From: a virus
Length of the DNA: 64,000 nucleotides
Reading direction: 5' to 3' (one strand)
Virus record (IMG/VR): IMGVR_UViG_3300031772_000009
Location: 1-64,000 of that record
The position numbers and the translations under genes were made by a program. This document shows, piece by piece, positions 1 to 64,000 of this stretch. Below the pieces are notes generated by a model. That model saw only the letters and a list, made by a program, of their open reading frames with translations. It searched no databases and was not told where the DNA came from. How positions within the stretch are numbered: position 1 is the stretch's first letter; each line of letters opens with the position of its first letter.

Positions 1-145
1 GCAATTCGACAATTCCTATTATAGAGTCATTCTATATTTTACATTCTGGAAAGTACGAAGTTATATGAAGATAGAAGAACAAGTTGAAGACACCAATGAA
101 CTCGTAAAAGATTATCAAGACGTTCAAAAATCTATGAGGAAATAG
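1..145 (+). CDS. partial hypothetical protein (5' truncated)
   Basis: open frame 2 from the window edge to TAG at 143-145. Confidence 0.5.
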   Translation, partial: QFDNSYYRVILYFTFWKVRSYMKIEEQVEDTNELVKDYQDVQKSMRK

Positions 146-147
146 CA

Positions 148-540
148 TTGCGAACTTATCCACCCAAAACCAGTGATACGTGTATTCTAGGACAAAAGGC
201 TAAAAATACCACTCATGAGTGGTATATAAAGGGTGGAACTTTCTGTAGTAGATGTCGAATAAAATTCACGTTTGAAGAAACCAACAAACTTCTTCTTAGA
301 GATACTGAGTTGGGTAGGAAACATGGTGTTCCACGATGTTGGAATTGTGGACAGTCGTTGAGGACAAGAAGCAAATCGTGTGACTGTGACGGTTTCTGGG
401 AAAGATTAAAGGAGAAACCAAAACTGAAATGTCCAAAATGTGGAACAGAAATGGTTGTTGGTGGTCAATTAGGATGGTCTGCTGAAGTTCTCTTTTGCCC
501 AAAATGTGAACCAAATAGGAAGAGTGAGAACCAGAAATGA
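148..540 (+). CDS. multi-zinc-finger hypothetical protein
   Basis: several CxxC pairs; ATGA overlap with next gene. Confidence 0.7.
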   Translation: MRTYPPKTSDTCILGQKAKNTTHEWYIKGGTFCSRCRIKFTFEETNKLLLRDTELGRKHGVPRCWNCGQSLRTRSKSCDCDGFWERLKEKPKLKCPKCGTEMVVGGQLGWSAEVLFCPKCEPNRKSENQK

Positions 541-1712
541 ACGAAGTTATTGGGATTTTTGCTGACCGTCCAGACATGGCAACTGGTATGGCTGTTGTCT
601 GTAGAAACTTAGCGTTGGGATTATCTCATTATCCAGCAAGAATAATCTATTTCGGAAGGTTTGGATGTGAAGTTGGATTCTCCAAGCAAACAACAGTTCA
701 TGACGACATTTTAAACTTTGATTACGTTCAGTGTGAAGGTAGAGTTTGGAAACCTAAAACAGTGATAGAAGCAGTGGAACATTACGGTGTAGACTACATC
801 TTCAGCGAAGACGACTTCTTTAGTGCTGGTGGTTTGGTTACTGCCTCACTGAAAACTAAGAAACCTTTGCACTTGCTTACTCCAATAGACAGTTTGCCAA
901 TTCATCCTAGAGCCTACGACATTTTCAAACGATGTAAGAAAGTTTACGTTCCAAACAGAAGTTACAAACTAATCAAAAATGGAGTGTTCTTGCCTCACGG
1001 AGTAGACACTAACCTATTCCATCCAGAAAATCACAATCATAACGAAAATAACACTTTCACTTTCTTGTGGGTTGGACGAGACGAACCACGAAAGGCAATG
1101 GGACGGGCAATAACGGCTCTGGAGAAAATCTACAGAAAAGTAGATTGTAAAATGATAATTCATAGTGACTGGAGAGCAGACATGGCGAAGAGGACAGCAC
1201 GTTTCTTACGTTACAAACGTGACCTTCCAGTAGTCATGACGCAAATGGAAGGTGGAAGCCATGCGAAACTTGGGCAAATCTATAATAATGCCGATGCCTT
1301 TATATGTACTAGCAAGGCTGGTGGTTTCGAAATGGGAATAACTGAAGCAATGGCTTGCGGTCTACCAGCAATAGTTACGGACTGGACTTTCATGCAAGAA
1401 CTGATTGACAGTATTTGTCCTTACATGTATCATAGTTGTTTAATAAAGGGTTGTGCAAACGGACTCTTAATTCCAATCTCAAGCACTTGTGAAGACTGGG
1501 TTGACTTGGGAGACGGTAGACGGTGGGGAATTCCTCTGGGAAGAAAATGGGGAAACATTTCAATTAACGCTTTAGCAGATGCAATGAGGTTCATGGTGAA
1601 TAATAGAGAGGTTGTAGATTGGATGGGACAGAAAGCGTTGGAGAAAGCCAAAAAGTATAACTGGAATGAGATTTCTGGAAAACTATACAAGGAGATAATC
1701 GAAAGTGAGTAA
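537..1712 (+). CDS. glycosyltransferase family 4 (GT-B)
   Basis: PHGVD, WVGR..PRK and GFEMGITEAMACGLP motifs. Confidence 0.92.
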   Translation: MNEVIGIFADRPDMATGMAVVCRNLALGLSHYPARIIYFGRFGCEVGFSKQTTVHDDILNFDYVQCEGRVWKPKTVIEAVEHYGVDYIFSEDDFFSAGGLVTASLKTKKPLHLLTPIDSLPIHPRAYDIFKRCKKVYVPNRSYKLIKNGVFLPHGVDTNLFHPENHNHNENNTFTFLWVGRDEPRKAMGRAITALEKIYRKVDCKMIIHSDWRADMAKRTARFLRYKRDLPVVMTQMEGGSHAKLGQIYNNADAFICTSKAGGFEMGITEAMACGLPAIVTDWTFMQELIDSICPYMYHSCLIKGCANGLLIPISSTCEDWVDLGDGRRWGIPLGRKWGNISINALADAMRFMVNNREVVDWMGQKALEKAKKYNWNEISGKLYKEIIESE

Positions 1713-2103
1713 AACAAAAGATGAGGATATTCAGAAAGTCTATTACCAAAGAACGCATATTTCAATCAAGGGTTATCCAGTCCAGATACGAAGGGGAATA
1801 TGTAGTAGTTGTAATAGAAGTAAACATAAAGGAGAAATCAAAACTACGCAACTCCACCACACAAAATATGCTTTTGAAACAGAAACGGTTCTGAAGAATC
1901 CAATATTGGCATTAGAAAACACTCTTGAACTCTGTTTCGGATGCCATCCAGTTGCAGACGGATTACGAGATATACTTCTGTCAAATCCGAGGGGTGGACT
2001 TAGAAAGATAGAAAAAATCATACGAGTCATCAAATTTCTTCCAGAAGAACAACAGTTACACTTTACCCATTTGGCGAGGGAATGGTTGAAGGAGAGAAAA
2101 TAA
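1705..2103 (+). CDS. HNH-like zinc-binding protein
   Basis: CxxC...LHH...NTLELCxxCH. Confidence 0.65.
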   Translation: MSKTKDEDIQKVYYQRTHISIKGYPVQIRRGICSSCNRSKHKGEIKTTQLHHTKYAFETETVLKNPILALENTLELCFGCHPVADGLRDILLSNPRGGLRKIEKIIRVIKFLPEEQQLHFTHLAREWLKERK

Positions 2104-2526
2104 ATGATAGACTTACCAGAGAAACCCCTAATGGCATATTTATCATATCCATTTAGTGCAAACCCACGAAAATTCACGAAGGAAGTTTGCAAATCTGCCA
2201 AGGAAATAATGTTTAAATACCCGAATATTTTCATCATTGTGCCACATACGTCTGTGGATTATACATTGTATGGTCCACCGAGGAAACGGATTCAAGACTA
2301 TGGACAAAGAGACCATACGATTGCCGCACAACTTGAATTTTCAATCCTCTGGAACATAGACATATTCATTCAAGGAGTCCCAGACAATCCTTTAGTTAGT
2401 ATGGGATGTATCTGGGAACACAGTTTCGTTCAATGGCTCAACTCATGGAGAAAGAAACAAATAATCATAATCATGCTTGAAGACATGTTGAAGGAAGTAA
2501 GAAAAGATGCGAAAATCAAAAGTTAA
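2104..2526 (+). CDS. nucleoside 2-deoxyribosyltransferase-like (DUF1937/DUF4406-like) protein
   Basis: YLSYPFS...VPH...SMGCIWE pattern. Confidence 0.55.
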   Translation: MIDLPEKPLMAYLSYPFSANPRKFTKEVCKSAKEIMFKYPNIFIIVPHTSVDYTLYGPPRKRIQDYGQRDHTIAAQLEFSILWNIDIFIQGVPDNPLVSMGCIWEHSFVQWLNSWRKKQIIIIMLEDMLKEVRKDAKIKS

Positions 2527-2737
2527 CGAGACGCATAAACGTAGTCTTTTCAAGGGAATTTCAATGCGTATTCTTGAAATCACTATAGACACAGTGTTGC
2601 TTTCCGTGTTGAATTTTGGAGTTGAAAAGGCATTAGTCGTTTCTATAGGAATTGAGGGACTCTGTTTCGTCATTCATTACATAAACGAAAGACTATGGAA
2701 TAAAGTAAATTGGGGGCGAAGAATAGAATATGAATAA
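2507..2737 (+). CDS. DUF2061-like small membrane protein
   Basis: ETHKRSLFKGISMR...YINERLWNKVNWG. Confidence 0.75.
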   Translation: MRKSKVNETHKRSLFKGISMRILEITIDTVLLSVLNFGVEKALVVSIGIEGLCFVIHYINERLWNKVNWGRRIEYE

Positions 2738-2975
2738 CGGAAAGAAAGTTAGTGTAAAAAAGAAACTAAAAGCAAAGCAAATGTGGGTGGAACAGTTCTT
2801 CTATAAACTTGACGAATCAGAAAAACGAATAGACAGTTTAGAAAAACGAGTATCAGACATTTCAGTTACAGTTGCGTATGATATTGCAGAGTTGCGAAAA
2901 CGAATTGAATTAATAGAGGAATTTTTGGGTGGAGTAGAAAGCATTAAAAAGGTATTGAAAGATGCAAAAAGCTGA
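2730..2975 (+). CDS. coiled-coil hypothetical protein
   Basis: heptad pattern, operon coupling. Confidence 0.6.
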   Translation: MNNGKKVSVKKKLKAKQMWVEQFFYKLDESEKRIDSLEKRVSDISVTVAYDIAELRKRIELIEEFLGGVESIKKVLKDAKS

Positions 2976-3294
2976 AGACCCAAACATTAGAAAAATCGTG
3001 GTTGGCAAAGACTGTTACAGTAAATACTGTGCCAAATGTTCATACTGTGTAAAAGCAGAATGGAGTCCCAAAGAAGGATTCAAGTATGGTTGGATAGACG
3101 TTTACTGTTGCATGAATAGTGGAAAATGTAACCCACAATCAATGTGTCCAAATGGAATAGGATGGGATATGTGTCTGGGAGAAGCATTCGAATTCGACCC
3201 AGAAAAAATATGGAAACCAATGTATATCCCCGTTCTGGGAGAAGGACTGGTTGCCGTTTCAATTCCTAAAAAGGAATGGTGGAAAGACGAATGA
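2962..3294 (+). CDS. Cys-rich hypothetical protein
   Basis: operon coupling. Confidence 0.6.
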   Translation: MQKAEDPNIRKIVVGKDCYSKYCAKCSYCVKAEWSPKEGFKYGWIDVYCCMNSGKCNPQSMCPNGIGWDMCLGEAFEFDPEKIWKPMYIPVLGEGLVAVSIPKKEWWKDE

Positions 3295-3542
3295 TAGAAT
3301 TGTTAAGTAACATTGGAAACACACTGGCTTTCATTGCTAGTATTCCACAGATAATAACGGCTTATAGAAATCGAAGAAACCTTAAAGGATTGTCTTCTTT
3401 GATGCTTTTCATTTGTTTCATGGCTTACCTCTTCTTCATAATGGTAGCATATTTGAATGGGGCATATGTAGGCGTTGTCTTATGTTTAATTAGTGAAGTG
3501 TTCCACGTTCTACAATTTTACTGGAAGAGAAGATATAGATGA
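3291..3542 (+). CDS. PQ-loop/SemiSWEET-like 3-TM transporter
   Basis: IPQI motif, GLS, three hydrophobic helices; ATGA-coupled start at 3291. Confidence 0.75.
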   Translation: MIELLSNIGNTLAFIASIPQIITAYRNRRNLKGLSSLMLFICFMAYLFFIMVAYLNGAYVGVVLCLISEVFHVLQFYWKRRYR

Positions 3543-4696
3543 TAGACAAAATATTGTGGTGGTGTCCCACTCCTTGGGAAAATGACGGTGGAGCAATCGT
3601 TACCTTTTACCAAATGAGAGAAATGAATCAACAATGTCCAGAAATCACAAACCATTTAATACCTAAAGTGTGGAGTCAAGCAGACCAAACTGAACTTCCA
3701 TTCTGTAAATTTCATAAGGCAACAACGAAATATTTTGGTCAAGTACCCAATGAAATCCCCAAAATTATGAAGAGAGAACAAATCAAACTGTTGGTTTTGT
3801 TCCATATTCCATGGGAATATTTTCCAATAATAGACAAGGTTCATAAGATGGGTGGCAAAGTGATTAATTGGCAAACCATCCACTGGACTAATGACGTGTT
3901 GTTTCTAAGCGATAAACTTAAAGATTTTGATTGGTGGATTCCGCCAACACAATACGCAATGGAAACTTTAGTAGGGGTAGGTGGACTAAGTAGGGGTAGG
4001 ATGACTGTTATTCCACATGGAGTTGACACTTCATATTTCTTTCCGCATGACACAAGTGAACTTCGAAACAATTTAGGAATTAAACCAGACCAGAAAATGA
4101 TATTGTTTGTTGGAAGAGTACAACTTACCAAAGGAATAATTCCAATGATGCTCACAGCAAGAAAACTCTGTGATAATTTTGACTGTCACATAGTCTTTAA
4201 AGCTGGAGTTCATGATGGAGTCTGGAAAGCAAAAGAAATGGCTCATCTACTGCATAAAATGACAAAGTGGGATTCAAGAATACATTTCCTTACAAATTGG
4301 ACTACGCCAAGTTTCATGGAAGAATTAACAGCCGCATGTGACATTCTAGTTTGTCCAAGCGGTCACGAAGGATTCAGTCTTCCACCGTTAGAAGCTATGG
4401 CTTGCAATAAACCAGTAGCAATAACAGACATTCCAGTTCATAGAGAACTTCTAGGCGGCAAAAACGGCATATGTGGCTTATTGATGCCGCCCTTCATGTC
4501 AACAGAATACGTTAACGATGTCCAAATGGTCACTATTCCTTCAGACGATATGATTTATGGCTCAATAAAATATTTGTTGGAGAATCCAGACGAAGCAAAG
4601 GTAATGGGAGAGGAAGGTTTAAAAAGAGCAAAGCAATATTATGATTTACGTGAAGTGTGTAAAAAATGGTTCTCTCTTCTCAATAATTTCATCTAA
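3539..4696 (+). CDS. glycosyltransferase family 4
   Basis: IPHGVD, FVGR..KG, EGFSLPPLEAMAC. Confidence 0.93.
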   Translation: MIDKILWWCPTPWENDGGAIVTFYQMREMNQQCPEITNHLIPKVWSQADQTELPFCKFHKATTKYFGQVPNEIPKIMKREQIKLLVLFHIPWEYFPIIDKVHKMGGKVINWQTIHWTNDVLFLSDKLKDFDWWIPPTQYAMETLVGVGGLSRGRMTVIPHGVDTSYFFPHDTSELRNNLGIKPDQKMILFVGRVQLTKGIIPMMLTARKLCDNFDCHIVFKAGVHDGVWKAKEMAHLLHKMTKWDSRIHFLTNWTTPSFMEELTAACDILVCPSGHEGFSLPPLEAMACNKPVAITDIPVHRELLGGKNGICGLLMPPFMSTEYVNDVQMVTIPSDDMIYGSIKYLLENPDEAKVMGEEGLKRAKQYYDLREVCKKWFSLLNNFI

Positions 4697-4756
4697 ATTT
4701 TATAGAAAGATTTAAATATGAGATAAGTTATATATTTCATAGTTGGTGTATTAACC

Positions 4757-5287
4757 ATTAAAAAAATCTGTGTAAATTGTGGAAAGGAATATGATTGTGG
4801 AAGGAAAAGACAAAGAGGAGCGAGTGCTAAAACATGTTCTTTTCAATGTTTTCAAGAATGGCAAAAGAAATATAGGAAAAATTACTATGAAAAAAATAAA
4901 GAATTAATTCTAAAAAAACAGTTAGTATATATTCATAAAAAGAGACAAGAAAATCCAGAATGGTGGAAAGAATATCTTCTAAAATCAGCAATTAAATTGA
5001 AGATGTGGAACGAAAAACATCCAAATTATATTAATGAAAGAAATGCTAAAAGAAAAAAGGAACTAATTGATTTGCTTGGTGGAAAATGCCAAAAATGTGG
5101 ATATGATAAATGTACTGCGGCTTTAGATTTTCATCATGTAAATTCAAACGATAAAGAAAAAAAATACAAGGTAAAGAAATCAAGAGAATGGAGATTATAT
5201 AAAAAAGAAATAGAACAAAACATAAAAGAAGGAAAAGTTATTCTTTTATGTTCTAATTGTCATAGGGAGATACACCATGATAATTAA
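4757..5287 (+). CDS. HNH homing endonuclease (probable ATT start)
   Basis: LGGKCQKCG..LDFHH..LLCSNCH; frame is open from ATT 4757 and encodes an N-terminal CxxC..CSxxC finger; own TATA at ~4710. Confidence 0.85.
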   Translation: MKKICVNCGKEYDCGRKRQRGASAKTCSFQCFQEWQKKYRKNYYEKNKELILKKQLVYIHKKRQENPEWWKEYLLKSAIKLKMWNEKHPNYINERNAKRKKELIDLLGGKCQKCGYDKCTAALDFHHVNSNDKEKKYKVKKSREWRLYKKEIEQNIKEGKVILLCSNCHREIHHDN

Positions 5288-5317
5288 ATGGTTTGACTTG
5301 TTTGGGAAGTTGGAAGA

Positions 5318-5674
5318 ATGAAAAAGATAAAAGTTCCACATGTAATAGTCTTGATTAATCCGTCCAAACCAGAACCTCAACAAGATTTAAATGGTGAAAT
5401 CAAACTTTTCACTAATCAATTGGAAGAGTTTGCCCATTTAAATTTTTCAAAAGTTAAGAAGGAAAGAATGGTATATATAAGTGGGGTTAATGTTGACGGA
5501 GAATATCGTAAACGGGGATATGGAAGATTATTAGTTTCAATTTTTGAGTCTCTAGTTAAATCTTGGAGTTTAAAACAGATTTATCTAATCGTGGCTGATG
5601 ATGACGCTGAAAAGTTCTGGAAAAAAATGGGATATGTTGAAGAAGAAGATTACATGGTGAAAAAGATTAAATGA
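5318..5674 (+). CDS. GNAT acetyltransferase
   Basis: V..EYRKRGYG, AEKFWKKMGY. Confidence 0.88.
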   Translation: MKKIKVPHVIVLINPSKPEPQQDLNGEIKLFTNQLEEFAHLNFSKVKKERMVYISGVNVDGEYRKRGYGRLLVSIFESLVKSWSLKQIYLIVADDDAEKFWKKMGYVEEEDYMVKKIK

Positions 5675-6159
5675 AACCGAAAACCGAAAGTGAAAAGACG
5701 AACAGACTCATTCTTAAGCGACTTACTAGCATAGAATTTAGACTTGGAACACTGGAGAATACTTTGCGAATATTAGAAAGTGGAATTGATAAACCCAAAC
5801 GATATTTATTATTCGGTGAATGTGTGCCGCCACCATCAGTATGTAAAGACATATATGGAACAATGATTGGAAACTCAAGTTATGAGGGGTTCTTAGGAAG
5901 ACTTGCTGAATATTACAAATGTGAACGTATGAAATTGTTAGTAAATCCAGAAAGAAATAGAGAGGACACTATAGCAATGTATTATCCATATGAAAAGATA
6001 GCATATTCAAAAGATGCTACGGTTGCCCAAAGTACGGTTCTGCATGAGTGGTTTCATCATATGGTAAATCTTGGAGTCGTATATCTATCAGAAAAGGAAA
6101 AGAAAGAAGAGGAAGTTTACGCTAGAAATTTTACAGAAATGTTTTTGGGGAGAATATGA
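5671..6159 (+). CDS. HExxH zincin-like protein
   Basis: VLHEWFHH...EE..A. Confidence 0.65.
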   Translation: MKPKTESEKTNRLILKRLTSIEFRLGTLENTLRILESGIDKPKRYLLFGECVPPPSVCKDIYGTMIGNSSYEGFLGRLAEYYKCERMKLLVNPERNREDTIAMYYPYEKIAYSKDATVAQSTVLHEWFHHMVNLGVVYLSEKEKKEEEVYARNFTEMFLGRI

Positions 6160-6528
6160 ATGGATAAGACTAACGTTTCGTGTTCCAGACCATGTTCAGA
6201 CGGTAAACCATGTTTGCCCGATGAAGACAAATGCCCTTTGAAATACGAGATAGACTTGGATAATTTGGTTTTTGAAATCAGAAAGTCCACTCCTAAACAT
6301 TATCGTAGAGCCAAAGTCTGGGTTAAGAGGGACAAGGCAAGAATAATAATAACTGACGAAGAACGTTGGTTTGGATGGTTGGATATGTGTGTTATGTTGA
6401 ATCATGAGTTTCTACACTGGATACTTTGTTGTATTACTGGACAGAAGTGGGGACTCAAGAAATATGATGAATTCTTGGATAGTTTAGGTTTATACAATCA
6501 TGATGTCTTGATGGAGATATGGTTATGA
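6160..6528 (+). CDS. small HExxH protein
   Basis: LNHEFLHW. Confidence 0.6.
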   Translation: MDKTNVSCSRPCSDGKPCLPDEDKCPLKYEIDLDNLVFEIRKSTPKHYRRAKVWVKRDKARIIITDEERWFGWLDMCVMLNHEFLHWILCCITGQKWGLKKYDEFLDSLGLYNHDVLMEIWL

Positions 6529-6728
6529 CAATTTGGCTAATCTTGGCTTTCTTGTTAGGTTTTTTCGTTCAGAGAATCATTATTGCTAGACATAAAGGAT
6601 TTATGAAGTTGGGTTCAAGTTGGAAATTGAACAATAACAAAATCTATAAATGGTTGCACAGAATCTTTTGTGAATGTTGTCCCAGAAGATTATACTGTGA
6701 TGAATACAAAAAGAGGATTAAGAAATGA
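6519..6728 (+). CDS. small membrane protein
   Basis: N-terminal TM helix. Confidence 0.6.
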   Translation: MVMTIWLILAFLLGFFVQRIIIARHKGFMKLGSSWKLNNNKIYKWLHRIFCECCPRRLYCDEYKKRIKK

Positions 6729-7543
6729 AAATTGGCTGGATTGCAGACAACTTCTATCCAGATGTTAAACGTGGAGCAGAAATAGAAGATTACCTTCTAA
6801 TTCAAGAAGGACTCAGACGTGGACATAAAATAATCAAAATGGGAAAATTGAACAAAAACGTTGATGGGTTCATAGTGGCAAACTTCCTAGACAACATTAA
6901 TATTGGAGAATTGTTTGCTTATCTGTCACGTAAACCATACATCAAAATTGAACATGACTTGCGTGGACCAATGATTCCGTTTTATAAGATGCTTGCTAGT
7001 GAAGCGTTACTTGTTGTTTATCATAGTCCAATCCAACAAAGACTTATAGAGAAACATGGAGTGGTATATAAATGTTTCCTTCATCCAATGTGTGTTCCAA
7101 CAGAATTTAAGGATTTGAGATTGAAACGTAAACCAGAAACGGAAGTTCTCTATGTGGGAGACTATGCAAAGGAGAAAGGCTATCAAGAAATGGTAGAATG
7201 GCTTGAACAACGTCCAGAATACACAATTTGGCATTATGGTAGCGGATTTCCAAAACATCATCCAAGAATGAAAGAGATGGAGTCTATAGAACATGAAGAC
7301 ATGCCAAAGATTTACAACAAGTTTCAAACCTTAATCTTTCTTCCAGCCTTTCAACAAGCGTGTAGCCGAGTAATAGCCGAAGCATACCTCTGCAAAGTTC
7401 CAAACATAATCACTAATGGAAAAGACGGATTCACAAGTTACGGTTGGACAATGAACGATTACGATAAAGTGAGAGAAAGACTTATTAATGGTCACAAGAT
7501 ATTATGGGATAAAATTGAAGGGGAATTCGGCAATGCGTCATGA
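6725..7543 (+). CDS. glycosyltransferase (GT-B, GT4-like)
   Basis: LYVG...EKG, ACSRVIAEAYLC. Confidence 0.8.
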   Translation: MKIGWIADNFYPDVKRGAEIEDYLLIQEGLRRGHKIIKMGKLNKNVDGFIVANFLDNINIGELFAYLSRKPYIKIEHDLRGPMIPFYKMLASEALLVVYHSPIQQRLIEKHGVVYKCFLHPMCVPTEFKDLRLKRKPETEVLYVGDYAKEKGYQEMVEWLEQRPEYTIWHYGSGFPKHHPRMKEMESIEHEDMPKIYNKFQTLIFLPAFQQACSRVIAEAYLCKVPNIITNGKDGFTSYGWTMNDYDKVRERLINGHKILWDKIEGEFGNAS

Positions 7544-7904
7544 ACATTATAAGATGAAAAGAAAGACATTACAAGAAGTTTTGGCGAATCCATACTTCAT
7601 CAAATTCATAGAAGACTTGAAAAATTGTTCAACTGTGAAAGAAATCTACATTGTTGGTTCAATGGTTAGGAAAGGAGTAAGTAACAAAGACGTTGATATA
7701 AAAGTTGTAAGGATTGAACAGAATATGGCTGGAGACAAAGAAATCTACAATTTGGTTGATTCCTTTCCACATTTGTCTCCACATAAAAAGAAGTTAACTG
7801 CAATAAAGTATTTCATGATTGGAGATATTCTAATCAATGTTTTCTGGAGTGAAATGAGATTTGATAAACCATATACTCTTTTATGGAGAAATGAAAGTGC
7901 CTAA
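7533..7904 (+). CDS. minimal nucleotidyltransferase (Pol-beta superfamily)
   Basis: IYIVGS...KDVDI. Confidence 0.75.
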   Translation: MRHEHYKMKRKTLQEVLANPYFIKFIEDLKNCSTVKEIYIVGSMVRKGVSNKDVDIKVVRIEQNMAGDKEIYNLVDSFPHLSPHKKKLTAIKYFMIGDILINVFWSEMRFDKPYTLLWRNESA

Positions 7905-8976
7905 AGTTAAAAAGTGTAGAAAATGTGGAAGAAAAATATCCTTTGCTGATGATAGAGATTACTGTGTTCCATGTGGCAAAATAGTAGTAGAAGAACAAAA
8001 ATTGCAAACACAACAGAACGAAAGAGAAAAACTGAATATGTATATACGACAGAAGGAAGAAGAACTTAGAAAGGAAGGTTTGGCTACAAGTAGAGGGTTT
8101 CTAAACGTTTTAGTAATTATTGATGCGTATGGATGGGCTTATGATTTCATCATGAGGGGGATTCAAAAATATAGTAAACATAATATTAGAATTGTGGCTA
8201 TTGCAGACATTACTAAAGAAGACGTGGAGTGGCTTGACGTTTTGTATTGTATGCATGGTTGCATATTGAATGATATATGCAATCATATTGGTCTTTTCAA
8301 AGACGTGAAAAGAAAATGTATTGGAATATTTAGTGAAGTGTATGACGAGGACATTATCAAGATGGTTGGATGGAATGTTGGAGTTGCAAACCAGAAAATC
8401 TATGATGATATAATGCGAAAAACTCCACGTATCCCATTGAAAGGATTATATGTTACAAGGGCTGGCGTTGACACTGAAATTTTCAAACCGATGGATAGAC
8501 CAGATAATAGATTCATTGTTGGTTGGGTTGGTTGGGCTGACCGTCCACTTAAACGTTACAGATTACTTAAAGACTTAAAGTTTCCATTTATAGTTCAAAC
8601 TAAATGGGGATGGAAATTCTTCGTTAAAGACCGTTCAAGAGATGAAATGATTGATTTCTACAGTAGAATAGACTGTTTGATAAACACAAGTGACTCGGAA
8701 GCGTTTCCTCTTCCAGTTCTTGAGGCGGCGGCAACTAGACTTCCAGTAGTGGCTACAAGGACGAGTGGAGTACCAGAATTCATAGATTCAGAATGGCTTG
8801 TTCCGATTAATCCAGAACATGTAGCCATGAGAGAAATGAATTCTAAACTTCAACTGTTAAAAGATAATTTATCGTTGCGAAAACAAGTTGGAGAACAAAA
8901 CTTGCAGAAAGTTTTAAATAGGTGGGCGTGGAAGTATATGGTAAAAGAGTTCGATAAAATGTTTGAAGAGTCATGA
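7891..8976 (+). CDS. glycosyltransferase family 4 with N-terminal zinc finger
   Basis: AGVD, VGWVG, SEAFPLPVLEAAA. Confidence 0.88.
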   Translation: MKVPKVKKCRKCGRKISFADDRDYCVPCGKIVVEEQKLQTQQNEREKLNMYIRQKEEELRKEGLATSRGFLNVLVIIDAYGWAYDFIMRGIQKYSKHNIRIVAIADITKEDVEWLDVLYCMHGCILNDICNHIGLFKDVKRKCIGIFSEVYDEDIIKMVGWNVGVANQKIYDDIMRKTPRIPLKGLYVTRAGVDTEIFKPMDRPDNRFIVGWVGWADRPLKRYRLLKDLKFPFIVQTKWGWKFFVKDRSRDEMIDFYSRIDCLINTSDSEAFPLPVLEAAATRLPVVATRTSGVPEFIDSEWLVPINPEHVAMREMNSKLQLLKDNLSLRKQVGEQNLQKVLNRWAWKYMVKEFDKMFEES

Positions 8977-9764
8977 TTATGAACAGCAAAATAGGAAAGA
9001 ATTGCAAAATAAGCGATAAAGCTAGGATTAATGTTTCAGAATACTTTGAAATTGGAGATAGAAGTATCATTCGTGATAATACAATAATCGAAGGTAGACA
9101 TATTGAAATAGGTAAAGAAGCATGGATAGACGAATATGCTCATATTGGGGGCGGAAGTTGTTTTGACTATCAATCCTTCCTAAAAGCTGGAGATTTCTTA
9201 CACATGGGCAAGTTCTCTCATGTAAATACGGCTAGAAGAGTTATAATAGGTAACGAATGTGGCATTGGTATAAACACTAAAATCTTTACTCATGGTGCAT
9301 ACCTTTCAGCCTATGAGGGGTTTCCGATACAGTTTGCCAATGTTGAAATTGGAGACAGAGTTTGGTTGCCTAATGCTTGGGTGAATCCCAATGTGAAAAT
9401 TGGAAACGATGTTGTTGTCGCCGCCATGTCTTTAGTTAATCGAGATTTACCAAGCGGTTGTTTGGCTGGTGGAATACCAGTAAAAATATTAAAGGAAAAT
9501 AGGTATCCTAGAAAGTTGTCTCAACAAGAGGAAGAACAATTGGTAATGAACATTGAGGATGATGTTCGAATGAAATTAAAGTTTGAAGAAAACAGAATTT
9601 ATCTTGAACATCCTAACACTACACAAGTTACGATGTTTGGTCTGAAAGAAAGAATAATTGAAGGAGTTGGAAATGAAAGAAGTGAAATTGTTAGAAATCA
9701 ATTGCGGAGATGTGGTATTAGGTTTAGATATTATATGGAAAATGGGAAGTATCTACCATGGTAG
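8973..9764 (+). CDS. hexapeptide-repeat (LbH) sugar acyltransferase
   Basis: hexapeptide repeats, VEIGDRVWL, GGIPVK. Confidence 0.88.
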   Translation: MIMNSKIGKNCKISDKARINVSEYFEIGDRSIIRDNTIIEGRHIEIGKEAWIDEYAHIGGGSCFDYQSFLKAGDFLHMGKFSHVNTARRVIIGNECGIGINTKIFTHGAYLSAYEGFPIQFANVEIGDRVWLPNAWVNPNVKIGNDVVVAAMSLVNRDLPSGCLAGGIPVKILKENRYPRKLSQQEEEQLVMNIEDDVRMKLKFEENRIYLEHPNTTQVTMFGLKERIIEGVGNERSEIVRNQLRRCGIRFRYYMENGKYLPW

Positions 9765-10375
9765 TATTAGCAATAGGAGCACATCCAGACGATATTGAAT
9801 TTGGTTGTTTTGGAACGTTGGCACGACTATCAAAAGTTCATGACATACACATTATTATCTTAACTCTGGGTGAATTGGCTGGTTCAAGCATTGTGAGAAT
9901 GGAAGAATGTAGACAGAGTGCAAAGTTGATTAATGCCACTCTACATTTCTTGGATTATGAAGAAGGAGACATATCTGTTAATGCTAGTAGTATTTTGAAA
10001 CTCAGAAATCACATTCGGTCAATTAATCCAAACATGATATTTACACTGTATCCTCAAGACACACATCAAGACCACAGAAATACTTCACAAATTACGGTTT
10101 CCGCTTGCCGTGATTGGAAACCAGATAGACAGAATATTGATGAAATACTATTTTACGAAGTAGTTAGCACAACGAATTTTCGTCCTAACATGTTTTATGA
10201 CATTACTGACTTTTTCCCTTTGAAAAAATCGGCTTTATCCATTCACTCATCCCAAAATGCAAAGATTTGCATGGATTTGAAAGTCTTGGAAGCATTGGCT
10301 CTCGTACATGCCAACAACTGTGGTTATAAAGACCGCTTATTCGAAGCGTTCTATCTATACAAAGCGGTTAAATGA
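9758..10375 (+). CDS. PIG-L/LmbE family deacetylase
   Basis: GAHPDDIE, HQDH, HSSQ. Confidence 0.93.
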   Translation: MVVLAIGAHPDDIEFGCFGTLARLSKVHDIHIIILTLGELAGSSIVRMEECRQSAKLINATLHFLDYEEGDISVNASSILKLRNHIRSINPNMIFTLYPQDTHQDHRNTSQITVSACRDWKPDRQNIDEILFYEVVSTTNFRPNMFYDITDFFPLKKSALSIHSSQNAKICMDLKVLEALALVHANNCGYKDRLFEAFYLYKAVK

Positions 10376-11460
10376 GGGACTACATAATGGAAAGTGAGAA
10401 AGAGAAATATCGCCAAGCCTTTCAAAACTTCATTGGTAAGCAAGAAATAAATGATTTGATTTTTCCGAGAATATATTGGTTTGACGATGCGTTGTTAGAC
10501 CAATATGAAGTTGGTTTTCCAATACTCAAAAAATACAATTTAAAACATGGAGTAATTCTAGCAGTTCCAACCAGATATGTGGGCAAAACTTTTCCGTGGA
10601 CAGACCCATATGTAGATTTGCCAATGATGAATATTAGTCAAATAAAAGAAATGATGGAGTATGGTGTTTTAATTGCAAGTCACACTGTCACACATTCATG
10701 TTTTAAAGGCATGACTAAAGAAAGATTGGTTTGGGAATTAACTGAAAGCAAAAAATGGATAGAAACAAATTTGGGAGTCACTCCTAAAATTCTTGTTGTT
10801 CCCTTCAATGATTATTCTCAAGAACAAAAAGACATTATTCTTGAACATTATTCACATGTTAGACCATCCACAATCCCATCCATATCTGGTTATTACAACC
10901 TTCACCATAACTTTAGAGACGATAAAGAAAAGAAGTTGTCAAAAAGGTGGGGAAAAGAATTTTTTAAACTGTTAACTCCAGCTTTTGAAGACAAGATAAA
11001 AATGGAACGTTCAGTACGATTTTCATTGGGATTTTATGATTTGAAAACTGAGTTTGACAAGACCAAAATCAAGATTCCAGAAATCTCTCTTCCAGAAGGA
11101 TATAGAGTTTGTTTTGCTATTCCAGATAAGGATGGGAAACTTTGCGAGAAAGACAAACAAATATGGCATTCACTACATAGTAACGAAATGTTCGTCAAGA
11201 TTGTTCATCCAGAAAACGCCGAAGGAGTAATATTTGCTTATTATAAAGATGAGCCGATTGGATGTTTCGTTGTAAACACTTATGGAGACACAGTTGAATT
11301 TGAACATGCTATAGTAGTTGAATTTCATAGAAGGAAGGGAATATACAAAGCAATGATGGTTCTTGGTCTCCATTATGCTGTGCAAAAGCAAGAAATTAAA
11401 TGGATAATAGCGATTCCACTTCAAACGTTAGAATCTTTTTGGGACAAAGTAAGAGGATGA
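10372..11460 (+). CDS. polysaccharide deacetylase fused to GNAT domain
   Basis: FDD, ASHTVTH (NodB); C-terminal V..FHRRKGIY. Confidence 0.8.
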   Translation: MRDYIMESEKEKYRQAFQNFIGKQEINDLIFPRIYWFDDALLDQYEVGFPILKKYNLKHGVILAVPTRYVGKTFPWTDPYVDLPMMNISQIKEMMEYGVLIASHTVTHSCFKGMTKERLVWELTESKKWIETNLGVTPKILVVPFNDYSQEQKDIILEHYSHVRPSTIPSISGYYNLHHNFRDDKEKKLSKRWGKEFFKLLTPAFEDKIKMERSVRFSLGFYDLKTEFDKTKIKIPEISLPEGYRVCFAIPDKDGKLCEKDKQIWHSLHSNEMFVKIVHPENAEGVIFAYYKDEPIGCFVVNTYGDTVEFEHAIVVEFHRRKGIYKAMMVLGLHYAVQKQEIKWIIAIPLQTLESFWDKVRG

Positions 11461-11464
11461 AAAA

Positions 11465-12403
11465 ATGAAAATTGTTTGGTTGGGAACTTTCAGAGAATGT
11501 CCATCTTGGAGATATTTCAGAAGAGACTTGAAAAATTACGTGGAACTAAAATGTTATGGAGAATCTCCTAACCCAAACCGTCTAAATGAAATGGGTGGGG
11601 ACACTTCTCATTTTTATAAAACGAACATAAATGACTGGATTGAAGGTTACGATGTTAAGGAAATAGAAAGGTTAGAGAATCCAGATTGGATATTTATCTG
11701 TGCTTACAGTAGTAAAATGAATTACTTAAACTTGGATAAAGTGCAAACTCCAAAAGCCATTTGGATAGGCGACCCGATTCAAGACAAAGTTAGAATTTTT
11801 CCAAAAATAAAGGAATGGAAAATAGATAAAGTGTTCTGTCATTATTGGACGGGAACAATTGAACCTTACATGGAAGAATATAAAGCCGATTATTATCATC
11901 TTCCACACTCAGTTGATACTAAAGTTTTCTATCCTACTGGGAAAGAAAGGTCTTTAGATTTGGCTTTTGCTGGATGTATTAACTCCTATTGGTATCCTCT
12001 TCGAGACAAATACATTAGACACTTAAATAATCTACGGAAACATAAAATACAAATCAGTGAACATTTTGGCACTATAGAAGAATACGTTGATTTGATAAAT
12101 CGAGCAAGATTCTTTCTTGCAGATGGTGGACTATATAGATATGCCGTTTGTAAATATTTTGAAATCATGGCTTGTCAAACCGTACCTATCGGTGCAGAAC
12201 CACTAGATGCAGACATTCTTCACATTAAATCAAATTTCAATCTAGCTCCCATGCGGGGAGACCATATCATTGAAGATTTTATTTATTGGATTGAAAACGA
12301 GAAAGAACGTGAATCTTTGGCTAAAGCGGCATATGAGACAGTCATGAAATATCACACTAACAAAATAAGAATAAAACAACTTTTGGAAATGTTGAAGAAA
12401 TGA
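11465..12403 (+). CDS. glycosyltransferase (CgeB-like)
   Basis: LPHSVD, YPLR, KYFEIMAC, HT..RI. Confidence 0.8.
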   Translation: MKIVWLGTFRECPSWRYFRRDLKNYVELKCYGESPNPNRLNEMGGDTSHFYKTNINDWIEGYDVKEIERLENPDWIFICAYSSKMNYLNLDKVQTPKAIWIGDPIQDKVRIFPKIKEWKIDKVFCHYWTGTIEPYMEEYKADYYHLPHSVDTKVFYPTGKERSLDLAFAGCINSYWYPLRDKYIRHLNNLRKHKIQISEHFGTIEEYVDLINRARFFLADGGLYRYAVCKYFEIMACQTVPIGAEPLDADILHIKSNFNLAPMRGDHIIEDFIYWIENEKERESLAKAAYETVMKYHTNKIRIKQLLEMLKK

Positions 12404-12404
12404 G

Positions 12405-12420
12405 GAAACCTTTATTAGTC
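12405..12420 (+). promoter_or_regulatory. archaeal BRE-TATA promoter, GAAACC class
   Basis: gaaacctttattagtc, identical at 57002. Confidence 0.65.
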
Positions 12421-12452
12421 TCTTTGAGGTCTTTATCTAAAGAGGTTATAAA

Positions 12453-13364
12453 ATGAAGATATTGGTAACTGGTGGTTCGGGATTCATAGGAAGCCACTTA
12501 GTAGATTTGCTTTTAGATAAAGGTTATCAAGTTAGTGTTGTAGATGGACATCCAGTGAAAAACAAAAATGCTGAATGGATTGATGGAGATTTGAGATGGA
12601 TAGGCGACTGTGACAAATCCGTAGAAGGAAAAGACGTAGTATTCCATCTAGCCGCTAGAATCAGCATTGACGAATCAATTGACCGTGTTTGGCACTATTT
12701 CAATGATAACTATCTGTCAACCATAAATATTTGTATGTCTTGTAAGAAATTCAACGTAAAACGTTTAGTTGACATTTCCTCTTGTGAAGTATATGGCAAT
12801 GTTCCTAAAGGCAAAGCAGACGAATCTAACCCTTGCAACCCAACATCGCCTTACGCCGCAAGCAAATATGCGGCTGAACGTAGTGCAATAGCATTTTGCA
12901 GTTCATTCAACATTCCAATAACTGTTATCCGTCCATTCAACGTCTTCGGAGAAAGACAAAAAGCTTTCCGTGGCGGTTCAGTGATTCCCACATTCATACA
13001 ATTAGCGTTACATGACAAACCTTTAATCATACATGGTGACGGCAACCAAATCAGAGACTATCTATATGTTAAAGACACTGTTGGTTTGTTATCACTTACG
13101 TTAGAAAGAGAGTTGGGAAACACTGAGATTCTAAACGTTGCTTCTGGAGATGGACGAACAATAAAAGACATAGCAGAAAAAATCATTGAATATACGAAAA
13201 GCAATTCTAAACTTGAATTCATTGATGACCCCAGAGGAAAAGCACAAATGTTGAGGAGTGTTGGAAATTCAGACAGAGCTAGGACGTTGTTAGGATGGAG
13301 ACCCATTTATGACTTTGATTCGGCTCTGAAAAAAACAATTGAGTTCTATAAAAAAACCGAGTGA
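12453..13364 (+). CDS. NAD-dependent nucleotide-sugar epimerase/dehydratase
   Basis: VTGGSGFIG, YAASK, RPFNVFG, GDGNQIRDY. Confidence 0.95.
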   Translation: MKILVTGGSGFIGSHLVDLLLDKGYQVSVVDGHPVKNKNAEWIDGDLRWIGDCDKSVEGKDVVFHLAARISIDESIDRVWHYFNDNYLSTINICMSCKKFNVKRLVDISSCEVYGNVPKGKADESNPCNPTSPYAASKYAAERSAIAFCSSFNIPITVIRPFNVFGERQKAFRGGSVIPTFIQLALHDKPLIIHGDGNQIRDYLYVKDTVGLLSLTLERELGNTEILNVASGDGRTIKDIAEKIIEYTKSNSKLEFIDDPRGKAQMLRSVGNSDRARTLLGWRPIYDFDSALKKTIEFYKKTE

Positions 13365-13368
13365 TAAG

Positions 13369-13557
13369 ATGGAAAAACCCAAAGTTTGCAAAGCTAAAAA
13401 TTGTATGCATTGTCGTTATTGTGGAAAAACCATAGTTTGGCAAAAGGGATGCCGAAATTCTTTAAAAGACATGGTTCGTGGAAATATATTCATGGAATTA
13501 TGTATGGATTGCATGAAAAAAATTGCCAAGTATTGGTTGGAATTACATGGAATCTAA
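13369..13557 (+). CDS. small zinc-finger protein
   Basis: CxxC pairs. Confidence 0.55.
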   Translation: MEKPKVCKAKNCMHCRYCGKTIVWQKGCRNSLKDMVRGNIFMELCMDCMKKIAKYWLELHGI

Positions 13558-13915
13558 AGATAAAAGAATGGAACTTAGACTGTGTAAGGGACCGAAAGAC
13601 CCCAACTTGTATTCTTGTAGACATGAATGGGGAGAAGTGAAAGAGGAAGGAGCAAAGGACAATCAGACTTACGCTAAATGTAAACATTGTGGTTTAGTCT
13701 GTCCAATTCCTAAAGGCGGAGAATACCCACCAGAATGTATAGAACATAGATTAAACAAAGTTCCCGAAATAACTAAAAAGAAAGATAATAGATGTCCTAA
13801 ATGCGGTCTTCTACCAGATTTATGCATGTGTGAACACGAAGATAAACTGAAACTGGTAAACGCTAAAGACTTTAATGACCCAAGAAGTGAAGGGTGTGGA
13901 GAGTGTGAAAAGTAA
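13547..13915 (+). CDS. Cys-rich hypothetical protein
   Basis: CxxC motifs, CPKCGLLPDLCMC. Confidence 0.6.
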   Translation: MESKDKRMELRLCKGPKDPNLYSCRHEWGEVKEEGAKDNQTYAKCKHCGLVCPIPKGGEYPPECIEHRLNKVPEITKKKDNRCPKCGLLPDLCMCEHEDKLKLVNAKDFNDPRSEGCGECEK

Positions 13916-14196
13916 TGCCATATATTAAAAAAGCTTTAAGAGAACCAATAGATGAAAAATTAGACCTGTTAATAGGACGACTGAATGAAATGCTTACCTA
14001 TATAGATGGGAAAGACTTAGCCGCATGTCTAACTTACATAGTTTTCAAACTCATTCGTAGATACTATGAAAATGGTAAATGGTATGACAAGATGGACGCT
14101 GAGAAAGTTTGTGCATCAGCAATAGACGAATTCAAAAGACGATTCCTTCATCCATATGAAGAGATGAAAATTGCAGAAAATGGAGATGTTTATTAA
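13915..14196 (+). CDS. conserved viral protein (DUF6899-like)
   Basis: MPYIK...EFKRR..PYE.KI.ENGDV. Confidence 0.7.
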   Translation: MPYIKKALREPIDEKLDLLIGRLNEMLTYIDGKDLAACLTYIVFKLIRRYYENGKWYDKMDAEKVCASAIDEFKRRFLHPYEEMKIAENGDVY

Positions 14197-14414
14197 TGCC
14201 AAGAGGAAATGTAGACATGTCTGAGAAAACAAAAAGACATAAGGTATCTGGACATGGAAGTGTCTCTAAGGCTGGAAAAGTTAGGAATCAAACTCCCAAA
14301 GTTCCTAAAAGTGTAAGTCATTCTAAACGTAGTTGCCCCCGCCTCAAGAACAAAAAGAAATATTATAACCGAATGATTCTAAAGCGAAAGTGTGGTCAAA
14401 ACTGGGTGAAATGA
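14196..14414 (+). CDS. rps30e: 30S ribosomal protein eS30
   Basis: HGSVSKAGKVRNQTPK...PR..N..Y..R...GQNW signature. Confidence 0.9.
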   Translation: MPRGNVDMSEKTKRHKVSGHGSVSKAGKVRNQTPKVPKSVSHSKRSCPRLKNKKKYYNRMILKRKCGQNWVK

Positions 14415-14415
14415 T

Positions 14416-14847
14416 ATGTTCAAGATGTATTATGCATCAGCAGTAGATTGTAGTGTAGATTATGGTAAAGCTCAATTAAGACTTTTTAAGGAGTTATTCA
14501 AGAAGTATCCACAGATAGAAGTATGTGGTGCTGGAATAGGAGAATCACCAATAATAAGTCTTGACAGTAGCAAGACTCTGAAAAAGACTATAGTGGCTTA
14601 TGACCTAAGAAAACTTAGAGAATGTGATATACTATTAGTGGTTACGGATTTAGAAACTTATTGTGCTGGAACACACATGGAACTTGAATATGCTAGAAAC
14701 TTGGGACTATTGACTATAGTATTATGCGTTCATAAAAATGGCACTTGTAAATACGGTCTCAAGAATATTTTCATAGAAACGTTAGCAGATAAGGTAATCC
14801 ATTCTATCGAAGAATTAGAAGAAATACTTGAGGAGATAACGAAATAA
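14416..14847 (+). CDS. nucleoside 2-deoxyribosyltransferase-like protein
   Basis: DLRKLRECD..GTHMELEYA. Confidence 0.8.
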   Translation: MFKMYYASAVDCSVDYGKAQLRLFKELFKKYPQIEVCGAGIGESPIISLDSSKTLKKTIVAYDLRKLRECDILLVVTDLETYCAGTHMELEYARNLGLLTIVLCVHKNGTCKYGLKNIFIETLADKVIHSIEELEEILEEITK

Positions 14848-15296
14848 TGCGGAAAAAAGAAACTTGCCGAATAAAGGATGTAGATATACAGACTGGAACA
14901 TTAAGAGAAGGAATCCATGATTATACAATTAAAGATAGTGGAAAAAGAACCGAATTCAAGACTGGAGCAGTAAGAGATTTGCAGACTGGAAAGGGACGTT
15001 TCGACCTAGTTCCACCAGCAACTTTGAGAGCCTTGGCAATCCATTATGAGAAGGGTTGTCTGAAGTATGGAGACCGTAACTGGGAACTCGGAATATCAAT
15101 TCATACTTTTCTCAATTCGGCTGAAAGACATTTGCTTCAAGTGATTGATGGACGAGACGATGAGAACCACTTGGTAGCTTCAATATGGAATCTTTTTTGT
15201 GCCTACGAAACAATATTGAGGATTCAAGAAGGAAGGTTGCCGAAGGAACTTTATGATTTGCCACGGAAGATTCGGCTTCCCAACCCATACGAATAA
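14847..15296 (+). CDS. dATP/dGTP diphosphohydrolase domain protein (DUF5664-like)
   Basis: GAVRD..GKGRFDL, G..KYGDRNWE.G, RH, HL. Confidence 0.88.
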   Translation: MRKKETCRIKDVDIQTGTLREGIHDYTIKDSGKRTEFKTGAVRDLQTGKGRFDLVPPATLRALAIHYEKGCLKYGDRNWELGISIHTFLNSAERHLLQVIDGRDDENHLVASIWNLFCAYETILRIQEGRLPKELYDLPRKIRLPNPYE

Positions 15297-15300
15297 ACAG

Positions 15301-15320
15301 AAGCCTTATAACCCACATCT
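15301..15320 (+). promoter_or_regulatory. late-type promoter of structural genes
   Basis: aagccttataac..catct, repeated at 17929. Confidence 0.6.
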
Positions 15321-15342
15321 TCTATATAGAATATTATAATAA

Positions 15343-17607
15343 GTGACCATTATGGACGAAAGTAGAAGAGAAAAAGGTAGAAAAGCAATAGAAAATAGAA
15401 GAATACGTGATGAAAACCGAGTAGACGCTCAAGTAAAATTTGTTGATGACTTTCAAAAGTTTATAGAGACCCAGAAAAAGAAGACTGGAATACCAGAAGA
15501 GGAACTCATAAACGAAGTCTTGTCAACCCATGTTTCAATGGTGGAGTTTGACGAGACAACTGGAAAGGCAAGCCTAGTTTTTGACGCTTGGAAAGGCGTG
15601 GTGGTTGGAGAAGAAACAAAAGTTAGCCAAGCCACTCTGAAAGACTTTCGTGACTTGAGAGAAAACTTTGCTCCAGTAAGTGCTGGAATAGAATGGCATA
15701 GAGACTTCACATCGGGTGGCGGATTTCTTGTTCAGATAGACGACCCAACAGACAAGAACCAAAATACTATGCGAGAAGAAATCAATCTGCTTAACCGAAA
15801 CGTTTATCAAGACCAATACGTGAAGGGACTCGACAACATTCTCGACATAGAAATAGATATTGCTTTGACTGACGGCTGTGCGGCGGCTGAAATAGTCTAT
15901 ACTAAAGAAGTCGCATTTGAAGATTATATAGACGAAATAGAAGAAGTAATGTTGGATGATGGGAAGAAAGTAAAAGTTTTAAAGCCTAAAGAAATGACGA
16001 GTGAATTATGGAAAGACCTCGGCGGAATTACCAGACTAAAAATCATTGAGGATTCATACACCCGTCTAGTTCCGTATCGCCATCCGAAAAGTGGGGAAAT
16101 ACTTTATTGGACTCTGGATGAGAAAGGTGGAAAGGACAATCAAGGTTTATCATATGAAGACATTGTGAGTAAGGAAAAGAAAGCCAATAAACCAATCATA
16201 AAGTTTCATCCTTGGGAAATCCTTTGGTTGTCATGGAATCAACGTGGAACAAACCTTAAAGGCATGAGCATGATTCAATCAGTCTACAAGATTGCCAAGA
16301 TGGTGCAAGAAATACAGACTTCAGTTGGAAAAGGTTTCAACAGATGGGCTAACAAGAAATACTTCTTCGTGTGTGGAAGTGAACGGAGACAATGGAACAA
16401 AGTTTACAGAACCGAATTCTTGAAAGCAATGGAGAAAATGATAAAGAACAACTGGGTTGGAATTCCAGTTCCAGCAGAATTCGAAATTAAAGAGATTGGT
16501 GGAGAACAATCAGTCTTTGATGGAAAGAATATATTAGACCACTTGATTGGAATGATTGCGGCTGGAATGCAGTATCCAAGAGAGTTCCTTGAGGTTGGAC
16601 GTACACAAGCAAGCGACAAGGCTTGGTTGGCATGGACAGTCCGTTATGGACGAAGCCAATTACAGATACGCCGAGCAATAGAACATCAACTTTGGGAGAG
16701 ACATTTATGGTGCAAGTTCGGAATGACTAAAAAGAAAAGCGTGAAGGGAGTCGAAAAAGAAAAGCAAGAAGACATTCCAATTTACGTTCCGAAACTTCAA
16801 TGGAAAGCGGAAGGTCAATGGTTGAAGGACGCAAAGATAAAGTTGCTTACTGGACTGTTGAATGTGGCTAACCCGATAGATTACCCGTTGAAGATGCCCG
16901 TCCAGAAGGAAATGGGAGCAACGATTGGCATTGGAGAAATAGACTGGAAAGACATAGAGGATTTGTTTGATACTCAAAACAAGATTAAGATTGCAAATGC
17001 AAAAATGGAACAGATGAAAGCGGAAGCGAAACTTGGCGAAATGGAAAAGATGAGTCAAGAAGAACTGATAAAGTTAGTTACGCCAGCACCAACTACTCCA
17101 CAGCCACAGACTTCAGAAGAGAAACTTCAAGAGCAAGAGAGGAAACGTACTGAAGCTGGAGTTTCAAGAACAACTAAAGAGACTGGAACACAGACAAAGA
17201 AGGGACAAGCTAAAGAGATGGGTGGAACAAGATTGGCTGAAACAGTTGAACAGTTAGAATTGCCACAAGACATACTTGACGGAATCAAGAAACTTGTGAA
17301 TGCTAGGTTACGTAAACAAGAAATGGAAAATGAGACAAGTGAAATAGTATTGGAGAACGCTAAAAAGATGAGTGAAGTGGCAAAAGTGGAATCTGAATCC
17401 AGTCAAAAAAAGACAGAGTTGACAGAGTTAGAATTGGAAGCCATAAAAGAGAAAGCAAAAACTGAAAAGGAATTGGCTGAGATGGAAAAAGAAAATACTA
17501 AAAAGAAAAGAGAATTAACAGAAATAGAGTTGGAAGACGCTAAAAAGAAGAGGGAACAACGAAAAGAACTTGATGAGGAAATCAAAAAGGTGAAGAAGAA
17601 ACAATGA
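15343..17607 (+). CDS. portal protein with C-terminal coiled-coil extension
   Basis: size, G.S.I..V motif, portal-like layout, next to structural genes. Confidence 0.65.
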   Translation: MTIMDESRREKGRKAIENRRIRDENRVDAQVKFVDDFQKFIETQKKKTGIPEEELINEVLSTHVSMVEFDETTGKASLVFDAWKGVVVGEETKVSQATLKDFRDLRENFAPVSAGIEWHRDFTSGGGFLVQIDDPTDKNQNTMREEINLLNRNVYQDQYVKGLDNILDIEIDIALTDGCAAAEIVYTKEVAFEDYIDEIEEVMLDDGKKVKVLKPKEMTSELWKDLGGITRLKIIEDSYTRLVPYRHPKSGEILYWTLDEKGGKDNQGLSYEDIVSKEKKANKPIIKFHPWEILWLSWNQRGTNLKGMSMIQSVYKIAKMVQEIQTSVGKGFNRWANKKYFFVCGSERRQWNKVYRTEFLKAMEKMIKNNWVGIPVPAEFEIKEIGGEQSVFDGKNILDHLIGMIAAGMQYPREFLEVGRTQASDKAWLAWTVRYGRSQLQIRRAIEHQLWERHLWCKFGMTKKKSVKGVEKEKQEDIPIYVPKLQWKAEGQWLKDAKIKLLTGLLNVANPIDYPLKMPVQKEMGATIGIGEIDWKDIEDLFDTQNKIKIANAKMEQMKAEAKLGEMEKMSQEELIKLVTPAPTTPQPQTSEEKLQEQERKRTEAGVSRTTKETGTQTKKGQAKEMGGTRLAETVEQLELPQDILDGIKKLVNARLRKQEMENETSEIVLENAKKMSEVAKVESESSQKKTELTELELEAIKEKAKTEKELAEMEKENTKKKRELTEIELEDAKKKREQRKELDEEIKKVKKKQ

Positions 17608-17939
17608 GACAAGAAAAACTATTTCAGTATTTTAAAGACCCACAACTTACACAGCCAATATACAATTTAGAGTTTCCAGAACCAGTGGTGGCTGGACGAG
17701 AAAAGGGAGAATTGACGGTTTACGCCCACAATATTAGTTCAGCAGAACTTTATGATTTAGAGTTCACTCCTAAAGACCCAGACCTCAAAATAGACAAAAG
17801 TAGCGACAAGGTGAACCCTAAAGAAACTATAATACTAAAGTTTACTTTCACTCCAGCAGAAGACAGAAAAGAACCGTTAAACACGGAGTTTACCGTGACT
17901 ACCAAGGGAATCATCAGAGCAAATCCGAAAGCCTTATAA
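17604..17939 (+). CDS. Ig-like domain virion protein
   Basis: beta-rich, V.P.E...L.FTFTP. Confidence 0.55.
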   Translation: MRQEKLFQYFKDPQLTQPIYNLEFPEPVVAGREKGELTVYAHNISSAELYDLEFTPKDPDLKIDKSSDKVNPKETIILKFTFTPAEDRKEPLNTEFTVTTKGIIRANPKAL

Positions 17940-17976
17940 CTCCCATCTCATCTATATAAGTTAAGAAGTTGATAAT

Positions 17977-18534
17977 ATGAACAGAAAAGAATCGTTTGGA
18001 TTTGCAGACTCAATCGAATGGGTACATAAAGACAAAGACGGCAACGTAATCAAGAGATACAATTCTGATACTCGCTGGAATAGATTCTTAAAGAGAGTTC
18101 ACTTGAAAAGACGTAACTGTTTAACCTATGACGGCATGAGAATCGTTGCTGGATTGATGACTGTGGATGTTGGCAATACTGCATTTGACTATATCGGCAT
18201 TGGAACTGGAGCAGTAGCCGCCGATGTATCGGATAGAGCATTAGGAACTCAGAAGTCAAGATTGGGCGGAGCATTATGTACGGGAACTATCGTGAAGACC
18301 GATGCGGGATGCACATTTGATACTATGCAATTAGTTGTGGTATTCTCAAAGGCGAATGACGCTGGATTAACTGGTGCGGTGCAGAACATTACTGAAGTTG
18401 GAGTATTCAACCATACAAGCAATGTGACTGATACGATGCTGTTTAGACAAGTATTTGCGGCTGAAGCCATGAACTGGGATTTACTCGATACTTTAACGAT
18501 GACTTGTAAGATGCAAGTCAAGCAAGGTACATGA
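17977..18534 (+). CDS. virion structural protein (tail/baseplate-associated)
   Basis: YIGIGTG...D.AL, ITEVGVF, LFRQV. Confidence 0.7.
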   Translation: MNRKESFGFADSIEWVHKDKDGNVIKRYNSDTRWNRFLKRVHLKRRNCLTYDGMRIVAGLMTVDVGNTAFDYIGIGTGAVAADVSDRALGTQKSRLGGALCTGTIVKTDAGCTFDTMQLVVVFSKANDAGLTGAVQNITEVGVFNHTSNVTDTMLFRQVFAAEAMNWDLLDTLTMTCKMQVKQGT

Positions 18535-18664
18535 CATTCTAAGGTAATCTAAATATGGTCAATGAAATTAAAGACGAATATACTGGAAAGTTTACAAATT
18601 ATCTAATGGCTATTCTTCTTTTAGTTTCTATAGCCGTTAATAAAATTATAGAGGGTAGAGAATA

Positions 18665-20491
18665 ATGACTAATTGGCTTACTGGTTGGGGATTTAGGAAG
18701 AGCCACATTATTACGGCAAGTGCTGGTGCTGGAACTAACTATCAGACTTGCATCAAAGTCTATAAGACTACGGGGACAGATGGTACTGAAACTGTTAATG
18801 GTGTTACTGCTGGAAAGGTATATGTTGGTTCTAATTGCAGAAACGACTTTGGAGACATTAGATTTACAGATAATGATGGAGATACTTTGCTTGACTGTTG
18901 GATGGAAGAATTATCAAGTGGAGTATATGCCATTTTCTGGGTTGAAGTGGCTGATACTCTTGAATCTAATGCAACCATCTATGTCTATTATAGCAAATCA
19001 GACGCTACTTATCCTTATCTTGCAACTGTCTTAGCTCAAGGAGAAGCTACATTTAGGTTCTTTGATGACTTTCTTGCGGCTAATATAGATTGGACTAACA
19101 AATGGCAATCAACCAAGCAGACAAATTTCTCAATTGAGAGTGGTGCATTGAAGATTGTGATGGGTACTACTGACACAGAGCTAATCAACACAAAGAACTC
19201 TTATGGTGATGGATATGCTTCAAGTGCATTAATTCGTGCGGCTACAAGTGGCAAACGAGTCTTGAATATGAATAATGATATTCCAGCCACTTGGAGAGAT
19301 AAGGATGCTGGAAGAGTGCTTTGGGTAATTGGGAAACTTCAATGTGCATTGAATGGTACACCCAGTGAACTTGTTGAAAGTCAAGACTTAACAAATTACT
19401 ATAAGAGTAAAATATATTGTCCAGCTTCTGGTGATGCTACGGTTACTCTGTTGAAAGCTGGAGTAGTAAAGCTAACAAGAACAGCCGCACCAGCTTACAG
19501 AACCGTCTATGTAAGCTTTAGCACTTGGGATGGTACGGGATATGTGGATGATGTATATGTTAGAAAATATGTTAGTCCAGAACCAGCACATAGCACTTGG
19601 GGAACAGAAGAAGTTCCAGCAGTAGCCCACTCTCTAACAATTACTGAAATAATCGGTTGTGTAGACAGTAAAAGTAGAAACAAAACAATCAATAGAACCT
19701 ATTCGGAACTGTTGGGATTAACAGATAGTAAATCCAGAATCAAATCATATTTTAGAACCATAACTGAATTGTTGGGTTTGAAAGATAGTAAAAGCAGAGT
19801 AAAATCATATTATAGAACCATAACTGAACTACTTGGACTAAAAGATTTAAGTAAAAGTTGGATTCACGGAAAGTTTCTAACTATAATTGAAATTATAGGT
19901 TTGAAAGATAGTAAGTCAAGAGTAAAGAGTATTCATAGAACCATAACGGAAAAACTAGGATTAAAAGAAACTAGAAGTCGAAGTAAAACAATCAGTAGAG
20001 TCATAACTGAACTGATTGGGATGAAGGATGCTGTTACGAAAGTTGCTTGGCATTGGAGTTTACCACCCGTACCACCAGTAATAACTGCCGCCGTTGGCAA
20101 AATCAAACATGTGTTGCTTGACAAGTTTCTGGGTTGGCTTGAGCAACCAGCAGAAGACAACCCTAGAGTACAGTGTGACGTGAAAGTAAGTTGGACTCAG
20201 ACCAACAGAGTTGCTTCCAGCATAAAAGATTTATTCACTGAAACAGTAACTATAAGAGGCAAACTGGCTCACGTCTTCACGGAAACAATGCCTATAACCG
20301 CCGCACTTTTACACGAATTTACTGAAAGTGTCCAGATTAGGGGTTCTATCATTCAAAAGTTTGAGGAGACAGTCCACATAACTGGAGACCTAATGAAAGC
20401 AGTGATTGAGGACGGACTAAAAGTTTTCGGTGAAGTTACTCCGTTATTGGAGAAACTCCGAGAATTGAAACGTAGGATAGAAGAAAATTAG
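18665..20491 (+). CDS. DUF2341 domain virion/tail-fibre-like protein with 20-aa repeats
   Basis: DFGDIRFTD..LL.W..FWV; FFDDF; repeats ITELLGLKDSKSR. Confidence 0.75.
   Translation: MTNWLTGWGFRKSHIITASAGAGTNYQTCIKVYKTTGTDGTETVNGVTAGKVYVGSNCRNDFGDIRFTDNDGDTLLDCWMEELSSGVYAIFWVEVADTLESNATIYVYYSKSDATYPYLATVLAQGEATFRFFDDFLAANIDWTNKWQSTKQTNFSIESGALKIVMGTTDTELINTKNSYGDGYASSALIRAATSGKRVLNMNNDIPATWRDKDAGRVLWVIGKLQCALNGTPSELVESQDLTNYYKSKIYCPASGDATVTLLKAGVVKLTRTAAPAYRTVYVSFSTWDGTGYVDDVYVRKYVSPEPAHSTWGTEEVPAVAHSLTITEIIGCVDSKSRNKTINRTYSELLGLTDSKSRIKSYFRTITELLGLKDSKSRVKSYYRTITELLGLKDLSKSWIHGKFLTIIEIIGLKDSKSRVKSIHRTITEKLGLKETRSRSKTISRVITELIGMKDAVTKVAWHWSLPPVPPVITAAVGKIKHVLLDKFLGWLEQPAEDNPRVQCDVKVSWTQTNRVASSIKDLFTETVTIRGKLAHVFTETMPITAALLHEFTESVQIRGSIIQKFEETVHITGDLMKAVIEDGLKVFGEVTPLLEKLRELKRRIEEN
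19636..20030 (+). repeat. ~60-bp coding tandem repeat (about 7 units)
   Basis: RT(I)TELLGLKDSKSRVKS unit. Confidence 0.85.
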
Positions 20492-20527
20492 CGAAACCCT
20501 TATATTCTTGTTTTCCTATTTTATTCA

Positions 20528-20688
20528 ACGGTATGCGGGACAATTCGAAGTGAATAAGGGTTAATCAATGAAGATGGACTCACGTTCATCCAAGTTGGTT
20601 TCATGCGAGACCACCCTAAAACAGAGTTGAAAGCCATGACGCAAAAGCCATAATGATGGCGTAATGTGCGAGCCTACCTTGCATCCGT
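20528..20688 (+). ncRNA. putative structured ncRNA (~160 nt)
   Basis: TATA at ~20500, paired ends acggtatgcggg/cttgcatccgt, internal hairpins, T-tract. Confidence 0.6.
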
Positions 20689-20745
20689 CTTTTTTATAGA
20701 AACCCTTAATAGTCTCTTCTTATATTCTTATGACATAGTGATAAA

Positions 20746-21543
20746 ATGCCTAAGACTAAAAAGATAGAAGAGAAATCAGATAAACCACAACCACCTAAAG
20801 CAGTGGTTTTGATTAGTACAGTTTCAAATATTGGTATGAGGAACGAGTACAGCGTTAACGCCATGATTCATTTGGCTTGGGTTTGCGGAGCATATGGAAT
20901 CCAGATAATCGCTGGAACATACGATGAATGCCCAATTAGCGTAGCAAGAAACATGGCTTGCGAAGAAATGCTTAAGAACCCCAAGATAACACATTTGTTC
21001 TTTGTTGATTCGGACTGTGTTCCAGACCCAGACACAATACTAAAGTTTCTCAGTTACGATTTACCAGTAGTTAGCGGCTGGTATCTAAGCAGAAAAGGTA
21101 GCGGTCTTCCAGTAGTGTTCAAACTTGAAGAATCCACAGAACACAAAACCATGCCTTCAATAGTTGCCCTTCACGACTTGTTCCCGAAATGGCGGAGTTA
21201 CAAGCTTGACGAACTGTTGACTTTACAGAAAGAAAAGAATGGACTAACAAAAGTGGACGGCGTAGGTGCTGGATGCTTACTGATTAAACGTGAAACACTC
21301 TCCCACCTTGACCAGCCATATTTCTTTGAAGACAACACCAAAAAATATGGTTTCGGAGAAGACTTGTTCTTCAGCCTCAACTGTAAACTCCACGACATTC
21401 CAATCTATGTTGACTTGAACAAGTTCTGCAAACACTGGACTTGGGGACTCATAGACATGCGACACGTCCAAGCATTGCTTCAACGGTCAAGACAAGAACA
21501 ACAACAAACAAAAACCCAACAACCCGAAAATCGCCCTATGTAA
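20746..21543 (+). CDS. glycosyltransferase family 2-like
   Basis: ARN, LFFVDSD, GAGCLLI, GEDLFF. Confidence 0.85.
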   Translation: MPKTKKIEEKSDKPQPPKAVVLISTVSNIGMRNEYSVNAMIHLAWVCGAYGIQIIAGTYDECPISVARNMACEEMLKNPKITHLFFVDSDCVPDPDTILKFLSYDLPVVSGWYLSRKGSGLPVVFKLEESTEHKTMPSIVALHDLFPKWRSYKLDELLTLQKEKNGLTKVDGVGAGCLLIKRETLSHLDQPYFFEDNTKKYGFGEDLFFSLNCKLHDIPIYVDLNKFCKHWTWGLIDMRHVQALLQRSRQEQQQTKTQQPENRPM

Positions 21544-21592
21544 CTCGATGGGGGTCTGTTAAAAACTAGGAGTATGTTTTTGGGGGTAACTG

Positions 21593-21817
21593 TTGATGGA
21601 AGGTAATATGACTCCGAAAGACAAAGAAAAGTTTGAGAGGATATGGAAGAAACTTGGCGAAAAAGAACTGAGCAATGACGATTTGAAACGGCTTGTCTAT
21701 TGGTTAATAATTGCATTGGGAGCAGAAGGTTGGTTTACTTTAGAATTAAAGGAAACGGCGAAACGTTTTGGAATCTTAGAATTACTTGAAGAAGGACTAA
21801 AATCTCCATCTGAATAA
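21593..21817 (+). CDS. hypothetical protein (C-terminus supplied by HNH cassette)
   Basis: tail duplicated at the end of the downstream HNH. Confidence 0.65.
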   Translation: MMEGNMTPKDKEKFERIWKKLGEKELSNDDLKRLVYWLIIALGAEGWFTLELKETAKRFGILELLEEGLKSPSE

Positions 21818-21856
21818 ACATAAGACTTATATCTCTCTTTTTACTTTATATTCTTT

Positions 21857-22414
21857 ATGTCTCAAGAAAATGAAAGATGTCATGAAAGACATAGAGAATA
21901 CTGTAGAAAATGGCGACAAACCCATAAAGAACAACTTAGAGAATATAACAAAAAATATAGAACCACTGAAAAATATAAGAAAAAACATAGAGAGTACTAT
22001 AAACATAATTCCAAAAAACATAATGAATATACTAAGAAATGGAGAGAACAAAACAAAGACCATGTTAAAGAATACACCAGAAAATACTATTTATTACATA
22101 AAAAAGAGAAGAATGTAGACCGCATGAATAGATTCCGAGAGTTAAAACAGAAATATGTTAACTTATTGGGTGGTAAATGTCAAATTTGCGGATATAATAA
22201 AGATAATGGAGCATTACACTTTCATCATTTAAATCCAGATGAGAAAGAAAGAACAAAGGAAGCTTTAAGAGTAGCTTTTGAGCCTAAAATAAGAAATGGA
22301 AGTATCCAGTTACTTTGTGCTAATTGTCATCAAGAAATACATGATGGATTCACGAATGAATTAAAGGAGACGGTTAAGAGACTAGGAATAGAAGACTGGT
22401 TCAAGAGAGAGTAG
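21857..22414 (+). CDS. HNH homing endonuclease
   Basis: LGGKCQICG..LHFHH..LLCANCH; basic helical repeats. Confidence 0.88.
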   Translation: MSQENERCHERHREYCRKWRQTHKEQLREYNKKYRTTEKYKKKHREYYKHNSKKHNEYTKKWREQNKDHVKEYTRKYYLLHKKEKNVDRMNRFRELKQKYVNLLGGKCQICGYNKDNGALHFHHLNPDEKERTKEALRVAFEPKIRNGSIQLLCANCHQEIHDGFTNELKETVKRLGIEDWFKRE

Positions 22415-22416
22415 CC

Positions 22417-22767
22417 GTGGACAAGAATAATCCTCAAGACCTCTACGACTGGTTCATAAGAGTGAGAATGGACGAACCACGTAACTGTAAAGAGTTACTT
22501 GATTGTGTAAAGGCATTCTTGTATTATATGGAAAATATGTATAGAAATCCAGAATCTAGTCAACTTTCACCAATCCTAAATCAACTAAGGCAAAAAGCTG
22601 GCAAAAACAGAACTGAATTTATCAGAAAGAAATTACTGTTGGGAGAGGACTTGGCGTGGTCTAGTCACGACTTGGAAGAAATAAGACGTGAAATTCATTT
22701 GGAAATTAAGAGGTTAGAGAAGAGAAAACGGAGACAAGCGTGGGAGTTAAGACATGCCAAGAGATGA
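22417..22767 (+). CDS. hypothetical protein, tandem paralog 1
   Basis: MDKNNP.DLY.WF..RM.EPRNC.ELLDCV shared with next ORF. Confidence 0.75.
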   Translation: MDKNNPQDLYDWFIRVRMDEPRNCKELLDCVKAFLYYMENMYRNPESSQLSPILNQLRQKAGKNRTEFIRKKLLLGEDLAWSSHDLEEIRREIHLEIKRLEKRKRRQAWELRHAKR

Positions 22768-22772
22768 AATAA

Positions 22773-23081
22773 ATGGATAAGAATAATCCAGAAGACCTTT
22801 ACAATTGGTTCATGAAAATTCGTATGGCTGAACCACGGAACTGTCAAGAACTTCTGGACTGTGTAAATGCAATCTTAGCGTATATGGAAGAACAATACAG
22901 AAAAGGAGATTCCAGTTACCAATCCAACATTACATTTCTAAGAAAGAAACTTTTGTTTAGGGAAGACTTGGCTTGGTCTGTTGAAGAGTTGGACAGAATA
23001 CGGGGCATAGTTCACTGGGAAATGAAGAGTATAAAGAGACGAAAACGTAAAGAAGAAAAGAAAGCTAAGAGAAAAGCTTAA
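22773..23081 (+). CDS. hypothetical protein, tandem paralog 2
   Basis: paralog of previous ORF. Confidence 0.75.
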   Translation: MDKNNPEDLYNWFMKIRMAEPRNCQELLDCVNAILAYMEEQYRKGDSSYQSNITFLRKKLLFREDLAWSVEELDRIRGIVHWEMKSIKRRKRKEEKKAKRKA

Positions 23082-23203
23082 ATAGTCTGTCACTGTCTTG
23101 AGTTTATAATGGACTAACTAATTACAAAAAACAGAATCTTTGCAATTGCTTACTAACCATTCGTTAACAGCGAACATTTATATACTCTAGCGAATATTGA
23201 TGG

Positions 23204-23358
23204 TTTTATGGAGAATGTTTATAAGTTTGGAATGATATTATATCTTTGTTTGTTGTCCCCAGTGTTCGTTAAGGACGCTGGTGTTTCATAGTCATCGGTT
23301 GTGAAGGCGACCCGTGAGTAACGTGAAGCCGACCAACCTTTGATATTTTCCCATAAAG
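23204..23358 (+). ncRNA. putative structured ncRNA
   Basis: TATA at ~23177; end pairing tttatgg/ccataaa; hairpins ccagtgttc/ggacgctgg and tcggtt/agccga. Confidence 0.4.
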
Positions 23359-23390
23359 ATTTATAAGAGACGAAGTTATTAGGGTAGACA

Positions 23391-23618
23391 GTGATTGAAA
23401 TGGTTGAGAAAATTAAAGTTGGATTGTTTGCACTTTTCCTTTCGCTCTGGATTCTAAATTTCTTTGGAGTCTACAAATACTTTGAGTGGCTGTTCGGACA
23501 AGAACTTTTGACTACTGTTGGAATAGTTGGAACAGTATTGGTTTTACCACTTCTTATTGTAGAATTCTTTCTCGGTATACTTATGCTTGGAGTATTTAAG
23601 GGAATAATGGAAGCCTAA
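23391..23618 (+). CDS. 2-TM membrane protein
   Basis: hydrophobic helices. Confidence 0.65.
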   Translation: MIEMVEKIKVGLFALFLSLWILNFFGVYKYFEWLFGQELLTTVGIVGTVLVLPLLIVEFFLGILMLGVFKGIMEA

Positions 23619-23633
23619 AAAGGCGAACCAGAA

Positions 23634-23939
23634 ATGGGATTGAAACAGAAAATCAGACAAGGAAAAGCCATTCATCTTAAATGTGGAACACCTATTTCGT
23701 TGCTTCCTCTTGGTTGGTTTTGTACTACGTGTAGTTCTTACATTGATAAGAGTATTGTTGTTCGAATTGAGGATGTAGATAAACTGTTGGATGAAGCCTT
23801 TAGAAAATGTGCTTACGTTGATTATAACGGGAAACCAGTATTTCTATGCTCTACTTGTAGCTTTTATCATGGTATGAAAAAAGGATGTTTATGGGAAGAA
23901 GATAGAAAAAAAATTAAATGGTTAAAAAAGGAAGCATAA
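23634..23939 (+). CDS. Cys-rich hypothetical protein
   Basis: CxxC motifs. Confidence 0.6.
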   Translation: MGLKQKIRQGKAIHLKCGTPISLLPLGWFCTTCSSYIDKSIVVRIEDVDKLLDEAFRKCAYVDYNGKPVFLCSTCSFYHGMKKGCLWEEDRKKIKWLKKEA

Positions 23940-24112
23940 CTGTGCATTTAGGTTTAGACGACATATTGTTTGCTCTGATTTTCATAATCTTCAATGCTTT
24001 CTTGGTTTCGATAGTGGATGGTTTACTACTGAAGTTGTGCTTTGCTGGATGGACGCTTTCAGTATTAGCCTTTGCAACCTACATAATTATTACGAGAGAT
24101 GAAAATGATTAA
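23918..24112 (+). CDS. small 2-TM protein
   Basis: hydrophobic. Confidence 0.55.
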   Translation: MVKKGSITVHLGLDDILFALIFIIFNAFLVSIVDGLLLKLCFAGWTLSVLAFATYIIITRDEND

Positions 24113-24476
24113 GATAACGAGTGACTTAGGCGAATTTCGGGAGAGAGAACACTATCACGAATGGATTGAGCCTTGGACATTCGGAGTATATAAAGGCAAC
24201 ACGATATGGTATAGATACCGTCCTAAACCTTTAAGCGTTACACTCACGATACTACATGAAATCATACACTTGATTATTGATAAAAGTCTATCTGTAAACC
24301 ATGCAACTTTATGTCTGTCAACTTTATGTCTGTTCAGAGATTTCTTAGACGGAACATTAGACTTCATTAATGGAATCTTGCGTTACCGAGAATGGCGTGT
24401 CTCAATCCATGCAAATCTACAATATTACGTTAAAGCCAACTTTAGACACTGGTGGACTTGGGTGCGGTGCAAATGA
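24099..24476 (+). CDS. small HExxH protein
   Basis: TILHEIIH. Confidence 0.6.
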   Translation: MKMIKITSDLGEFREREHYHEWIEPWTFGVYKGNTIWYRYRPKPLSVTLTILHEIIHLIIDKSLSVNHATLCLSTLCLFRDFLDGTLDFINGILRYREWRVSIHANLQYYVKANFRHWWTWVRCK

Positions 24477-24643
24477 AGGAATCACTAATTATTACTTGGA
24501 ATGGAATTCCGATGTTCATTCCAGCTAAAAATGCGACTAGACAGTTAATGATAGAGTTATGGTTTGACGGTGATAAAATCCTAAAGGAATTAGGTATACA
24601 GAAACTTAAGAAAAGAGACCCAAGAAAGGCATACATAGTATAG
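24473..24643 (+). CDS. hypothetical protein
   Basis: ATGA coupling. Confidence 0.5.
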   Translation: MKESLIITWNGIPMFIPAKNATRQLMIELWFDGDKILKELGIQKLKKRDPRKAYIV

Positions 24644-24705
24644 GAGTGAGAAATAGTCCATAAACGTTTATATACCAGAACGTGTGAGATATATAGGATG
24701 AGAAA

Positions 24706-24873
24706 ATGTTTGACCCGATAGAGTTTGACCCTACCCCATTCAACGAAATATGGAAGAAGATGAGCAGTGACGTAGCATTAATACTGGTTGGCATATTCGT
24801 AATCTTGCTCATAGCATACATCGTAGATTTTACATGTCGCTGGTACGAAATAGGAAGGAAGTATAGAACATGA
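24706..24873 (+). CDS. small TM protein (not in ORF track)
   Basis: 55 aa downstream of promoter 24658; ATGA overlap with next ORF. Confidence 0.5.
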   Translation: MFDPIEFDPTPFNEIWKKMSSDVALILVGIFVILLIAYIVDFTCRWYEIGRKYRT

Positions 24874-25136
24874 AAGCAATTGTAACTGTAAAACTTCCGA
24901 GAAATACGAGACATGACCCACGAAATAAAGAGTTTGGAGTGTGTCCACTCTCCAAGTTTCTTAAAATTTACATGTGTTGTTCAGACGTTACTGGAGAACA
25001 CCACTCTTACATTGAGACTGGAACATGTATGAACGATATAGAATGTAAAGCTAAAGGTAAATTCAGACATGTTACCAGAATAGAAGTTGCGGATGAGTGG
25101 GAACAACCAAAACATATAGAGGTAGAACATCTATGA
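24870..25136 (+). CDS. hypothetical protein
   Basis: C..C.D..G.HHS..H.TRIE. Confidence 0.6.
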   Translation: MKAIVTVKLPRNTRHDPRNKEFGVCPLSKFLKIYMCCSDVTGEHHSYIETGTCMNDIECKAKGKFRHVTRIEVADEWEQPKHIEVEHL

Positions 25137-25390
25137 AGAAACAAACAGTCTGTATAAATTGTAAAAAGACTTTCTGGAGTAAAGCAATCAAGAACAAAGT
25201 CACTAAGAAAATAGAGGCTCTCGACAATATCTGTCAACTTTGCAAGAACGGAATTAAGCAGAGACAGATGAAACGTGGAGAAACCATTAGGGTTATTCCA
25301 GCAGAGTTTGAGAGATATATAAGATTCCGAGAACTTTATATTGCTGAAGCAAAACGTAGACAAGAAGAAAAGGAAAAGAATGTGAGATAA
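25133..25390 (+). CDS. zinc-finger protein
   Basis: two CxxC. Confidence 0.6.
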   Translation: MKKQTVCINCKKTFWSKAIKNKVTKKIEALDNICQLCKNGIKQRQMKRGETIRVIPAEFERYIRFRELYIAEAKRRQEEKEKNVR

Positions 25391-25824
25391 TGGGATTCGA
25401 TATAGACGTATTGGTTAAGGCTTACGAAGTTTGGAAGAAAACTCCGCTAGGCAAACAGATGGTAGAGGAAGAGAAGACTTGGATTCCAATTGAAATACCG
25501 AAAGACCAATTGCCTATGGGTTGGCATCTTACAGATGGTGGAATAAAAGATGGTTACTTTATTTACTCTAACGAAGGTTACTCTAACGAAGTTCACGTAG
25601 AATCGTCATGGGATGGAATACCAGTTCATATGGGTGGATACCCAGACCATTATCATATTACCGTTTCAGTTGTTGAAGACGATAACTCATTTGACGAGGA
25701 AAACGAAACAGACTCAAGCGAATCCAGAGAAATCGGCAAGTATAATGTCAAGAAGTTAGGCTGGAAGAAAGCCTTCGAGATGGCTAACAACTTAGCCTTA
25801 TACCACATGAAGGACTCAATATGA
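25390..25824 (+). CDS. hypothetical protein
   Basis: operon coupling. Confidence 0.6.
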   Translation: MGFDIDVLVKAYEVWKKTPLGKQMVEEEKTWIPIEIPKDQLPMGWHLTDGGIKDGYFIYSNEGYSNEVHVESSWDGIPVHMGGYPDHYHITVSVVEDDNSFDEENETDSSESREIGKYNVKKLGWKKAFEMANNLALYHMKDSI

Positions 25825-25834
25825 AGGTGATTAA

Positions 25835-26107
25835 ATGGTAAAGAAAGTAGTTAAGTGTATTTGCGGAACAAACAACCCGATAAACACGGATAAACACAAT
25901 TATAGAGAGAAACGATGCCGAAACTGTCTACGAGTAATTGACAACCAGAGTCCCAAACAGAGAGTTCTAAGCGTGTTCCAAATGAAAAAGAAGGAAGCAA
26001 AGAAACTTAGCAGAGAACGATTCATCAATCGGCTACTTACTCAGAAGATGTCAATGAAAGAAATAGAGAAACGTTTGGATAAACAATTTGATTTTGAGAA
26101 AAACTAA
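25835..26107 (+). CDS. zinc-finger protein
   Basis: GGTGA SD; CxC..CxxC. Confidence 0.6.
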   Translation: MVKKVVKCICGTNNPINTDKHNYREKRCRNCLRVIDNQSPKQRVLSVFQMKKKEAKKLSRERFINRLLTQKMSMKEIEKRLDKQFDFEKN

Positions 26108-26136
26108 CCTTCCCTTTTGTTTTAGTGAGGAATAGT

Positions 26137-26153
26137 CCATAAAGCTTTATATA
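26137..26153 (+). promoter_or_regulatory. CCATRA-class promoter (example of >12 copies)
   Basis: ccataaagctttatata; related copies at 23351, 24658, 30888, 32034, 32884, 39006, 39988, 41344, 42462, 45601, 45909, 57484. Confidence 0.75.
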
Positions 26154-26177
26154 GGGCAAGTGTATGATATATAAGTG

Positions 26178-26342
26178 ATGAAAATGAAAGTCGTTAAAGT
26201 CCAAATCACGAAGTTGAGTGGAGTTAAAGATGTGTGGGCAATCAAAATCATCGGAGAAGTTGAGGGAGTAATGATGCCTATGGAGTCTCTGGAAGCCTCG
26301 TTCTATTCAGAAACCGAACCTAAAGTGGAAGTGATAAAATGA
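26178..26342 (+). CDS. small protein (not in ORF track), C-terminus supplied by HNH cassette
   Basis: 54 aa ending EPKVEVIK; ATGA overlap with HNH. Confidence 0.55.
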   Translation: MKMKVVKVQITKLSGVKDVWAIKIIGEVEGVMMPMESLEASFYSETEPKVEVIK

Positions 26343-26740
26343 CTCATAGCAAAGAATATATGCGAAAATGGAGACATGAACATCCAAAACAATGTAAGGA
26401 ACATCAAAGAAAATGGAGAAAAGAACATCCAGAACAAATTCAAAAATACTATCGAGAACATAGAGAACACGAATTGGAACGAATGAAAAAATACCGTCAA
26501 GAATATAGGGAAAAGATTTTTGCTAAACTAGGGAATAAATGTGTTAAATGTGGATTCTCAGACCCCAGAGTCTTACAGATAGACCACGTTCACGGTCACG
26601 GAATAAAAGAATGTAGAGGAATAGGTTCTAACTCGACAAAATTCTATAAAAAGGTTCTTGCAGACACTAAAGGGAATTACCAGATTCTCTGTGCAAATTG
26701 TAATTGGATAAAGAGACATGAAAATAGAGAAGAGAGATAA
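26339..26740 (+). CDS. HNH homing endonuclease
   Basis: LGNKCVKCG..LQIDH..YQILCANCN. Confidence 0.88.
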   Translation: MTHSKEYMRKWRHEHPKQCKEHQRKWRKEHPEQIQKYYREHREHELERMKKYRQEYREKIFAKLGNKCVKCGFSDPRVLQIDHVHGHGIKECRGIGSNSTKFYKKVLADTKGNYQILCANCNWIKRHENREER

Positions 26741-26768
26741 ACATGAAACCTAAAGTGGAGATAACAAA

Positions 26769-26951
26769 ATGAAAAGAAATAAAGATGGAAACGATATAAA
26801 TTTCACAGTTAGATGTTTAGACTGTAGAAAGCAATTGTCTGTCTCTATTGGATATGGCATTCCAGAGGAAAGTGAAGACAATAAAGTATTAGACTTCGTT
26901 AGGCTTCATCATAATGGACATAGAATAAAAATGATGGAGATAACTAAATGA
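26769..26951 (+). CDS. small zinc-binding protein
   Basis: CxxC...H..GH. Confidence 0.55.
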   Translation: MKRNKDGNDINFTVRCLDCRKQLSVSIGYGIPEESEDNKVLDFVRLHHNGHRIKMMEITK

Positions 26952-27105
26952 CAGAGTTATACTATCATGACCCCAAAGGTGGAAAGAAACATATTAAAGA
27001 GATAATCATTCACATGTTTGGAGAAGACGGTGAATGGCTGTGGTTCGAAATGGTTTTTGACGATGGTTCTAGTCTTCAGTCTTACAACTTTAAGGGAGTC
27101 TACAC

Positions 27106-27366
27106 ATGACAGAGAAAGATAAGCTAACAAGAGACGATTTTATTCCAGTAGACGGGGCAACGACACCTAAAGAACCTATAAGTTGGAAGTGGTTCTTTAA
27201 GGGAATAGTCAAAATATTCTACGTTTTATTGACAGAACCTAGAATACATGTAAAGAAAAGCCCAGTAAACATTAAGAAACTTGGGGAACAACAGAAGATT
27301 GATGAAGAGGAACAAGAAGACTTAGATAACCTTGACACAGAAATGCTGGACTTTTTAGGAGATTAA
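27106..27366 (+). CDS. hypothetical protein
   Basis: ORF with SD. Confidence 0.55.
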   Translation: MTEKDKLTRDDFIPVDGATTPKEPISWKWFFKGIVKIFYVLLTEPRIHVKKSPVNIKKLGEQQKIDEEEQEDLDNLDTEMLDFLGD

Positions 27367-27370
27367 AAAC

Positions 27371-27664
27371 ATGAAGTTTCAATGCCAAAATCCAGAATGT
27401 AAAAAAATATTCGTATACGCCGCAAAACGGACATCAACCGAATATAATCCCAACTACTCAGTGAAAGACCTACTTGAAACACATGAATGTCCATTCTGTA
27501 AAAGTCCGAACTTTGAAGAGTATGCCGAACCTAAAGTCATCGAGAAGATTTCAAGTGTCAAAAACGTGGAACTTGCCGAGGTTGACGGGTGGATAGCCCA
27601 AGGATACGAAGTTAAAGAATTATACGCAAAAACGGCAACAATGATAAAGAAGGAGAAAACATAA
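27371..27664 (+). CDS. zinc-ribbon protein
   Basis: C....C...CPFC. Confidence 0.65.
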   Translation: MKFQCQNPECKKIFVYAAKRTSTEYNPNYSVKDLLETHECPFCKSPNFEEYAEPKVIEKISSVKNVELAEVDGWIAQGYEVKELYAKTATMIKKEKT

Positions 27665-27665
27665 T

Positions 27666-28457
27666 ATGCTTACAGCCGAGATTTTACAAGAGATACTCGA
27701 TACTGGAATCGTTCTAGCTGGAGCTAAAAAGTGTGGAAAGAGTAATGCTTCTAAGGTTTTGGCTAGTGAAATAATAAAGGAACATCCAAACATTCAAGTC
27801 CGAATCTTTGACACTTGCCAAAATTGGGTTCACGGTTTCGAACCCGTCCTATGCCAAAAGATAAACGATGAGACAAGATATTTATACACTGGAAAAAGAA
27901 ACGTGTTGTACGACATTGAACTTATGGACATGGAAAAAATAATGGATGACATTGGAAAGATTGTTAGCCATGACTACAATGAACAGAGACTTTTGAAGAC
28001 GCAAAACAAGATGGACAGATGGATAGTCTACTTTATTGAGGAAGCCCAGAACGTTCTTGGAACTTATAGTTTGTCACGGGAGTCTGGAAAACTCTGGATA
28101 AAAATGATTAGTGAAGGACGCAATTTCAATATGGCATTTGTCTTCATAGGTCAACGTCTTGCAGACATATCTACAAAAGTAATAGAAAGAGCTAATGGCT
28201 ACCTATTTGGAAGAACATTTGGAGATAATGATAAGAAGAAGATAACTAGAATAGTTGGAGATGCAATAATGGATAAGGGTCTGGGAGACAATGAAGACTA
28301 TATAAAAATTACTGGAAATAAGATTGTTGAGGAAGTTTCTAAGCTGGAAACTGGAGAGTTTATCTACTTTAACGGTAAAGTTGGGAGACATATAAAATTT
28401 CCATGCTATACTTCTGACTCAACTCCAATACCATTATCAATAGAAACGCTTAAATAG
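27666..28457 (+). CDS. HerA/FtsK-like P-loop ATPase
   Basis: GAKKCGKS, IEEAQ, EGRN, QR. Confidence 0.8.
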   Translation: MLTAEILQEILDTGIVLAGAKKCGKSNASKVLASEIIKEHPNIQVRIFDTCQNWVHGFEPVLCQKINDETRYLYTGKRNVLYDIELMDMEKIMDDIGKIVSHDYNEQRLLKTQNKMDRWIVYFIEEAQNVLGTYSLSRESGKLWIKMISEGRNFNMAFVFIGQRLADISTKVIERANGYLFGRTFGDNDKKKITRIVGDAIMDKGLGDNEDYIKITGNKIVEEVSKLETGEFIYFNGKVGRHIKFPCYTSDSTPIPLSIETLK

Positions 28458-28491
28458 TAGAGTTACTATAATAATTATAGGTGAAATTAGT

Positions 28492-28983
28492 TTGGTATTG
28501 ACCGAAGAACAAAAAGAGAAGCAAAGGAAATATATGCGGGAATGGGCAAGAAAGGACAGAACCAAAAGTCCAGAGAAATATAGACAAGCAAGTAAGCGAT
28601 ATAGAGAAAAACTTGGAAAAGAAGAATATAATCGAAGACAAAGGGAATGGAACAAAAGAAACCCAGAAAAACAACTAGAACGTGATAGAAATTATAGAAA
28701 CAAACACAGACAAAAATATAATGAGGCAAGACTAAATCAAATAAAAAGAAAATGGATTGAAGTTATGACTATTCTGGGAGATGTTTGTAGTATTTGTAAA
28801 CATAAAGGCAAAAGAAGAGTATCTTGTCATGAAATTTATGGAAAACCTCATAAGGGGAATCCTTGGTACGTCCTTAAACATATTGAGAGGTTTATTCCTC
28901 TTTGTGATACATGTCATAAATCAGTTCACAGATACCATGAATATAAAAAGGAAATAGAAGAGTTAGAAAAGAAGATGATATAA
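28492..28983 (+). CDS. HNH-like endonuclease
   Basis: basic helical repeats; LG..CSIC..HE..PLCDTCH; GGTGA SD + TTG. Confidence 0.75.
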   Translation: MVLTEEQKEKQRKYMREWARKDRTKSPEKYRQASKRYREKLGKEEYNRRQREWNKRNPEKQLERDRNYRNKHRQKYNEARLNQIKRKWIEVMTILGDVCSICKHKGKRRVSCHEIYGKPHKGNPWYVLKHIERFIPLCDTCHKSVHRYHEYKKEIEELEKKMI

Positions 28984-28985
28984 CC

Positions 28986-29153
28986 ATGCCAAGATTAGAA
29001 TGTCCAGACTGTCTGGGAAAAGGATATGTGATAGTGAAAAGAATAAAACCACGTATTAGAGACGGAATATTTCAACGTGTAATATGTCCAAAGTGTAATG
29101 GGACTGGTTTGCTTCCTTCAGTATTTACGGGTGTAAAATTTGAAAGTCTGTAA
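28986..29153 (+). CDS. DnaJ-type zinc-finger microprotein (not in ORF track)
   Basis: CPDCLGKG ... CPKCNGTG. Confidence 0.65.
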   Translation: MPRLECPDCLGKGYVIVKRIKPRIRDGIFQRVICPKCNGTGLLPSVFTGVKFESL

Positions 29154-29239
29154 AGGACATGTTAAAAGTCTACGAAGGGGCATGACATACCAAATAGTTA
29201 ATAAGAAAGACTGTGAAATATGTAAGTTACTAGATAAAC

Positions 29240-29443
29240 ATGACTGGTGAAAATATGAATAGACTTTGGAGAATAAAGCATTGGTTCAAGTATGAACCTT
29301 CAATAGCTTTTGATTGGTTCATGGCTAAACTATTCCATATACTAGCTGAACTTACTGATAGAATAGGACGTTTAATATGTTGGCTTGGTAACTTGGATTG
29401 GGAGACTATTAAAAAAGAAGAGGAAGAAAAAGAAGATGAGTAA
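29240..29443 (+). CDS. hypothetical protein
   Basis: GGTGA SD. Confidence 0.5.
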   Translation: MTGENMNRLWRIKHWFKYEPSIAFDWFMAKLFHILAELTDRIGRLICWLGNLDWETIKKEEEEKEDE

Positions 29444-30773
29444 AGAACCAAATCCAGAAGAAAATGGAGAAGTAAAAAGAGGAAGTGTCTCAACAGTCTA
29501 TAACGAGAACATAGAGCATTTTGCTCAAACTTTACTGGAAGTTTTGGGCAAATTCAAAAGTCTGAGAGAACAACGTTACACGGAATTTTTTGCCACTGAT
29601 GATAAAGATATGAGTCGTATCTATATTGAATATCCACCATATCAACGTGCAGAAGCCATTTATGCCCATAACCGTTTCCTAGACGAACAAATAAAGTGTG
29701 GCAAAATTAAAGAGTCTGTAAGAATCGAAAATTATGATAGTGGCAAAGAAGTTTCTTCCTCATATGAGACAATACGGATTTCACGGGAAAAATACGAGAA
29801 CTTTTTGACTGAAGGATACCAATATTTCATTTGGGATGGCATAAGACTAACTCAAGAGATTTACTTTTCTGGAAGTAGCAGATATGTTCGTTTGTACTTT
29901 AGAAAAGCCGATACTGAAAAAGTAACAGAATTCATAACACAACTTCGCCTGTTCATGAAAAGCAATGCCTTGTTTAAAGGAGAAAAACTTCTGTTTACAC
30001 GTAGAGGTTGGGTGGAAATGCTGGAATATCCAAAGTTGGACTGGAATGATGTTATTCTGTCTCCACAAATAAAAAGAGAATTCGAACTCAACTTACTCAC
30101 TCCACTCAATGAAGGAGTAGACTGTATAGTAAAAGGCATTCCATGGAGAAGAGGACTATTGCTTGGTGGTTTGGCTGGAACTGGAAAAACGCAAGTTTGC
30201 AGAGTGCTTTGCAACCAATTAAAGGATGTGACGGTTCTTTGGGCGACACCTAAAGCCATTCAAGATGAAGATGATATAGCCATGCTTTTCGATGCGGCTA
30301 GACACTACTATCCAACACTGATAATAATTGAGGACATAGATTTTATAGGCGTAAGTAGAGATTTCTCTCAAGACCCAAGTTTAGGAGAACTACTTAGCCA
30401 ATTAGACGGTAACGACCCCAACTTTGGAATATTCGTTATTGCAACTACGAACAGACCAGAAATGCTTGACTCTGCTCTTGCAAACCGTCCAAGCCGTTTT
30501 GACGTTTTGATAGAGTTCAAACTTCCAGACAAAGAATCTTGCAAGAACTTGATAAAACTGTTCAGTAAAAACATGGTGTTTGACAAAGAATTAGATTTGG
30601 AAAACTTGGCATTGTCAATGAGAGATTTGACTGGAGCACAAATCAAGGAGTCATTCGTGTATGCTAGACTTGTAACAATATACAATAAAAAAGAGACGGT
30701 TGCAATTGAGGACGTTCTGAAGAGAGCGGAAAACTACAAATCAAAAAATGGTGCAGAGGCGTACAGAAAATAA
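29436..30773 (+). CDS. AAA+ ATPase (classic clade)
   Basis: RRGLLL.G..GTGKT, IEDID, ATTNRP..LD.AL.RP.RFD. Confidence 0.93.
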   Translation: MSKEPNPEENGEVKRGSVSTVYNENIEHFAQTLLEVLGKFKSLREQRYTEFFATDDKDMSRIYIEYPPYQRAEAIYAHNRFLDEQIKCGKIKESVRIENYDSGKEVSSSYETIRISREKYENFLTEGYQYFIWDGIRLTQEIYFSGSSRYVRLYFRKADTEKVTEFITQLRLFMKSNALFKGEKLLFTRRGWVEMLEYPKLDWNDVILSPQIKREFELNLLTPLNEGVDCIVKGIPWRRGLLLGGLAGTGKTQVCRVLCNQLKDVTVLWATPKAIQDEDDIAMLFDAARHYYPTLIIIEDIDFIGVSRDFSQDPSLGELLSQLDGNDPNFGIFVIATTNRPEMLDSALANRPSRFDVLIEFKLPDKESCKNLIKLFSKNMVFDKELDLENLALSMRDLTGAQIKESFVYARLVTIYNKKETVAIEDVLKRAENYKSKNGAEAYRK

Positions 30774-31070
30774 TGGTTGACCATCCAATTCTGGAACGTC
30801 CATTCATAAATGACGATGAACGTCCTCAGAGACTAAACAGAAAGAACCCGTTTAATTTAGGCGGAGAAGAAAACGACTGATAAAACTTCATGAAGACTTA
30901 AATAATGGAAGTGTGTAAGACAGTTATGAAACAGAAAAATGAAAAACCGATAAGCTTTACATCGTATGAGAAGACTTGTGAGTTTCATTTTGCAACAGTA
31001 ACGAGAGTTTGTTATTGTGGCAAAACCGATGGGGCTTGCAGTAAGATAACATGTTGGAAGTTTAAAGAGA

Positions 31071-31499
31071 ATGAAGAATGACGCAATAAAAAGGACGTTT
31101 GAGCTTCATGGAAATGATAAGATGAACAAGATAACGGAATATTTGGCTACTTGCGACATCGCCACTCTCACACATGAAGGGTGGGTGGTAGTTGACGTTC
31201 GTGATATAACAGACTTTGAGAAGGACGTTGAGAAGGTGAAGTATAAGATTCTTCTAGTTACCAGACTAATAGCGATGGGAGCAAAAGTGTGTGTGAGATG
31301 TGCTTGCGGAATAAACAGAAGCAATGCCATAGCTCTTTCGGCAATGTGTTATCTCTGCAACAAAAGCGAGTATCTGGACACTGATTGGGACAGACACTAC
31401 AACTTCATTAAGAAAACTGTTCCAGCAATGCAGATACTTCCAGAACTGGAAGAAACAGTTAAGAAAGCACTTAAAGAACTTTACGCTGGATGGAAGTAA
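31071..31499 (+). CDS. dual-specificity/tyrosine phosphatase-like protein
   Basis: CX5R loop CACGINRS. Confidence 0.75.
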   Translation: MKNDAIKRTFELHGNDKMNKITEYLATCDIATLTHEGWVVVDVRDITDFEKDVEKVKYKILLVTRLIAMGAKVCVRCACGINRSNAIALSAMCYLCNKSEYLDTDWDRHYNFIKKTVPAMQILPELEETVKKALKELYAGWK

Positions 31500-31702
31500 A
31501 AAGAATGAAGATGACTAACAGAGAATATAAACTTGTTTGTAGAGAACTTACTGAAAGAATGAAGGATACTATCATTACATTTCCACGTAAAGATAATTTT
31601 GAAGGGTTGGATTTGGGTGATACTTCTACTATAAGTATTACTTTTGTTGGTGCGGATATAATGCAGATATTAGGAAGAATAAGAAGAGGGAAACTAAAAT
31701 GA
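31490..31702 (+). CDS. hypothetical protein
   Basis: operon coupling. Confidence 0.5.
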   Translation: MEVKRMKMTNREYKLVCRELTERMKDTIITFPRKDNFEGLDLGDTSTISITFVGADIMQILGRIRRGKLK

Positions 31703-32004
31703 ACTGTCCACACTGTAACTCTGAATTGGAACTGGACAAGACTGGAGCATTAGTTTGTCCGAAGTGTCACTGTGTCTTCCGAGTCTGTCTTGTTCGTTAC
31801 GAACCAAAATGCTATGCCAAACAGTATCCACACTCATCTGTAAAACAAGAACAGAAAAAGAGAAAGAAACGTGGAAGACCTAAAGACCCGATAAAAGCAT
31901 TGCATGAATCAATGGAAGAAAACAAAGAAGTGCTTGAAGCATTAAGTCATGGTCATCTTAAGAAGCGGGGGAGACCTAGAAAGATAAAGGAAAAGGTAAG
32001 TTAA
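31699..32004 (+). CDS. zinc-ribbon protein with two AT-hooks
   Basis: CPHC..CPKC; KRGRPK and KRGRPRK. Confidence 0.7.
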   Translation: MNCPHCNSELELDKTGALVCPKCHCVFRVCLVRYEPKCYAKQYPHSSVKQEQKKRKKRGRPKDPIKALHESMEENKEVLEALSHGHLKKRGRPRKIKEKVS

Positions 32005-32071
32005 GATGTGCCAAATAAACAAGATGAAAATAACCATAAAGTTTAAATAGTGGAAATGATTATTATATGTC

Positions 32072-32593
32072 ATGGTGAACAAAATGAAGCGTATGACTTG
32101 CCAACATGGTATCTCACCTAAAAGTAAATGTAGAAAATGTCGTAGTGAATGGGAAAGAAAATATTCAAATAAAAGATATAATGATGACCAGATTTATAGA
32201 GAAAGAAGATTGGAACAAAATAGACGATATGGAATGGAACATAGAGATAAACAGAAAATGAGAAAGAAAAATTATTATGAACATAATAAAGAGAAACTTT
32301 TACAAAAAAGAAAAGAACGCTATATAAGAGAAAGATTAGAATTAATGAGAAAATGGAAAGAAACAAAGAAAAAATTAGTTGGTTTGCTTGGTGGAAAATG
32401 TCAACAATGTGGTTATAGTAAATGTTTCTCAGCTTTAGATTTTCACCATATCAATCCCGATGATAAAGAATGTAATGAAGAATGGGCTAGATATCCAGAA
32501 AAATTTATTCAAAAAATTAAGGATGGTAAGGTTCGATTGCTCTGCTCAAATTGCCATAGAGAAGTTCATCATCCAAATTATGGAGATAATTAA
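32072..32593 (+). CDS. HNH homing endonuclease
   Basis: LGGKCQQCG..LDFHH..LLCSNCH. Confidence 0.88.
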   Translation: MVNKMKRMTCQHGISPKSKCRKCRSEWERKYSNKRYNDDQIYRERRLEQNRRYGMEHRDKQKMRKKNYYEHNKEKLLQKRKERYIRERLELMRKWKETKKKLVGLLGGKCQQCGYSKCFSALDFHHINPDDKECNEEWARYPEKFIQKIKDGKVRLLCSNCHREVHHPNYGDN

Positions 32594-32594
32594 T

Positions 32595-32879
32595 ATGTGT
32601 GATATTTCATCTATGAAAATCCATAGAAGGTGTAAAACACTATTAGAACCAATATTATTATATGTTCAATGGAAACCAGATTTAATGGTTGGTATATGTA
32701 AGTCGTGTTGGGAGAGGATTCCACCAGACTTAACATGGGGAGACGACAAGATTCCTACTATGGAAGAGATTTTTGGTAGACGAATTAAAGAGGAGCAAGA
32801 AGCTACGGTTACGGAGTATCGTCTTAAAGATAAGAAAGGCGTAATTCAGAATGAGAGTGAAGAGGAAGACGTTGAGTAA
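32595..32879 (+). CDS. hypothetical protein (N-terminus supplied by HNH cassette)
   Basis: starts MCDISSMKI; relic start MCQINKMKI at 32006. Confidence 0.65.
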   Translation: MCDISSMKIHRRCKTLLEPILLYVQWKPDLMVGICKSCWERIPPDLTWGDDKIPTMEEIFGRRIKEEQEATVTEYRLKDKKGVIQNESEEEDVE

Positions 32880-32934
32880 AAGCCCATGAAGGTTTATATA
32901 GTAGAAAGAGAAATAGATAGGTAGGGAAAATAAA

Positions 32935-33186
32935 ATGGCTGAAATCGTACATAATACTATTAGAGCTTCTTATCCAATTTGGATAGTGTGTGATAAGTGT
33001 AATGAGAGAGTCGAACTTGTTAGAGCACGTTCATGTATTGAAAAAGGGGAATACATAACAGTAATAGATATAAACCATAAATGTAAGGAAAAGGAGAAGG
33101 CTTCTACAATTAAGGATAAAAAAAGAATTATAGAGGGATGTTCACGTATATATGAGAAACCAAAAAGAGAACCACCAACACCATAG
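32935..33186 (+). CDS. hypothetical zinc-binding protein
   Basis: follows promoter 32884. Confidence 0.55.
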   Translation: MAEIVHNTIRASYPIWIVCDKCNERVELVRARSCIEKGEYITVIDINHKCKEKEKASTIKDKKRIIEGCSRIYEKPKREPPTP

Positions 33187-33198
33187 AAGGTTGAGTAA

Positions 33199-33411
33199 AT
33201 GACTAATCTGGGATTTGAAATAAGAGAAACAATGTGTATTCATGCGGAATATTCACGTTCTGCTACAGATAAAGTAATAGAAATACTTTATAATGGAAAA
33301 CTGATTCAGACTTACAAGATGAACGTGACCGCTCCGTTTGAACTTACCGAGAAAGACTTGATAGATTTACTATACAAAATCCACGGTGTAATAATAGGCA
33401 AAAAAGAGTGA
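33199..33411 (+). CDS. hypothetical protein
   Basis: operon. Confidence 0.55.
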   Translation: MTNLGFEIRETMCIHAEYSRSATDKVIEILYNGKLIQTYKMNVTAPFELTEKDLIDLLYKIHGVIIGKKE

Positions 33412-33414
33412 TGA

Positions 33415-33651
33415 ATGATGAAAGCAGTTTTGATGTTTGGTGGACTTAAACAGTATATCGCCGTGAAACAGCCAATACCATCTAGACTTAAAATTTCAAT
33501 AGGTGAACCATTAAGTAGTATGGAGTTGATTCACAACCCAGAAGCTACAGTAACTATGAAAATATTAGAGTTTGAGTTTACTGGTAAATGGGAAGCATGT
33601 CCAATATGCGGTGAAATGTTACCGATATACGAGGTAGTTTCTAATGAATAA
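33415..33651 (+). CDS. hypothetical protein
   Basis: operon. Confidence 0.55.
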   Translation: MMKAVLMFGGLKQYIAVKQPIPSRLKISIGEPLSSMELIHNPEATVTMKILEFEFTGKWEACPICGEMLPIYEVVSNE

Positions 33652-34069
33652 AGAGGAAGAAATTTGGAAATGTGGGTTTGGAAGTCAATGTTCCAAAGTA
33701 AGCAGAATGGGTATAGAATGTTGTCCATGTGCATATCTTACCGTAACTCCTAAAGTTGCCTCAACTTTGCTTTATCTGGAAACTTGTCTGGTAGACCAAT
33801 ATGGAAGAGTGGAAGGTAGAAGGATGAACAATGAAGATTTGGAAATAATAGAGAAACTTGTAAAGGACAAGTTCATACATTTTGGACGTTTATCTTTTAA
33901 AGCTATAAAGAGATGGAGAGACGCTAATATTGGAAAACTTTATACTTACTACGTTAGATTTACTCCGCAAGCATGGCAATTAACTCATAGGTTTAGACGT
34001 GAAAGGTCTGAAAGGATGATTGGAAAACAAAACGCTGAGTTATTAGCAGAGATGAATAAAAATGGATAA
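33644..34069 (+). CDS. conserved viral hypothetical protein
   Basis: LLYLETC.VD..G....RMN.ED. Confidence 0.65.
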   Translation: MNKEEEIWKCGFGSQCSKVSRMGIECCPCAYLTVTPKVASTLLYLETCLVDQYGRVEGRRMNNEDLEIIEKLVKDKFIHFGRLSFKAIKRWRDANIGKLYTYYVRFTPQAWQLTHRFRRERSERMIGKQNAELLAEMNKNG

Positions 34070-34253
34070 TAACAAACCAAGATTTAAAGTTGAAAAGGCT
34101 TTAAGGGATTCTATAGCTTCACAATTGCTTAATGATACAGTAGACTGTGTAATGCAGATACTAGAGGATGAAAAACAAGACTCTTTTGATGAAGGATATA
34201 ATCAAGGTAAGATAGACGGTGAAAAAGAAGCTAAGTCTGGAGTTGGTAATTAA
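34062..34253 (+). CDS. hypothetical protein
   Basis: paralogous small ORF follows at ~34254-34390. Confidence 0.55.
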   Translation: MDNNKPRFKVEKALRDSIASQLLNDTVDCVMQILEDEKQDSFDEGYNQGKIDGEKEAKSGVGN

Positions 34254-34383
34254 TGGATAAACTAAAAGCTTTAGAAGAAATATTGAAGGTTCTTAAAGAC
34301 ACAGAGAATAATATAGAATCCATACTAAATGAACTATGGGATGAAGCTTATGAGAAAGGAAAAGAAGATGGTGATTCTGGGGG

Positions 34384-34617
34384 TTGGTAGGCATGGATAA
34401 ACTGGAAAATAGTGAACAAATGGCAAAGGCGATAGTAGAACACTTGATGGAATGTAATGTAATAAGAATCTATGCAAAATTGAAACGTTATATTACGATG
34501 AATCCTTACATAACACAAGAAATGTTAGAGAAGTATGTTCGGGAATCAATCTTGAAGTATCTGTTGAAAGAGGAATTGGAATTGATAAAAGAATATTTCG
34601 ATAAGGAACGTGAATAA
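34384..34617 (+). CDS. hypothetical protein
   Basis: operon. Confidence 0.55.
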   Translation: MVGMDKLENSEQMAKAIVEHLMECNVIRIYAKLKRYITMNPYITQEMLEKYVRESILKYLLKEELELIKEYFDKERE

Positions 34618-34619
34618 AA

Positions 34620-34835
34620 ATGGTGAAGATAGAGTTTAGACAGAAAAATCGTGATGGCACAGAAGCCATAGTGTACGACAACGAAGAGAACAAGTTGGAA
34701 GCCATAGTGTTTGTTGGTAAAGCACCGAGAATCAGCAAGATGTATGTTGTTCCTAAAGACAAGCTTAAAGAGGTTCTCCAGCAAATCTATGAATGTAAAT
34801 CAATACTTAAATATGAGGAGAAGCCGAAACCATGA
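34620..34835 (+). CDS. hypothetical protein
   Basis: operon. Confidence 0.55.
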   Translation: MVKIEFRQKNRDGTEAIVYDNEENKLEAIVFVGKAPRISKMYVVPKDKLKEVLQQIYECKSILKYEEKPKP

Positions 34836-35191
34836 AACCAATTACAGAAAAAGAACTACTTAAACTACTCCTAAAATGTTCACGTCACGATATGCATCCT
34901 AAAGTTTGCAAGGACTGTAATCAATCTCATCACCATGTTATTTGTATCTATGATTTGTTAATGAGTTTGGATGGTGGGTTTAAACTTAACGAGAAATTTC
35001 AACAAATGCTGGCGGAGACGAAACATCCAATGAAAATCCTTGAGACAGCAATGAAGAAGCATGATACTGTACTCAGAAGACTTGGCAACGGAAGCAGAAT
35101 CGTGAAGAAATGTAGGTATTGTGGTAGTGAAAACATATTAGTTTCTAAAGACCATGCAGACTACTGTATGGACTGTAGAAAGGTTCAGTAG
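34832..35191 (+). CDS. zinc-finger protein
   Basis: C-terminal CRYCGS..CMDC ribbon. Confidence 0.6.
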   Translation: MKPITEKELLKLLLKCSRHDMHPKVCKDCNQSHHHVICIYDLLMSLDGGFKLNEKFQQMLAETKHPMKILETAMKKHDTVLRRLGNGSRIVKKCRYCGSENILVSKDHADYCMDCRKVQ

Positions 35192-35405
35192 GTGATGGAA
35201 TAGATGCCACATTCAAGTAAGGGAATATTCAGTCTCAGAAATATCTGGAAAGCAATAAAGAAGTTGTTTAAACAATGAAAAAACTATATATATGTCCAGT
35301 TAGGGATAATTGTCCATATCATTATGATGCTTGCACAGACCCAACCAAATTCTGTAGAATAATAGAAGATACACCAGAACACTTCCAAAAGGAGATAAAC
35401 AAACA

Positions 35406-35705
35406 GTGACACCGTTAAAAAGATGTGAGGGTTTCGGAGTAAAATTTAGCGAGACAGACGAGATTTGCAAGCAATGTGATGATGCTATGGAGTGTATGCA
35501 AGAATTTCTGGACGAACAATTCAAAATTGGTAGTGGACAAAGATTTCCCGTTGAGACCGCATTGAAGGTTAGAGAGAAGCCGCCAATCAGTATAATGTTT
35601 CCGAAGGTTGGAGACGACAACATAAGTTTTTCCATCTATTTTAACAAGGAATGGCTGAAGAAACAACTCTTCGGAGACCGAGATAACGATAAGAAGGAAG
35701 GTTAA
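35406..35705 (+). CDS. Cys-rich hypothetical protein
   Basis: C..G.....C..C....C. Confidence 0.55.
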   Translation: MTPLKRCEGFGVKFSETDEICKQCDDAMECMQEFLDEQFKIGSGQRFPVETALKVREKPPISIMFPKVGDDNISFSIYFNKEWLKKQLFGDRDNDKKEG

Positions 35706-35890
35706 TGAAGATTAATCTGTGGATAGAACCAAAAGATGAGGAGCAATTCAGAGAAGACTTGAGAAAGTTCTTGAATGACCACGCTAAGAATTATGAAGAA
35801 ACAATAGTCATAGATGGTAAGGCTGTAGTTCAAGAAACAAACGAATATAGTAAAGCTTGGTACTATAAAATCGAGAAGGAAGAAAAATGA
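35705..35890 (+). CDS. hypothetical protein
   Basis: TAATG coupling. Confidence 0.55.
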   Translation: MKINLWIEPKDEEQFREDLRKFLNDHAKNYEETIVIDGKAVVQETNEYSKAWYYKIEKEEK

Positions 35891-36046
35891 AGTTTGTGAT
35901 TGGTAGAAAAAGTAAAAGTATCGAAAAGAGCATGGATATTATTGATGACTACCTATATGACGAACATGGAAACGCTAAAGACCGAGAGTTTTACTTTACC
36001 ATATTTCCTAGACCAGAAATAAATGATTACGCATTAAGCAAAAGGG

Positions 36047-36640
36047 TTGAAAGATAAAATGTCGAGAAAGAAAGAAATTCCATGGGAACGTTATTCTCAT
36101 ATACCAATCTTAGAGGGAAACAGAAGGTTGCAAAGACAATTGCTTGGTCTAAGATTACACTTCACGATTAAACATGACGGACAAAACGTTACTATTTGGC
36201 TGAGAAAAAAGAAATACTGCAAGAAGAAAACAGAGATAATAATTTCTAGTCACAACCAAGAAAACGCTTTCTCAGACATAGTGGCTTGTGTTCAAAAGAC
36301 AGAAGAATACCAGAAGATTCTTGAACTCATAGCAGACAATCCAACTTTCAGAGTGGTTGCTGAAGAATGTGCTAAAGGAGCAAGCATCACGGGAATAAGG
36401 CAATATTCAAAGGCAACGTTAATCGTAGTTGACATCTTTGACACGGCAATAATGAACTACTTATCCTATACTCAAGTCTATCAATTCTGTTATCATTATC
36501 ATATACCAATCGTTGAACTTTACGCTACGACAAGACACAGAACAATCAAGGACTTGATGAAGTTTTCACACCACGTTCTGGAATACTGTAATAAACCTAA
36601 ATGTCAATGTCTTGATTGTGGTAAAATATTTGAAAACTAA
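36047..36640 (+). CDS. RNA ligase (Rnl2/Rnl3-like), N-terminal part
   Basis: motif I KHDGQN, motif III AEE, IIIa VDIF; ends in CxxC half-ribbon. Confidence 0.75.
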   Translation: MKDKMSRKKEIPWERYSHIPILEGNRRLQRQLLGLRLHFTIKHDGQNVTIWLRKKKYCKKKTEIIISSHNQENAFSDIVACVQKTEEYQKILELIADNPTFRVVAEECAKGASITGIRQYSKATLIVVDIFDTAIMNYLSYTQVYQFCYHYHIPIVELYATTRHRTIKDLMKFSHHVLEYCNKPKCQCLDCGKIFEN

Positions 36641-36695
36641 CCAAAAGATTTAAATACATGGTTAATAATTATAATACTCAAAGAGATGATTAAAA

Positions 36696-37328
36696 ATGGG
36701 TTTGATATGCAATATATGCAATTTAGAAAAGTCACCCGAGGATTTTTATACTCTTTATAAATATGTAAAGAAAAATGGGGAAGAAAGTATTTATAAAAAT
36801 CTTGTTTGTAAAAAATGTATTCCACTCATTAGAAGAGAAAGATACTATAATGATGAAGTTTATAGAACAAAGCGTTTATTGGAAAATAAACTTTGTAAAG
36901 AGAAAAAACGAGAAGAATATTTAAAGAAGAGAAGAGAATGGAGAGCAAGAAATAGGGATAAGATAAACAAAAAATTGAGAGATTTTCACGCTCAACATAA
37001 AAAGGAAAAATCGGAATATTATTTAAGGAAATTAAAATATAGTAAAGAATATGCAAAATCACATAGAAGAGAAAAAAACGTTTGGCAACAAGATTATCAT
37101 GAGAAATTGAGAAGAGAACTCGTCCAAAAATTAGGTGGAAAATGTATTAGATGTGAAGAGAAAGATGTTGATGTATTAGAATTCGACCATATTGAGCCAA
37201 TATTACAGAGAGAACGTTCATTTTATGGAGTAAAACTTCATCCAGAATTATATCAGCTTCTTTGTGCTAATTGTCATTGTAAAAAAACAAGAGAAGATAT
37301 GAAGGTGATATTATGTCAAAAACAATAA
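36696..37328 (+). CDS. HNH homing endonuclease
   Basis: LGGKCIRC..LEFDH..QLLCANCH; own TATA at 36648. Confidence 0.88.
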   Translation: MGLICNICNLEKSPEDFYTLYKYVKKNGEESIYKNLVCKKCIPLIRRERYYNDEVYRTKRLLENKLCKEKKREEYLKKRREWRARNRDKINKKLRDFHAQHKKEKSEYYLRKLKYSKEYAKSHRREKNVWQQDYHEKLRRELVQKLGGKCIRCEEKDVDVLEFDHIEPILQRERSFYGVKLHPELYQLLCANCHCKKTREDMKVILCQKQ

Positions 37329-37684
37329 AGAAATGTCCTTATTGTGGTAGTAAAAATATCTTCGAATACGGCAAGGATGAGGGCATGGTGATAAAGGCGT
37401 TCAATAAGGACGGAGAATACATCATGGCGAAAATAAAGCTGGATTTGCCACGCCCAATAGTTGAAAGGGTTAGAGAAGGACCGCCGAAACTTCCAGTGAT
37501 TCCAGAGAGTGAGATTATGGGAGCGATAAGCCATGTGCAAGCAGACTTTGGACTCGATGGAACTCCGTCTCATGACATGCCACTTATTGCGAAAGCAATT
37601 GCAGAGGAATGTAGGAAACATTTCTATTCTAGCCGTGGAAATCTATTCACGTATTACCAAAAATATCTGGAGAATCGAAAATGA
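37313..37684 (+). CDS. RNA ligase, C-terminal part
   Basis: GGTGA SD; CPYC then motif IV EGMVIK and motif V AKIK. Confidence 0.75.
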   Translation: MSKTIKKCPYCGSKNIFEYGKDEGMVIKAFNKDGEYIMAKIKLDLPRPIVERVREGPPKLPVIPESEIMGAISHVQADFGLDGTPSHDMPLIAKAIAEECRKHFYSSRGNLFTYYQKYLENRK

Positions 37685-37908
37685 TTAAAGATGAAGAGAA
37701 GTTCCAAGTTGGTGATTATATAGGATTCAATATTTTCGGGACAGATTTAAGAGGAACTGGAGAAGTTCTTGGAAAGGCATTAGAAGGTATTTGTCCCATG
37801 TGGATAGTATTAATAGATGAGAGACCTACAGATACAATGCGAAAAATAAAAGAGAAAGCACTTATAATTCAAGAGAACTTTATGACATTAATGGAGCGTA
37901 AAAAGTAA
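37681..37908 (+). CDS. SH3/KOW-like hypothetical protein
   Basis: FQVGD.....G.G.V. Confidence 0.55.
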   Translation: MIKDEEKFQVGDYIGFNIFGTDLRGTGEVLGKALEGICPMWIVLIDERPTDTMRKIKEKALIIQENFMTLMERKK

Positions 37909-38367
37909 ATGGAACTTGATAACATTAAAGTGAGTGCAACCGTGATAGTCATATCTAAAGACAATAAGGCTCTTATAGTGCAGAGACCACCAGACAAAGC
38001 ATTTCCGAATCTGTGGACGGTTGCGGGTGGCAAGATTCAAGACACTGATGGAATATTGGAAAGTGAGGGGTTTCGTTATTATTCAGTAGAAGAATGTGCA
38101 AGTCGTGAACTTTGGGAAGAAACTGGAATTACTGTTGAACTTGAGAAACTGAAATATCTTTGCTCAATTACTACGATATGGGGAAAGACAAGGCGTATTA
38201 TCTTAAGTTTCTATATTGTTCTGAACGTGAATGCTAAAGATATAGACATAAGATTAACTGAATGTCAAGCTTACAGATGGATACAAGAACATGAAATTCC
38301 ACAATATGGATTCATTCCAGACATCGGTGGAGAAATCAGAGAAGTCTTCAAACGAATTAAGAAGTGA
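37909..38367 (+). CDS. NUDIX hydrolase
   Basis: GG...EECASRELWEETG. Confidence 0.92.
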   Translation: MELDNIKVSATVIVISKDNKALIVQRPPDKAFPNLWTVAGGKIQDTDGILESEGFRYYSVEECASRELWEETGITVELEKLKYLCSITTIWGKTRRIILSFYIVLNVNAKDIDIRLTECQAYRWIQEHEIPQYGFIPDIGGEIREVFKRIKK

Positions 38368-38377
38368 GACAAAAAAG

Positions 38378-39004
38378 ATGAGTAAAACTATTATAGTTCT
38401 GATTATTCTAGCAATAATTATAGTGGGTTTCATTGGGTGGCAACTGTCTTTGCCTTTCAACACTCAAACATTTCACTACAAGCAGTTATACAACGAGATG
38501 AGTAAACCAGAATATCTTCAAAGTCTCAGAGAATTCTGTAAGAATGAACTTGGCGATTCTATTGACGGCTTGAACTATTCTCAGCTAGTAACTTGGGAAC
38601 GCAAATATCTAACGTACACACGAAATGAATTCACCAGACGAGAAATGCCAATTGACATTCTAAACTCCTACATTACTGATGGAGTGGCTTTCGGTAGGTG
38701 TGGAGAGTTTGCTTTGCTCTATACGGGACTGTGCCTTGCTAATAACATTCCAGTTAGATTAATATTAGACGAATCAAGTTGGACAAACAAGAGCAAGACT
38801 GGCGGTGCTGGAGACCACGTTTGGAATCAGATATATGAGAATGACAGATGGATTACGGTAGACCCCACCGAGCAACGGTTCGATGACCCAAAAATGTATG
38901 TCCGAGACTGGAATAAGGAAGTCAATAACGTGGTAGCCGTCTGGAAGGATGCTTCTGGAAACATGGCTACTGAAGACGTTACGAAAGTCTACTGTGAGAA
39001 ATAG
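38378..39004 (+). CDS. membrane-anchored transglutaminase-like (PNGase-like) protein
   Basis: N-terminal TM; GRCGEF, DHVW, W..VDP Cys-His-Asp triad. Confidence 0.8.
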   Translation: MSKTIIVLIILAIIIVGFIGWQLSLPFNTQTFHYKQLYNEMSKPEYLQSLREFCKNELGDSIDGLNYSQLVTWERKYLTYTRNEFTRREMPIDILNSYITDGVAFGRCGEFALLYTGLCLANNIPVRLILDESSWTNKSKTGGAGDHVWNQIYENDRWITVDPTEQRFDDPKMYVRDWNKEVNNVVAVWKDASGNMATEDVTKVYCEK

Positions 39005-39045
39005 TCCATAAAGGTTTATATAGTAGAAACGTTATGGTGAAGATA

Positions 39046-39121
39046 GGAGTATTATAAAGCGGTGTTGAGTGGAGTTAAGTCAAGTGGTGTGGAGATAAGT
39101 GGAGTAAACTAAAGTAAACCA
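39046..39121 (+). repeat. degenerate 5-nt periodic repeat (RAGTN)n
   Basis: gagtg gagtt aagtc aagtg gtgtg gagat aagtg gagta aacta aagta. Confidence 0.6.
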
Positions 39122-39175
39122 CAGAACCTACCCACCCATTTCCCGAATAAAAATCTGGAATGAGGTCTAAAAAAT

Positions 39176-39346
39176 ATGAGAGCTATTGAGACGGTAACAA
39201 TCTTGGACAAATCTACTGGAGAACTTTTTTTAATCAGATGTGGAAGTTGTGGAAATCCGATTTACCATATAATTTTCTTTGGATGTTCCGTTGATTATTG
39301 CCCAATTTGCCACCGAGCAAAAGGCAAAATTCTACACAATAATTGA
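39176..39346 (+). CDS. zinc-ribbon microprotein (not in ORF track)
   Basis: CGSCG...CPIC, 56 aa. Confidence 0.55.
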   Translation: MRAIETVTILDKSTGELFLIRCGSCGNPIYHIIFFGCSVDYCPICHRAKGKILHNN

Positions 39347-39351
39347 ACCTT

Positions 39352-39480
39352 CCAAAAAGTCGCCTATGTGCGACCCCACTTTTTCTTCTATTTTGGAGAG
39401 GGGGGCAAGTGCTTACCCCTCTCTTACATTCTTTCAGTGGTTGCACTACTGAACAGCCGTTCAGTTTTTAGAACGGTCTT
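39352..39480 (-). terminator. structured 3' element ending in hairpin + U-tract (copy 1)
   Basis: minus strand gtcgc-acatag-gcgac-TTTTT plus upstream hairpins; homologous to 46343-46445. Confidence 0.6.
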
Positions 39481-39598
39481 CCTTTGCTCAGTACACTATT
39501 TAAATGCTCATCGCTATTGAGCATTCCCTTTTCTGGAAACTTAACTGTTTTCTAGCTTTTTTTCGGTGGAAAGTGGTCACATATCGGCGGGTCAAATT

Positions 39599-39919
39599 TC
39601 ACTGAGTTCTGAGGCGTTTCTGATATGGATTACTTGTTATATTGTGGCTTTCACCATGGTAAACAGAGACCACCATAACGCCTTTCTCATATGACTCACA
39701 CCACACTACGGTTAGACCATTCCAGAAACTAGAATGATGTGGTTTCTTATTCCATGCCCTAGACTTGTCATTCTGATTAGAACGGTCAAATTTGGCAATT
39801 CCGTTCAGCAAGACCTCTTTCACTTCTTGTTCCGTGATGTTCTCCAGAGCCATCTTCTGTTTTGCATGTTGACTATAATACAAGCCATTTTCTACTAAAG
39901 TTTCCAATTGCATAACCAT
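39599..39919 (-). CDS. DUF4258 (RelE/BrnT-like) protein
   Basis: YSQHAKQKM..NIT..EV..VL..G; VVSVY. Confidence 0.7.
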   Translation of the reverse strand: MVMQLETLVENGLYYSQHAKQKMALENITEQEVKEVLLNGIAKFDRSNQNDKSRAWNKKPHHSSFWNGLTVVWCESYEKGVMVVSVYHGESHNITSNPYQKRLRTQ

Positions 39920-40036
39920 ATCTACACGGTTCGACTATATAAACTTGGCATGGAGTTACAGACACGTTTCAGAATTTCGGAATAAAACCATTAAAGCTTA
40001 AATAGTGGAAGCATAAGGATATATAAGTGATGTAAG

Positions 40037-40306
40037 ATGAGATTCAAATTTTACTTTCCTAGAATAACAGAATGTATTGTTGACGGATTAAAGATTAGAA
40101 GGCGTGTTTCACATGATATTTTTGTGAGATGTGACGGAATATTCGACATGGACAGTAAAGGAAGAGTAATATTCGTTTTTGGCAAAAGTCACACTTTCAA
40201 AAGCGTCATTGACACGATAAACCATGAAAGCCTACATTGGGTTCTGGACAAGATTGAGGGATATGACGTTTCTCAAGCATTTGATAAGATAATTGGTTTT
40301 GAATAA
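40037..40306 (+). CDS. small HExxH protein
   Basis: INHESLHW..EG..S..FD. Confidence 0.65.
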   Translation: MRFKFYFPRITECIVDGLKIRRRVSHDIFVRCDGIFDMDSKGRVIFVFGKSHTFKSVIDTINHESLHWVLDKIEGYDVSQAFDKIIGFE

Positions 40307-40308
40307 AA

Positions 40309-40737
40309 ATGACAACAGAACAACGAAAAGAACAAATGAGAAAATATAATCGAGTATATCATCAAGAACATAAAGAACAACTTAAAGAATACCGTAAACA
40401 ATGGTATAAAAACCATCCAGAATACTTTAGAGAATATAACAAGAAATGGCATAAAGAACATCCAGAACAATCTAAAGAATCTAAAAGAAAATATATTCGT
40501 AAACTTCACGATAGAGTTATTGATTTTCTTGGTGGAAAGTGTGTAAGTTGTGGAATAACCGATAAACGAGTATTACAAGTAAACCATATCAATAATGATG
40601 GAACAGAGGAAATCAAAAAGATTGGTACAAGACCATTTTATTTTGCTATTCTCCAGAATAAAAGACCGATTAATGATTTAGATGTTAGATGTGCCAATTG
40701 TAATATTCTCTATAGATGGAAAGATAAGAAAAGATAA
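40309..40737 (+). CDS. HNH homing endonuclease
   Basis: LGGKCVSCG..LQVNH..CANCN. Confidence 0.85.
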   Translation: MTTEQRKEQMRKYNRVYHQEHKEQLKEYRKQWYKNHPEYFREYNKKWHKEHPEQSKESKRKYIRKLHDRVIDFLGGKCVSCGITDKRVLQVNHINNDGTEEIKKIGTRPFYFAILQNKRPINDLDVRCANCNILYRWKDKKR

Positions 40738-40744
40738 TTAAGGA

Positions 40745-41059
40745 ATGATAAAAATGAGTAAGGATAAGGAGATATTCGGTTTAACCATAGCGTCTTTTCA
40801 ATGTAATGCATTACAATATGATGAGAAAACCAGAACAATTCGTTTGCCTAACTTGTCATGGGTTAAACGTAAATTTGGATATTTACCAAAAGAAAGTGAA
40901 CTTGCGGGTATAAAACATCTTTGTCAATCTTTCACGCATGAATTCCTACATTTTTGGCTACATGAAAACATAGGTTATGGAGCCATGTATGAATGGGATA
41001 ATATAGACAAAAACAGAGAAAACACGGAATATTTAATATCCTCTATAGGAAGTCTCTAA
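40745..41059 (+). CDS. small HExxH protein
   Basis: THEFLHFW..IG...WD. Confidence 0.65.
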   Translation: MIKMSKDKEIFGLTIASFQCNALQYDEKTRTIRLPNLSWVKRKFGYLPKESELAGIKHLCQSFTHEFLHFWLHENIGYGAMYEWDNIDKNRENTEYLISSIGSL

Positions 41060-41393
41060 ATGAGTAATTTCATAGATTCATGGTATATCGTAAAACGAAT
41101 ACAAGATAGAGGCAAAATCTTCAATGTGTTTCACAGAAGATTCTTTCACAGATTAATCTGTCCATATCTGGAAATCACACTGTATAGGTTGTGGAAAAAT
41201 GGCTCTAAAGTGTTGTGACAAATGCGGAAAACAAGTTTCTACGGATAAAATACGTCTGTATCGGAATATAGAAGGGAAAAGAATGTCCATATCGTGGATT
41301 TGCGAAAGTTGCTGGAGAAAAGAAGAAAAGAATCGGAAAAACACCATAAAACTTTAAATAGGTCGAAATGGTGAATAGGGTAAGGTCGAAAAA

Positions 41394-41642
41394 ATGTCAA
41401 GAATCTTTAAAGTGAATGAAAACATAGAAATTGTCTGTGACTCTGTAGGCACAAGATACGGTTTTAGGCATGATGCAAGACTGTTCGTTAACGGATATGA
41501 GAAAGAAAAAGCGAAATGTTGTTACTATAATCGGACATGGGAAAGATTTGCATTTGAATCTGTCGTACTAAAACTGTTAGAACAAACAGAGCTTTTGACT
41601 GAATCTGAAAAAGAACAGTTTAAATCTACTCTTAGAGGTTGA
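41394..41642 (+). CDS. conserved viral hypothetical protein
   Basis: TRYGFRH.A..YYNRTWE.F.FESV. Confidence 0.7.
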   Translation: MSRIFKVNENIEIVCDSVGTRYGFRHDARLFVNGYEKEKAKCCYYNRTWERFAFESVVLKLLEQTELLTESEKEQFKSTLRG

Positions 41643-42025
41643 AAAACATGAAGATACAAGAACTGAAAGAAAAACTGAAGTCTGAAATAAAACCGTCTGA
41701 TTCATGGTTACAGAATCAATTTCCAGCTAATCCAAACGAAAGATATTCGAAACTAACATATAACAACTTCCAGAACATAGAAGACTGTTTCGGTAAAGAA
41801 GCAAGTAATGAACTAAAAGCTTTTCTTGCTAAAAATCCTACGAAAGCGGTAGTTGTGGCTGAACTCACAAAGAAGGGAAATGTAAAAAAGAGACCGAGAC
41901 TATTTACAGATTTGGGTTCTGGTTATTGTCATTGGGCAACATACTACGGACAATATGAACTATTTGCTTGTGCTACGCATATGGAAGGATTCATAGAAGT
42001 TTTCCAGAACATGGGAGAGAACTAA
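41639..42025 (+). CDS. hypothetical protein
   Basis: operon. Confidence 0.6.
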   Translation: MKNMKIQELKEKLKSEIKPSDSWLQNQFPANPNERYSKLTYNNFQNIEDCFGKEASNELKAFLAKNPTKAVVVAELTKKGNVKKRPRLFTDLGSGYCHWATYYGQYELFACATHMEGFIEVFQNMGEN

Positions 42026-42026
42026 A

Positions 42027-42245
42027 ATGTCTGTAAAAAATGACATAGTTGAAAAGATAATGCGGTATGAAGATGGAAGAATGTCGAAAGAAGAAGTTCT
42101 GGAATTCTTTGCGGAATTAATAAAAGACGGAACATGTTGGCATTTACAGGGGTCCTATGGTCGTACTGCAAGAGATTTCATAGAGTCTGGATTTGTTGAC
42201 TCAAACGGAAATATCTTACGTAGATATGGAGAGGAAGAGGGTTAA
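42027..42245 (+). CDS. conserved viral small protein
   Basis: YE.G...F..LI..G..W.LQG.YGRTA. Confidence 0.7.
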   Translation: MSVKNDIVEKIMRYEDGRMSKEEVLEFFAELIKDGTCWHLQGSYGRTARDFIESGFVDSNGNILRRYGEEEG

Positions 42246-42246
42246 C

Positions 42247-42501
42247 ATGCCACCAATAAAAAACCTAATCATTGAGACATTGAAAGTAAAACTAACAGAT
42301 GCACAGATAGAGGAAATAGAAGAGTCTGTTAGACAAGATATTTTTCACAGTACGTTAGATTGGCAAACTAGAAGCCAACTGAAAAGAGGAATTAGAGAAG
42401 CTTATCAGCTTCTCAAAAAATGTGGAAGTTTTCCAGAACATAAAGAACTTTCGGAAAATACTCATGAAGACTTAAATACTAGAAAACGAGATAAGAGGTA
42501 A
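42247..42501 (+). CDS. hypothetical protein
   Basis: STLDWQTR.QL. Confidence 0.55.
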   Translation: MPPIKNLIIETLKVKLTDAQIEEIEESVRQDIFHSTLDWQTRSQLKRGIREAYQLLKKCGSFPEHKELSENTHEDLNTRKRDKR

Positions 42502-42503
42502 GG

Positions 42504-43463
42504 TTGAAAAACATGCGAATAAGCAATATTAAACCACAAGATAAGACCGCTCATTTAGAACAAGAAATTGAGAGAGTTTTCCGAGACGTAATGAATGTCC
42601 AAATAAGTCGCATTGGTTCACAGCTTAGTCTCCAATTCAGACTTTTAGAACTTAAGCCAAACAGAAGTCAATACGACTTATCAGAGAATTGGTATGTCGT
42701 TGAAAGAAGAGGGATATTCTATCCAAACAGTACACAGAAAAGACTAATCGCTAAGAATATTGCTCTAGGATGTGAAAATCCAATTAATAGAGCTAAGTTT
42801 CTGCAAGAAGAGGATTGGATTCTGGTAAACAAGACTCTGAATCGGATTTGTGACAAACTAGGAATATCTGCAACTATAAGAAGTTCTCTAATCAAAATCC
42901 GAGACGGAAAACAGAACGTGTGGCTCTCAAACTATCTGGAGTTGCTGAAAGACATAGTAGAAGTGAAAGGTGAAGACTACACCTACAGTAAAGCACTTAG
43001 GAAGACTATAGACGAATCTAAGATAGAAGACAAATACAAATTTGAAAGCGTCTTCTTGACTGAACCGTTTGAGGTTGACGAAAACACACGGATAACACAG
43101 AAGATATTCACAGACTATGACGAATTGGATGCTTTAGCGAAAACTCATGGTTACATTGATAAAGGCAATACATCCGAATATTGTGGATGGATAGCCACTA
43201 TGGGAGACGAATTCCATAATCCGATAAGTATGCTTAGAGAGGCTATGCAGAAACTTAGAGACACACAAAAGAAACATGGAGACGCAATAATGGGTTTCTG
43301 TCAAACGGGAAACTTCAGCATTGGCTATACGGTCTACACTAAGACACAAAAATCCGAAATTGAACTTACGACAAAACGTGTGCAAAGAGCTTATGAACTA
43401 GAAAAAGCTGGAGAAAAAGAGGAATTCCATTATCGTAATTCTCAGCCAGAAGTGGAGAAATAA
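42504..43463 (+). CDS. hypothetical protein
   Basis: 319 aa ORF after promoter 42462. Confidence 0.7.
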   Translation: MKNMRISNIKPQDKTAHLEQEIERVFRDVMNVQISRIGSQLSLQFRLLELKPNRSQYDLSENWYVVERRGIFYPNSTQKRLIAKNIALGCENPINRAKFLQEEDWILVNKTLNRICDKLGISATIRSSLIKIRDGKQNVWLSNYLELLKDIVEVKGEDYTYSKALRKTIDESKIEDKYKFESVFLTEPFEVDENTRITQKIFTDYDELDALAKTHGYIDKGNTSEYCGWIATMGDEFHNPISMLREAMQKLRDTQKKHGDAIMGFCQTGNFSIGYTVYTKTQKSEIELTTKRVQRAYELEKAGEKEEFHYRNSQPEVEK

Positions 43464-43465
43464 AC

Positions 43466-43681
43466 ATGCATCATACTATAGATAGAATAAGCGGAAAACC
43501 AGAAGACTATGTTATCTGTCAAGTATGCGGTTCATGGAATTGGTATGAAAACGAAAATTGTGTAAACTGTGATGTTCATTTAGATGGGAAATGTAGAAAA
43601 GCTACAGAGGAAGACGCTAAAAAGCTTGAGAGAACCTTTGACAAATATGATGTGAATGAAAGTATCGAATTGGATGTGTGA
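43466..43681 (+). CDS. zinc-finger protein
   Basis: CQVCG.WNWYEN..C..C. Confidence 0.65.
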   Translation: MHHTIDRISGKPEDYVICQVCGSWNWYENENCVNCDVHLDGKCRKATEEDAKKLERTFDKYDVNESIELDV

Positions 43682-44211
43682 ATATGCAGAAAGAACCTAG
43701 TAAGCTGGAATGCTTAGAAGCATATATAGAATACAACAAAAACAACTATTCAGCCTACACTAAAGTAGAAACAGCCAAGATTCTGATTGAGAGAGAACGG
43801 ATAGCCATAAGAAAAGAAACAATGCTTAGACCTTCACATGAAGTTGTCTTAGAGGTTCACTTACCAGAAAAGGTTGACACTCCTAGAAAACTTAGAAATT
43901 ATTTCCTAAAGCATTTCGGAATAGACATAGGAATAGAGGAAGACAATGAAGACAGTTACGAGAAACTGTTTTACAATGCAGACTTAAGAAGCTGGATGGG
44001 AGACGTTTGGGATTTATACGAGAATCCAATACGGATATGCTTCTTACCGAAATACTTCCTAGACTACAGAGACTATAAGGAATTTGAGGAAATAGACCTT
44101 AGTGGAAGCTACAGTAAAACATGGAGACAGATAGTTAGACAGAGTGACATACTAGACACGACTTCCGAGAAAATAGTGAGTGAGGCTCTAGGAAAACCAA
44201 TTAGGAAGTGA
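43678..44211 (+). CDS. hypothetical protein
   Basis: GTGA coupling. Confidence 0.6.
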   Translation: MNMQKEPSKLECLEAYIEYNKNNYSAYTKVETAKILIERERIAIRKETMLRPSHEVVLEVHLPEKVDTPRKLRNYFLKHFGIDIGIEEDNEDSYEKLFYNADLRSWMGDVWDLYENPIRICFLPKYFLDYRDYKEFEEIDLSGSYSKTWRQIVRQSDILDTTSEKIVSEALGKPIRK

Positions 44212-44405
44212 TTGAAATGGCAAAAAACATGACTGATAAAGACCTTAAGAAACGGTATTTAGACCTTTACAGCCAAATCTATCAAGTCAAATGCTTTAGT
44301 GCAAAAGACGTTACAGAACTAAACGACATTGAAACCGAATTGATAGAAAGAGGTTACGACATAACTGAAAACACAAAAATCGTGAAATGGAAAAACAATA
44401 AATAG
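44208..44405 (+). CDS. hypothetical protein
   Basis: operon. Confidence 0.55.
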   Translation: MIEMAKNMTDKDLKKRYLDLYSQIYQVKCFSAKDVTELNDIETELIERGYDITENTKIVKWKNNK

Positions 44406-44416
44406 GAGATGAGAAA

Positions 44417-44650
44417 ATGGTAACTCTGATTAGGAGATATTCGACAAAGGACGGACACTTACTTAAGAGACCAACAAAAACGTCTCTGTTCCGCTTTTTA
44501 CACGACAACCAGATAGCTGATTCGCCTAGACTGAAGACACCAAAAACAAAAGACGAAAATTTTCCATGTGACGAATGCACAGAACCTTTACCGTGTGACG
44601 CTGAAAACTTAGAACAATGCAAAAAGAAAAGAGGCGTAGAAGAGGAATAA
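44417..44650 (+). CDS. hypothetical protein
   Basis: SD, Cys cluster. Confidence 0.55.
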   Translation: MVTLIRRYSTKDGHLLKRPTKTSLFRFLHDNQIADSPRLKTPKTKDENFPCDECTEPLPCDAENLEQCKKKRGVEEE

Positions 44651-44652
44651 AA

Positions 44653-44832
44653 ATGAAGTGTAGAGCTTGTGGAGTAAGAATTATCATTTTTTCAGATGGT
44701 TGGACTCCACATGTGTTAGAGATTCCTAGTTATGGTTATACTGAATATCACAGATGTAAAGCTCTAGGCATTAATGCGAAAATGCTTCCCAAATCAGTCT
44801 GCAAACAATTCGGAATAGAACCAGAGGAATAG
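44653..44832 (+). CDS. small zinc-binding protein
   Basis: MKCRACG...HRC. Confidence 0.5.
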   Translation: MKCRACGVRIIIFSDGWTPHVLEIPSYGYTEYHRCKALGINAKMLPKSVCKQFGIEPEE

Positions 44833-44836
44833 AAAC

Positions 44837-45037
44837 ATGAGCATGAAAATAGAACATGATAGAAATGGTGACTACTCAATCAAACTTGCTGGAATGCGAA
44901 AACGGTTTACAGCTAAAACCACTGAAGAATTAACGCTTGCCATAGAACATTATTTTGGCAAAACTGCACATTTCACTAGAGAAAACAATTGGAAGGGTTT
45001 AACAGACTGTCCACTATGCAGAAAATATGAGGAATAG
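44837..45037 (+). CDS. hypothetical protein
   Basis: HYF..H..CPLC. Confidence 0.55.
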   Translation: MSMKIEHDRNGDYSIKLAGMRKRFTAKTTEELTLAIEHYFGKTAHFTRENNWKGLTDCPLCRKYEE

Positions 45038-45323
45038 AAAAATGGAAGATTTGTTACCAAATCAAGAAGAAAAATGTCCTAGATGTCATGGAGTTAGTTA
45101 TTGGTTTGCAACTTCAGAAACCGATGAGCCTATTTATTTCTGTAATCGCTGTAAACGTCAATTTAAGATTGATAGAAAACAACAAATGAGGCTGAGTAAA
45201 TGAAAGCTGAAAAAATGAAAATGAAGACTGAAACATTGAAATATGGAACGTGTCAACATTGTAACCGTCTAGTCGAATCAACAAGAAATGCCATAATTGT
45301 ATGTCTCCAAGAAGGTGATAGAA

Positions 45324-45572
45324 ATGAAGTTTAAAAACTTGATGGGGATATTCGGGTTACTGTTTGCTCTATGGGGTTTCTTGTGGATAGTCTTAATGCC
45401 TAATTACACATATTCTTTCGTTGAATATACCACGCTTAGAGATGAGACCGTAACAACAATCGTAAGAAGTCTCAACATGCCATACGCTTTTGCATTGATA
45501 GTCATTGGCGTTCTTTTCGCCATTGTTGGGCTGTTCATTCCAGAAAACATTGTAATAGCCTCAGAAGACTAA
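45324..45572 (+). CDS. 2-TM membrane protein
   Basis: GGTGA SD; two TM helices; resembles 48814 ORF. Confidence 0.65.
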   Translation: MKFKNLMGIFGLLFALWGFLWIVLMPNYTYSFVEYTTLRDETVTTIVRSLNMPYAFALIVIGVLFAIVGLFIPENIVIASED

Positions 45573-45639
45573 TCTTCCTCTTTTTCTTTTCGTAATTTCT
45601 CCATAAAAGCTTATATACTTGATTGTGTACTGTATTATT

Positions 45640-45775
45640 GCACACAAGTTAGAGAAAGGCTGTACCAGAAAGAAGGACTGTACCAGAAAACCTTTCTCCC
45701 ATAGCATAAAACTCTATTGTGTGTGAGTGGCTATGGACTAAAGATTCGGTTTGGGGAGACCGTTAATACTCCCCT
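45640..45775 (+). ncRNA. putative structured ncRNA with internal direct repeat
   Basis: promoter 45601; stems gcacacaa/ttgtgtgt, gagaaagg/cctttctc, ccatagc/gctatgg; ctgtaccagaaa x2. Confidence 0.5.
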
Positions 45776-46342
45776 CTCTTTCTCATATTGACCTAATTCT
45801 TTCTCATGTCGTTCCCTATATCTTTTATTCGCTTGTTTTCTTCTTTCTTTGAAATTTCCTTCATAGATTGTTTTTCTCTCGTAAATTCCTTTCGGCATTG
45901 TGTTTACACCATAAAGACTTATATAGGAGTATGCTATAGTATTCTATTAAGAGTACGTCTGGATAGGAACGTAAGCCGAATCCAGCAAAGACACCACTAC
46001 CATACTAAGAAGCCAAACAATAGGCAAACAGCGACAATTAATAATTTAAAAGGATATTTGATATTTGCAGAGAAAGAGGGGAAAGATGCTCTCAATGTCA
46101 TGCATATCTCTAAATAAGTCTCCCACCTAGAAAGAGCAACATTACTTTTTATAAGGCTCAAAAAAAACTAACTTTCCTCTAGGATTACCCTTATCAAAGT
46201 TTCTGGAATCCTTACTAAACTCTGAAAAAAATGTTAAGAAAATCAACTAAAAACATAATGGAAAAACCGTTTCATAAAATTGAAATACTTATAAGCCAAT
46301 TCAATCCTATGAAAAGCTGTTTCAGAAACCAAAATTGGAAAC

Positions 46343-46445
46343 CCAAAAAAAGTCGCCTATGTGCAACCTCTCCCCTCTCTAGTTTAACTTTCAGTTTAAC
46401 TTTGGCTGGTTAAACTGAATAGAGACATATGACAGTTTAACCGTT
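46343..46445 (-). terminator. structured 3' element (copy 2)
   Basis: aaaaagtcgcctatgtgc, cccctctct and ttcagt..actgaa hairpin shared with 39352. Confidence 0.6.
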
Positions 46446-46462
46446 GAATGTCATGATTTGGT

Positions 46463-46807
46463 TTAACTCAGATTTTCTACAATTCCATGAATTTTTATCG
46501 TTGTTCCCATTGTACTAAATTCGATTATATTATTCGGTTTTTTATTTTGGTGTTTTCGTGATGCTTTTATGAAAAGAACCTTTTTAAAGTCTGATTTTCG
46601 ATATTTGGGCTTTTTCTGGAGTCGTTCATTATGGAAGGAACATTCAACGGAAATAACCTCTTTTCGCTTAAAGTCAACGATTATGAGGTCTGGAATCGGT
46701 CTAACCTCAAATATCTGCATGTCTTCTGAATGTCCTAGTTTAAAGATTCTTTTTGTCTTTTCGATTAATTTCTGATGTTCTCTTATTTTCTTTTGGAATA
46801 TAGACAC
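46463..46807 (-). CDS. PD-(D/E)XK-like nuclease fold protein
   Basis: IPDLIIVD....ISVEC. Confidence 0.55.
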   Translation of the reverse strand: MSIFQKKIREHQKLIEKTKRIFKLGHSEDMQIFEVRPIPDLIIVDFKRKEVISVECSFHNERLQKKPKYRKSDFKKVLFIKASRKHQNKKPNNIIEFSTMGTTIKIHGIVENLS

Positions 46808-46914
46808 TTTTCTATCATCTCCCTATTTCTCGTTAAGTTTTCTAGCGTAGACCTAGACAGCAACAGAGACCGAAAGCCTAGTTTCTAGGTCTTCCATATT
46901 CAGAAACAATGATA

Positions 46915-47182
46915 GAAACATGACTACTTAAAGGCTTATGGTCTTTTTCCGAAAGCCTTTTCCATGACTATATAAGAATCCATGACTATAGGTTTAACTC
47001 TCTCTTGCCCGCCAAATTCTCCATGATTATTTAAAGCATAGAGAATTTTAGGTTTAACTTTAGATAATAATGAAAAATGTAACATATCATGTTTACCATG
47101 CTTTTAACATTCACGACATGATATGTATGCTTAAGTAGTGGTTTTCCCATGTACCCATAAGGAAAAAAAAACTACCATGACA
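46915..47182. promoter_or_regulatory. divergent control region with clustered CCATGA motifs
   Basis: about 8 (c)catga(c)ta-like motifs; taggtttaact x2. Confidence 0.55.
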
Positions 47183-47259
47183 ACGAGAAAAGAAAAGAAT
47201 GCGATAACGCTTAACCGTCTCTTGTGCGGTTTAAGGTTATGAATGCGGTCTTTTCTTGT

Positions 47260-47284
47260 TAGAGCTTTCGGAAATGCCTTAACA
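47260..47284 (+). repeat. left arm of 25-bp long-range inverted repeat
   Basis: tagagctttcggaaatgccttaaca pairs with 53295-53319. Confidence 0.85.
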
Positions 47285-47385
47285 AAAGCATACACAGATA
47301 AGACATAAGTTTCAATCCTTTTTTTGTTTGATAGAGTTAGAGCAGAAACTCTAACTCCAAATTAATAAAAAAGAAGGTATGAAAA

Positions 47386-47739
47386 ATGAAGGTGTTATTT
47401 GGTAACTCAGCTAATAGAAAAGAAGACTATTCAGCTATAGAGATAAGAGACTGTGAAGCATACGGAAAATTTGAACCGTTAACACAGTCAATCATTCTTA
47501 ATTTGCCAAAAGATATGATAGAGAATGAGACCGTAAAAGCCTATAGTAACGAAAGAAAAACTTTAGAGTTTTACGACATGTTAACCTTAACGCTAGAGCT
47601 ATTAGACCATGAGACGCTACATAAGATAATAGCTGATATAGAAGGAATTTTAACCTCAGCAAAATTGGATAACACAAACATAGAAGAACTAGAAGATAAC
47701 CTCTTTAATAATGAACCCTTAAGAGGTAATGAAGAATGA
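47386..47739 (+). CDS. small HExxH protein
   Basis: LDHETLH..IEG..S..LDN. Confidence 0.7.
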   Translation: MKVLFGNSANRKEDYSAIEIRDCEAYGKFEPLTQSIILNLPKDMIENETVKAYSNERKTLEFYDMLTLTLELLDHETLHKIIADIEGILTSAKLDNTNIEELEDNLFNNEPLRGNEE

Positions 47740-47981
47740 ACAATGAGAATCTTAAAGCCTATTACGAATTACAAGAACGTCTTAAGCAATACGAAAAAGA
47801 AGACAGAGAAAAGAAAAGGCTAAAGGCAAAAACCTTAAGGCTATTGCGAAAGAAACGAAAGCTGGAGAGACAGCTAAAAGCAACAGAAAAGGAATATGTA
47901 GACTTGCTTTATAACGATAAGGTCTTTTCCTATTTCGAAAGACGTAGATTCTTAGAGAAACATAATAAAGAAGGTGATTGA
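47736..47981 (+). CDS. coiled-coil hypothetical protein
   Basis: ATGA coupling. Confidence 0.6.
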   Translation: MNNENLKAYYELQERLKQYEKEDREKKRLKAKTLRLLRKKRKLERQLKATEKEYVDLLYNDKVFSYFERRRFLEKHNKEGD

Positions 47982-48342
47982 ATGCCAACATGTGAAATAT
48001 GCGGAAAAGAAACAAGTAGCGTTAAGCTCTCCAGAATTAGCCTAACGACTTATGGCAATACCTCACAAGTCGAAAGGTTAATGTGTAAGTCATGCAGAGA
48101 CCTAGAGAAAAAGGGTTTACTCTAAAGAGGTTTTGAGAATGTCGAAATATGACTTAGAAAAGCCTAAACGCTACAGAGTAAAAGCGAAACATGGAATAAA
48201 CACAGAAAAGAGTAACTCAGTAAACTTAAGCCATATGAAACTAAAAGAAATATACGCTCTGTTTCACTATAAAAATCTTGTCCGTTCTACAGTGAAATAA
48301 AACGGAAAAGACTTTTAACTGTCAAACATATAATAGTCTATC

Positions 48343-48729
48343 ATGTTTGACAGAAAAACCTATCAGAGAAAATGGAGACAAGAACATCCAAAACAAAAGA
48401 GAGAATATGATAGAAAATACCGTGAAAGACATATAGGACTATATCAAAAACATAAAGAGAAAATCAAATTCGAAAGGCAAAATATGAGACGTAAAGTTTT
48501 TGAACATTTAGGAAATAAATGTGTTTCTTGTGGTGAATCTGATTTTAGATGTCTACAGATAGACCACGTTCACGGACACGGAGTTAAAGAGATTAGAAAA
48601 CTATGCGGAAACAGTAAAGCCTATTACGACAAAATTCTTAACGATACTAACGGAAACTATCAATTGCTCTGTGCAAATTGTAATTGGAAAAAACGATACG
48701 ATAATAAGGAATATTCGAAATATCCTTAA
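48343..48729 (+). CDS. HNH homing endonuclease (close paralog of 26339)
   Basis: LGNKCVSCG..LQIDHVHGHG..YQLLCANCNW. Confidence 0.88.
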   Translation: MFDRKTYQRKWRQEHPKQKREYDRKYRERHIGLYQKHKEKIKFERQNMRRKVFEHLGNKCVSCGESDFRCLQIDHVHGHGVKEIRKLCGNSKAYYDKILNDTNGNYQLLCANCNWKKRYDNKEYSKYP

Positions 48730-48813
48730 AAATCTACAATTCTAATTTTTCTTAGAATTGAACAAGTTTTATTCTTCTTAGAACGGAAAAAGTAAAAAAA
48801 GAAGTGTTGAAAA

Positions 48814-49050
48814 ATGAACAGAAAAATAATAGTGTTGGGTTTAACAATATGCGTTATTGGCATTCTGCTTTATAACGCATATGAAACCATAACGATAAGG
48901 CGGAGAGGTGGAAATAATCCAGATGGAACAACTTACCATTATTCAACATATGAGACAGTATATCCATATCGTTACAATAGCTTAATAGTTGTTCTTTTGG
49001 GTATTGTAACTTTCCTTATCGGTTTGGCAATTCCTAAAAGGAAAGTGTGA
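48814..49050 (+). CDS. 2-TM membrane protein
   Basis: two TM helices. Confidence 0.65.
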   Translation: MNRKIIVLGLTICVIGILLYNAYETITIRRRGGNNPDGTTYHYSTYETVYPYRYNSLIVVLLGIVTFLIGLAIPKRKV

Positions 49051-49148
49051 AAAATGGATAATCAAGATTTAGGTAAACTGTACCTAATAGCCTTACTGAA
49101 ACGTGAAGGAAAAACAGAAATAGAAATAAGCAAAATCTTAAAGGATGT

Positions 49149-49451
49149 GTGAATATGGAAGATAAAGACCTTAGACAAGAACATGAAGCTTATCTTAAAG
49201 TTATGGAAGGATACAGAAATTTTGACAAGACCGTTAAATGTTTACACAGAAAAGCTAAGACTCAAACAGCGTTTAAACAGCTAGAAGACAGTAACTTAGA
49301 AATAGCTGAAGTGATGTGCTTAGAGTGTCAACAGTTTATAGGTTTTGTCTACAGAAAAATAAAGACTGTACGACAAGAAAAGATAATTGCTAAGTTTCTA
49401 GTTTACGCTGTAGACAAGAACGAATATACAACAGAAAAACGGAGAGTCTAA
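49149..49451 (+). CDS. hypothetical protein
   Basis: C.H...CxxC. Confidence 0.55.
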   Translation: MNMEDKDLRQEHEAYLKVMEGYRNFDKTVKCLHRKAKTQTAFKQLEDSNLEIAEVMCLECQQFIGFVYRKIKTVRQEKIIAKFLVYAVDKNEYTTEKRRV

Positions 49452-49454
49452 AGA

Positions 49455-50165
49455 ATGACTTACCTTAAATTCTACGGATACGAAAAAGAAAAATTCCCTA
49501 ACCAAAACAAGACGCATATACCAGATAAGAACGTTTCAAAATTCGCTCAGAAAATAGCTAAACACTTTAAAGTTTCTCTAAGAGCAGTAAGACTAAGATG
49601 TTATAGAAATAGCGGAATTGCTCATTGTGGAATATGCGAAATAGGTTTAAGCCATAATCCAACAGTCTTGTTAATCATTCATGAGATAGGACACTTATTC
49701 ACATACCAAAAACTGAATGAAGCTAAACATAACAAGAACTTAATGCTTTTCATAAAGAGAGCATGTAGATATGCAGAAAAAATGGGATATTGGAGTTTAG
49801 AAGCTTCTGAAACTGAAAAATTTGAGCGGAAAAAGCCTAAACAATTCCTAGTTTATAGTAAGTGTCCAAATTGCGGTTTTGTGAATGATTGGGTAATGCC
49901 AAAAGAACACAGAGCATTTTATAAGACTCACTATGCGGTTAATACGGTTCACGATATGACTTGTTCACAATGCAGAGTAAGAACGAAACACACGATAACA
50001 CAACAGAAACTTATCACTTTCGAAAATAGATTAGCTGAACAGCTAGAGAGACGTAGAAACTTCAGCAACTACGCTTTAATGATTATTCCAGAAACAGAAA
50101 AGGCTTTAGCTATTCCAGAAACTAAAGCAATAACGGTCTATAAAATACCTCTAGGATGTGTCTAA
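49455..50165 (+). CDS. SprT-like HExxH protein with zinc ribbon
   Basis: IIHEIGH...HN; CPNC..CSQC. Confidence 0.65.
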   Translation: MTYLKFYGYEKEKFPNQNKTHIPDKNVSKFAQKIAKHFKVSLRAVRLRCYRNSGIAHCGICEIGLSHNPTVLLIIHEIGHLFTYQKLNEAKHNKNLMLFIKRACRYAEKMGYWSLEASETEKFERKKPKQFLVYSKCPNCGFVNDWVMPKEHRAFYKTHYAVNTVHDMTCSQCRVRTKHTITQQKLITFENRLAEQLERRRNFSNYALMIIPETEKALAIPETKAITVYKIPLGCV

Positions 50166-50168
50166 AAC

Positions 50169-50489
50169 ATGGAAAATATACGGATAAGCAATAAAGATAC
50201 TGCTTTAGCTTTTGTTTCACCTTACAACAAAACCACCATATTTCTCAATATTCCAAAACATCTTTTCCTAGATTCAGAAACAATAAAAGTATATCATATG
50301 AGAGAGAAACAATGGGTAAAGAAAAAATTGATAAATGAGATTTTTTCACTATTAGAACATGAATCTTTACACATTGTCTTAGACAAAACCGTAAGTGCAG
50401 AAGCTAGCGAAAAACTAGACAATCCTATTGATAATGAAACTTTAGAAACTATACTATATCGTGAACAATGGCTAAATTATGAGGTTTAA
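50169..50489 (+). CDS. small HExxH protein
   Basis: LEHESLH...AS.KLDN. Confidence 0.7.
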   Translation: MENIRISNKDTALAFVSPYNKTTIFLNIPKHLFLDSETIKVYHMREKQWVKKKLINEIFSLLEHESLHIVLDKTVSAEASEKLDNPIDNETLETILYREQWLNYEV

Positions 50490-50799
50490 GAATATGACAG
50501 AAGATAACTATAAACTAGAGTTTAGGACCGCACAGAGACGGACAACTTTAACCTTTATTAATCCTAAAGTTTCAACGGACACGATTTTCATAAACGATAA
50601 TGCACTAGAAGAAAATCTTTATCTTTTCGAAAAATATATAGAGGAATTGCTAGAGCATGAGAGTATCCATCTAGCCATTTTATACGCTGTTGGAAAGAGT
50701 GAGAGCAGAGCATATGATAAGATGTATATGTTTATGGACCGTGTTTTAGTAATAATGAGGTCTCAAAATGACAAGAAACAAGAAACTCAGAAAATATAA
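50479..50799 (+). CDS. small HExxH protein
   Basis: LEHESIH...G..ES..YD. Confidence 0.7.
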   Translation: MRFKNMTEDNYKLEFRTAQRRTTLTFINPKVSTDTIFINDNALEENLYLFEKYIEELLEHESIHLAILYAVGKSESRAYDKMYMFMDRVLVIMRSQNDKKQETQKI

Positions 50800-51059
50800 G
50801 AAACATCTATCAAGTAAAAAGTTTAAGCTTCTGATAGAGGTTTTGCTGATAGATGTAGAAAAACCTACAGTGTCTTTTAAGTCACTGTCAAAAGTAGAAA
50901 CGATAAGAATAAAACAATAATGGAGAGTGATAAGAGAATGAAGATAGAAAAGGTTAAGATATTCCTAAAGTCTAAACATTGTTTTGTCTATACGGACAAA
51001 CAGAGTTTTGAGGTAGCTTTCGAAAAAGTCGAAATAATCGAATAAAACAAAATGGGAGA

Positions 51060-51275
51060 GTGAAAAGAAAAATGGAAATAGACAACAGAGAGCAATACCT
51101 AATAATAGGTTGTCTTAATACGGTTAGGTTGTTAGCTGAAAAGAACGTACAAGATTTAGAACAAGAACAACATAAGAGACCGTTAAGGGAATTTGAGAGA
51201 TTAGCCTTATTAAGACTCAAAAGTGAAGTAGAAGACATAAAGAAACTACATGATAAAATAGTTTGTGGAAGGTGA
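51060..51275 (+). CDS. hypothetical protein
   Basis: operon. Confidence 0.5.
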   Translation: MKRKMEIDNREQYLIIGCLNTVRLLAEKNVQDLEQEQHKRPLREFERLALLRLKSEVEDIKKLHDKIVCGR

Positions 51276-51802
51276 AAAAGAGAATGAATAAAACACAGAA
51301 AAGAATATTGGAGAGACTGTTTAAACGGTCTCTGAAAGACCTAGAGAAACTTAGTGTTTTCGCAAAATCCAAAACTGAAAAGGCTTTAGCGAATAGACTT
51401 CTTAAGCTGTTCTATAAGAAACAGAGAAACTATAAGGTTAGTTATTGGTTAGCTGAACCTTATAGTTTTGGAGAGCTTAGGGAAGAAACAACGATAAGAG
51501 CTTTTAGCCTAAACCATGCAATACACATAACGCTTAATGAACAGATAAGACCAATAATGCGGAAATATTGCGATATACAAGACAATACCATAACCTACAT
51601 AAAGAGTTATGACAGAAACGATTTCTCAGAGAATTATCTATCTGAATCTTTCGTTGTGGAAGACCTAGAAGACCTTAAGGATATTTGCATGACAGCTAAT
51701 GCTTTAATCCTAGTGCATAGAACAAACCGTAAGAATCCTTACTATACTAGATTGTGGAAGACCTTAAGACAAAACAAGAATCCAATAATAAAGAAGGCTT
51801 AA
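51263..51802 (+). CDS. hypothetical protein
   Basis: GGTGA SD before MNKT. Confidence 0.6.
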   Translation: MWKVKKRMNKTQKRILERLFKRSLKDLEKLSVFAKSKTEKALANRLLKLFYKKQRNYKVSYWLAEPYSFGELREETTIRAFSLNHAIHITLNEQIRPIMRKYCDIQDNTITYIKSYDRNDFSENYLSESFVVEDLEDLKDICMTANALILVHRTNRKNPYYTRLWKTLRQNKNPIIKKA

Positions 51803-52265
51803 AGCATGGAAAAAGCAAAATGTAAAACATGTTATCCAATATTCGGAAATTGTCCATTTTTCTTATGGATTCAAAAATGTAAACCAAAAGAAAAGAAGGT
51901 GATATGAATGTTTACGAAACAACACTATATAGCTATTGCAAAAATGGTTAGTGATGTAAAAACTGAACATGGAGATAACATAACGCTACAGCAATTAGAA
52001 TATAAACTTAGAGAATATTTCTCAGAAGACAATCCCAATTTTGATAGAGTAAGATTCTCTGAAGCATGTAAATCTAGGATGTGAAACAATGAAACAATTA
52101 ACTAGGGAAGGAATAATAGAACTAAAGAGACAATATGAAGAAAAGTGCAGAGCATGTTATAAGAGACATAAAGGTAAAACCTTTAACTGTAGAACGTGCT
52201 ACTTAAGATTAATGCAAGAAGACTTAAACAAAATACCAAAAACACCAATAAGAAGGTATAGATAA

Positions 52266-52565
52266 ATGACACAAATAAAAATCTATATTCCTTCAGTCTT
52301 TCGACACTCTAAAGCAGTAAACGACTTCATAAACACAATGCTTAAAGAGTTTAACGGTTTGACTGTCTACGATTGTTTAGGATATTGGGTTAATCCAGAA
52401 AATCAAATAGAAACAGAGACCGTTAAAGTCTATGAATTCTTAACGCTATATTCAAACATGGAAGATATAGACTCTATAGTTTCTACTGAATGCAAAAAGC
52501 TTAAGCTGTTGCTGAACCAAAACAGCGTTTTGTATGCTATAGACAATAAACCCTTTTTCGTTTAG
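52266..52565 (+). CDS. DUF3574/PII-like small protein
   Basis: F.GLTV....GYW...E..KV..Q.SV. Confidence 0.6.
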   Translation: MTQIKIYIPSVFRHSKAVNDFINTMLKEFNGLTVYDCLGYWVNPENQIETETVKVYEFLTLYSNMEDIDSIVSTECKKLKLLLNQNSVLYAIDNKPFFV

Positions 52566-52683
52566 AAGGTGAAATAATGACAGAATGCGAAACTTGTAAA
52601 CTGAAAAGCAATTGCACACAAACCGATAAAGACTTATGCATAGACTTTTTTTTCAATCATGTAAAAACTAGGATGGTGATAAC

Positions 52684-53118
52684 GTGAAAAGAGAAAAAGA
52701 AAAACCTTTAAAATTTGGATTCTGTTTTAACTGTGATGAGCATAGAATCTTAAACGAAAATAATTTATGCTCTGAGTGTACTGAACAAAAGGACCAAAAA
52801 GAATATTCCGAAAAAGAAGGTTTAGCTGAGACAGTCTTAAACGAATTAGCTAAGACACACAACGACTTTAAGACAGTACAAGACAGAAAATATACAGTCT
52901 ACACAATATTTCGTTATCACAACACACCTTTTAAGGTTGAAAAGATGGTAGGTTCAAATCAAGTCTTACTTTATGACAATGAAGACAAGACCATATATGA
53001 CAGTGATAATGAGACGCAAGAACAGAGAAACGACTTTAGAAGGTGGCTAGAGAAACAGATTATTTGTTTACTGTTGTGTGTCTTACCTAATGGTTTAAAC
53101 GACACAATAGGAACATAA
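52684..53118 (+). CDS. hypothetical protein with N-terminal zinc finger
   Basis: GGTGA SD; CFNC..CSEC. Confidence 0.6.
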   Translation: MKREKEKPLKFGFCFNCDEHRILNENNLCSECTEQKDQKEYSEKEGLAETVLNELAKTHNDFKTVQDRKYTVYTIFRYHNTPFKVEKMVGSNQVLLYDNEDKTIYDSDNETQEQRNDFRRWLEKQIICLLLCVLPNGLNDTIGT

Positions 53119-53294
53119 AGAAGGTGAACACATGGGAAAAATAAGAATTATAGACAAGAAACAGAAAAGAGAATTGATAGCTAAAGCCCATTTTTGGTTT
53201 GGTTCAACAGAAGACATATTTAGAGACGGTCTAATAATTGAGCATGACACAGAGAGAGCTTTAACTTACGTCTTTAAGCCTATTCCCTAAACAA

Positions 53295-53319
53295 TGTTAA
53301 GGCATTTCCGAAAGTTCTA
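53295..53319 (-). repeat. right arm of 25-bp long-range inverted repeat
   Basis: tgttaaggcatttccgaaagttcta followed by T-tract. Confidence 0.85.
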
Positions 53320-53329
53320 TCTTTTTCTA

Positions 53330-54430
53330 TATTCGGTTTTGTTTCGCCGTAAAATCATTTTAAGGGTAAGAAGACCGAAAATAACGACTTGTTTTAAGCT
53401 TCTTTTGCCAAATAAAGCCCAATAATTATAGGTTCAACCAATCGCTTAATATTCGGACACCATGAAAAGCATGGATAAAAACCGAAATAGAAACGTAAGC
53501 CTTTTCTTGTGGTCTCTGCATTTAGTCTAAGTTTCTATCTAAGTTTCTGTCTCTGTCTTTCCGCTCTGTTTGGTCTAGGCTAAACACTCAAACACTAGAG
53601 GTCTTACTATACTATCACAACACACAAGACCGAGACGTTAACGCTTAGACAACAGAGACGGATAACGCTTTAGTTTCACTGTCATTCTAGGCTTACGGTC
53701 TAGTATCTGGACAACAGAGACCGTATAGACCGAGACCGTATAGACTAGACCTCTATACTATCAACATATCACTACATATTCATTAAGCCTCTAAACATAT
53801 TACCCAATAGACACACACCACCATTAACTAGCTTACCATATGGTTCAATAGTGTTATGCGTCTCTGTTGTCATGGATGTTAATAGGTTATTACTATTGTT
53901 ATATAACTATTGTCATAACAAGCCACTGCATACCCTAATGTCTACCACTCCACCACCCATTAAGAAATAGACCATAACAACGTTAAAACGTATAGGTGTC
54001 GTATGTTGGACGGGCAGTTTGGGTGGATGGTGGGTCTATGTGGTGCTGGAACGTAGTGGATTATTCTAAGTTATTCTGTGGGATTCGGCGTTCTTCTCAG
54101 TTATACATTTGCTATTCTATGGTATTATGATAAGATAGTAGGTCGTTCTGGTTGTCCAAGATATAAAAACAGAAGGTGTATATGAGGGGTATGTACTATT
54201 GATTAATAATAAAAAAAACCAGAGAGGACGTTACTACTCCCCCCATATACACGTATCGTTTTTAAATGTTTGTGGTTATGCGTTTGTGGCAATAAACACT
54301 GAATATTGACAAAAGTGTATTGTCGCCACTGAGAGATAGAGAGAAGAGAATGTTTTCACAGTTCGGTGAAACTATATAAATAGGAGTGAAAGTTACTCCA
54401 CTGTGGCGGTGGAGAGAAAGAAAAATAGGT
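53330..54430. other. 1.1-kb non-coding region, candidate origin or genome-end region
   Basis: caacagagac repeats (53650, 53712, inverted 53859; also 46861), gagaccgtatagac x2, AC-rich to GT-rich switch near 53990. Confidence 0.5.
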
Positions 54431-54438
54431 TAAGTCGC

Positions 54439-54648
54439 TTAAACGGTTGGAATGATGTATGTTATGATGACAGTGACTTTTCCTTGGCTACTAACTTCGC
54501 TTGCGAGACCCCTTATTTCTACTGGACCATAAGATAGTCGTCTAAGACGAATTTCATCAACGATTTCTTGAGACGTTCCAACGAGAATTTCAATCGTGTT
54601 GCCCTTGCTGTCTTCACTGCAATGTGATACATAACTTGCTACAGCCAT
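54439..54648 (-). CDS. hypothetical protein
   Basis: divergent TATA near 54665. Confidence 0.5.
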   Translation of the reverse strand: MAVASYVSHCSEDSKGNTIEILVGTSQEIVDEIRLRRLSYGPVEIRGLASEVSSQGKVTVIITYIIPTV

Positions 54649-54738
54649 TTTAATTCACGTTTATACAATGGAGAAACATTGTTAAAAGCTTTTTGTCAAG
54701 GCAACGTTTATATATGCCGTTTGCACTAGGTATTAAAT

Positions 54739-54818
54739 GCGGAGATAGTTCAAAAGTCCAGAACGGTTGGCATCCCGCCAACAGATGACAGACAACGGAA
54801 TCTAGTCTCTCCGCACCA
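54739..54818 (+). tRNA. non-canonical tRNA-Gly(TCC)-like RNA with encoded CCA
   Basis: acceptor GCGGAGA/TCTCCGC-A-CCA, D stem GTTC/GAAC, anticodon stem GTTGG/CCAAC with loop CA-TCC-CG, T arm without TTC; TATA at 54707. Confidence 0.8.
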
Positions 54819-54822
54819 AAAA

Positions 54823-55194
54823 GTGATTGACTTGACGACTGAACAATTGAGGGAACTTCGAGAGAAACTTGAGAAGTGTTGGTGTAAAGAAACAATTTGG
54901 CATAAAAATACTTGGAATCCAGACAAACTTTCTAAGGGTCAATGTTACGTTACCGCATTACTAATTCAAAATATTTTGGGTGGAAGAATTTTTCATGGTA
55001 CTGTTGAGAATGAAAATCATTACTGGAATGAACTTCCAGACGGGACAGAAGTAGATTTGACTTCAGACCAATTTGACGATGGAGACGGAATTCATGTTCA
55101 TCTAAAACATTTCTTTTTGAGTGTTGTCACTCCTAATAAAAGAAACAAACGTTACTTAATATTGAAGGAGAAATATCTTGCCGTCAATAAGTAA
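54823..55194 (+). CDS. YunG-like Cys-His-Asp protein
   Basis: GQCYVTAL..LGG..HYWN..G.EVDLT.QF. Confidence 0.75.
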   Translation: MIDLTTEQLRELREKLEKCWCKETIWHKNTWNPDKLSKGQCYVTALLIQNILGGRIFHGTVENENHYWNELPDGTEVDLTSDQFDDGDGIHVHLKHFFLSVVTPNKRNKRYLILKEKYLAVNK

Positions 55195-55909
55195 AAGGAC
55201 AGAACCATGTTTCGTCTGTGGAAAACAAGGTAAATATGGCGTGTTCGGAAGATATTACTGTGAAGAATGTTATGCTAAACGTCCCCACCGTGGTCATGGA
55301 AGCGGCGGCATGATTGCACTTTCAGAAGAGGAACTCCAATATGAACTCAACAAGGACATTTCATACCACGGCAAACCGTATTTTTTGAAAGTTCCTAAAG
55401 GACACAAAGTTTTTGCTAGTCTGTTTCTTTCACATTATCCAGAGAGTAAAGGCATAGTTGGAAGAAGCATAAACTATCTGATTCTATACGGAAATAGAAT
55501 AGTTGGAATAATAGGACTGATGAATCCGCCTTACGCCATAGAATCAATAGACGACTATTTTGGAATAAACAAAGACAATCGTAATGCCAAAAACTTAGAG
55601 ATAGCAAATAATCATGTGTTCAGACTGGTAAGCAACGAACCTAACCTTGCAAGCCGATGTTTGCGACTGTTAAGAAAGGTTGGAGTCAAGGATTGGCAAG
55701 ACAAATACGGCGTGGTTCTGAAAGGTCTACTCACGTTTGTTGAGCCGCCGAGAAACGGAATTTGTTATTTGGCTGACAACTGGAAATATCTTGGCATGAC
55801 TAAAGGTTTCGGGACTACTCAACGTTCAAACAGATGGGAAAATAGAAAGTGGGTTAAGAAGTCTAAAAAACATATATTTGTTATCAAACTGGTCGTAGGT
55901 GTTCAATAA
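55178..55909 (+). CDS. Mom-related GNAT-fold protein (DUF4338/DruA-like)
   Basis: HY..GR..Y, NN.F, NLAS, DW..YG, TFVE, G..Y.A.NW..LG.TKG. Confidence 0.78.
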   Translation: MPSISKRTEPCFVCGKQGKYGVFGRYYCEECYAKRPHRGHGSGGMIALSEEELQYELNKDISYHGKPYFLKVPKGHKVFASLFLSHYPESKGIVGRSINYLILYGNRIVGIIGLMNPPYAIESIDDYFGINKDNRNAKNLEIANNHVFRLVSNEPNLASRCLRLLRKVGVKDWQDKYGVVLKGLLTFVEPPRNGICYLADNWKYLGMTKGFGTTQRSNRWENRKWVKKSKKHIFVIKLVVGVQ

Positions 55910-56139
55910 AAATGAACATATTGGAGTTTATTGAACACTGTAAGAAGTGTCCGAGACGAAGTAAATGTCATTTCATGGGTTGTATATTGGATGAAAGGTA
56001 ACATAGGTATCGGAATAATCGTCAAATGTCAACGATGTGGCAAGTTGGGCGATGACCGTGACATTTCAACCATATTATTTCCAGATGGAAGCGAGAAAAC
56101 TCTATGTGAAGAATGTTTCCAAAAGGAGACTAAACAGAA

Positions 56140-56448
56140 ATGAAATGGGGATATATTGGAAGAAAACAAAGAAAGAGAGTTTTAGAGAGGGATGAACATA
56201 AATGTTTTATTTGTTGGCGAAAATATCAATTGACAATCCATCATCATTATGATTTTACTGGAAAGATTCTTCCTAAACGTGAAAATGTTTTATGTAATCT
56301 ACCATACCATGAACCAAGAGATTGTGATTTAGTTACACTGTGTAAAGTTTGTCATGGAAAAATCCAAGTTTGTGAGAAGGGAAGTCCTCTATATAGATTA
56401 GTTACTGAATATCTTGCCAACTTGAGTTTAAAGGAGAACCAAAAATGA
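56140..56448 (+). CDS. HNH endonuclease
   Basis: VLERD..C..C...LTIHH...LVTLC..CH. Confidence 0.8.
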   Translation: MKWGYIGRKQRKRVLERDEHKCFICWRKYQLTIHHHYDFTGKILPKRENVLCNLPYHEPRDCDLVTLCKVCHGKIQVCEKGSPLYRLVTEYLANLSLKENQK

Positions 56449-56742
56449 CTTGTATCAAATGTTTGATTCCCTATCTAGTATTCAAGATTGTTCCATTTGA
56501 TTTTGGTTATTGGGTTGCCACTGAGATTTTCGTAAAACTCCATAATGGAAAAGATTCGTGTATTGGATGAGAAAGCCAACCGAGACTGAACTTGGAATTT
56601 ACTATGGTCACGAACTCTATGCTAGACTGAACGGGAAAGAAACGTGTATGTGTGAACAATGCTCCGAGATTAGACCAAAGATTGAGTATATGCTCTGGAA
56701 ACAAAACCAAAAGGTTTAAATAGGAGATTGTATATTATATTT

Positions 56743-56883
56743 AGTACCGATACCGAACCTTACCACGGCAAACCATGTTGCTCTGGAGAGAGGGTGCTAC
56801 TCTCATGGAAGGTCTTTGAACGAAGACTGGGAGTGTGCAATACTGTTCCAATGTTCATGGAATAAGCAATCGGGTCGGCAACT
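56743..56883 (+). ncRNA. putative structured ncRNA (~140 nt)
   Basis: TATA at ~56715; closing stem ccgataccga/tcgggtcgg; four hairpins; T-tract. Confidence 0.6.
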
Positions 56884-56932
56884 CTTTTTATTTGTAACAA
56901 ACTTTATATATCGGATTTTACATAGTGTTTCT

Positions 56933-56994
56933 TAGCGAACTAGAAAAACACTGGATGGCAACTTCAAGTGTGGTTGCCACCACGTTGTTTGCTA
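56933..56994 (+). ncRNA. putative small hairpin RNA
   Basis: TATA at ~56903; tagcgaac/gtttgcta and tggcaac/gttgcca stems. Confidence 0.45.
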
Positions 56995-57037
56995 TTTTCT
57001 CGAAACCTTTATTAGTCGCCTAGACCATATCATGTTT

Positions 57038-57103
57038 TAGTCCGTAAGGAGCAACCCGAAAGGGTGGGATACGCTCCCCAAGGCTATTAATGGCGGAAGC
57101 CAT
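57038..57103 (+). ncRNA. GNRA-loop structured RNA / 5' leader
   Basis: promoter 57002; accc-GAAA-gggt, atggc-GGAA-gccat, ggagc/gctcc. Confidence 0.5.
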
Positions 57104-57125
57104 CCGAAAGAAAGAATGAAAGAAG

Positions 57126-57482
57126 GTGATGGATACGAAAAAGAACGATTCGGTCTTGATGCAGAAACGCCTAATTTTGGAGTATGTAGACGAAAAAGGA
57201 AACTATACAAAGTCTGAAGGTAGAGAAATTGAACAACTCGGATTCTACATTCGTATGATGCACACAGATTTTATTCCATGTGAATGTTGCCAAAGACGTT
57301 TAATAAAAGAAATGATGAAATCAAAACAGTGGAGTATAGGAAACAAAGAAACCGAACCACCAGTGGAACTTTGGAGAAAATTTGAAATTGAAGATAGTTC
57401 TTGGAAAGAATTGGAGAAACGTAAGGCAACAAAAGAAGACAAAGAAAGACTAGGCGATTTCGGCATAACAACCTATGAATAA
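57126..57482 (+). CDS. hypothetical protein
   Basis: ORF. Confidence 0.55.
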   Translation: MMDTKKNDSVLMQKRLILEYVDEKGNYTKSEGREIEQLGFYIRMMHTDFIPCECCQRRLIKEMMKSKQWSIGNKETEPPVELWRKFEIEDSSWKELEKRKATKEDKERLGDFGITTYE

Positions 57483-57522
57483 ACCATAACACTTAAATAT
57501 CTCTTTTCCATATTTCTTTACA

Positions 57523-57756
57523 GTGATTAAAATGAGAAAACGTATTTCAGACGAATTTGAAATAAGGATTGGTGAAGATTGGAGAACACGGTCTGGCTTC
57601 ATTTGTGATTCTAAAAGAAAAGGTGCAAAACTTCCAGAACCTTTTGAAGACCATAGAATAGACAATTGGATTATAGGAGAATTTCAGTTAAAGCATTTCA
57701 ATAATTATCGTGTAAAAGTAACAGTAACTCTACTTGAGAAGAAGGAGAAAACATGA
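57523..57756 (+). CDS. hypothetical protein
   Basis: follows promoter 57484. Confidence 0.55.
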   Translation: MIKMRKRISDEFEIRIGEDWRTRSGFICDSKRKGAKLPEPFEDHRIDNWIIGEFQLKHFNNYRVKVTVTLLEKKEKT

Positions 57757-57842
57757 GTTGGACTTGTCCTAATTGTGGAGCAAATGTTTGTGACTGTAGC
57801 AAATCATGTCCCAAATGCAGAACTCCTAAACCAGTGAGTTGA
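57753..57842 (+). CDS. RanBP2-type zinc-finger microprotein (29 aa)
   Basis: WTCPNCGAN....SCPKCRTPKP; ATGA coupling. Confidence 0.6.
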   Translation: MSWTCPNCGANVCDCSKSCPKCRTPKPVS

Positions 57843-57846
57843 TATT

Positions 57847-57954
57847 ATGTTAAGATGGAAATGTGAATGTGGCGAAACAAACTGTTCATGCCGCCGAACT
57901 TGCAAGAAATGTAATAAACATAGACCAGAACATCCAGAATGGATAATGAAGTAA
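57847..57954 (+). CDS. RanBP2-type zinc-finger microprotein (35 aa)
   Basis: WKCECGETN...RRTCKKC..RP. Confidence 0.55.
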   Translation: MLRWKCECGETNCSCRRTCKKCNKHRPEHPEWIMK

Positions 57955-58006
57955 CAGAAACCCTTAAATATGACGTTAACCATTTTACTTTCAAAGTGAA
58001 TAAGAC

Positions 58007-58390
58007 ATGATAGAAGAAATAGTTAAGAATATAGCTTTGGGAGCATTCTATGGCACACAAGCGGCTCTGTTCGGATACATGAAGGACGAAAACTTACCGT
58101 TAAGTTGGACGGCTGTTTTCACAAAGAAATTCTGGGAAACCTTTAGTCCAGTTAAAGCGTTCAAGACAATTGTTTTGGGTGCTTTCATGGGAGCATTCGG
58201 AACATTCAGCGTATTAAACATTGAGAATAAATGGCTTGACCCAACAGAAACACTCATCGTCTACAACTTTGCTTACTCGGCAATAGTTATGGGTGTTGAC
58301 CAATTCATAAAGTTAGTTGTGCGTAGAACACCAATAGTACGTGCTTGGAATTACCTCAAGGCAAAATGGAATTCTCTACCAATACAGTAA
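58007..58390 (+). CDS. membrane protein (holin-like)
   Basis: hydrophobic helices, basic C-terminus. Confidence 0.5.
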   Translation: MIEEIVKNIALGAFYGTQAALFGYMKDENLPLSWTAVFTKKFWETFSPVKAFKTIVLGAFMGAFGTFSVLNIENKWLDPTETLIVYNFAYSAIVMGVDQFIKLVVRRTPIVRAWNYLKAKWNSLPIQ

Positions 58391-58469
58391 AGTCACGTTT
58401 TAATTGTGACTTCTAACGCCTTTCTTTTTAGCATAACACTTATAACCATCTTTTGCAATACTAATTATA

Positions 58470-58880
58470 GTGAAACATATGAAATTTGACGAATCAGTAT
58501 TAAAAGCAATGGTTGAATTGGAAGGGTACAGTTTCGAGGAAGCCCAACTGTCATATGCTAAACGAGAGAATCTACCAGACTCGGCGTTTTGTGGTCCACA
58601 TAGGACTTATCCAGCCCATGATGCGGCTCATGTTAGAAACGGTCTAGCACGTCTTGGAACTTTCGGTCATAGACTTTCTCCAGCAGTGAGAGCAACTATT
58701 TTGCGTTGTCTAAAGGCAAGAGCGAAACGTTTCGGAATAGAAGTTTCCGAGACAAATGAAGGAAAACTTTGTTTGGCAAAATATGACGAGGAATTGGATA
58801 GTAAGACAAGACAGAAGTGGCTTATAGAAATCGAAGAAACTCGTAAGTGGTACGAAGAGACCGTATCCAAAAAGGAATGA
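58470..58880 (+). CDS. head-associated protein (DUF6582-like)
   Basis: LPDSAF..P.RTYP.HD..HVRN.LAR. Confidence 0.7.
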   Translation: MKHMKFDESVLKAMVELEGYSFEEAQLSYAKRENLPDSAFCGPHRTYPAHDAAHVRNGLARLGTFGHRLSPAVRATILRCLKARAKRFGIEVSETNEGKLCLAKYDEELDSKTRQKWLIEIEETRKWYEETVSKKE

Positions 58881-59116
58881 TGGATATGGAAAAAGCATCA
58901 GAACCGCCACAATATGCAACCCCATCCGATATTCGTTGGTTACAACAGCAAATAGAACGTGCTGAACGAAGAACACGAATACTCCTAGACATGTTAGTAG
59001 CAAAGAAAATCATTACTGAAGCCGAAGCCAAAATCTTCAATGAAACAAAAACAAATTCCGAAGAAATACTCGAATGGTATCTCGCTGAACTGAAAAAGAA
59101 AGAATCAACTAAGTAG
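58877..59116 (+). CDS. hypothetical protein
   Basis: ATGA coupling. Confidence 0.6.
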   Translation: MMDMEKASEPPQYATPSDIRWLQQQIERAERRTRILLDMLVAKKIITEAEAKIFNETKTNSEEILEWYLAELKKKESTK

Positions 59117-59128
59117 GGGGTTTTCCCT

Positions 59129-59674
59129 ATTCCAATAAACGTTTCGTGGAAATCTATTTATGATGACGTTTTATCAGAACTATATCTGAATTTTGGAATA
59201 ACCGCTCAAAAATTAGAACCTATATTTGGAGTTTGCTCATATACTCTACGGAAACAACTTAAACGATTGGGTATATTGAGAACAAGGTCTGATTGTCTCA
59301 AACTTATGTGGAAATCTGGAAATATAACATTTAATTATGATAAATCTGGATTTAAGAAAGGAAACAATCACCCAGACTGGAAAGGTGGAAAACATAAAGA
59401 TTCTAAAGGATATAATATTATTCTTGCTCCAGAAAATCCATTTTCAGCAAATGATGGATATATTTTAGAGCATAGATTGATTTGGTTTTCTATTCATCCA
59501 GAAACCCCGAAAGATTGGATAATTCATCATTTAAATGGTATAAGAGATGACAACAGAATTGAAAATCTCTTTGCTTGTTCAAGGAGAAGACATATAAAGG
59601 AGTTTCCTAATACTTATATCAAAGCATTACAAAATAGCATAAGAGAATTAGAAGGTGAATTAATACGCCAATAA
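59129..59674 (+). CDS. HNH homing endonuclease with HTH/NUMOD-like N-terminus (probable ATT start)
   Basis: HPDWKGG, YILEHRL, IHHLNG.RDDNRIENL; frame open back to 59117. Confidence 0.85.
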   Translation: MPINVSWKSIYDDVLSELYLNFGITAQKLEPIFGVCSYTLRKQLKRLGILRTRSDCLKLMWKSGNITFNYDKSGFKKGNNHPDWKGGKHKDSKGYNIILAPENPFSANDGYILEHRLIWFSIHPETPKDWIIHHLNGIRDDNRIENLFACSRRRHIKEFPNTYIKALQNSIRELEGELIRQ

Positions 59675-59952
59675 ATGTGAGTTGGAAATCAATGATTCAA
59701 GGAATGGCTAAACAGTATAAGACTGGAAAAGTTACGTGTAGAGATTTTTCTGACGGTTCTACGTCTTGTGCTTCTAGTCAAGCATGGAGCGTATTTTTTG
59801 CTACTCTCCGAAAACATGGATGGGACGAAAAAAGTTCTCGTCCAAATTCTGTTACTGAAACCGTTTTTACTGGAGCGGTAGAAGAGACAATGAAAGACAT
59901 TGTTGATTGGTTTGCAGAAAGTGTTGGATATTGTGGAGAATGTAACAAATGA
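59665..59952 (+). CDS. hypothetical protein (possible ACG start; GTG at 59677 is the alternative)
   Basis: GGTGA SD then ACG-PINVSWKS. Confidence 0.6.
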   Translation, partial: TPINVSWKSMIQGMAKQYKTGKVTCRDFSDGSTSCASSQAWSVFFATLRKHGWDEKSSRPNSVTETVFTGAVEETMKDIVDWFAESVGYCGECNK

Positions 59953-60605
59953 CAGAAGAAAACATTTCATTCTTTTTCATAACGAAAGAAGTCACATTTC
60001 AAGAAACCAAATCAACAGATAAATATGCAATTATTGAAGCTACAGTTATGGAACTTGATAAGATAAGTGAAGGAAACAACAGAGTTTATCAGTTTGAAGA
60101 AGGAGACGAAATAGCAAAAAGTCTAATCGGAAAACCAGTTTACTATGGAATAAATCTCTTTGGAAAACATGAAAATCCATTAGTATCTGGAAAGAATGTA
60201 GACCCAGTAGGAATCGTAGAATTTGCAGAAGTTGTTGGAAAAAAGATTAAAGCCACAATTAAAATCATAAGTGCGTCACTGATTGAAACGTTGAAGAGAG
60301 GAACGAAATATCTTTTCAGTGTAGGCGGAAATGCAATAACGGACACAATGAAAAAGATAGGAGAAAAAGTTATTCATGTCCTTTCTGGAGCAAGATGTAA
60401 TCATTTACAAATCGTTGATGTTGAGACTCAAGTTGGATTTCCAGACGCTAAAATGGAGAAACTTATCGAGATTCAAGAAACCGTTATGATTTGTGAGGGC
60501 GGAGTATGCCACTGTCCACAACCAGAAGAGACAAAGCGAAAGCCTAAAATATCAGAGGAAACAATTGAATATAGTAACGGCGTTAACCTTGAATATGAAG
60601 AGTAA
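59949..60605 (+). CDS. prohead protease-like protein
   Basis: NNRVY, SL.GKPV, H, VG.V, FSVG, HL.IV. Confidence 0.6.
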   Translation: MTEENISFFFITKEVTFQETKSTDKYAIIEATVMELDKISEGNNRVYQFEEGDEIAKSLIGKPVYYGINLFGKHENPLVSGKNVDPVGIVEFAEVVGKKIKATIKIISASLIETLKRGTKYLFSVGGNAITDTMKKIGEKVIHVLSGARCNHLQIVDVETQVGFPDAKMEKLIEIQETVMICEGGVCHCPQPEETKRKPKISEETIEYSNGVNLEYEE

Positions 60606-60834
60606 CAAACCACCAAAACCAGAACATCGTAATCTTCGCATTCCAAAACGTTTAGACGACATGATTGTTGATGTTCAACAGTTACTCAACTCTAATTCTT
60701 ACACTGAATCTCTTTTATGGATTCTTATAGACTGGGAGAAATATAGGTATCTGGAAGAGAAGAAACGTCTACTAGAACTTCATGCTATACAATATCAACT
60801 TCTCCAGAATGAACTGGAACGCAAAAAACAATAA
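60595..60834 (+). CDS. ribbon-helix-helix regulator
   Basis: RNLRIPKRL..I. Confidence 0.55.
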   Translation: MKSNKPPKPEHRNLRIPKRLDDMIVDVQQLLNSNSYTESLLWILIDWEKYRYLEEKKRLLELHAIQYQLLQNELERKKQ

Positions 60835-60884
60835 TACTTATAACCACGTTTCATGTCTATATCACATAGTATGAGGTAGATGAT

Positions 60885-61289
60885 ATGGCTGGTCCGTATA
60901 AATGTAAACGGATGCGTATCGTTGTAGGCACGACCACGTTAGGCGTTGTTGAAGCCTTCGATATAGAGTTGATTAGGGAAGGTGGAGTAACTCCACACTA
61001 CGATAGTGAAACTGGAAAACATGCTGTTGGAACTAGACATGCAACTTTCAGACTTAGACGTTGGTTCTATGCTGACGCTGGAGAAGAGAATTTAATCTAC
61101 GACTTGTTCCAAGGTGACGGAGTAGACCCAGACCACTTTGACATGAGTGGAGAATTGTCTGGTGTCGCTGGAAGCAGAATAACATTGATAAGTTGTTGCA
61201 TCTATAGTTATGCACCGAGAACTGGTGGAGCAAATGACATCGTAGCAGAAGAAGCCCGTGGCGAAGCTATAGACTGGTTTAAAACCTAA
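60885..61289 (+). CDS. tail tube protein
   Basis: 134 aa beta-rich protein upstream of tail chaperone. Confidence 0.6.
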   Translation: MAGPYKCKRMRIVVGTTTLGVVEAFDIELIREGGVTPHYDSETGKHAVGTRHATFRLRRWFYADAGEENLIYDLFQGDGVDPDHFDMSGELSGVAGSRITLISCCIYSYAPRTGGANDIVAEEARGEAIDWFKT

Positions 61290-61325
61290 ACTCTAAACGC
61301 ATCTTTTATCTATCTAAACAAAACG

Positions 61326-61625
61326 TTACGTTGGAGTCTGAAAGAATATTTTATCAGACTTCTTGCCAACAAACACTATTCTGTAACCTTGACAGATTTT
61401 TGTCCACTTGGCTAAATTGTCAATAGTGTATGCGATTATCTCGTCTTTGAATAGATTGTAAATTGCAATATGGATTGATTCATGTACTAAAATTTCTTCT
61501 ATGAGGTCTTCAATTGGTTGACCCCTAAAAGTCTTTCTCTCCCTCAAGATTATCTCGTTGTTGACTGAAGTAACCATTGTCCCCTTGATATATGGTTCTG
61601 TCCTCTTCGCCACCCTAACTTTCAT
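61326..61625 (-). CDS. small HExxH protein
   Basis: ILVHESIH. Confidence 0.65.
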   Translation of the reverse strand: MKVRVAKRTEPYIKGTMVTSVNNEIILRERKTFRGQPIEDLIEEILVHESIHIAIYNLFKDEIIAYTIDNLAKWTKICQGYRIVFVGKKSDKIFFQTPT

Positions 61626-61983
61626 TTTTATACTCCTTGTTAACAATTTCAAAATAGTATTTTGGATAAAGTTGAGAAAGTTTCTTTAAAGCGTCTGGTA
61701 ACGATAACTTATCCAGTTCTATTGACGGGTCAATCTTTGTCGCAACGTAAGCCAACACTCTAAATCTTCGGTATCTTTCCAATTGTGGATTGTTAATTTC
61801 GGCTTCTTCATCCTTGAATATGTCTGGACAGTTTTCTAACATCCAAATCAAATTGACGAGGTTTCTGTCTATATGTTTTTGGATTCTACCCATCATTGCA
61901 CTATAACGTCTGGGGTTATCTTCTTTGGTAACTTCTCCAGTCAAAACTTGTTCCAGAAATTTCCGTTCTATATTAGTTATCAC
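61615..61983 (-). CDS. hypothetical protein
   Basis: GTGA coupling. Confidence 0.6.
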   Translation of the reverse strand: MITNIERKFLEQVLTGEVTKEDNPRRYSAMMGRIQKHIDRNLVNLIWMLENCPDIFKDEEAEINNPQLERYRRFRVLAYVATKIDPSIELDKLSLPDALKKLSQLYPKYYFEIVNKEYKNES

Positions 61984-62294
61984 GGTTCAGTCCCCAGAAT
62001 CATTCTCAATAGAATAAATCTGTGGCAAGGTGGATTCTTCTCATAGCAGATAAGTCTAACATTGGTTTTTTCAGAAAGAGATTTTATTTTCAACATTGTC
62101 CTAATAGCTTTTGGGTTAGCCATCTCGTTTATGTAACGTCTTTCGTATCCAGTCCAATCTATTTTTCCAGACTGGTAATCATTGAGAAGTTCCCATGATG
62201 GTGCAAGAATAGAACCAGTCGTTCTAGTAACATATATCTTTATCTCGTCTTTCGGGTAGTTCTTCAAGTTAGCCAAATATCCTTCAAGTAACAT
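61980..62294 (-). CDS. DUF488 family protein
   Basis: LAPSWELL..Y..W..Y..RY; LICYEK..CHR. Confidence 0.85.
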   Translation of the reverse strand: MLLEGYLANLKNYPKDEIKIYVTRTTGSILAPSWELLNDYQSGKIDWTGYERRYINEMANPKAIRTMLKIKSLSEKTNVRLICYEKNPPCHRFILLRMILGTEP

Positions 62295-62343
62295 ATCAAT
62301 CAGTTCAGTAGTAGTCAAACCGATTAATAAACATTCCTCTTTT

Positions 62344-62838
62344 TTAAAGGGTCTTTCTCTTTTTTTCGATGTATTTATGTAAATACATATGACAAGAACC
62401 ACAAAGAGTTATTGTCTCTTCTGGATAATATCGAACATGATGAAGTAATAAAGTGACTATGTTTTCTTCCCTCTCTTTTCCACAAACCTCACATTTATTA
62501 CCTATTTTCATATTACGAATATTTATTCTGGATTGTTGTCTTTTAGCTATTTCCATAATTAGATTTCTTCTCTCATCTGGAAGTTCATTAAATAATGGCT
62601 TGTCTTTTATTATGCATTTTGGGTCTTTTGGCGGTCTTCCCTTTTTAGTATTCTGTGGAAATTTTCTCATTCGTTCCTTCATTTTTTCATATTGAGACGG
62701 ATTGTTTTTCCAATAATCAATCATGTATTTTTTCATATATTTTTTAGTGGCTTGTCTATAACAATTGCTTGAACAATATTTTTGATTTGGATAGGATGTT
62801 TCGAATAGATTTCCACAAACTAAACATGTTTTTCTCAT
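62344..62838 (-). CDS. HNH endonuclease with N-terminal zinc finger
   Basis: CLVCG..YCS..C; CEVCG..LHH.Y..LC..CH. Confidence 0.8.
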   Translation of the reverse strand: MRKTCLVCGNLFETSYPNQKYCSSNCYRQATKKYMKKYMIDYWKNNPSQYEKMKERMRKFPQNTKKGRPPKDPKCIIKDKPLFNELPDERRNLIMEIAKRQQSRINIRNMKIGNKCEVCGKEREENIVTLLLHHVRYYPEETITLCGSCHMYLHKYIEKKRKTL

Positions 62839-62935
62839 AATACTTATAAATGGTACTTATGCTTATAAATCTTTCTATTTAGTTCCAAAAGGTATTTAAA
62901 TCAAGTAATGAATAATTTGTTTAAGGTAAAACAAT

Positions 62936-63406
62936 ATGCCAAGCATTGATGAATTGGTCAAGAAATACGCTAATAAAACCCCAGAAGAAATGGAGTTGGA
63001 ACAAGACAAAATTGAACAAGACTATATGGTACAGAGTAGAGCGTTAGAACAGAAAATCCTAGAGGCTTCAAGTAAGATTGACGAAATGAAAATTGGTGAA
63101 GAAACTGTTGCCCGTGTGAAACGTCCAACTAAGGAACAAATGAATCGGATTCTTCCACCCGAACTTGCTAAGTATAGGAAGAACCCCGAAGAAGTCCCAT
63201 ATGAAGTTGCAAAGAAATATGAGACTGAAATGTATCAGTTGATGGAAGAGTTAATCGTGATGCCGAAACATGATTCCGAATGGTGGATTAAAAACACTGG
63301 AGACGATTTCATGGCGGCTTTTCAAGCCCATATAGCCAACACGCAATCTCAGATACAAAAAGACACTGAACGTTTTTTACGACAGACCTCGGATACGCCA
63401 AGTTAG
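62936..63406 (+). CDS. tail assembly chaperone (G)
   Basis: position in tail module; slippery T TTT TTA near the 3' end. Confidence 0.7.
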   Translation: MPSIDELVKKYANKTPEEMELEQDKIEQDYMVQSRALEQKILEASSKIDEMKIGEETVARVKRPTKEQMNRILPPELAKYRKNPEEVPYEVAKKYETEMYQLMEELIVMPKHDSEWWIKNTGDDFMAAFQAHIANTQSQIQKDTERFLRQTSDTPS

Positions 63407-63537
63407 CCGTATGTGAGTTTCTAGGTTGTACTCTAAGCGAATTGCCGTCAAGATGTCCACAATTGACCGATGAACAACTAATAATCACTTATATCGCAAG
63501 AAAAGCAGAACTTGAAAGTCAAGCAATAAAGAAGTGA
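63373..63537 (+). other. -1 programmed frameshift site and GT extension
   Basis: T TTT TTA at 63373-63379; -1 frame open for ~54 codons (LAVCEFLGCTLSEL). Confidence 0.75.
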
Positions 63538-63541
63538 GAAA

Positions 63542-64000
63542 ATGAGTAATCAATTCATAGATATTACCGAAACTGATTACGGAAGCAAAGCTAGGGCTAA
63601 AGTTGCATGTCAAAGGTTTCCTAAAGAACTTACCGCTAATGCAAGATGGAAGTTGGTGTATTGGTGGCAAGAAGTTTTGGAAACTGCTAGAGCTTTATGT
63701 CCAGTGGATACTGGAACTTTACAAGCTACTGGACGAATAACAGAGACAGACCCAAGCATTGGTGGATTGTTTGAGGTTGGAATGACTCTTGAGAATACAA
63801 ACATAATTAGTAAGATGATTGAGTTTGGTGGTTTATTGGTTAATCCTAAAAGTGGAAGAATATGCGATTATGCCCAAGCCGTTCATGATGGACATTTCAC
63901 TCGGAGTGGAAGATGGATGCCACCGAATCCGTTTATTGAGATGGCTATACAAATACACATGCAAGAACTTGACACTATCTTGGGCAAATCAATAGATGAA
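63542..64000 (+). CDS. HK97 gp10-like tail completion protein (3' truncated)
   Basis: CPVDTGTL, YA..VH.G, PF. Confidence 0.8.
   Translation, partial: MSNQFIDITETDYGSKARAKVACQRFPKELTANARWKLVYWWQEVLETARALCPVDTGTLQATGRITETDPSIGGLFEVGMTLENTNIISKMIEFGGLLVNPKSGRICDYAQAVHDGHFTRSGRWMPPNPFIEMAIQIHMQELDTILGKSIDE

Follow-up and report, generated by a model that had tools for sequence, protein, structure and literature searches.

Gene-end replacement as the probable homing route of HNH nuclease genes in a sediment virus

Why should an HNH nuclease gene in a viral genome lie between two diverged versions of the same gene end? The question is raised by a stretch of 64,000 nucleotides (hereafter the window; positions 1 to 64,000 of IMG/VR record IMGVR_UViG_3300031772_000009) from the 91-kb genome of a virus found in sediment, whose host is probably archaeal and which encodes a Rad51/RadA-type recombinase and at least nine HNH genes. 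A sequence-only reading had proposed that six of these genes, numbered here as cases 1–6 with nucleases h1–h6, are flanked by diverged duplicates of a neighbouring gene end, with a weak seventh case at 48343, and the duplicated peptides do lie where it placed them.

All seven ORFs examined are HNH nucleases (PHROG, E 1e-6 to 1e-17), and their motifs are intact, with the invariant C, C, H, C and C columns that mark HNH endonucleases (beta-beta-alpha-metal core, catalytic His and CxxC...CxxC zinc ligands). The insertions in cases 1, 2, 3, 4 and 6 are genuine and sit within the terminal 8–21 codons, first or last, of a neighbouring gene, the host genes being a glycosyltransferase and small unknown genes. 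In each of the five, the endonuclease ORF adjoins the host gene end, a substitute copy of that end keeps the host ORF intact, and the original end is retained as a stub beyond the nuclease. The mobile unit thus consists of the HNH gene plus a substitute copy of either the neighbour’s last 8–21 codons (cases 1–3) or its first 9 codons (cases 4 and 6), and the substitute ends are equipped with a ribosome-binding site or with ATGA coupling. The expectation that an empty allele would join the gene body directly to the relic is borne out at all five sites, by HNH-free alleles or by the ends of homologues.

Case 2 offers the most direct view of such a unit:

21734..21817, + strand: substitute 3' end of the 74-aa gene at 21593-21817
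21857..22348, + strand: body of HNH h2 (PHROG HNH match), with no stop of its own, reading on into the stub
22349..22414, + strand: displaced native end (FTNELKETVKRLGIEDWFKRE, stop), forming an in-frame fusion with h2

The inserted unit spans 21734-22348 (615 nt), and the two copies agree at 11 of 14 residues and 28 of 42 nucleotides. Sediment-metagenome contigs from two runs (two contigs from X4 and one from X6) join 21719 to 22349, running directly into the stub, with the 14 nt between the joined points homologous to 21720-21733. Outside the insertion, the flanks match this empty allele at 113/113 and 132/137 nt (96–100%), so the far more diverged substitute end must have come in with the HNH gene. 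That it was imported rather than duplicated on the spot is shown directly for case 2 only; for cases 1, 3, 4 and 6 we infer a foreign origin. The empty contigs of X4 and X6 have a depth of 27, against about 7 over the HNH gene in X4, and the HNH gene is also present in a 2-kb contig of a third run, X2.

This metagenome-contig comparison covered 21001-41000 (sites 2–5) and returned no empty-allele contig for h3 or h5, which does not in itself show that such alleles are absent. The HNH-free comparators of cases 1, 3 and 6 are less closely related, being either an 88%-identical protein or loci 50–78% identical. Comparison with a phage collection gave no close relative by DNA or protein, and a scan of viral contigs with the glycosyltransferase as a single protein gave no match; AAA-ATPase loci (L019-L021, 60% identical) were set aside as comparators because they are not syntenic around the HNH sites.

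In case 3 the host is a 54-aa gene, and the same junction recurs around a gene that is not a nuclease:

26316..26342, + strand: substitute end (EPKVEVIK, stop) for the 54-aa gene, with ATGA coupling to h3
26339..26740, + strand: HNH h3 (PHROG HNH match)
26746..26772, + strand: displaced native end (KPKVEITK, stop), with ATGA coupling to the gene that follows
26769..26951, + strand: 60-aa Cys/His-rich non-HNH gene (repeat family D4), bracketed by the case 3 junction

Both copies are indeed ATGA-coupled, as had been claimed, and they are alike at 22/27 nt. An HNH-free viral locus (L106) ends EPKVEITK and matches the stub at 25/27 nt, while a further homologue (P0136) ends EPKIEITK. A third copy of the junction occupies 26935-26951, and one X6 contig lacks exactly 26756-26934.

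The glycosyltransferase of case 1 shows the same order of parts:

4664..4696, + strand: substitute glycosyltransferase 3' end (KWFSLLNNFI, stop); the natural allele P0088 has a WFSLLN-type end as well, together with GKLEE
4727..5287, + strand: HNH h1 (phrog_2255, E 3e-17, residues 10-185)
5286..5321, + strand: displaced native glycosyltransferase end (KWFDLFGKLEE, stop)

The shared KWF.L at 4664 and 5286 is a weak similarity taken alone. The closest glycosyltransferase homologue (P0089, 88% identity) ends QWFDLFGKLEE, that is, in the manner of the stub, whose TGA overlaps the ATG of the next gene (5318). Upstream of 4997, h1 has no in-frame ATG, GTG or TTG; an in-frame ATG AGA TAA stands at 4718-4726.

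Cases 4 and 6 are mirror images, in which the 5' end of the host gene is replaced:

32006..32050, + strand: case 4 stub, the native start (MCQINKMKI), reduced to a mini-ORF of 14 codons
32072..32593, + strand: HNH h4 (PHROG HNH match), whose last codons hold a GGAG ribosome-binding site for the restored gene
32595..32879, + strand: case 4 host gene with substitute start (MCDISSMKI)
59129..59155, + strand: case 6 stub, the native start (ATT followed by PINVSWKS), continuing in frame as a fusion with h6
59129..59674, + strand: HNH h6 (HNH_3 type; PF13392, E 6e-13), with no canonical start and with its stop inside the substitute copy
59665..59952, + strand: case 6 host gene, opening with the substitute copy (ACG followed by PINVSWKS)

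In HNH-free alleles of both sites the gene begins at, or with, the start seen in the upstream stub. For case 4, X2 and X8 contigs run collinear with the locus as far as 32017, and beyond this point the X2 contig encodes AKLKIRKRCK, homologous to the host gene; the two case 4 starts agree at 6 of 9 residues. In case 6 the stub start lies 12 nt past the stop of the upstream gene, just as in the HNH-free loci L002 (MPIHTDWKS) and L101 (MPIHKSWSS); in three further loci (L102, L103 and L105) the neighbouring gene is present and the host gene absent. The case 6 copies are identical at 8/8 residues and 18/24 nt, all differences being synonymous, and the substitute start has GGTGA 6 nt upstream, with a GTG at 59677 as another possible start. 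Canonical start codons are absent from h1 and h6, and these two nucleases may be decaying. Among the changed codons between copies, 16 of 26 are synonymous against roughly 20% expected, a figure biased by the way the pairs were found.

Neither an intron nor an intein accounts for these arrangements, in agreement with the sequence-only reading: no Rfam family, and hence no group I or II intron, was found in the window, and an intein is excluded because stop codons part the host ORF from the HNH gene (cases 1–4).

The remaining HNH genes are organized differently:

40309..40737, + strand: HNH h5, whose claimed duplicate is unsupported by homologue ends and control rank
48343..48729, + strand: HNH h7, a free-standing gene of the ordinary intergenic kind, lacking a duplicate
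36594..37363, + strand: h8 cassette splitting an RNA ligase gene

The claim of six duplicates thus holds for cases 1–4 and 6 and falls for case 5, where the copies have only 9 nt in common (AAGATAATT), the supposed stub overlaps the HNH gene’s own stop, and three homologues end IIGLR, IISLR and KICLR; as none ends KIIKE, the match is best read as chance. The suggested seventh case has to be dropped as an end-replacing cassette, and a search for a duplicate at h9 likewise found none. With h5, h7 and h9 all lacking a duplicate, the arrangement is not universal for the HNH family here. As for h8, which the sequence-only reading had not listed, an X2 contig passes from 36593 to 37364 across 8 nt, giving an intact, HNH-free RNA ligase; the cassette adds a tail to the N-terminal half of the ligase and a head to the C-terminal half, and these additions carry Cys knuckles.

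Several explanations of the paired ends have to be weighed. Chance likeness among short AT-rich peptides beside HNH genes would suffice for cases 1, 5 and 7 on similarity alone, as h1, h7 and h5 rank only 69th, 92nd and 157th for flank similarity in a control over 180 genes. Yet h2, h6, h3 and h4 rank 2nd, 4th, 7th and 9th, placing four HNH genes in the top 9, and independent HNH-free alleles match the stubs in five cases; chance is refuted for cases 1–4 and 6, stands for cases 5 and 7, and as a general account is highly implausible. (A corresponding DNA-level control of flank repeats was swamped by ribosome-binding-site-like junctions and by tandem paralogues, namely 22417-22767 with 22773-23081 and the 34062-34617 series.) A local tandem duplication made during insertion, in the manner of a target-site duplication, with the copies then diverging within the lineage, would fit case 3, whose copies span just 27 nt with 5 differences and whose junction occurs a third time. 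It fits case 2 poorly, the copies there differing at 14/42 nt whereas the flanks differ from the empty allele at 0/113 and 5/137 nt; moreover, substitute-type ends (WFSLLN) occur in natural alleles, and an unselected stub would not keep synonymous-only differences of the kind seen in case 6. We therefore regard such a duplication as improbable.

It also seems unlikely, if less so, that the nucleases are ordinary free-standing, intergenic homing HNH enzymes whose duplicates are passive scars left now and then by one-sided or illegitimate repair, irrelevant to mobility and spread by descent alone. The duplicate-free h5, h7 and h9 speak for this account, as do the possible inactivity of h1 and h6 and the occurrence of the same junction duplication at a gene that is not an HNH nuclease (26769-26951). 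Against it stand the repetition of one architecture at five independent sites in a single genome and the ribosome-binding sites and coupling signals on the substitute ends. The stubs, moreover, are fresh (nearly the same as the empty alleles in case 2, and as a distant HNH-free allele in case 3), which fits repeated homing with regeneration of the stub.

The best explanation, and in our judgement probably the correct one, is that these are homing cassettes that replace a gene end. The nuclease would cut a naive allele near the point where the duplicate begins, and the break would be repaired from a filled genome, with one side pairing with the gene body and the other with the stub and the sequence beyond it. 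Repair would thereby copy in the nuclease together with the substitute end, and the recipient’s own end would be pushed aside to become a fresh stub. The host gene would stay whole but would now differ at the target, and so would probably be resistant to further cutting. The first such arrangement probably arose from one-sided homologous repair closed by a non-homologous join. The substitute ends had been described as recoded, a word that implies design; their divergence is accounted for more simply if each is the functional allele of another lineage, travelling with the nuclease.

A model of this kind has been published and tested for WHO elements, which combine an endonuclease with a replacement gene end (Coughlan et al., 2020; PMC7282813), occur in Torulaspora and Lachancea yeasts at FBA1 (PMC7282813; Osborne et al., 2026, bioRxiv 10.64898/2026.08.13.744650), and were only recently proposed as a category apart from introns and inteins. 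There, too, an endonuclease gene is accompanied by a substitute copy of the 3' part of the host gene, no splicing is needed, the host gene becomes chimeric (at FBA1, trees of gene body and gene end disagree), and the recipient’s former 3' end persists as a fragment past the nuclease, where it serves as homology. The viral cassettes do not belong to the WHO family proper, which requires a LAGLIDADG, intein-derived nuclease with a zinc finger and FBA1 as host gene: here the nucleases are HNH enzymes, the setting is a virus rather than a yeast chromosome, the replaced pieces comprise 8–21 codons instead of about 140, several different host genes are used, two sites replace the 5' end, and some nucleases are translationally fused to the stub. 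The same model has been described for mobile ORFs (mORFs) of fungal mitochondria, with atp6, atp9, cox2 and nad3 hybrids in Glomus (Beaudet et al., 2013; PMC3630166) and an atp6 hybrid in Allomyces (Paquin et al., 1994, as cited in PMC3630166). Their layout is likewise inserted C-terminus, endonuclease ORF and native C-terminus stub, and, mostly through synonymous changes, the inserted copy has diverged much further than the native one (PMC3630166); phylogenies have placed the Glomus and Allomyces inserted ends outside the local clade. The mORF nucleases are LAGLIDADG or GIY-YIG enzymes of organelle genomes, and only 3' ends are reported (PMC3630166).

Among phages, the seg and mob genes of the T-even group (intronless homing) are comparable as free-standing nucleases, including HNH enzymes, that lie between or in genes and are propagated by break repair, flanking markers being co-converted; the insertions in the T4 review are intergenic or gene-splitting, and the word duplication does not occur there (PMC2988022, PMC2790892). 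The h8 cassette recalls the mobE-split nrdA of Aeromonas phage Aeh1, where an enzyme gene is likewise divided and its two halves gain C- and N-terminal tails from the insertion (Crona et al., 2011; PMC3045599), although the enzyme here is an RNA ligase and the tails bear Cys knuckles. Because the strategy follows the published WHO and mORF models (PMC7282813, PMC3630166), it is not a new category; we found no published account of gene-end-replacing homing in viruses of prokaryotes. What is new is the use of an HNH nuclease, the probable archaeal-virus host, the five sites in a 91-kb genome, and the mirror-image 5'-end versions.

Homing by endonuclease and replacement end would thereby be extended from yeast nuclei and fungal mitochondria to a probably archaeal virus and to HNH enzymes, and would gain a 5'-end-replacing form. 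Because public sediment metagenomes contain both filled and empty alleles, the target sites are pinned down to within a few bases. The odds seem to us about even that viruses of prokaryotes hold a general third homing class, neither intron nor intein, in which a compact HNH gene moves together with a replacement for one or other gene end, complete with ribosome-binding and coupling signals, and in which mid-gene insertions, as in the RNA ligase, carry paired tails for reassembly of the halves; if so, this genome would bring all three variants together naturally, and they would still be polymorphic in wild populations. Gene-end replacement would also account for the short orphan ORF stubs and mosaic gene ends around viral nuclease genes, with a bearing on their annotation and on the reading of recombination boundaries.

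All seven ORFs assigned to HNH nucleases from sequence alone match PHROG HNH families (7/7), which bears out those assignments. A phmmer sweep revealed one family of eight paralogues in the genome, all retaining the CxxC...H...CxxC core; h6 is a separate HNH_3-type gene outside this family. HNH genes by start position are:

4727, + strand: h1, paralogue family (case 1)
21857, + strand: h2, paralogue family (case 2)
26339, + strand: h3, paralogue family (case 3)
32072, + strand: h4, paralogue family (case 4)
36696: h8, paralogue family
40309, + strand: h5, paralogue family (case 5)
48343, + strand: h7, paralogue family (case 7)
59129, + strand: h6, separate HNH_3-type gene (case 6)
87484: h9, paralogue family

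The empty (HNH-free) allele was recovered directly for case 2, at the 3′ end of a 74-aa gene, by a metagenome contig comparison covering 21–41 kb of the window. Two sediment runs, independent of each other, yielded Logan contigs in which 21719 is joined to 22349 through 14 nt that are a diverged form of 21720–21733, and the 74-aa gene therefore continues directly into FTNELKETVKRLGIEDWFKRE, the stub (i.e., the displaced native end). One empty contig, of 264 nt, is identical to the window at 113/113 nt of the left flank and 132/137 nt of the right; the empty form reaches a depth of 27 in run X4, versus about 7 over the HNH gene, and in run X2 the HNH gene is present in a 2-kb contig. The inserted unit spans 21734–22348. 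Whereas the flanks are 96–100% identical to the empty allele, the substitute (the replacement copy that keeps the host gene whole) matches the stub at only 28/42 nt, with differences that include an Arg CGT/AGA switch. Because duplication at insertion would leave near-identical copies, the substitute end arrived together with the HNH gene, and this comparison provides direct proof of foreign origin for case 2 only.

The sequence-only reading had predicted that empty alleles would join the gene body to the stub, and contigs, HNH-free loci or homologue ends agree for cases 1, 2, 3, 4, and 6. In case 1 (a glycosyltransferase 3′ end), the homologue P0089 (88% identity) ends in QWFDLFGKLEE, and the stub reads KWFDLFGKLEE and retains its overlap with the next gene's ATG. 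The glycosyltransferase itself is a mosaic, P0088-like over its N-terminal 100 aa and P0089-like in the middle. P0088, its closest homologue (92% identity), ends in KQWFSLLNGKLEE, combining WFSLLN of the substitute with the GKLEE tail of the stub, and may be either a natural donor-type allele or one healed through HNH deletion. For case 3 (the 3′ end of a 54-aa gene), the gene in an HNH-free viral contig (78% aa identity) ends in EPKVEITK, its DNA matching the stub at 25/27 nt versus 22/27 for the present gene end, and a second homologue ends in EPKIEITK. Cases 4 and 6 concern 5′ ends. Contigs from runs X2 and X8 stay collinear with the window through the first four codons (MCQI) of the case 4 stub start, to 32017, after which the X2 contig encodes AKLKIRKRCK, homologous to SSMKIHRRCK of the host gene. 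The case 6 host gene begins MPIHTDWKS and MPIHKSWSS in two HNH-free viral contigs (L002 and L101, respectively), starting in L002 10 nt after the same upstream gene ends; PINVSWKS is thus the true N-terminus, with its upstream copy in the native position.

The duplicated peptides are present where they had been reported. In a three-frame comparison of gene flanks across 180 genes, h2 ranked 2nd, h6 4th, h3 7th, and h4 9th, the remaining top ranks being mainly tandem paralogues; h1 (69th), h7 (92nd), and h5 (157th) ranked low, so that their flank similarity alone is uninformative. The proposed gene-end duplicate of case 5 was rejected: three homologues end in IIGLR, IISLR, and KICLR, and the supposed stub has only 9 nt in common and overlaps the HNH gene's own stop. 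Across the five supported cases, 16/26 changed codons are synonymous versus about 20% expected, a figure biased by the finding of pairs through peptide similarity. All changed codons in case 6 are synonymous (4/4, including TCG/AGT), which means that each copy evolved as a functional gene end in its own lineage.

h2 lacks its own stop codon, its frame continuing into the stub. h6 forms a fusion with the stub start and has no canonical start codon: ATT occupies the expected ATG position, as ACG does in the substitute. In both h4 and h6, the final codons contain the ribosome-binding site for the restored gene. The h6 ATT lies 7 nt downstream of GGGGGT (59117–59131), and h6 shares its frame with the upstream gene, separated by a single TAG. 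h1 has no in-frame ATG, GTG, or TTG before 4997, and an in-frame ATG AGA TAA just upstream (within 4718–4760) suggests a nonsense mutation or readthrough.

Other insertions and indels were also observed. h8 splits an RNA ligase gene (36047–37684), which is intact in an X2 contig joining 36593 to 37364 with 8 nt between (...LEYCN-TPK-EYGKDEGMVIK); the N-half gains the tail KPKCQCLDCGKIFEN and the C-half the head MSKTIKKCPYCGSKNIF, two similar Cys-knuckle pieces reminiscent of the assembly tails of mobE-split nrdA (PMC3045599). At another metagenome locus (L031), an intact ligase (8584–9465) is followed by an HNH gene (9519–9959). Within 26756–26951, a 60-aa Cys/His-rich gene is flanked by the 17-nt junction TGGAGATAAC[A/T]AAATGA, present in three copies in total; an X6 contig lacks exactly one repeat unit (26756–26934), which could reflect either another insertion at this junction, one without an HNH gene, or recombinational loss between repeats. 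Tandem paralogous small genes occupy 22417–23081 and 34062–34617, with paralogues of 116 and 102 aa sharing the start (V/M)DKNNP.DLY, and the MDxxK... gene series shows indels among metagenome strains. Further strain-level indels or replacements in sediment contigs affect 23617–23944, 27282–27367, and 35281–35457; the 101-aa gene at 23634–23939 is replaced by 5 nt in X2. P0005 (794 aa), a relative of the AAA ATPase at 29385–30770, aligns to just 59% of that 462-aa query protein, at 66% identity; it may contain an inserted intein or fused domain.

The window covers the initial 64 kb of one 91,361-bp contig, with a G+C content of about 36% and nearly every gene on the + strand, and no close relative was found among deposited phages. 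Since the gene set includes a Rad51/RadA-type recombinase (PF08423, E 5e-38; contig 89858–90862, L108:5858–6862) and an archaeal LonB-like protease (contig 77583–79775, L107:13583–15775), and all runs containing the genome come from sediment or groundwater metagenomes, this is likely an archaeal virus. The recombinase also points to a recombination function, carried by the virus itself, that homing would use.

No Rfam family was found across the window, which thus contains no known intron. The HNH nuclease is predicted to cut the naive allele near the junction; break repair using the filled genome would copy in the nuclease and substitute end, and the recipient's own gene end would become a fresh stub at each homing, which would explain the intact look of the stubs. 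This architecture and logic match two already published systems, the yeast WHO elements and fungal mitochondrial mobile ORFs (PMC7282813, PMC3630166); in the latter, an inserted C-terminus is followed by the endonuclease ORF and then the native C-terminus stub (PMC3630166). The earlier description as a new strategy was therefore overstated. In the full texts searched, where subscription papers are mostly outside coverage and an account may have been missed, end duplication is described for the yeast and fungal cases only, with no account for phage or archaeal-virus nucleases, and a review of T4 mobile elements contains no word beginning "duplicat". What is new is the HNH nuclease in end-replacing cassettes, their viral, probably archaeal, setting, the five cassette sites within one genome, the very short replaced gene pieces, and the replacement of a 5′ end in two of the cases (4 and 6).

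Follow-up and report, generated by a model that had tools for sequence, protein, structure and literature searches.

The eS30 locus

The window analysed here, which is the first 64,000 nucleotides of a 91,361-bp viral record in IMG/VR (IMGVR_UViG_3300031772_000009), contains a gene for a member of the eS30 family of small-subunit ribosomal proteins. Its open reading frame extends from an ATG start to a TGA stop and encodes 72 amino acids (Table 1). The gene sits in a tight block of co-directional genes. Its start codon shares one base with the stop codon of a preceding DUF6899 gene, and the ATG of the gene that follows begins one base after its own stop codon. Within the end of the DUF6899 gene there is also an SD-like element at a short distance from the eS30 start. 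The overlap, the element and the downstream spacing are kept in all four orthologues, that is, in the window and in contigs L092, L093 and L094 from other metagenomes. In these three contigs the SD-like element appears at the same place as GGAGATG, GGTGA and GGTGAT, respectively. Such junctions bear out the predicted translational coupling of the eS30 gene to its neighbours, which had been proposed in an initial annotation of this DNA.

Table 1. The eS30 gene, its parts and its immediate neighbours, with positions in the window
Feature	Position	Strand	Basis
Upstream DUF6899 gene, 93 aa	13915..14196	+	Pfam PF21840, 48.3 bits
SD-like GGAGATG, 7 nt before the eS30 ATG, within the end of the upstream gene	14182..14188	+	Sequence; putative ribosome-binding role
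TAATG, in which the DUF6899 TAA stop overlaps the eS30 ATG by one base	14194..14198	+	Sequence; present in all four orthologous contigs
Viral eS30 gene, 72 aa and TGA stop	14196..14414	+	ORF list, Pfam PF04758, PDB match, orthologues L092/L093/L094
eS30 codons 1-19: 16-residue basic head and Val-Ser-Gly replacing cellular Met-Pro-Thr	14196..14252	+	80 cellular copies, alignment, start-codon check
eS30 core, His20 to Lys72 (HGS..KAGKVR.QTPK ... PR ... Y..R..L.RK.GQNW)	14253..14411	+	Pfam and NCBIfam match
Downstream gene, 143 aa, weak likeness to nucleoside 2-deoxyribosyltransferase	14416..14847	+	PF05014 Nuc_deoxyrib_tr, 25 bits, E 2.1e-5, cut-off 28.8
dATP/dGTP diphosphohydrolase-like gene, 149 aa	14847..15296	+	PF18909 dGTP_diPhyd_N, 64.6 bits, E 8.6e-18

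The same annotation described the surrounding genes as belonging to nucleotide metabolism. This description suits the dATP/dGTP diphosphohydrolase-like gene, but the likeness of the gene between it and eS30 to nucleoside 2-deoxyribosyltransferases stays under the cut-off for that family. The diphosphohydrolase-like gene is followed by one for a 754-aa protein (15343-17607) that has no family match. On the upstream side there is a glycan-modification module, then a group of small zinc-ribbon proteins and then the directly adjoining DUF6899 gene.

The sugar-modification genes occupy approximately 13 kb (537-13364 of the window). At least three of them encode GT4 glycosyltransferases (537-1712, 3539-4696 and 7861-8976). 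Also present are genes for a hexapeptide transferase (8973-9764), for a polysaccharide deacetylase with a fused GNAT domain (10372-11460) and for an NAD-dependent sugar epimerase/dehydratase (12453-13364). One more glycosyltransferase gene, the fourth, is found near the end of the genome (L002:16013-17275, where L001 and L002 denote pieces of the same viral genome that lie beyond the window). A scan for promoters and terminators of the bacterial type, which is inapplicable to archaea, yielded nothing above shuffled controls.

The viral genome

The contig that carries the eS30 gene is a complete genome of a tailed archaeal virus and includes no host chromosome. Its first and last 127 bases are identical and form an exact direct terminal repeat, and IMG/VR accordingly places the record in its DTR (direct terminal repeats) class with a CheckV completeness of 100%. 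Genes outside the window specify a large terminase (phrog_2, E 1e-21), tail proteins and a major capsid protein of the HK97 type (phrog_267, E 2.8e-11), which also scores slightly over the cut-off of PF25209. An archaeal LonB-like protease and a Rad51/RadA recombinase are encoded there too. The concern raised in the initial annotation, that the contig might be host chromosome rather than virus, is removed by the terminal repeat, the completeness estimate and the terminase, capsid and tail genes.

Genes recognised as belonging to the head and tail are located at about 67-69 kb and 82-86 kb of the genome. In its last 27 kb, the LonB-like AAA protease gene is found at L001:13604-15781, the large terminase gene at L001:17906-19612 on the minus strand, the HK97 capsid gene at L002:13302-14210 and the Rad51/RadA gene at L002:17865-18869. 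The viral genes are dense, small and nearly all on one strand, and GC content is about 36% throughout.

Contigs L092, L093 and L094 are collinear with the window across the eS30 gene. At least 27% of the sampled words from this region are also present in each of eight sequencing runs (seven plus the probable source run), all of which are sediment metagenomes. With three collinear contigs from other samples and eight runs that hold the region, mis-assembly is excluded. The large terminase has no matches among 50,697 GenBank phage and archaeal-virus records, and single-sequence patterns revealed no relative of it in IMG/VR. The viral eS30 has no match in the GenBank phage set either. Searches of the viral genome for three other ribosomal proteins, eS25, eS26 and eL21, found none of them.

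Identity and core conservation

Profile searches confirm the eS30 signature recognised in the initial annotation, at a level well outside what chance would produce. The viral protein matches Pfam PF04758 (Ribosomal_S30) with 48.3 bits (gathering cut-off 27, E 1.2e-12) in an alignment that spans viral residues 20-70 and profile positions 3-57 of 58. When the whole genome was searched in six frames, a single Ribosomal_S30 match appeared, which is to the same gene (48.2 bits). When all PDB chains were searched, the top match was the eS30 chain of Saccharolobus solfataricus (9fhl_e, E 1.4e-8), with viral residues 19-65 aligned to residues 3-47 of this chain. The matches that come after it are dozens of eukaryotic eS30 chains.

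The NCBIfam model NF006817, an equivalog model for '30S ribosomal protein S30e', is more demanding in its cut-off of 75 bits. Against it the viral protein scores 53 bits, and other viral copies considered below score 35 (L003), 48 (L005) and 66.6 bits (L004). Among seven cellular copies, six with Bathyarchaeia or Bathyarchaeota labels score 77-83 bits, and one labelled Nitrososphaerota scores 70.7 bits. Since its score is below this cut-off, the viral eS30 is best described as a diverged relative: it is classed as a member of the eS30 superfamily by Pfam and as a non-equivalog form by the NCBI criterion. It matches no PHROG family, and hence none of the known families of phage proteins, whether structural or of another kind.

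The best cellular copies are 43-61% identical to the viral protein. When the four viral orthologues are aligned with 80 cellular eS30 proteins, all of them retain the cellular residue in 22 of the 28 columns with conservation of 90% or more, whereas only 7 of 25 variable columns agree with the cellular consensus. The core residues present include HGS, KAGKVR, QTPK, Pro48-Arg49, Tyr56, Arg59 and GQNW. Three of the six changed conserved columns are accounted for by replacement of M-P-T with V-S-G; the others are conservative substitutions of L by V/I and of R by K, and a substitution of K by N.

Two cysteines, Cys47 (14334-14336) and Cys66 (14391-14393), co-occur in the window, L092, L093 and P0002. 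They are replaced by Gly and Ser in L094/P0003, and the corresponding consensus residues of cellular eS30 are Ser and Pro. In this small number of sequences, the two residues may constitute a covarying pair.

The N-terminal head

The viral protein begins with a head of 16 residues, five of them basic and two acidic, that is followed by Val17-Ser18-Gly19. The latter three residues align with cellular Met-Pro-Thr. This basic N-terminal extension, which had already been noticed in the initial annotation, is absent from all 80 of the best cellular matches; these were taken from species-representative genomes, nearly all of them Bathyarchaeia MAGs, and every one begins with MPTHGS or a close variant. 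Mature archaeal eS30 starts with Pro2-(Thr/Ser)-His, an N-terminus that the predicted viral protein does not have. Apparent upstream extensions on some cellular matches were rejected as non-coding read-through. Ribosomal_S30 is the sole Pfam match of the viral protein, and no ubiquitin-like domain, Gly-Gly or recognisable cleavage motif was found in the head, whose length falls short of that of a domain.

Codon usage at the junction can be used to determine where translation begins. The Val codon preceding Ser-Gly-His-Gly-Ser is GTA in four of the five long forms that have Val at this position (the window, L092, L093 and L003) and GTG in L094; the sixth long form examined, from L005, has Arg instead. 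GTA is not a start codon, and translation of the four GTA-bearing genes is therefore assigned to the upstream ATG. A shorter protein beginning beside the HGS motif was rejected for these genes on the same grounds. Four of the six long forms have no in-frame ATG, GTG or TTG upstream of the motif other than the first ATG. The window and L092 contain a second ATG at codon 8, use of which would leave a 9-residue head. The N-terminal extension is, on this codon evidence, a real part of the encoded protein.

Selection on the gene can be followed through its orthologues, whose protein identities to the viral eS30 are 97%, about 92% and 73% (L092, L093 and L094 taken as a set). Nei-Gojobori dN/dS values are 0.12-0.26 in five of the six ortholog pairs (64 shared codons). 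The closest pair, the window and L093, gives 0.79 on only 8 differences. The low ratios in five of six pairs indicate that the gene is maintained by purifying selection in this virus lineage. Within the head, the first 8 residues vary among orthologues. When the window is compared with L094, to which it is 73% identical overall, residues 10-19 show a single replacement along with two silent changes. The near invariance of residues 10-19, together with recurrence of the junction in the approximately 19 long forms described below, marks the head as a constrained feature.

Long forms of eS30 in other genomes

When 1.8 billion representative proteins were searched exhaustively with HMMER, 58 matched at E up to 1e-3. 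About 19 of these carry a basic N-terminal head that is joined to the core by an x-S-G-HGS or x-G-[ST]-HGS junction. In IMG/VR, eS30 genes are confined to a handful of further viral records. The long proteins include those of two other viral contig groups. One is L003, a 156-kb IMG/VR record that encodes an 81-aa long eS30. The other consists of five IMG/VR contigs of 38-82 kb (L005-L009) that all encode one identical 79-aa long eS30 (9926-10165). These five contigs come from different samples. Their eS30 has an altered C-terminus without GQNW, and a protein with five NUMOD3 motifs is encoded about 2 kb from it. A second scan of IMG/VR with the long-form motif found no further contigs.

Three other viral records, L004 (133 kb), L010 and L011, encode eS30 proteins with cellular-type starts. 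The L004 gene (9983-10183) begins with MPTHGS, and a DUF6899 homologue with 39% identity is located 4 kb from it. In addition to DUF6899, L004 has a glycosyltransferase, a PNGase-like protein and one small protein in common with the window virus. The headless eS30 of L004 and the genes that it shares with the window virus together imply that related viruses carry eS30 both with and without the head. In L011, a 77-kb record, the cellular-type eS30 gene (9992-10174) is about 2 kb downstream of an anaerobic ribonucleotide reductase gene, NrdD with an ATP-cone (5982-8093). The neighbours of eS30 on other viral records are mostly ORFans. Of the eS30-bearing records in IMG/VR besides that of the window virus, three are classed as proviruses. 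Four other eS30-bearing viral records were searched for eS26, and none was found in them.

Metagenome contigs with a QTPKVPK pattern (L095-L108) were found to encode eukaryotic ubiquitin-eS30 fusions of high-GC protists or algae. These fusions do not resemble the viral long form and are unrelated to the virus. Bathyarchaeia-type eS30 is also present in two MAGs labelled as bacteria, Krumholzibacteriaceae (L055) and Acidoferrum (L090), most likely as a result of bin contamination by archaeal contigs.

A gene tree was built from 51-54 usable columns, which are too few to place the viral clade among cellular groups or to show the origin of the gene. The clade of the window sequence has an SH-aLRT value of 95 and a stem branch of 0.55 changes per site. 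A tree constrained to unite the 19 long forms in a single clade withstands the AU test (p-AU 0.87, or 0.63 when the N-terminal columns are omitted), so that one common origin is compatible with these few columns though not demonstrated by them.

The host

Ribosomal protein eS30 is limited to TACK/Asgard archaea and eukaryotes (PMC11698992, PMC8354635), and the host is therefore expected to be an eS30-bearing archaeon of the TACK/Asgard type. The initial annotation had given this distribution, along with a site at the mRNA entry channel and an N-terminal end near the A site, and the same two papers agree with it. Its further suggestion that the gene points to the host group holds as far as eS30-bearing archaea; the evidence leads to no narrower assignment, and Bathyarchaeia are only favoured.

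The ranking of cellular eS30 proteins favours Bathyarchaeia (43-61% identity), with the top identity of 61% belonging to a MAG labelled Nitrososphaeria. When a 20-kb piece of the virus was compared at the DNA level, 27 of 401 Bathyarchaeia genomes showed matches at E up to 1e-4, against 10 of 401 genomes in the class of G007, a Nitrososphaeria-labelled MAG; these ten include G539, which is unpublished. The sediment origin of all runs that contain 27% or more of the words of the region also speaks for Bathyarchaeia. The best Bathyarchaeia match (4.8e-17) is in a DUF2341 gene, and there are also short matches in the eS30 motif. No perfect spacer-like match to window positions 12001-32000 was found in the 401 Bathyarchaeia genomes searched. 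Among proteins, RadA shows 35-39% identity to all five archaeal genomes tried, and the best matches of the sugar epimerase are 37-38% identical in the Bathyarchaeia class sample and 41% identical in the class of G007; neither protein tells the classes apart. The host is probably a member of Bathyarchaeia or of another Thermoproteota lineage, and among eS30-bearing archaea Bathyarchaeia are the most likely host.

The strongest DNA likeness between the virus and Bathyarchaeia covers window positions 18833-19008, within the DUF2341 gene (18665-20491). It amounts to 72% over 167 nt in G303 and to 82% over 70 nt in G343. This similarity may have arisen by gene exchange, or it may reflect the presence of viral contigs within those bins.

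Possible roles of the viral eS30

In the S. solfataricus 30S subunit, eS30 is located at the mRNA entry channel and contacts h16, and its Pro2 packs on h44 beside the A site (PMC11698992). The N-terminal tail of eukaryotic eS30 contains a conserved His that stabilises the A-site codon-anticodon pair, and it touches eIF1A and eEF2 (PMC11698992). The N-terminal end points to the A-site decoding centre, and FUBI that is left uncleaved at this end blocks late 40S maturation (PMC8354635). What eS30 does in archaeal ribosomes is stated to be still unknown (PMC11698992).

The viral eS30 keeps the core and the conserved His, and its Pro2 end is replaced by the conserved junction and the basic head. 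As far as its sequence goes, the balance tips towards a working, virus-adapted eS30 of the small subunit. In the mechanism proposed here, the protein would be made during infection and would enter the host 30S subunit where eS30 normally binds, between h16 and h18, whether by joining subunits as they are newly assembled or by displacing the host copy. That it enters ribosomes is quite probable.

The head is predicted to lie in or beside the decoding centre, in the A-site and aIF1A region, because Pro2 of the archaeal protein packs on h44 and the eukaryotic N-terminal tail contacts the A site. From this position it could change initiation-factor binding, decoding or translocation in favour of the virus. 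Alternatively, its effect could be to keep ribosomes active under host translation shutdown. The proposal that the head itself changes ribosome behaviour is tentative and could well prove wrong. Doubtful, at somewhat longer odds, is the broader idea that long eS30 is a virus-specific ribosome-reprogramming factor, by which several lineages of large tailed archaeal viruses replace the host eS30 with a copy whose head occupies the A-site and aIF1A region, and so bias initiation or decoding to viral mRNAs or resist shutdown. The suggestion in the initial annotation that the protein might tune translation of near-cognate start codons is speculative. Other outcomes are conceivable as well. A whole FUBI domain at the N-terminal end of eS30 is harmful in human cells (PMC8354635), and so the viral head might need to be cut off, or it might inhibit ribosomes. 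The diverged viral protein may also have lost the ability to bind ribosomes.

The main rival explanation is that, once host synthesis is shut off, the viral protein only supplements or takes the place of a small ribosomal protein that is peripheral and perhaps exchangeable, and that its head is neutral or is removed by a protease, with no reprogramming of the ribosome. Ordinary eS30 binding of this kind is what the conserved core speaks for, and a head that does not matter would be in keeping with the freedom of its first 8 residues to vary. There is precedent for removal in holozoan eS30, which is naturally made with an N-terminal part that needs cleavage (PMC8354635), and the LonB-like protease encoded by the virus could be counted in favour of the same fate here. 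However, the residues nearest to the core (10-19) are conserved among orthologues, and a peptide that is inert or discarded would not be expected to show a basic x-S-G-HGS junction that is found again in distant long forms. The head also has no Gly-Gly, other recognisable cleavage motif or ubiquitin-like domain, and no obvious cut would recreate the strongly conserved Pro2 end of the cellular protein. Simple supply of eS30 with an idle head is consequently considered unlikely.

A very basic protein of 72 aa with a pI of about 11 might instead work away from the ribosome. It could bind nucleic acid, for instance to condense the genome in the virion or to chaperone RNA, or it could sequester host factors or rRNA precursors as a decoy and so stop host ribosomes from being assembled. 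Divergence is in line with such a change of role, with an NF006817 score under the cut-off and a clade on a long stem of 0.55 changes per site, and extra N-terminal residues located at the decoding site might have an inhibitory effect (PMC8354635). The gene is also just upstream of the large gene at 15343-17607 that has no family match; the identified head and tail genes lie elsewhere. The positions that are held fixed are ribosomal ones, which makes a role off the ribosome less likely: 22 of 28 invariant cellular positions are kept while variable ones drift, and a generic basic binder would not fix these. Nor does the protein belong to any PHROG family. An off-ribosome role is judged to be improbable. 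Least credible is an artefact or passenger, that is, mis-assembled host DNA or a recently captured host gene that is decaying and has no viral role. Ribosomal protein genes in viral bins are often contamination, and the three provirus records among other eS30 carriers might be cited for this view. Against it stand a genome closed by a direct terminal repeat, the same gene order in three independent contigs, the position of the gene inside an overlapping co-directional block, dN/dS well below 1 in five of six ortholog pairs, and identity of only 43-61% to any cellular copy combined with a distinct N-terminus. The chance that the gene is such an artefact or passenger is very slight.

Relation to known systems

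Most known virus-encoded ribosomal proteins come from bacteriophages, and what they do is for the most part still unproven. The present case is archaeal and involves a protein that occurs only in TACK/Asgard archaea and eukaryotes, in a form that is changed at exactly the end that faces the decoding centre. The virus probably modifies host ribosomes. A concrete hypothesis is that the head alters aIF1A binding, tRNA selection or translocation. Work on what eS30 does in archaeal ribosomes could use the viral protein as a natural probe, and the presence of its gene identifies the host as an archaeon that has eS30. If long eS30 does reprogramme ribosomes, this would be the first virus to edit an archaeal/eukaryotic-type decoding centre with its own ribosomal protein.

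A literature search found no paper that reports eS30 in archaeal viruses. In the survey by Mizuno et al., the one occurrence of eS30 is the antisense fau insert carried by a murine retrovirus (PMC6375957). A study from 2023 gave eL21 of haloarchaeal tailed viruses, and then bL19 of Kunpengvirus, as the only ribosomal proteins known from archaeal viruses (PMC10541130), and a survey from 2026 added S6e, L15, L15e and L30 in archaeal proviruses (PMC13573593). Like the virus studied here, these are archaeal virus or provirus genomes with a ribosomal protein homologue. Unlike it, they are not listed with eS30, and no virus-specific extension toward the decoding centre is described for them; eL21 is in turn absent from the present genome.

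The closest counterparts among phages are bS21 and similar proteins (Mizuno et al. 2019, PMC6375957). Like bS21, the viral eS30 is a small, basic protein at the periphery of the small subunit that lies on the path of the mRNA. Each is borne by tailed viruses, is under purifying selection and is thought to replace the host copy. They belong to different families, and bS21 is found at the platform/exit side of the subunit whereas eS30 is at the mRNA entry/A-site side. The viral eS30 also differs from bS21 in that the ribosome concerned is of archaeal/eukaryotic type and not bacterial, and in its systematic N-terminal addition.

The FUBI-eS30 (FAU) and ubiquitin-eS30 precursors (PMC8354635) resemble the viral protein in a different respect, since they are likewise eS30 proteins made with extra N-terminal residues at the end that faces the A site. 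In these precursors the addition is a ubiquitin-like domain of about 74 aa that ends in Gly-Gly and is cleaved, in contrast to the viral head of about 16 aa, which matches no domain and has no Gly-Gly.

The most direct comparison is with cellular archaeal eS30 itself (PF04758, NF006817, 9fhl; PMC11698992). The cellular and viral proteins have the same core motifs (HGS..KAGKVR.QTPK, PR, Y..R and GQNW) and the same core length, and they probably occupy the same site at the mRNA entry channel. They differ in that the cellular proteins are 53-55 aa in length, whereas the eS30 described here is 72 aa long, is encoded by a virus and carries a head.

Follow-up and report, generated by a model that had tools for sequence, protein, structure and literature searches.

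An RNA ligase gene in the window (the whole stretch of viral DNA that was analyzed, 64,000 nt) is split into two co-oriented halves by a mobile cassette which carries a free-standing HNH endonuclease gene and which supplies each new protein terminus with one knuckle of a predicted four-cysteine zinc ribbon. A heterodimer in which zinc staples the two ligase halves together appears to be the best reading of this locus and we consider it fairly likely; judged from the sequence, the shared Cys4 site would also be the best explanation of why the split is tolerated. The virus of this window is probably archaeal. The features of the locus, all on the + strand, are as follows.

36047-36640, + strand: N-half ligase ORF, open from TTG 36047
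36059-36601, + strand: N-half ligase body with motifs I (KHDGQN), III (AEEC) and IIIa (VVDIFD)
36602-36640, + strand: cassette-borne C-terminal tail CQCLDCGKIFEN and TAA stop, with the CxDC knuckle
36641-36695, + strand: 55-nt spacer, with a promoter-like block CAAAAGATTTAAATA at 36642-36656
36696-37328, + strand: free-standing HNH endonuclease gene, 210 aa
37313-37363, + strand: cassette-borne N-terminal head MSKTIKKCPYCGSKNIF, with the CPxC knuckle
37313-37684, + strand: C-half ORF, in the same frame as the N-half
37364-37684, + strand: C-half ligase body with motif IV (EGMVIK), motif V (AKIKLD) and the C-terminal helical domain
36602-37363, + strand: whole mobile cassette, 762 nt (254 codons), delimited by comparison with empty-site contigs and with the related locus L026

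The N-half matched the Pfam profile PF09414 (RNA_ligase) with 32.4 bits against a cut-off of 27, over profile positions 5-137 of 171, and the PF09414 annotation is present on unsplit homologues. Alignment to these homologues placed motifs I-IIIa on the N-half and motifs IV-V on the C-half, a division which the initial annotation had already proposed, and every catalytic motif residue is retained; in a 132-sequence alignment the invariant columns were K, G, E and EG. With respect to the fold, the AlphaFold2 model of one family member, P0104, had a pLDDT of 94 and in Foldseek matched NgrRnl, T4 Rnl2 and archaeal Rnl3 at E 1e-8 (structures 6vt4/5cou, 2hvr and 2vug), and this predicted structure gives the family a nucleotidyltransferase fold. 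The common nucleotidyltransferase motifs I, III, IIIa, IV and V are shared with the PF09414 RNA ligases NgrRnl/Rnl5, T4 Rnl2 and archaeal Rnl3, whereas the present family, which is made up of viral and archaeal-MAG members, has its own C-terminal helical domain and is the only one in which the split form is seen here. A PDB sequence search with the ligase family profile gave nothing meaningful and no match to solved structures, the ligase had no family in PHROGs, both halves were without a match in GenBank phages by tblastn, and IMG/VR scans with the ligase and with P0104 found no relatives. AlphaFold2 was also applied to the two halves by way of an in-frame read-through (P0039) in which the 24 stops were read as Gly, leaving a 224-residue junk linker between the halves; the model averaged a pLDDT of 49, with values of about 50 around the junction.

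The order of the three ORFs, the coordinates of the two ligase halves, the CxDC knuckle at the end of the N-half, the CPxC knuckle at the start of the C-half and a separate GGTGA for the C-half had all been described in the initial annotation, and each was confirmed. The likelier start of the N-half is ATG 36059, as homologues begin MK.KE.PWE.Y, which matches 36059. Its C-terminus reads ...KCQCLDCGKIFEN* and the N-terminus of the C-half reads MSKTIKKCPYCGSKNI. The cassette runs in the order tail, stop, 55-nt spacer, HNH gene, start and head, and sits after a Lys codon and before a Glu codon; tail and head are 12 and 17 aa long, 29 residues together, and the tail of the window holds extra cysteines (EYC...CQCLDC). 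The HNH ORF, whose frame differs from that of the ligase halves, matched PF01844 (HNH, Pfam, E 1e-5) and the PHROG HNH families, and its product combines an N-terminal CxxC...CxxC finger with a C-terminal DH...N...H core with CxxC/CxxC. The start of the C-half lies inside the 3' end of the HNH gene, with an overlap of 16 nt, and the GGTGA stands 4-5 nt upstream of its ATG. At 27%, the GC content of the cassette is below that of the flanks (36% and 44%). There are 24 stops in the N-half frame across the insert, so that this frame cannot be read through.

A TATA element belonging to the HNH gene had also been proposed. The TATA-like sequence itself, TTTAAATA, is present about 40 nt upstream of the HNH ATG, while its function as a BRE/TATA-like promoter is suggested by conservation of the spacer. 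TTTAWATA was not enriched in the genome (20 observed against 16 expected) and the 14-mer count of the promoter-like motif was not above that in shuffles; because these counts are unenriched, the promoter reading is taken solely from the spacer block conserved between cassettes. All similar promoter-like motifs in other parts of the window lie on the + strand.

The limits of the cassette were given by empty sites. Contigs from the same sediments, close to the window in sequence, carry the uninterrupted site EYCN-T(P/E)K-EYGKDEG in two types, one of which follows the window to 36593, continues with CTCCAAAA and resumes at 37364, while the other follows it to 36588, continues with CAACACTGAGAAG and likewise resumes at 37364. 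The joins span 8 or 13 nt, reading T-P-K or N-T-E-K, and fix the insert boundaries at exactly 36602-37363. Split forms adjoin near-identical whole forms in the tree, and filled and empty alleles coexist in nature. The window and L026 showed zero differences over 36584-37377, a block in which the cassette is 100% identical, whereas the ligase bodies are 97.3% (N-half) and 84.7% (C-half) identical; an identical block between diverged flanks indicates that the cassette moved recently as one unit. As both knuckles lie inside the 762-bp identical block, the ribbon halves are cargo of the mobile cassette.

It had been implied initially that the HNH gene landed within a ribbon which the ligase already possessed, and this was not supported by the unsplit homologues and the empty-site alleles. 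The ribbon was absent from about 150 unsplit homologues, which read ...EYCNTEK(D/E)YGKDEGMV..., and among approximately 180 family members only one unsplit protein, the distant P0104, had any ribbon, in cis. The ribbon in the window's lineage clearly came with the HNH gene and is foreign to the ligase. The further description of the ribbon as HypA-like was not specifically supported either, as the head gave only generic Pfam zinc-ribbon matches, all sub-threshold (E 0.05-0.15).

A related cassette was found in other relatives (L027) at a second site, 16-17 codons downstream of that in the window. Its HNH protein is 34-38% identical to that of the window and it has the same layout, with a tail ending ...KNKCLDCQYEW*, a spacer which is also 55 nt long, the related HNH gene and an overlapping head MTSKNIGKKDECKCPKCGSYNI. 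The two spacers share a 15-nt exact block, and 0 of 5000 shuffles reached such a match. Pairs of tail and head at the DNA level came from L026 and L027 only. Tails homologous to that of the window were found in P0047, P0017/21/24/30/32, P0037 and P0049, and homologous heads in P0006, P0012, P0010/11/13, L027, P0120 and P0126. C-x-D-C is kept in nine of nine tails and C-P-x-C-x-S-x-N in nine of nine heads, with other positions variable, and since the same 2+2 cysteines recur in all of these independent tails and heads the arrangement exceeds chance. In the unsplit P0104, tail-like and head-like knuckles are fused in cis at the motif IV-V hairpin: the protein reads ...KCLSCLYIGKKTPCERCGSEKV..., which aligns with the L027 tail (KCLDCQY) and then the L027 head (NIGKK..CPKCGS), and in its AlphaFold2 model the cis ribbon forms beta-hairpins with a pLDDT of 81-84. 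A neighboring ORF of the window ends in a ribbon of this type that is intact (35102-35191), and when the whole genome and all loci were scanned for more tail or head motifs, only the ligase loci and this ribbon came up. An IMG/VR scan with the HNH alignment found seven distant HNH loci, none of which (0/7) was flanked by knuckle tails.

Taken together, these observations would fit the following sequence of events. A homing cassette of 762 bp would have entered the ligase in frame at a surface loop, after the helix that ends ...HVLEYCNKPK and before the motif IV strand, closing the upstream part, restarting the downstream part and giving each new terminus one zinc knuckle. The halves would then be made separately, and a single Zn2+ would be bound by the two knuckles, each chain contributing two of the four cysteines. 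One CxxC per chain is insufficient to complete a tetrahedral site. The zinc ribbon rebuilt across the break would hold motifs I-IIIa and motifs IV-V together as one active site; it would thus be the non-covalent, metal-mediated counterpart of a split intein and would let an endonuclease gene lodge cheaply in a useful gene. We infer that the halves bind zinc, form a heterodimer and are still active as a ligase. That a shared zinc site makes the split tolerable had been suggested in the initial annotation, and the conservation of the knuckles as peptides across diverged cassettes speaks for it. The extra cysteines in the window's tail could allow alternative cysteine arrangements, and tail-tail or head-head pairing is possible.

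The order of the knuckles in P0104 bears on where the ribbon came from. As it is that of the split genes, with the counterpart of the L027 tail first and that of the L027 head second, and as homing normally co-converts flanking sequence, the cassette may have arisen in an ancestral P0104-like ligase with an intact ribbon, the HNH gene having inserted between its knuckles and the flanks having later been co-converted into ribbon-less alleles and a second site. We regard this origin as rather unlikely, in that the P0104 subfamily is distant, its other members (P0136, P0147, P0169) have no ribbon, P0104 may equally well be a healed scar left after loss of the HNH gene, and the ribbon of the window's lineage clearly came in together with the HNH gene. 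It concerns history only and fits the zinc staple; a pre-existing ribbon, as in the unsplit P0104, could at most be the distant source of the cassette.

In a different account the two halves would come together by the large interface native to the ligase, and the knuckles would be passengers or have some other role such as terminus stabilization, nucleic acid binding or the formation of homotypic pairs. Reassembly through a native interface is common among split enzymes, and the tails of Aeh1 NrdA, discussed below, are dispensable for its a/b heterodimer. An approximately 80-aa cysteine-free insert at the site-1 loop in P0099 and P0118 indicates that the fold is robust at that position, and the additional cysteines in the window's tail also fit this account. 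We nevertheless hold it to be improbable, because the 2+2 cysteines are invariant in 18 of 18 tails and heads with one knuckle on each side, because a lone CxxC forms no stable domain, and because the cis-fused knuckles of P0104 are modeled as one compact module.

It is very unlikely that the ligase was inactivated by the split and that its two ORFs are remnants in decay. The insertion does look recent in the window's lineage, but both ORFs are intact with all catalytic motifs, and the split design persists in at least nine diverged lineages with tails and heads intact. Substitutions between the window and L026 are mostly synonymous (12 synonymous and 2 non-synonymous in the N-half, 27 and 9 in the C-half), though much of this divergence may be older than the insertion.

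HNH genes are frequent in group I introns and inteins and the insert length is an exact multiple of 3, yet removal of the insert at the RNA or protein level (as a group I, group II or BHB intron, an intein or by ribosomal bypass) is hardly credible in view of the 24 in-frame stops, a peptide-level conservation of tails and heads which is unexpected for intron sequence, and the missing splicing features. Over 35000-39000 no Rfam model matched at E<=1. With A as the last base of the would-be upstream exon and an insert that starts UGUCA and ends in C, the junctions fit neither group I nor group II rules. Cofolding of the junctions gave -21.8 kcal/mol against -22.4 +/- 3.2 kcal/mol for shuffles, with no gain in pairing, and only about 145 nt of the insert lie outside the HNH ORF; neither a covariance-model match nor a canonical junction structure of an intron was found at the locus. 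A Hint domain is longer than 100 aa, and tails of 12 and 17 aa are too short for one, which rules against an intein; there was no Pfam match to inteins, the last residues of the head are ...NIF, and Glu stands at +1. The present tails do not have the makeup of intein halves (Hint blocks, Cys/Ser at position 1, terminal HN and +1 Cys/Ser/Thr). Separate translation of the halves without RNA or protein splicing, as the initial annotation had preferred, is supported by the sequence features, and splicing would be excluded solely by those that are missing.

The zinc-stapled heterodimer has partial counterparts among known systems. The nrdA gene of phage Aeh1 was reportedly described by Friedrich et al. 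in 2007 as 'genes in pieces'. At Aeh1 nrdA-a / mobE / nrdA-b, an HNH-family gene splits an enzyme gene into co-oriented halves, and AT-rich, element-derived tails which are absent from unsplit homologues are essential for activity (Crona et al. 2011, PMC3045599). These tails are needed for higher-order assembly and dispensable for the a/b heterodimer, and the authors predicted tails as a general way to neutralize fragmentation (PMC3045599). Both loci have a free-standing HNH-family gene between co-oriented enzyme halves, no RNA or protein splicing, and AT-rich terminal tails acquired with the element and lacking in unsplit homologues. The Aeh1 tails, however, are oppositely charged peptides with no motif and no metal at one locus, whereas the present tails are predicted Cys4 ribbon knuckles, portable with the HNH gene and found at two sites in many lineages. 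Conservation of the cysteine pairs in 18 tails and heads suggests that the present tails, too, may be needed for assembly or activity.

The layout is also that of the 'fractured genes', in which a split intein is accompanied by a free-standing gene for a homing endonuclease (Dassa et al. 2009, PMC2677866). These are found mainly in viruses from metagenomes, as here, and have in common with the present locus an N-terminal host part with its peptide, a short spacer (27-51 nt, against 55 nt here), an endonuclease gene with its own controls, and an overlapping start followed by a peptide and the C-terminal host part. The flanks of fractured genes are intein halves, which trans-splice to give a scar-free covalent protein; the present flanks comprise 29 residues with no intein blocks or splice-junction residues, and a permanent non-covalent complex bridged by metal would result. 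Two cysteines per chain on one Zn2+ are known from the Rad50 zinc hook and the CD4/CD8-Lck zinc clasp, and in such intermolecular Cys4 sites very short peptides associate very tightly (PMC5093744, PMC12198760). The Rad50 and Lck sites join intact proteins and are not products of mobile elements, so that the likeness to the present proposal is one of mechanism only. The ShiLan-type hidden HNH insert in actinophage methylases is actively homing and neither intron nor intein; the host frame runs through it free of stops, and zinc fingers are described only inside its HNH protein (PMC11855218). It shares with the present cassette an HNH element inside a coding region that is neither intron nor intein, but is open in the host frame, while the present insert is closed by its stops and the gene is truly split. 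Literature searches found no published split zinc ribbon around a homing endonuclease, in agreement with the initial annotation, whose author knew of no zinc-clasp junction of this kind. The present locus is best read as a variant, based on metal, of two known designs, the assembly tails of Aeh1 and the fractured genes with split inteins.

On the usual view, homing endonuclease genes survive in essential or useful genes mainly by way of self-splicing introns or inteins. The assembly tails of Aeh1 NrdA opened a third way, to our knowledge the sole example of such tails so far, and they are featureless; the present locus adds a recognizable, portable and apparently widespread candidate split Cys4 ribbon which travels with an HNH gene, at two sites and with one cis-fused derivative. 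We put forward only tentatively that such cassettes form a class of self-neutralizing 'zinc-staple' mobile elements which enter varied positions and possibly other genes. Their versatility would come from a stop, a promoter and a start of their own together with a split metal-binding module that rejoins whatever protein is cut, and loss of the HNH gene could leave a new zinc-ribbon insert in the protein, as in P0104. If the zinc staple is real, its 29 residues would make a pair of natural tags with which split proteins could be reassembled in a metal-dependent way, low-cost colonization of coding regions by such elements would be explained, and small zinc-ribbon inserts in proteins would have a conceivable origin. 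Should the class itself hold, homing endonuclease genes would have a third solution beside introns and inteins.

The 91,361-bp IMG/VR virus record, which has terminal repeats and whose first 64 kb form the window, was recovered from freshwater-sediment metagenomes. Positions 36047-37684 are filled by three co-oriented ORFs, the outer two being the N- and C-halves of an ATP-dependent RNA ligase gene:

36047 (start), plus strand: N-half, 197 aa, or 193 aa from the ATG at 36059, where homologues begin
36696-37328, plus strand: HNH endonuclease, 210 aa, in a frame differing from that of the N-half, with a Pfam match to PF01844
37313-37684, plus strand: C-half, 123 aa, its ATG lying within the HNH gene, 16 nt from the 3' end, and preceded by GGTGA

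The N-half matched positions 5-137 of the 171 of PF09414 (RNA_ligase, Pfam) with a score above the cut-off, and alignment to whole homologues divided the ligase motifs, with I, III and IIIa falling on the N-half and IV and V on the C-half. The N-half ends in KCQCLDCGKIFEN (stop) and the C-half starts with MSKTIKKCPYCGSKNI. The layout described in the initial annotation, with ligase motifs divided around an HNH gene and one zinc knuckle at each new terminus, was borne out throughout by ORF calls, Pfam and homologue alignment, and the GGTGA it had reported ahead of the C-half was found before the ATG overlapping the HNH gene. The split-ligase cassette is a real feature.

A family set of 200 members was obtained from a search of 1.8 billion representatives, and about 180 sequences were inspected. 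All whole proteins but one have a short loop at the split point and a short motif IV-V hairpin, and whole homologues (286-395 aa, 55-81% identical) read ...HVLEYCNTEK(D/E)YGKDEGMV... with no ribbon inserted. Two empty-site alleles were present among sediment contigs aligned to the window. In one, window 36122-36593 is followed by CTCCAAAA and then 37364 onward, encoding EYCN-TPK-EYGKDEG; in the other, 36588 is joined to 37364 via 13 nt, encoding EYCNTEKEY. These joins delimit the insert precisely to 36602-37363, comprising 762 nt (254 codons) placed between a Lys codon and a Glu codon, with a GC content of 27%, compared with flanks of 36% and 44%. A 12-codon end added to the N-half (the tail) with TAA comes first, then a 55-nt spacer and the HNH gene, and finally a 17-codon start of the C-half (the head) with its own ATG. 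On these alignments the ribbon is not native to the ligase, and its halves are the mobile element's cargo at this locus. The history implied initially, in which the HNH gene landed within the ligase's own ribbon, is wrong here, as the knuckles lie inside the transferred block and the empty alleles are ribbon-less; unsplit homologues, suggested as the comparison, lack the ribbon with the single exception. Additional presence/absence polymorphisms flank the ligase: in related sediment contigs about 35 nt replaces 35282-35456, which holds a small Cys-rich ORF (35275-35409), and one such contig lacks 37685-37910 (a 75-aa ORF between the ligase and a NUDIX gene).

With respect to mobility, the window and the related locus L026 show zero differences over 36584-37377, a block containing both knuckles, and identity of the ligase body is 97.3% upstream of this block and only 84.7% downstream. 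An identical block with diverged flanks is the mark of a recent homing event in which the co-conversion tracts were very short. Split forms are interspersed with whole ones in a maximum-likelihood tree built from the N-terminal body, with the window-type ligase sister to whole P0015 and the split P0024 clustering with whole P0002 and P0020 (support 100/100). In the related locus L027 the ligase is broken at a second site, 16-17 codons downstream of the window's (site 1) and past motif IV. The split forms at the two sites are as follows:

Site 2, L027 N-half: ends ...EEGMVCKTDPEEKNKCLDCQYEW (stop)
Site 2, L027 HNH: 187 aa, 34-38% identical to the window HNH
Site 2, L027 C-half: starts MTSKNIGKKDECKCPKCGSYNIIKFSERIMAKAKLD, overlapping the HNH
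Site 1, metagenomic N-half P0047: ends ...YECLDCGKTW (stop)
Site 2, metagenomic N-halves P0017, P0021, P0024, P0030, P0032: end ...HRC(K/R)DCGKEW (stop)
Site 2, metagenomic N-half P0049: ends ...KKCRCKDCGNEW (stop)
Site 1, metagenomic C-halves: P0006, P0012
Site 2, metagenomic C-halves: P0010, P0011, P0013, P0120, P0126

The hexamer GAATAC (Glu-Tyr) lies directly 3' of both insertion points (37364 and 37415), and misaligned repair could therefore have shifted the cassette between sites. C-x-D-C is invariant in 9/9 tails and C-P-x-C-x-S-x-N in 9/9 heads, against drift at the remaining positions; this is selection acting on the peptides rather than on DNA signals. The spacer is 55 nt in both the L027 and window cassettes, and both contain the exact 15-mer CAAAAGATTTAAATA (36642-36656 in the window), a match reached in 0/5000 shuffles. 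This block fits an element-borne BRE/TATA-like promoter and may be the virus's own promoter motif. Copies with one mismatch lie elsewhere in the window, at 4705, 19840 and 56709, each of them on the coding strand.

The motif IV-V hairpin of the distant, unsplit family protein P0104 carries both knuckles fused in cis (...EEYKCLSCLYIGKKTPCERCGSEKV...); their order is that of the split genes, and an IGKK stretch is held in common with the L027 head. An AlphaFold2 model (pLDDT 94, 132 sequences) showed a core matching NgrRnl, T4 Rnl2 and archaeal Rnl3, with the ribbon as short hairpins (pLDDT 81-84) jutting from the IV-V hairpin tip. P0104 may be a scar left after HNH deletion from a split gene, a reading slightly favoured by the rest of its subfamily being ribbon-less, or it may be the ancestral state later invaded by HNH. 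An intact zinc ribbon also lies close to the ligase:

35102-35191: ribbon at the end of ORF 34832-35191, KKCRYCGSENI...CMDCRK (stop), KKCRYCGSENILVSKDHADYCMDCRKVQ (stop)

Its first knuckle is identical to the C-half head at 27/33 nt, and the split ribbon may be related to it or derived from it.

With a single CxxC, neither chain can complete a tetrahedral site by itself, and the knuckles are always paired, with the break lying between them. This is most simply read as an intermolecular Cys4 zinc ribbon that would tie the N-half C-terminus to the C-half N-terminus, points that had been covalently linked until the insertion. Such geometry is plausible because of the cis-fused knuckles of P0104, its model and the intact ribbon in the neighbouring ORF. 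Site 1 is the loop that leads from a long helix into the motif IV strand, and inserts of about 80 aa are tolerated there in P0099 and P0118. The zinc-clasped halves proposed initially are the best supported mechanism and a reasonably probable one. Removal of the insert as an intron, intein or by bypass was rejected on sequence features, in agreement with the original view that splicing is not involved: a permissive scan gave no Rfam match in 35000-39000, the unambiguous boundaries (...AAA|UGUCA...UUC|GAA) break the rules of both group I and group II introns, cofolding of the two junctions was no better than for shuffles and so gave no bulge-helix-bulge, just ~145 nt lies outside the HNH ORF, tail and head total 29 residues without Hint blocks and with Glu at +1, and 24 stops interrupt the ligase frame within the insert.

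At least 10 further HNH-type ORFs are present in the 91-kb genome, so that its burden of homing-type genes is unusually high; they include:

4997-5287
21857-22414
26339-26740
28492-28983
32072-32593
40309-40737
48343-48729
62344-62838, minus strand
87487-87936 (genome position)

The end of ORF 21857-22414 (...FTNELKETVKRLGIEDWFKRE) echoes that of the adjacent upstream ORF 21593-21817 (...FTLELKETAKRFGILELLEEG), as if the insert carried a diverged copy of the displaced gene end, which may be another damage-limiting route for such cassettes. A second interrupted gene may occupy 27666-30773, broken by a cassette that combines an HNH gene and a Cys-rich adaptor:

27666-28457: terminase-large-subunit-like P-loop ORF (PHROG 2666, E 5e-6)
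28492-28983: HNH ORF
28986-29153: 55-aa protein with four CxxC
29385-30773: ATPase-like ORF

A 60-100 aa N-terminal extension (MRKPKKIPEGFEWD...RCNNPKLKKL...), which the window ligase lacks, occurs in P0001-P0005, P0017, P0021, P0024 and P0030 and is a variable accessory domain. The sole ligase-family match in 185,579 species genomes was a whole gene with 40% identity in a Thermoprotei archaeon MAG (QMRG01000124.1, 1665-2588), which hints weakly at an archaeal host range for the virus group.

Literature searches, the ShiLan paper included, found no published split zinc ribbon borne by a homing-endonuclease cassette. The locus is built like the 'fractured genes' described by Dassa et al. 2009 (PMC2677866), but those have split-intein halves where the window has zinc knuckles. 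The Rad50 zinc hook and the CD4/Lck zinc clasp are parallels to the proposed chemistry. The principle would be that of the element-acquired tails of Crona et al. 2011 (PMC3045599), in which tails gained with mobE are essential for activity of the split Aeh1 NrdA, but not for the primary heterodimer, and which were put forward as a general mechanism.

Follow-up and report, generated by a model that had tools for sequence, protein, structure and literature searches.

The use of charged glycine tRNA outside protein synthesis has been described for a phage and for a bacterium. The Mom protein of phage Mu takes glycine from Gly-tRNAGly and transfers it to the N6 of adenine in dsDNA, in line with the Gly-tRNA donor assumed in the original prediction for the present locus, and the enzyme probably recognizes mainly the acceptor end of the tRNA (PMC13219725). 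In Staphylococcus aureus, non-proteinogenic tRNA-Gly isoacceptors donate glycine to FemXAB for cell-wall synthesis (PMC7826273). The identity set that marks a tRNA for glycine has also been defined, the discriminator base usually being A73 in archaea and U73 in bacteria (PMC9976931). DruA has been described as a GNAT domain in a domain survey (PMC10853773). Here we analyze a viral locus in which a tRNA-Gly-like RNA and a DruA-like GNAT gene occur together; no published description of such a system was found in our literature search. We consider that the RNA is a ribosome-excluded, non-translating glycyl carrier specialized for the Mom-like GNAT next to it, a reading to which we assign a probability of roughly 0.55.

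The window, which is the whole stretch of 64,000 nucleotides analyzed (positions 1 to 64,000 of the IMG/VR record IMGVR_UViG_3300031772_000009), carries the locus on its + strand in the order promoter, tRNA-Gly-like RNA, YunG-family ORF, and overlapping DruA/DUF4338 GNAT ORF. The putative promoter is formed by an archaeal-type, BRE-like GGCAACG (54700-54706) and the TATA box TTTATATAT (54707-54715), the latter 23 nt before G1 of an 80-nt tRNA-Gly-derived RNA (54739-54818) that is defined by its structure, conservation, and covariation. The genes for a YunG-family protein of 123 aa with a GTG start (54823-55194) and for a DruA/DUF4338-family GNAT of 243 aa with a TTG start (55178-55909) follow. 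In the 91-kb complete virus genome, the RNA is the sole tRNA-like gene found by ARAGORN and the RNA model R1 taken together. Further neighbors, scanned with Pfam and PHROG, are a small zinc-finger ORF, an HNH-like ORF, and small ORFs without an assigned family; no Druantia partner genes, including the large DruE helicase, are present near the DruA-like gene. A blastn comparison of the locus with a phage collection gave no match. Thirteen public runs contain the locus, all of them DNA or unclassified, with no RNA sequencing run among them, and 12 are sediment or groundwater metagenomes.

The acceptor stem of the RNA pairs GCGGAGA with TCTCCGC over 7 bp (54739-54745/54808-54814) and is followed by U8 and A9. 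The D-arm (54748-54764) has the stem GTTC/GAAC and the D-loop AAAAGTCCA, which lacks GG, and the anticodon arm (54766-54782) has the stem GTTGG/CCAAC and the loop CATCCCG, in which the anticodon TCC (UCC) occupies 54773-54775 and position 33, at 54772, is an A. After the variable region AGAT, the T-arm (54787-54807) consists of GACAGA, the loop CAACGGAA, and TCT-A-GTC, with the bulged A at 54804; the discriminator A73 (54815) and the encoded CCA (54816-54818) complete the molecule. The GlyRS identity set is complete (G1-C72, C2-G71, G3-C70, C35, C36, A73, and CCA), which bears out the glycine-type cloverleaf originally proposed at this position, whereas U33, G18-G19, the T54-Psi55-C56 loop, and the uninterrupted 5-bp T-stem of canonical tRNAs are all missing. 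Judged from its sequence, the RNA is probably derived from a tRNA-Gly gene. A low or pseudogene score in tRNA finders had been anticipated, and ARAGORN indeed called 0 tRNA genes in the window and in the whole genome; the window RNA was called in none of its default, intron, relaxed, and mitochondrial modes. At an 80% threshold, the element was absent among the 33 calls listed out of 40, and a search of Rfam with a 351-nt stretch at E <= 10 found nothing.

The prediction had staked its case on the RNA being kept beside Mom-like genes in related viruses, and this is what we observed: 12 further distinct loci contain a tRNA-Gly or tRNA-Gly-like gene and a DruA-like gene on the same strand, 10 of them within about 0.6 kb. 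The 13 linked RNAs are those of the window, L035, L036, L037, L039, L042, L043, L045, L081, L106, L244, L016, and G001, where L016 is identical to L018 and L054 and was counted once. Approximately ten close relatives (at least 47% identity) have enough flanking DNA, and the RNA is present in nine of them. The arrangement varies among loci. The RNA directly precedes the GNAT gene in L045 and L039, where no YunG gene intervenes, and in G001 it is the first element of an operon containing two DruA paralogues. The linkage is not universal: L040/L041 gave no RNA-model match within 2.5 kb, and in L008 the RNA is absent within this distance, but one is found 3.2 kb upstream in the full record.

The anticodon loop contains NCC in all 13 linked RNAs, which also share G1-C72 and C2-G71; G3-C70 is kept in the nine aligned RNAs except for L036, which has G-U. 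This pattern fits the published glycine identity set, and the base found in the bacterial-type contigs L081, L016, and L244 is U73. Those of archaeal type are 72-87 nt long. The features that face the ribosome are often lost: eight of the 13 have either A or C at position 33 or an anticodon loop of 6 or 8 nt; only four retain the TTC of the T-loop and the GG of the D-loop; and in one member a GAAA tetraloop replaces the T-loop. In ten of the 13, a single base bulges out of the 3' strand of the T-stem. This bulge is missing from viral tRNA-Gly genes unlinked to DruA and is a shared derived feature of the DruA-linked RNAs. At E <= 1, RF00005 did not match L035, L036, L039, L045, L081, L016, L106, or G001.

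These observations bear on whether the RNA is an ordinary, if unusual, translational tRNA-Gly for GGA/GGG codons whose proximity to the GNAT gene is due to chance or shared ancestry. Viruses commonly carry tRNA genes, ARAGORN accepts the tRNA-Gly genes of L037, L042, and L043, the last two being near-canonical, and the L035 RNA has U33 and A37. Against a translational role, which we regard as very unlikely, the window RNA is recognized by neither ARAGORN nor Rfam and combines A33 with a bulged T-stem and the loss of the T-loop and G18G19, and other members have the aberrant anticodon loops and the tetraloop mentioned above. Moreover, 13 of 13 linked RNAs found here have a glycine anticodon, although both the RNA model and the search patterns had been designed for glycine-like tRNAs; both close relatives whose sole ARAGORN-called tRNA adjoins the enzyme gene also carry tRNA-Gly. 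The controls point in the same direction. A strict DNA pattern for the RNA retrieved nothing from the viral contigs, and a looser acceptor-type pattern retrieved 117 viral loci, none with a DruA-like gene, which we reused as a control set. The 26 NCC cloverleaves in these loci are nearly all canonical, as are the tRNA-Gly genes located within tRNA arrays in two large phages with DruA-like genes. The contrast between lost translational features and kept identity, as first noticed in the window, holds against unlinked viral genes.

The structure itself was examined by a covariation test on a MAFFT alignment of nine RNAs with shuffled controls. Paired cells amount to 96.5%, compared to 71% after shuffling, and compensatory changes occur at 14 of 19 pairs, in all four stems. 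The covariation score is 0.78 versus 0.26 for shuffled alignments, a value reached by 0 of 500 shuffles, and slid registers score at most 0.19. The D-stem pair C13-G22 of the window becomes U-A in L035. Because of this strong covariation and of the C13-G22 to U-A change, we conclude that the RNA structure is under selection. The fold of the window RNA has a higher stability than shuffled sequence (z = -3.4), and its single-sequence minimum-energy fold is a non-cloverleaf of -26.7 kcal/mol, compared to -22.5 kcal/mol for the cloverleaf; the comparative data favor the cloverleaf over this alternative.

An origin as a tRNA pseudogene in decay, as the remnant of an integration site, or as a fold formed by chance would agree with this minimum-energy fold and with the fact that the window sequence alone scores as non-tRNA. 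Such an origin is hardly credible, given compensatory changes in all four stems across divergent viruses, a conserved promoter spacing, and a T-stem bulge that is shared and derived. No integrase family was found among the neighboring ORFs scanned, and an attachment-site copy would match the 3' half of a canonical host tRNA; the attachment-site and pseudogene reading was rejected, as the stems covary and the 3' half is non-canonical. The comparison also led us to discard as unsupported one component of the original prediction, a swapped elbow contact between TCC in the D-loop and GGA in the T-loop: in L035, GGA is replaced by AGA with no compensating change, and the other members have no consistent complementarity between the two loops.

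Upstream of the RNA, a common layout is found in L035, L045, L036, L039, and G001, consisting of an RCAAC-type element, a TATA box, 21-23 nt, TAAT/ATAT, and G1. Since a BRE/TATA promoter stands 21-23 nt before G1, a start at G1 is likely. In the window, the gap between CCA and the GTG start of YunG is only 4 nt, and in the window, L035, L036, L039, L043, L045, and G001 the RNA lies 3-90 nt before the first ORF on the same strand; in none of these seven loci is there a T-run terminator between the two. In the window lineage, transcription as read from these signals probably starts at G1 and continues into the enzyme genes, and the co-transcription that had been proposed is plausible in view of the 4-nt gap and the promoter conserved before G1. 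A cut after the CCA in the window would leave an almost leaderless mRNA with a GUG start.

A position toward the 5' end of the shared transcript, behind a promoter and without a terminator, also fits a cis-acting leader. The RNA would then stay on the mRNA and control a potentially toxic enzyme, either as a mimic bound by the GNAT or GlyRS or as a processing signal from which the 5' end of the mRNA arises. The thrS mRNA mimics tRNA-Thr, Mu mom is annotated as being under tight translational control by Com, and the almost leaderless mRNA that a cut would produce in the window also speaks for such a role. We nevertheless find this role rather unlikely. The tRNA is downstream of the GNAT gene in L037 and L081 and 1 kb upstream of it in L016, and in G001 it lies 3.2 kb before the best-matching GNAT copy and 1.3 kb before the second DruA paralogue; L042 and L043 have their near-canonical, ARAGORN-recognized tRNA-Gly in the same place as the window RNA; and a simple leader would require neither C35-C36 nor a discriminator that matches the domain nor an exact CCA end. 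Regulation by a leader is also compatible with a carrier role, and both could hold.

The presumed user of the RNA matches PF14236 (DruA/DUF4338) with an E-value of 8.2e-15 and 55.2 bits against a cut-off of 27, and with 53.9 bits in the genome search. It has an N-terminal CxxC...CxxC zinc ribbon, and its TTG start overlaps the end of YunG, with GGAG 8 nt upstream; we collected 89 homologues, and the start MPSISKRT is common to relatives. An AlphaFold model (pLDDT 85.7) has Mom (8bv8) as its best Foldseek match, with an E-value of 2.8e-6, and VIA-align superimposes it on Mom with Z 14.2 and rmsd 3.9 over 163 residues, the next GNAT reaching Z 12.9 over 135 residues. Sequence profiles give a different picture: the Mom profile PF25680, on which Mu Mom scores 253 bits, does not match at E <= 0.1, Pfam lists only DruA and a weak PHF5, PHROG 1384 ('Mom-like') gives a faint match (E 0.0085), and a profile search of PDB sequences did not reach Mom. 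With hhalign, the local alignment of the family to Mom is marginal (E 0.007) and the global one was unsuccessful; in the former, H58-Y59 and Y159 of Mom align with the invariant H86-Y87 and Y197 of the family, and the region around the essential Mom residues R111, S124, D149, and R151 aligns at low confidence. According to the predicted model, the protein is a GNAT fold with Mom as its closest solved structure. The early description of this neighbor as Mom/DUF4338-like stands as regards the fold and the best solved match, and needs correction as regards the Pfam family, which is DruA and not Mom.

GNAT enzymes are also relevant to the possibility that the RNA is a decoy or shield, which either absorbs a host defense that attacks tRNA-Gly, such as anticodon nucleases or acceptor-end toxins, or restrains the GNAT, should this be a TacT-like enzyme that acetylates Gly-tRNAGly. 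Toxins such as TacT target Gly-tRNAGly through acceptor-stem identity (PMC9976931), the toxSAS FaRel2 is reported to select tRNA-Gly by its acceptor stem (PMC11559606), and the acceptor end and the anticodon CC are exactly what the RNA keeps. We consider this unlikely: the structure closest to the GNAT is that of Mom rather than TacT or AtaT, there would be no need for a shield against host defenses to be tightly linked to a single enzyme family in archaeal- and bacterial-type viruses, and a normal anticodon loop should have been retained if the RNA served to distract an anticodon nuclease.

The protein encoded between the RNA and the GNAT was correctly described from the start as YunG-like, since it matches PF24585 with an E-value of 3.1e-28 and 98.7 bits (cut-off 27). 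In the family alignment, C41, H66, E76, and D78 are invariant. Its AlphaFold model (pLDDT 94) has no significant Foldseek match and only weak structural matches, with Z 5-7, to Cys-His-Asp enzymes; on this modeled structure, it is probably a small papain/transglutaminase-like thiol enzyme. YunG genes are tied to DruA-like genes in L034, L035, L036, L043, and L106, and a YunG query against the viral contigs retrieved no relative. No paper on the protein was found in the literature.

Returning to the carrier reading, the RNA is probably the private glycine carrier of the adjoining GNAT, and the steps would be as follows. Transcription would begin at or next to G1 from the BRE/TATA promoter and read through the RNA, YunG, and the GNAT, and the RNA would be released by a cut after the encoded CCA. 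The host glycyl-tRNA synthetase would charge it through G1-C72, C2-G71, G3-C70, C35, C36, and A73. Neither the elongation factor nor the ribosome would use the charged RNA well, because it has no U33, G18G19, or T-loop and its T-stem is broken by the bulged A; both this break and the absence of the elbow motifs suggest weak binding by the elongation factor and exclusion from translation. The DruA-family GNAT would then take the glycyl group from the RNA to its own target, which, by analogy with Mom, would most likely be a base in the viral DNA, shielding that DNA from host nucleases. The target could also be something other than DNA.

As a more tentative generalization, to which we give somewhat less than even odds, archaeal and bacterial viruses may encode a class of tRNA-Gly-derived carriers with a T-stem bulge and no ribosome-facing features, charged by GlyRS and serving as dedicated, perhaps enzyme-bound, donors for DNA-hypermodifying DruA/Mom GNATs; by extension, the DruA of Druantia would be dependent on aminoacyl-tRNA. 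Mom has only recently been shown to modify DNA with a charged tRNA, which it takes from the host tRNA pool. If our reading is correct, a virus-owned glycine carrier hidden from the ribosome would represent a novel means of separating a modification pathway from translation, and the first tRNA-dependent system of this kind to be proposed for viruses of archaea. The large DruA/DUF4338 family, including the Druantia protein, would gain a concrete candidate co-substrate. The T-stem bulge may be what blocks the elongation factor or what the enzyme recognizes, and it provides a signature for finding more members that standard tRNA finders miss.

Several known systems share parts of this arrangement. 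In Nanoarchaeum equitans, Randau et al. are said to have described in 2008 a leaderless transcription of tRNAs that starts at position 1 and makes RNase P unneeded. The promoter of the viral RNA is also placed for a start at tRNA position 1; here, however, that start is deduced from TATA spacing alone in six sequences, and the viral RNA shares its transcript with downstream protein genes. The DruA of type I Druantia anti-phage defense belongs to the same Pfam family as the window GNAT, whereas the window gene is viral, short, and stand-alone, and shares its operon with a tRNA-like RNA and YunG. The S. aureus tRNA-Gly isoacceptors resemble the viral RNAs in that they are chargeable by GlyRS, are diverted from the ribosome by changes in the D-loop and T-arm, and feed a non-translational transferase, all of them properties predicted for the RNAs studied here. 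The staphylococcal molecules, however, are cellular, recognizable tRNAs whose T-loop is normal and whose T-stem is unbroken, while the viral RNAs have lost more, including U33 and the T-loop, have a bulged T-stem and odd anticodon-loop sizes, are encoded by the virus, and adjoin the gene of their presumed user. The closest comparison is with phage Mu Mom (PF25680, 8bv8), which shares with the window protein a viral GNAT fold and the H-Y and RxGxxYxAxN(F/W) motifs, and whose co-substrate fits the genetic tie to a glycine tRNA observed here. The window protein differs in belonging to DruA PF14236, in its N-terminal zinc ribbon, in being known from sequence and predicted structure, and in a host that appears to be archaeal; and whereas Mu encodes no tRNA and draws on the tRNA-Gly of its host, the virus described here has a tRNA-Gly-derived RNA of its own.

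The source virus record is complete (91,361 bp, with direct terminal repeats), and the window is its first 64 kb. On re-reading, the sequence at the RNA/YunG/GNAT locus agreed with the account in the original prediction. A minus-strand ORF (54439-54648) bounds a 174-bp spacer before the plus-strand genes, and this spacer contains, on the plus strand, a promoter-like GGCAACG-TTTATATAT element (54700-54715) and, 23 nt further on, the 80-nt cloverleaf RNA (54739-54818). The acceptor stem of the RNA is GCGGAGA/TCTCCGC, followed by U8 and A9; the D-arm has the stem GTTC/GAAC and the loop AAAAGTCCA; the anticodon arm has the stem GTTGG/CCAAC and the loop CATCCCG, with A33 and the anticodon UCC; the variable region is AGAT; and the T-arm consists of 3 bp, a bulged A (54804), and 3 bp, with the loop CAACGGAA. 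The 3' end carries A73 and an encoded CCA. Four plus-strand genes follow: a YunG-family ORF (54823-55194; PF24585, E 3e-28) that begins 4 nt after the CCA, the 243-aa DruA/DUF4338 GNAT (55178-55909; PF14236, E 8e-15), which has an N-terminal zinc ribbon and a TTG start overlapped by the end of YunG, a small zinc-finger ORF directly 3' of the GNAT gene (55931-56143; DUF7685, at the cut-off), and an HNH-endonuclease-like ORF (56140-56448; PHROG 119, E 1e-6).

ARAGORN found no tRNA in the window or in the whole 91,361-bp genome, so that the window RNA was not called as a tRNA, in line with the low or pseudo score that had been anticipated; nor is it among the ARAGORN matches listed at the 80% threshold, and Rfam gave no match for it even at E ≤ 10. 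In folding, the RNA exceeds its shuffled versions in stability (z = -3.4), and an alternative, non-cloverleaf fold, in which the D-stem 5' strand UAGUUC pairs with GAAUCUA of the T-arm, is about 4 kcal/mol better than the cloverleaf for the single sequence. Because this alternative wins on the RNA of the window alone, the case for the cloverleaf is comparative.

We collected 89 homologues of the GNAT, down to about 35% identity, with loci taken from viral, metagenome, and genome collections, and related RNAs were detected by blastn, simple stem rules, ARAGORN, and a covariance model. These searches located RNAs related to that of the window beside GNAT homologues, an association that the original prediction had proposed looking for with atypical tRNA-Gly genes and DUF4338/Mom homologues. 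The locus whose GNAT is 92% identical to that of the window (L035) has the same RNA at 85% identity, with a compensatory change of C13-G22 to U-A and with U33. At 77% GNAT identity (L045), a 72-nt RNA with the loop TATCCAT lies 18 nt before the GNAT start; at 66% (L036), the order is RNA, YunG, GNAT; and at 53% (L039), the RNA has the loop CCACCAG and a GAAA tetraloop instead of a T-loop, and the GNAT ORF begins 3 nt after the CCA. A 112-kb virus genome, G001, which contains locus L008 (GNAT 53%), has an 87-nt RNA with the loop TCACCC that is first in an operon with two DruA paralogues; in its segment L240 (G001:68800-73800), the RNA is at 4779-4865 and the DruA-family ORFs are at 2853-3521 and 794-1615, on the minus strand. 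Eight small ORFs with no assigned family lie between and around these paralogues. Two loci at 47% GNAT identity (L042 and L043) have an ARAGORN-accepted tRNA-Gly(GCC) upstream of the GNAT gene, about 35 nt upstream in L043, where YunG is nearby. The GNAT reading frame of L043 is open across the entire tRNA-Gly gene (L043:1968-2142), with no ATG, GTG, or TTG from the CCA to the conserved GNAT N-terminus EEYAQKGKHFG. At 62% GNAT identity (L037), a small cluster of tRNAs lies downstream of the GNAT gene and includes a canonical tRNA-Gly(UCC). Degenerate tRNA-Gly-like genes also occur on bacterial-type contigs (L081, L016, which equals L018 and L054, L106, and L244, a Woesebacteria MAG contig).

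In a MAFFT alignment of nine RNAs, 96.5% of the cells pair, against 71% when shuffled, and compensatory changes occur at 14 of the 19 pairs. Covariation scored 0.78 compared to 0.26 for shuffled alignments, none of 500 shuffles matched it, and slid registers scored at most 0.19; some members were chosen by pairing rules on the acceptor, D, and anticodon stems, while T-stem pairing was never a selection rule, and L035, L036, and L045 were found without the D- or anticodon-stem rules.

The published glycine identity elements are G1-C72, C2-G71, G3-C70, C35, and C36, with A73 in archaea and U73 in bacteria (PMC9976931). The linked RNAs retain the first five, and all thirteen RNAs (that of the window and those of 12 further distinct loci) combine an NCC within the anticodon loop with G1-C72 and C2-G71. 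The discriminator is A73 in the archaeal-type members and U73 in the bacterial-type L081, L016, and L244, L106 having A. G10-Y25 is also retained, and CCA is encoded in most linked RNAs. Eight of the thirteen lack U33 or have a 6- or 8-nt anticodon loop, and the GG of the D-loop and TTC of the T-loop remain in only four; that the RNA is an odd tRNA still serving translation seems highly improbable. A feature missed in the original prediction is a single unpaired base in the T-stem 3' strand, 2-3 bp from the acceptor stem, present in 10 of the 13 RNAs (A in seven, G in three), including L042, L043, and L244 despite their normal T-loops. In two large phages with DruA-like genes, the tRNA-Gly genes that lie within tRNA arrays are canonical, and so, with few exceptions, are the 26 NCC cloverleaves from 117 viral loci that have no DruA-like gene; therefore, the odd features track DruA linkage and not viral tRNA-Gly in general. 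The swapped elbow suggested for the window RNA, D-loop TCC with T-loop GGA, did not hold, since L035 has AGA without compensation and the other members lack consistent complementarity.

The window, L035, L045, L036, L039, and G001 share a layout of a purine-rich RCAAC-type element, a TATA box, and 21-23 nt, with TAAT or ATAT directly preceding G1. Judged by sequence, this is an archaeal BRE/TATA arrangement that would start transcription at G1 or beside it. No T-run was found after the CCA, the next ORF lies 3-20 nt past it in most members, and the RNA probably shares a single transcript with the enzyme genes; a role of the RNA as a tRNA-mimic leader of that transcript is unlikely. An archaeal host is supported by the A73 discriminators, by the presence of an archaeal MAG contig in the set of relatives, and by two genes: a 72-aa ORF matching eS30, a ribosomal protein of eukaryotes and archaea (14196-14414, plus strand; PF04758, E 1.2e-12), and, beyond the window, a Lon-like protease of 725 aa that combines an archaeal LonB AAA-LID domain with a Lon_C domain (genome 77604-79781, L245:13604-15781, plus strand). 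The virus also has a large glycan-building module (537-1712, 3539-4696, 7861-8976, 11465-12403, also 10372-11460 and 12453-13364), with GT4-type glycosyltransferases, a polysaccharide deacetylase-GNAT fusion, and an NAD-dependent sugar epimerase/dehydratase.

For the predicted YunG model (pLDDT 94), every structural match was weak (Z 5-7) and was to a Cys-His-Asp enzyme of papain/transglutaminase-like type. Its residues C41, H66, and D78 are invariant. At five or more loci, YunG occurs in linkage with a DruA-like gene; since it is absent from L045, we regard it as an accessory part, and a deacylase, amidase, or acyl-transfer step are guesses at its role. Among the differences listed, the YunG gene (54857-55176) varies at many positions between the window and contigs of close relatives from sediment metagenomes, one of which has a diverged 111-nt replacement there.

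As the original prediction had expected of its fold, the GNAT model (pLDDT 85.7) has as its top match among 350,000 PDB chains the Mom enzyme of phage Mu (8bv8; Foldseek E 2.8e-6). VIA-align gave Z 14.2 with an rmsd of 3.9 over 163 residues, and the next GNAT gave Z 12.9 over 135 residues. Sequence likeness between the family and Mom is marginal (hhalign E 0.007); in this alignment, Mom H58-Y59 and RxGxxY159xAxN(F/W) align with invariant family residues, and the counterparts of R111, S124, D149, and R151 could not be placed. The GNAT belongs to the DruA Pfam family and not to the Pfam Mom family. Its zinc ribbon (CxxC...CxxC, residues 8-43; 55178-55300) shows a weak likeness to the zinc finger at the N-terminus of NcsA, an archaeal tRNA U34 thiolase (6scy, E 0.04), which may be only a generic zinc-ribbon resemblance. 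The use of Gly-tRNA by Mom, noted in the original prediction, matches the literature: in dsDNA, Mom modifies adenine at N6 with glycine taken from Gly-tRNAGly, and its recognition of the tRNA probably depends mainly on the acceptor end (PMC13219725).

The simplest account is that a tRNA-Gly gene was captured beside a Mom-like transferase, after which selection retained putative chargeability and the acceptor end. Selection for use on the ribosome would meanwhile have lapsed or been reversed. That the RNA acts instead as a decoy or shield is quite unlikely; this role and that of a leader could both be compatible with a carrier role. We found no paper in which virus-encoded tRNA-Gly genes are tied to homologues of DruA/DUF4338 or Mom; a term search of PMC13219725 gave no mention of DUF4338, DruA, or archaea, and its Discussion has no virus-encoded tRNA. 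Both Mom-type tRNA-dependent modification and non-proteinogenic tRNA-Gly are already known in kind. S. aureus has a non-proteinogenic tRNA-Gly (PMC7826273), to which we see the RNA of the window as a parallel case, with the difference that the viral RNA is virus-encoded and far more derived.
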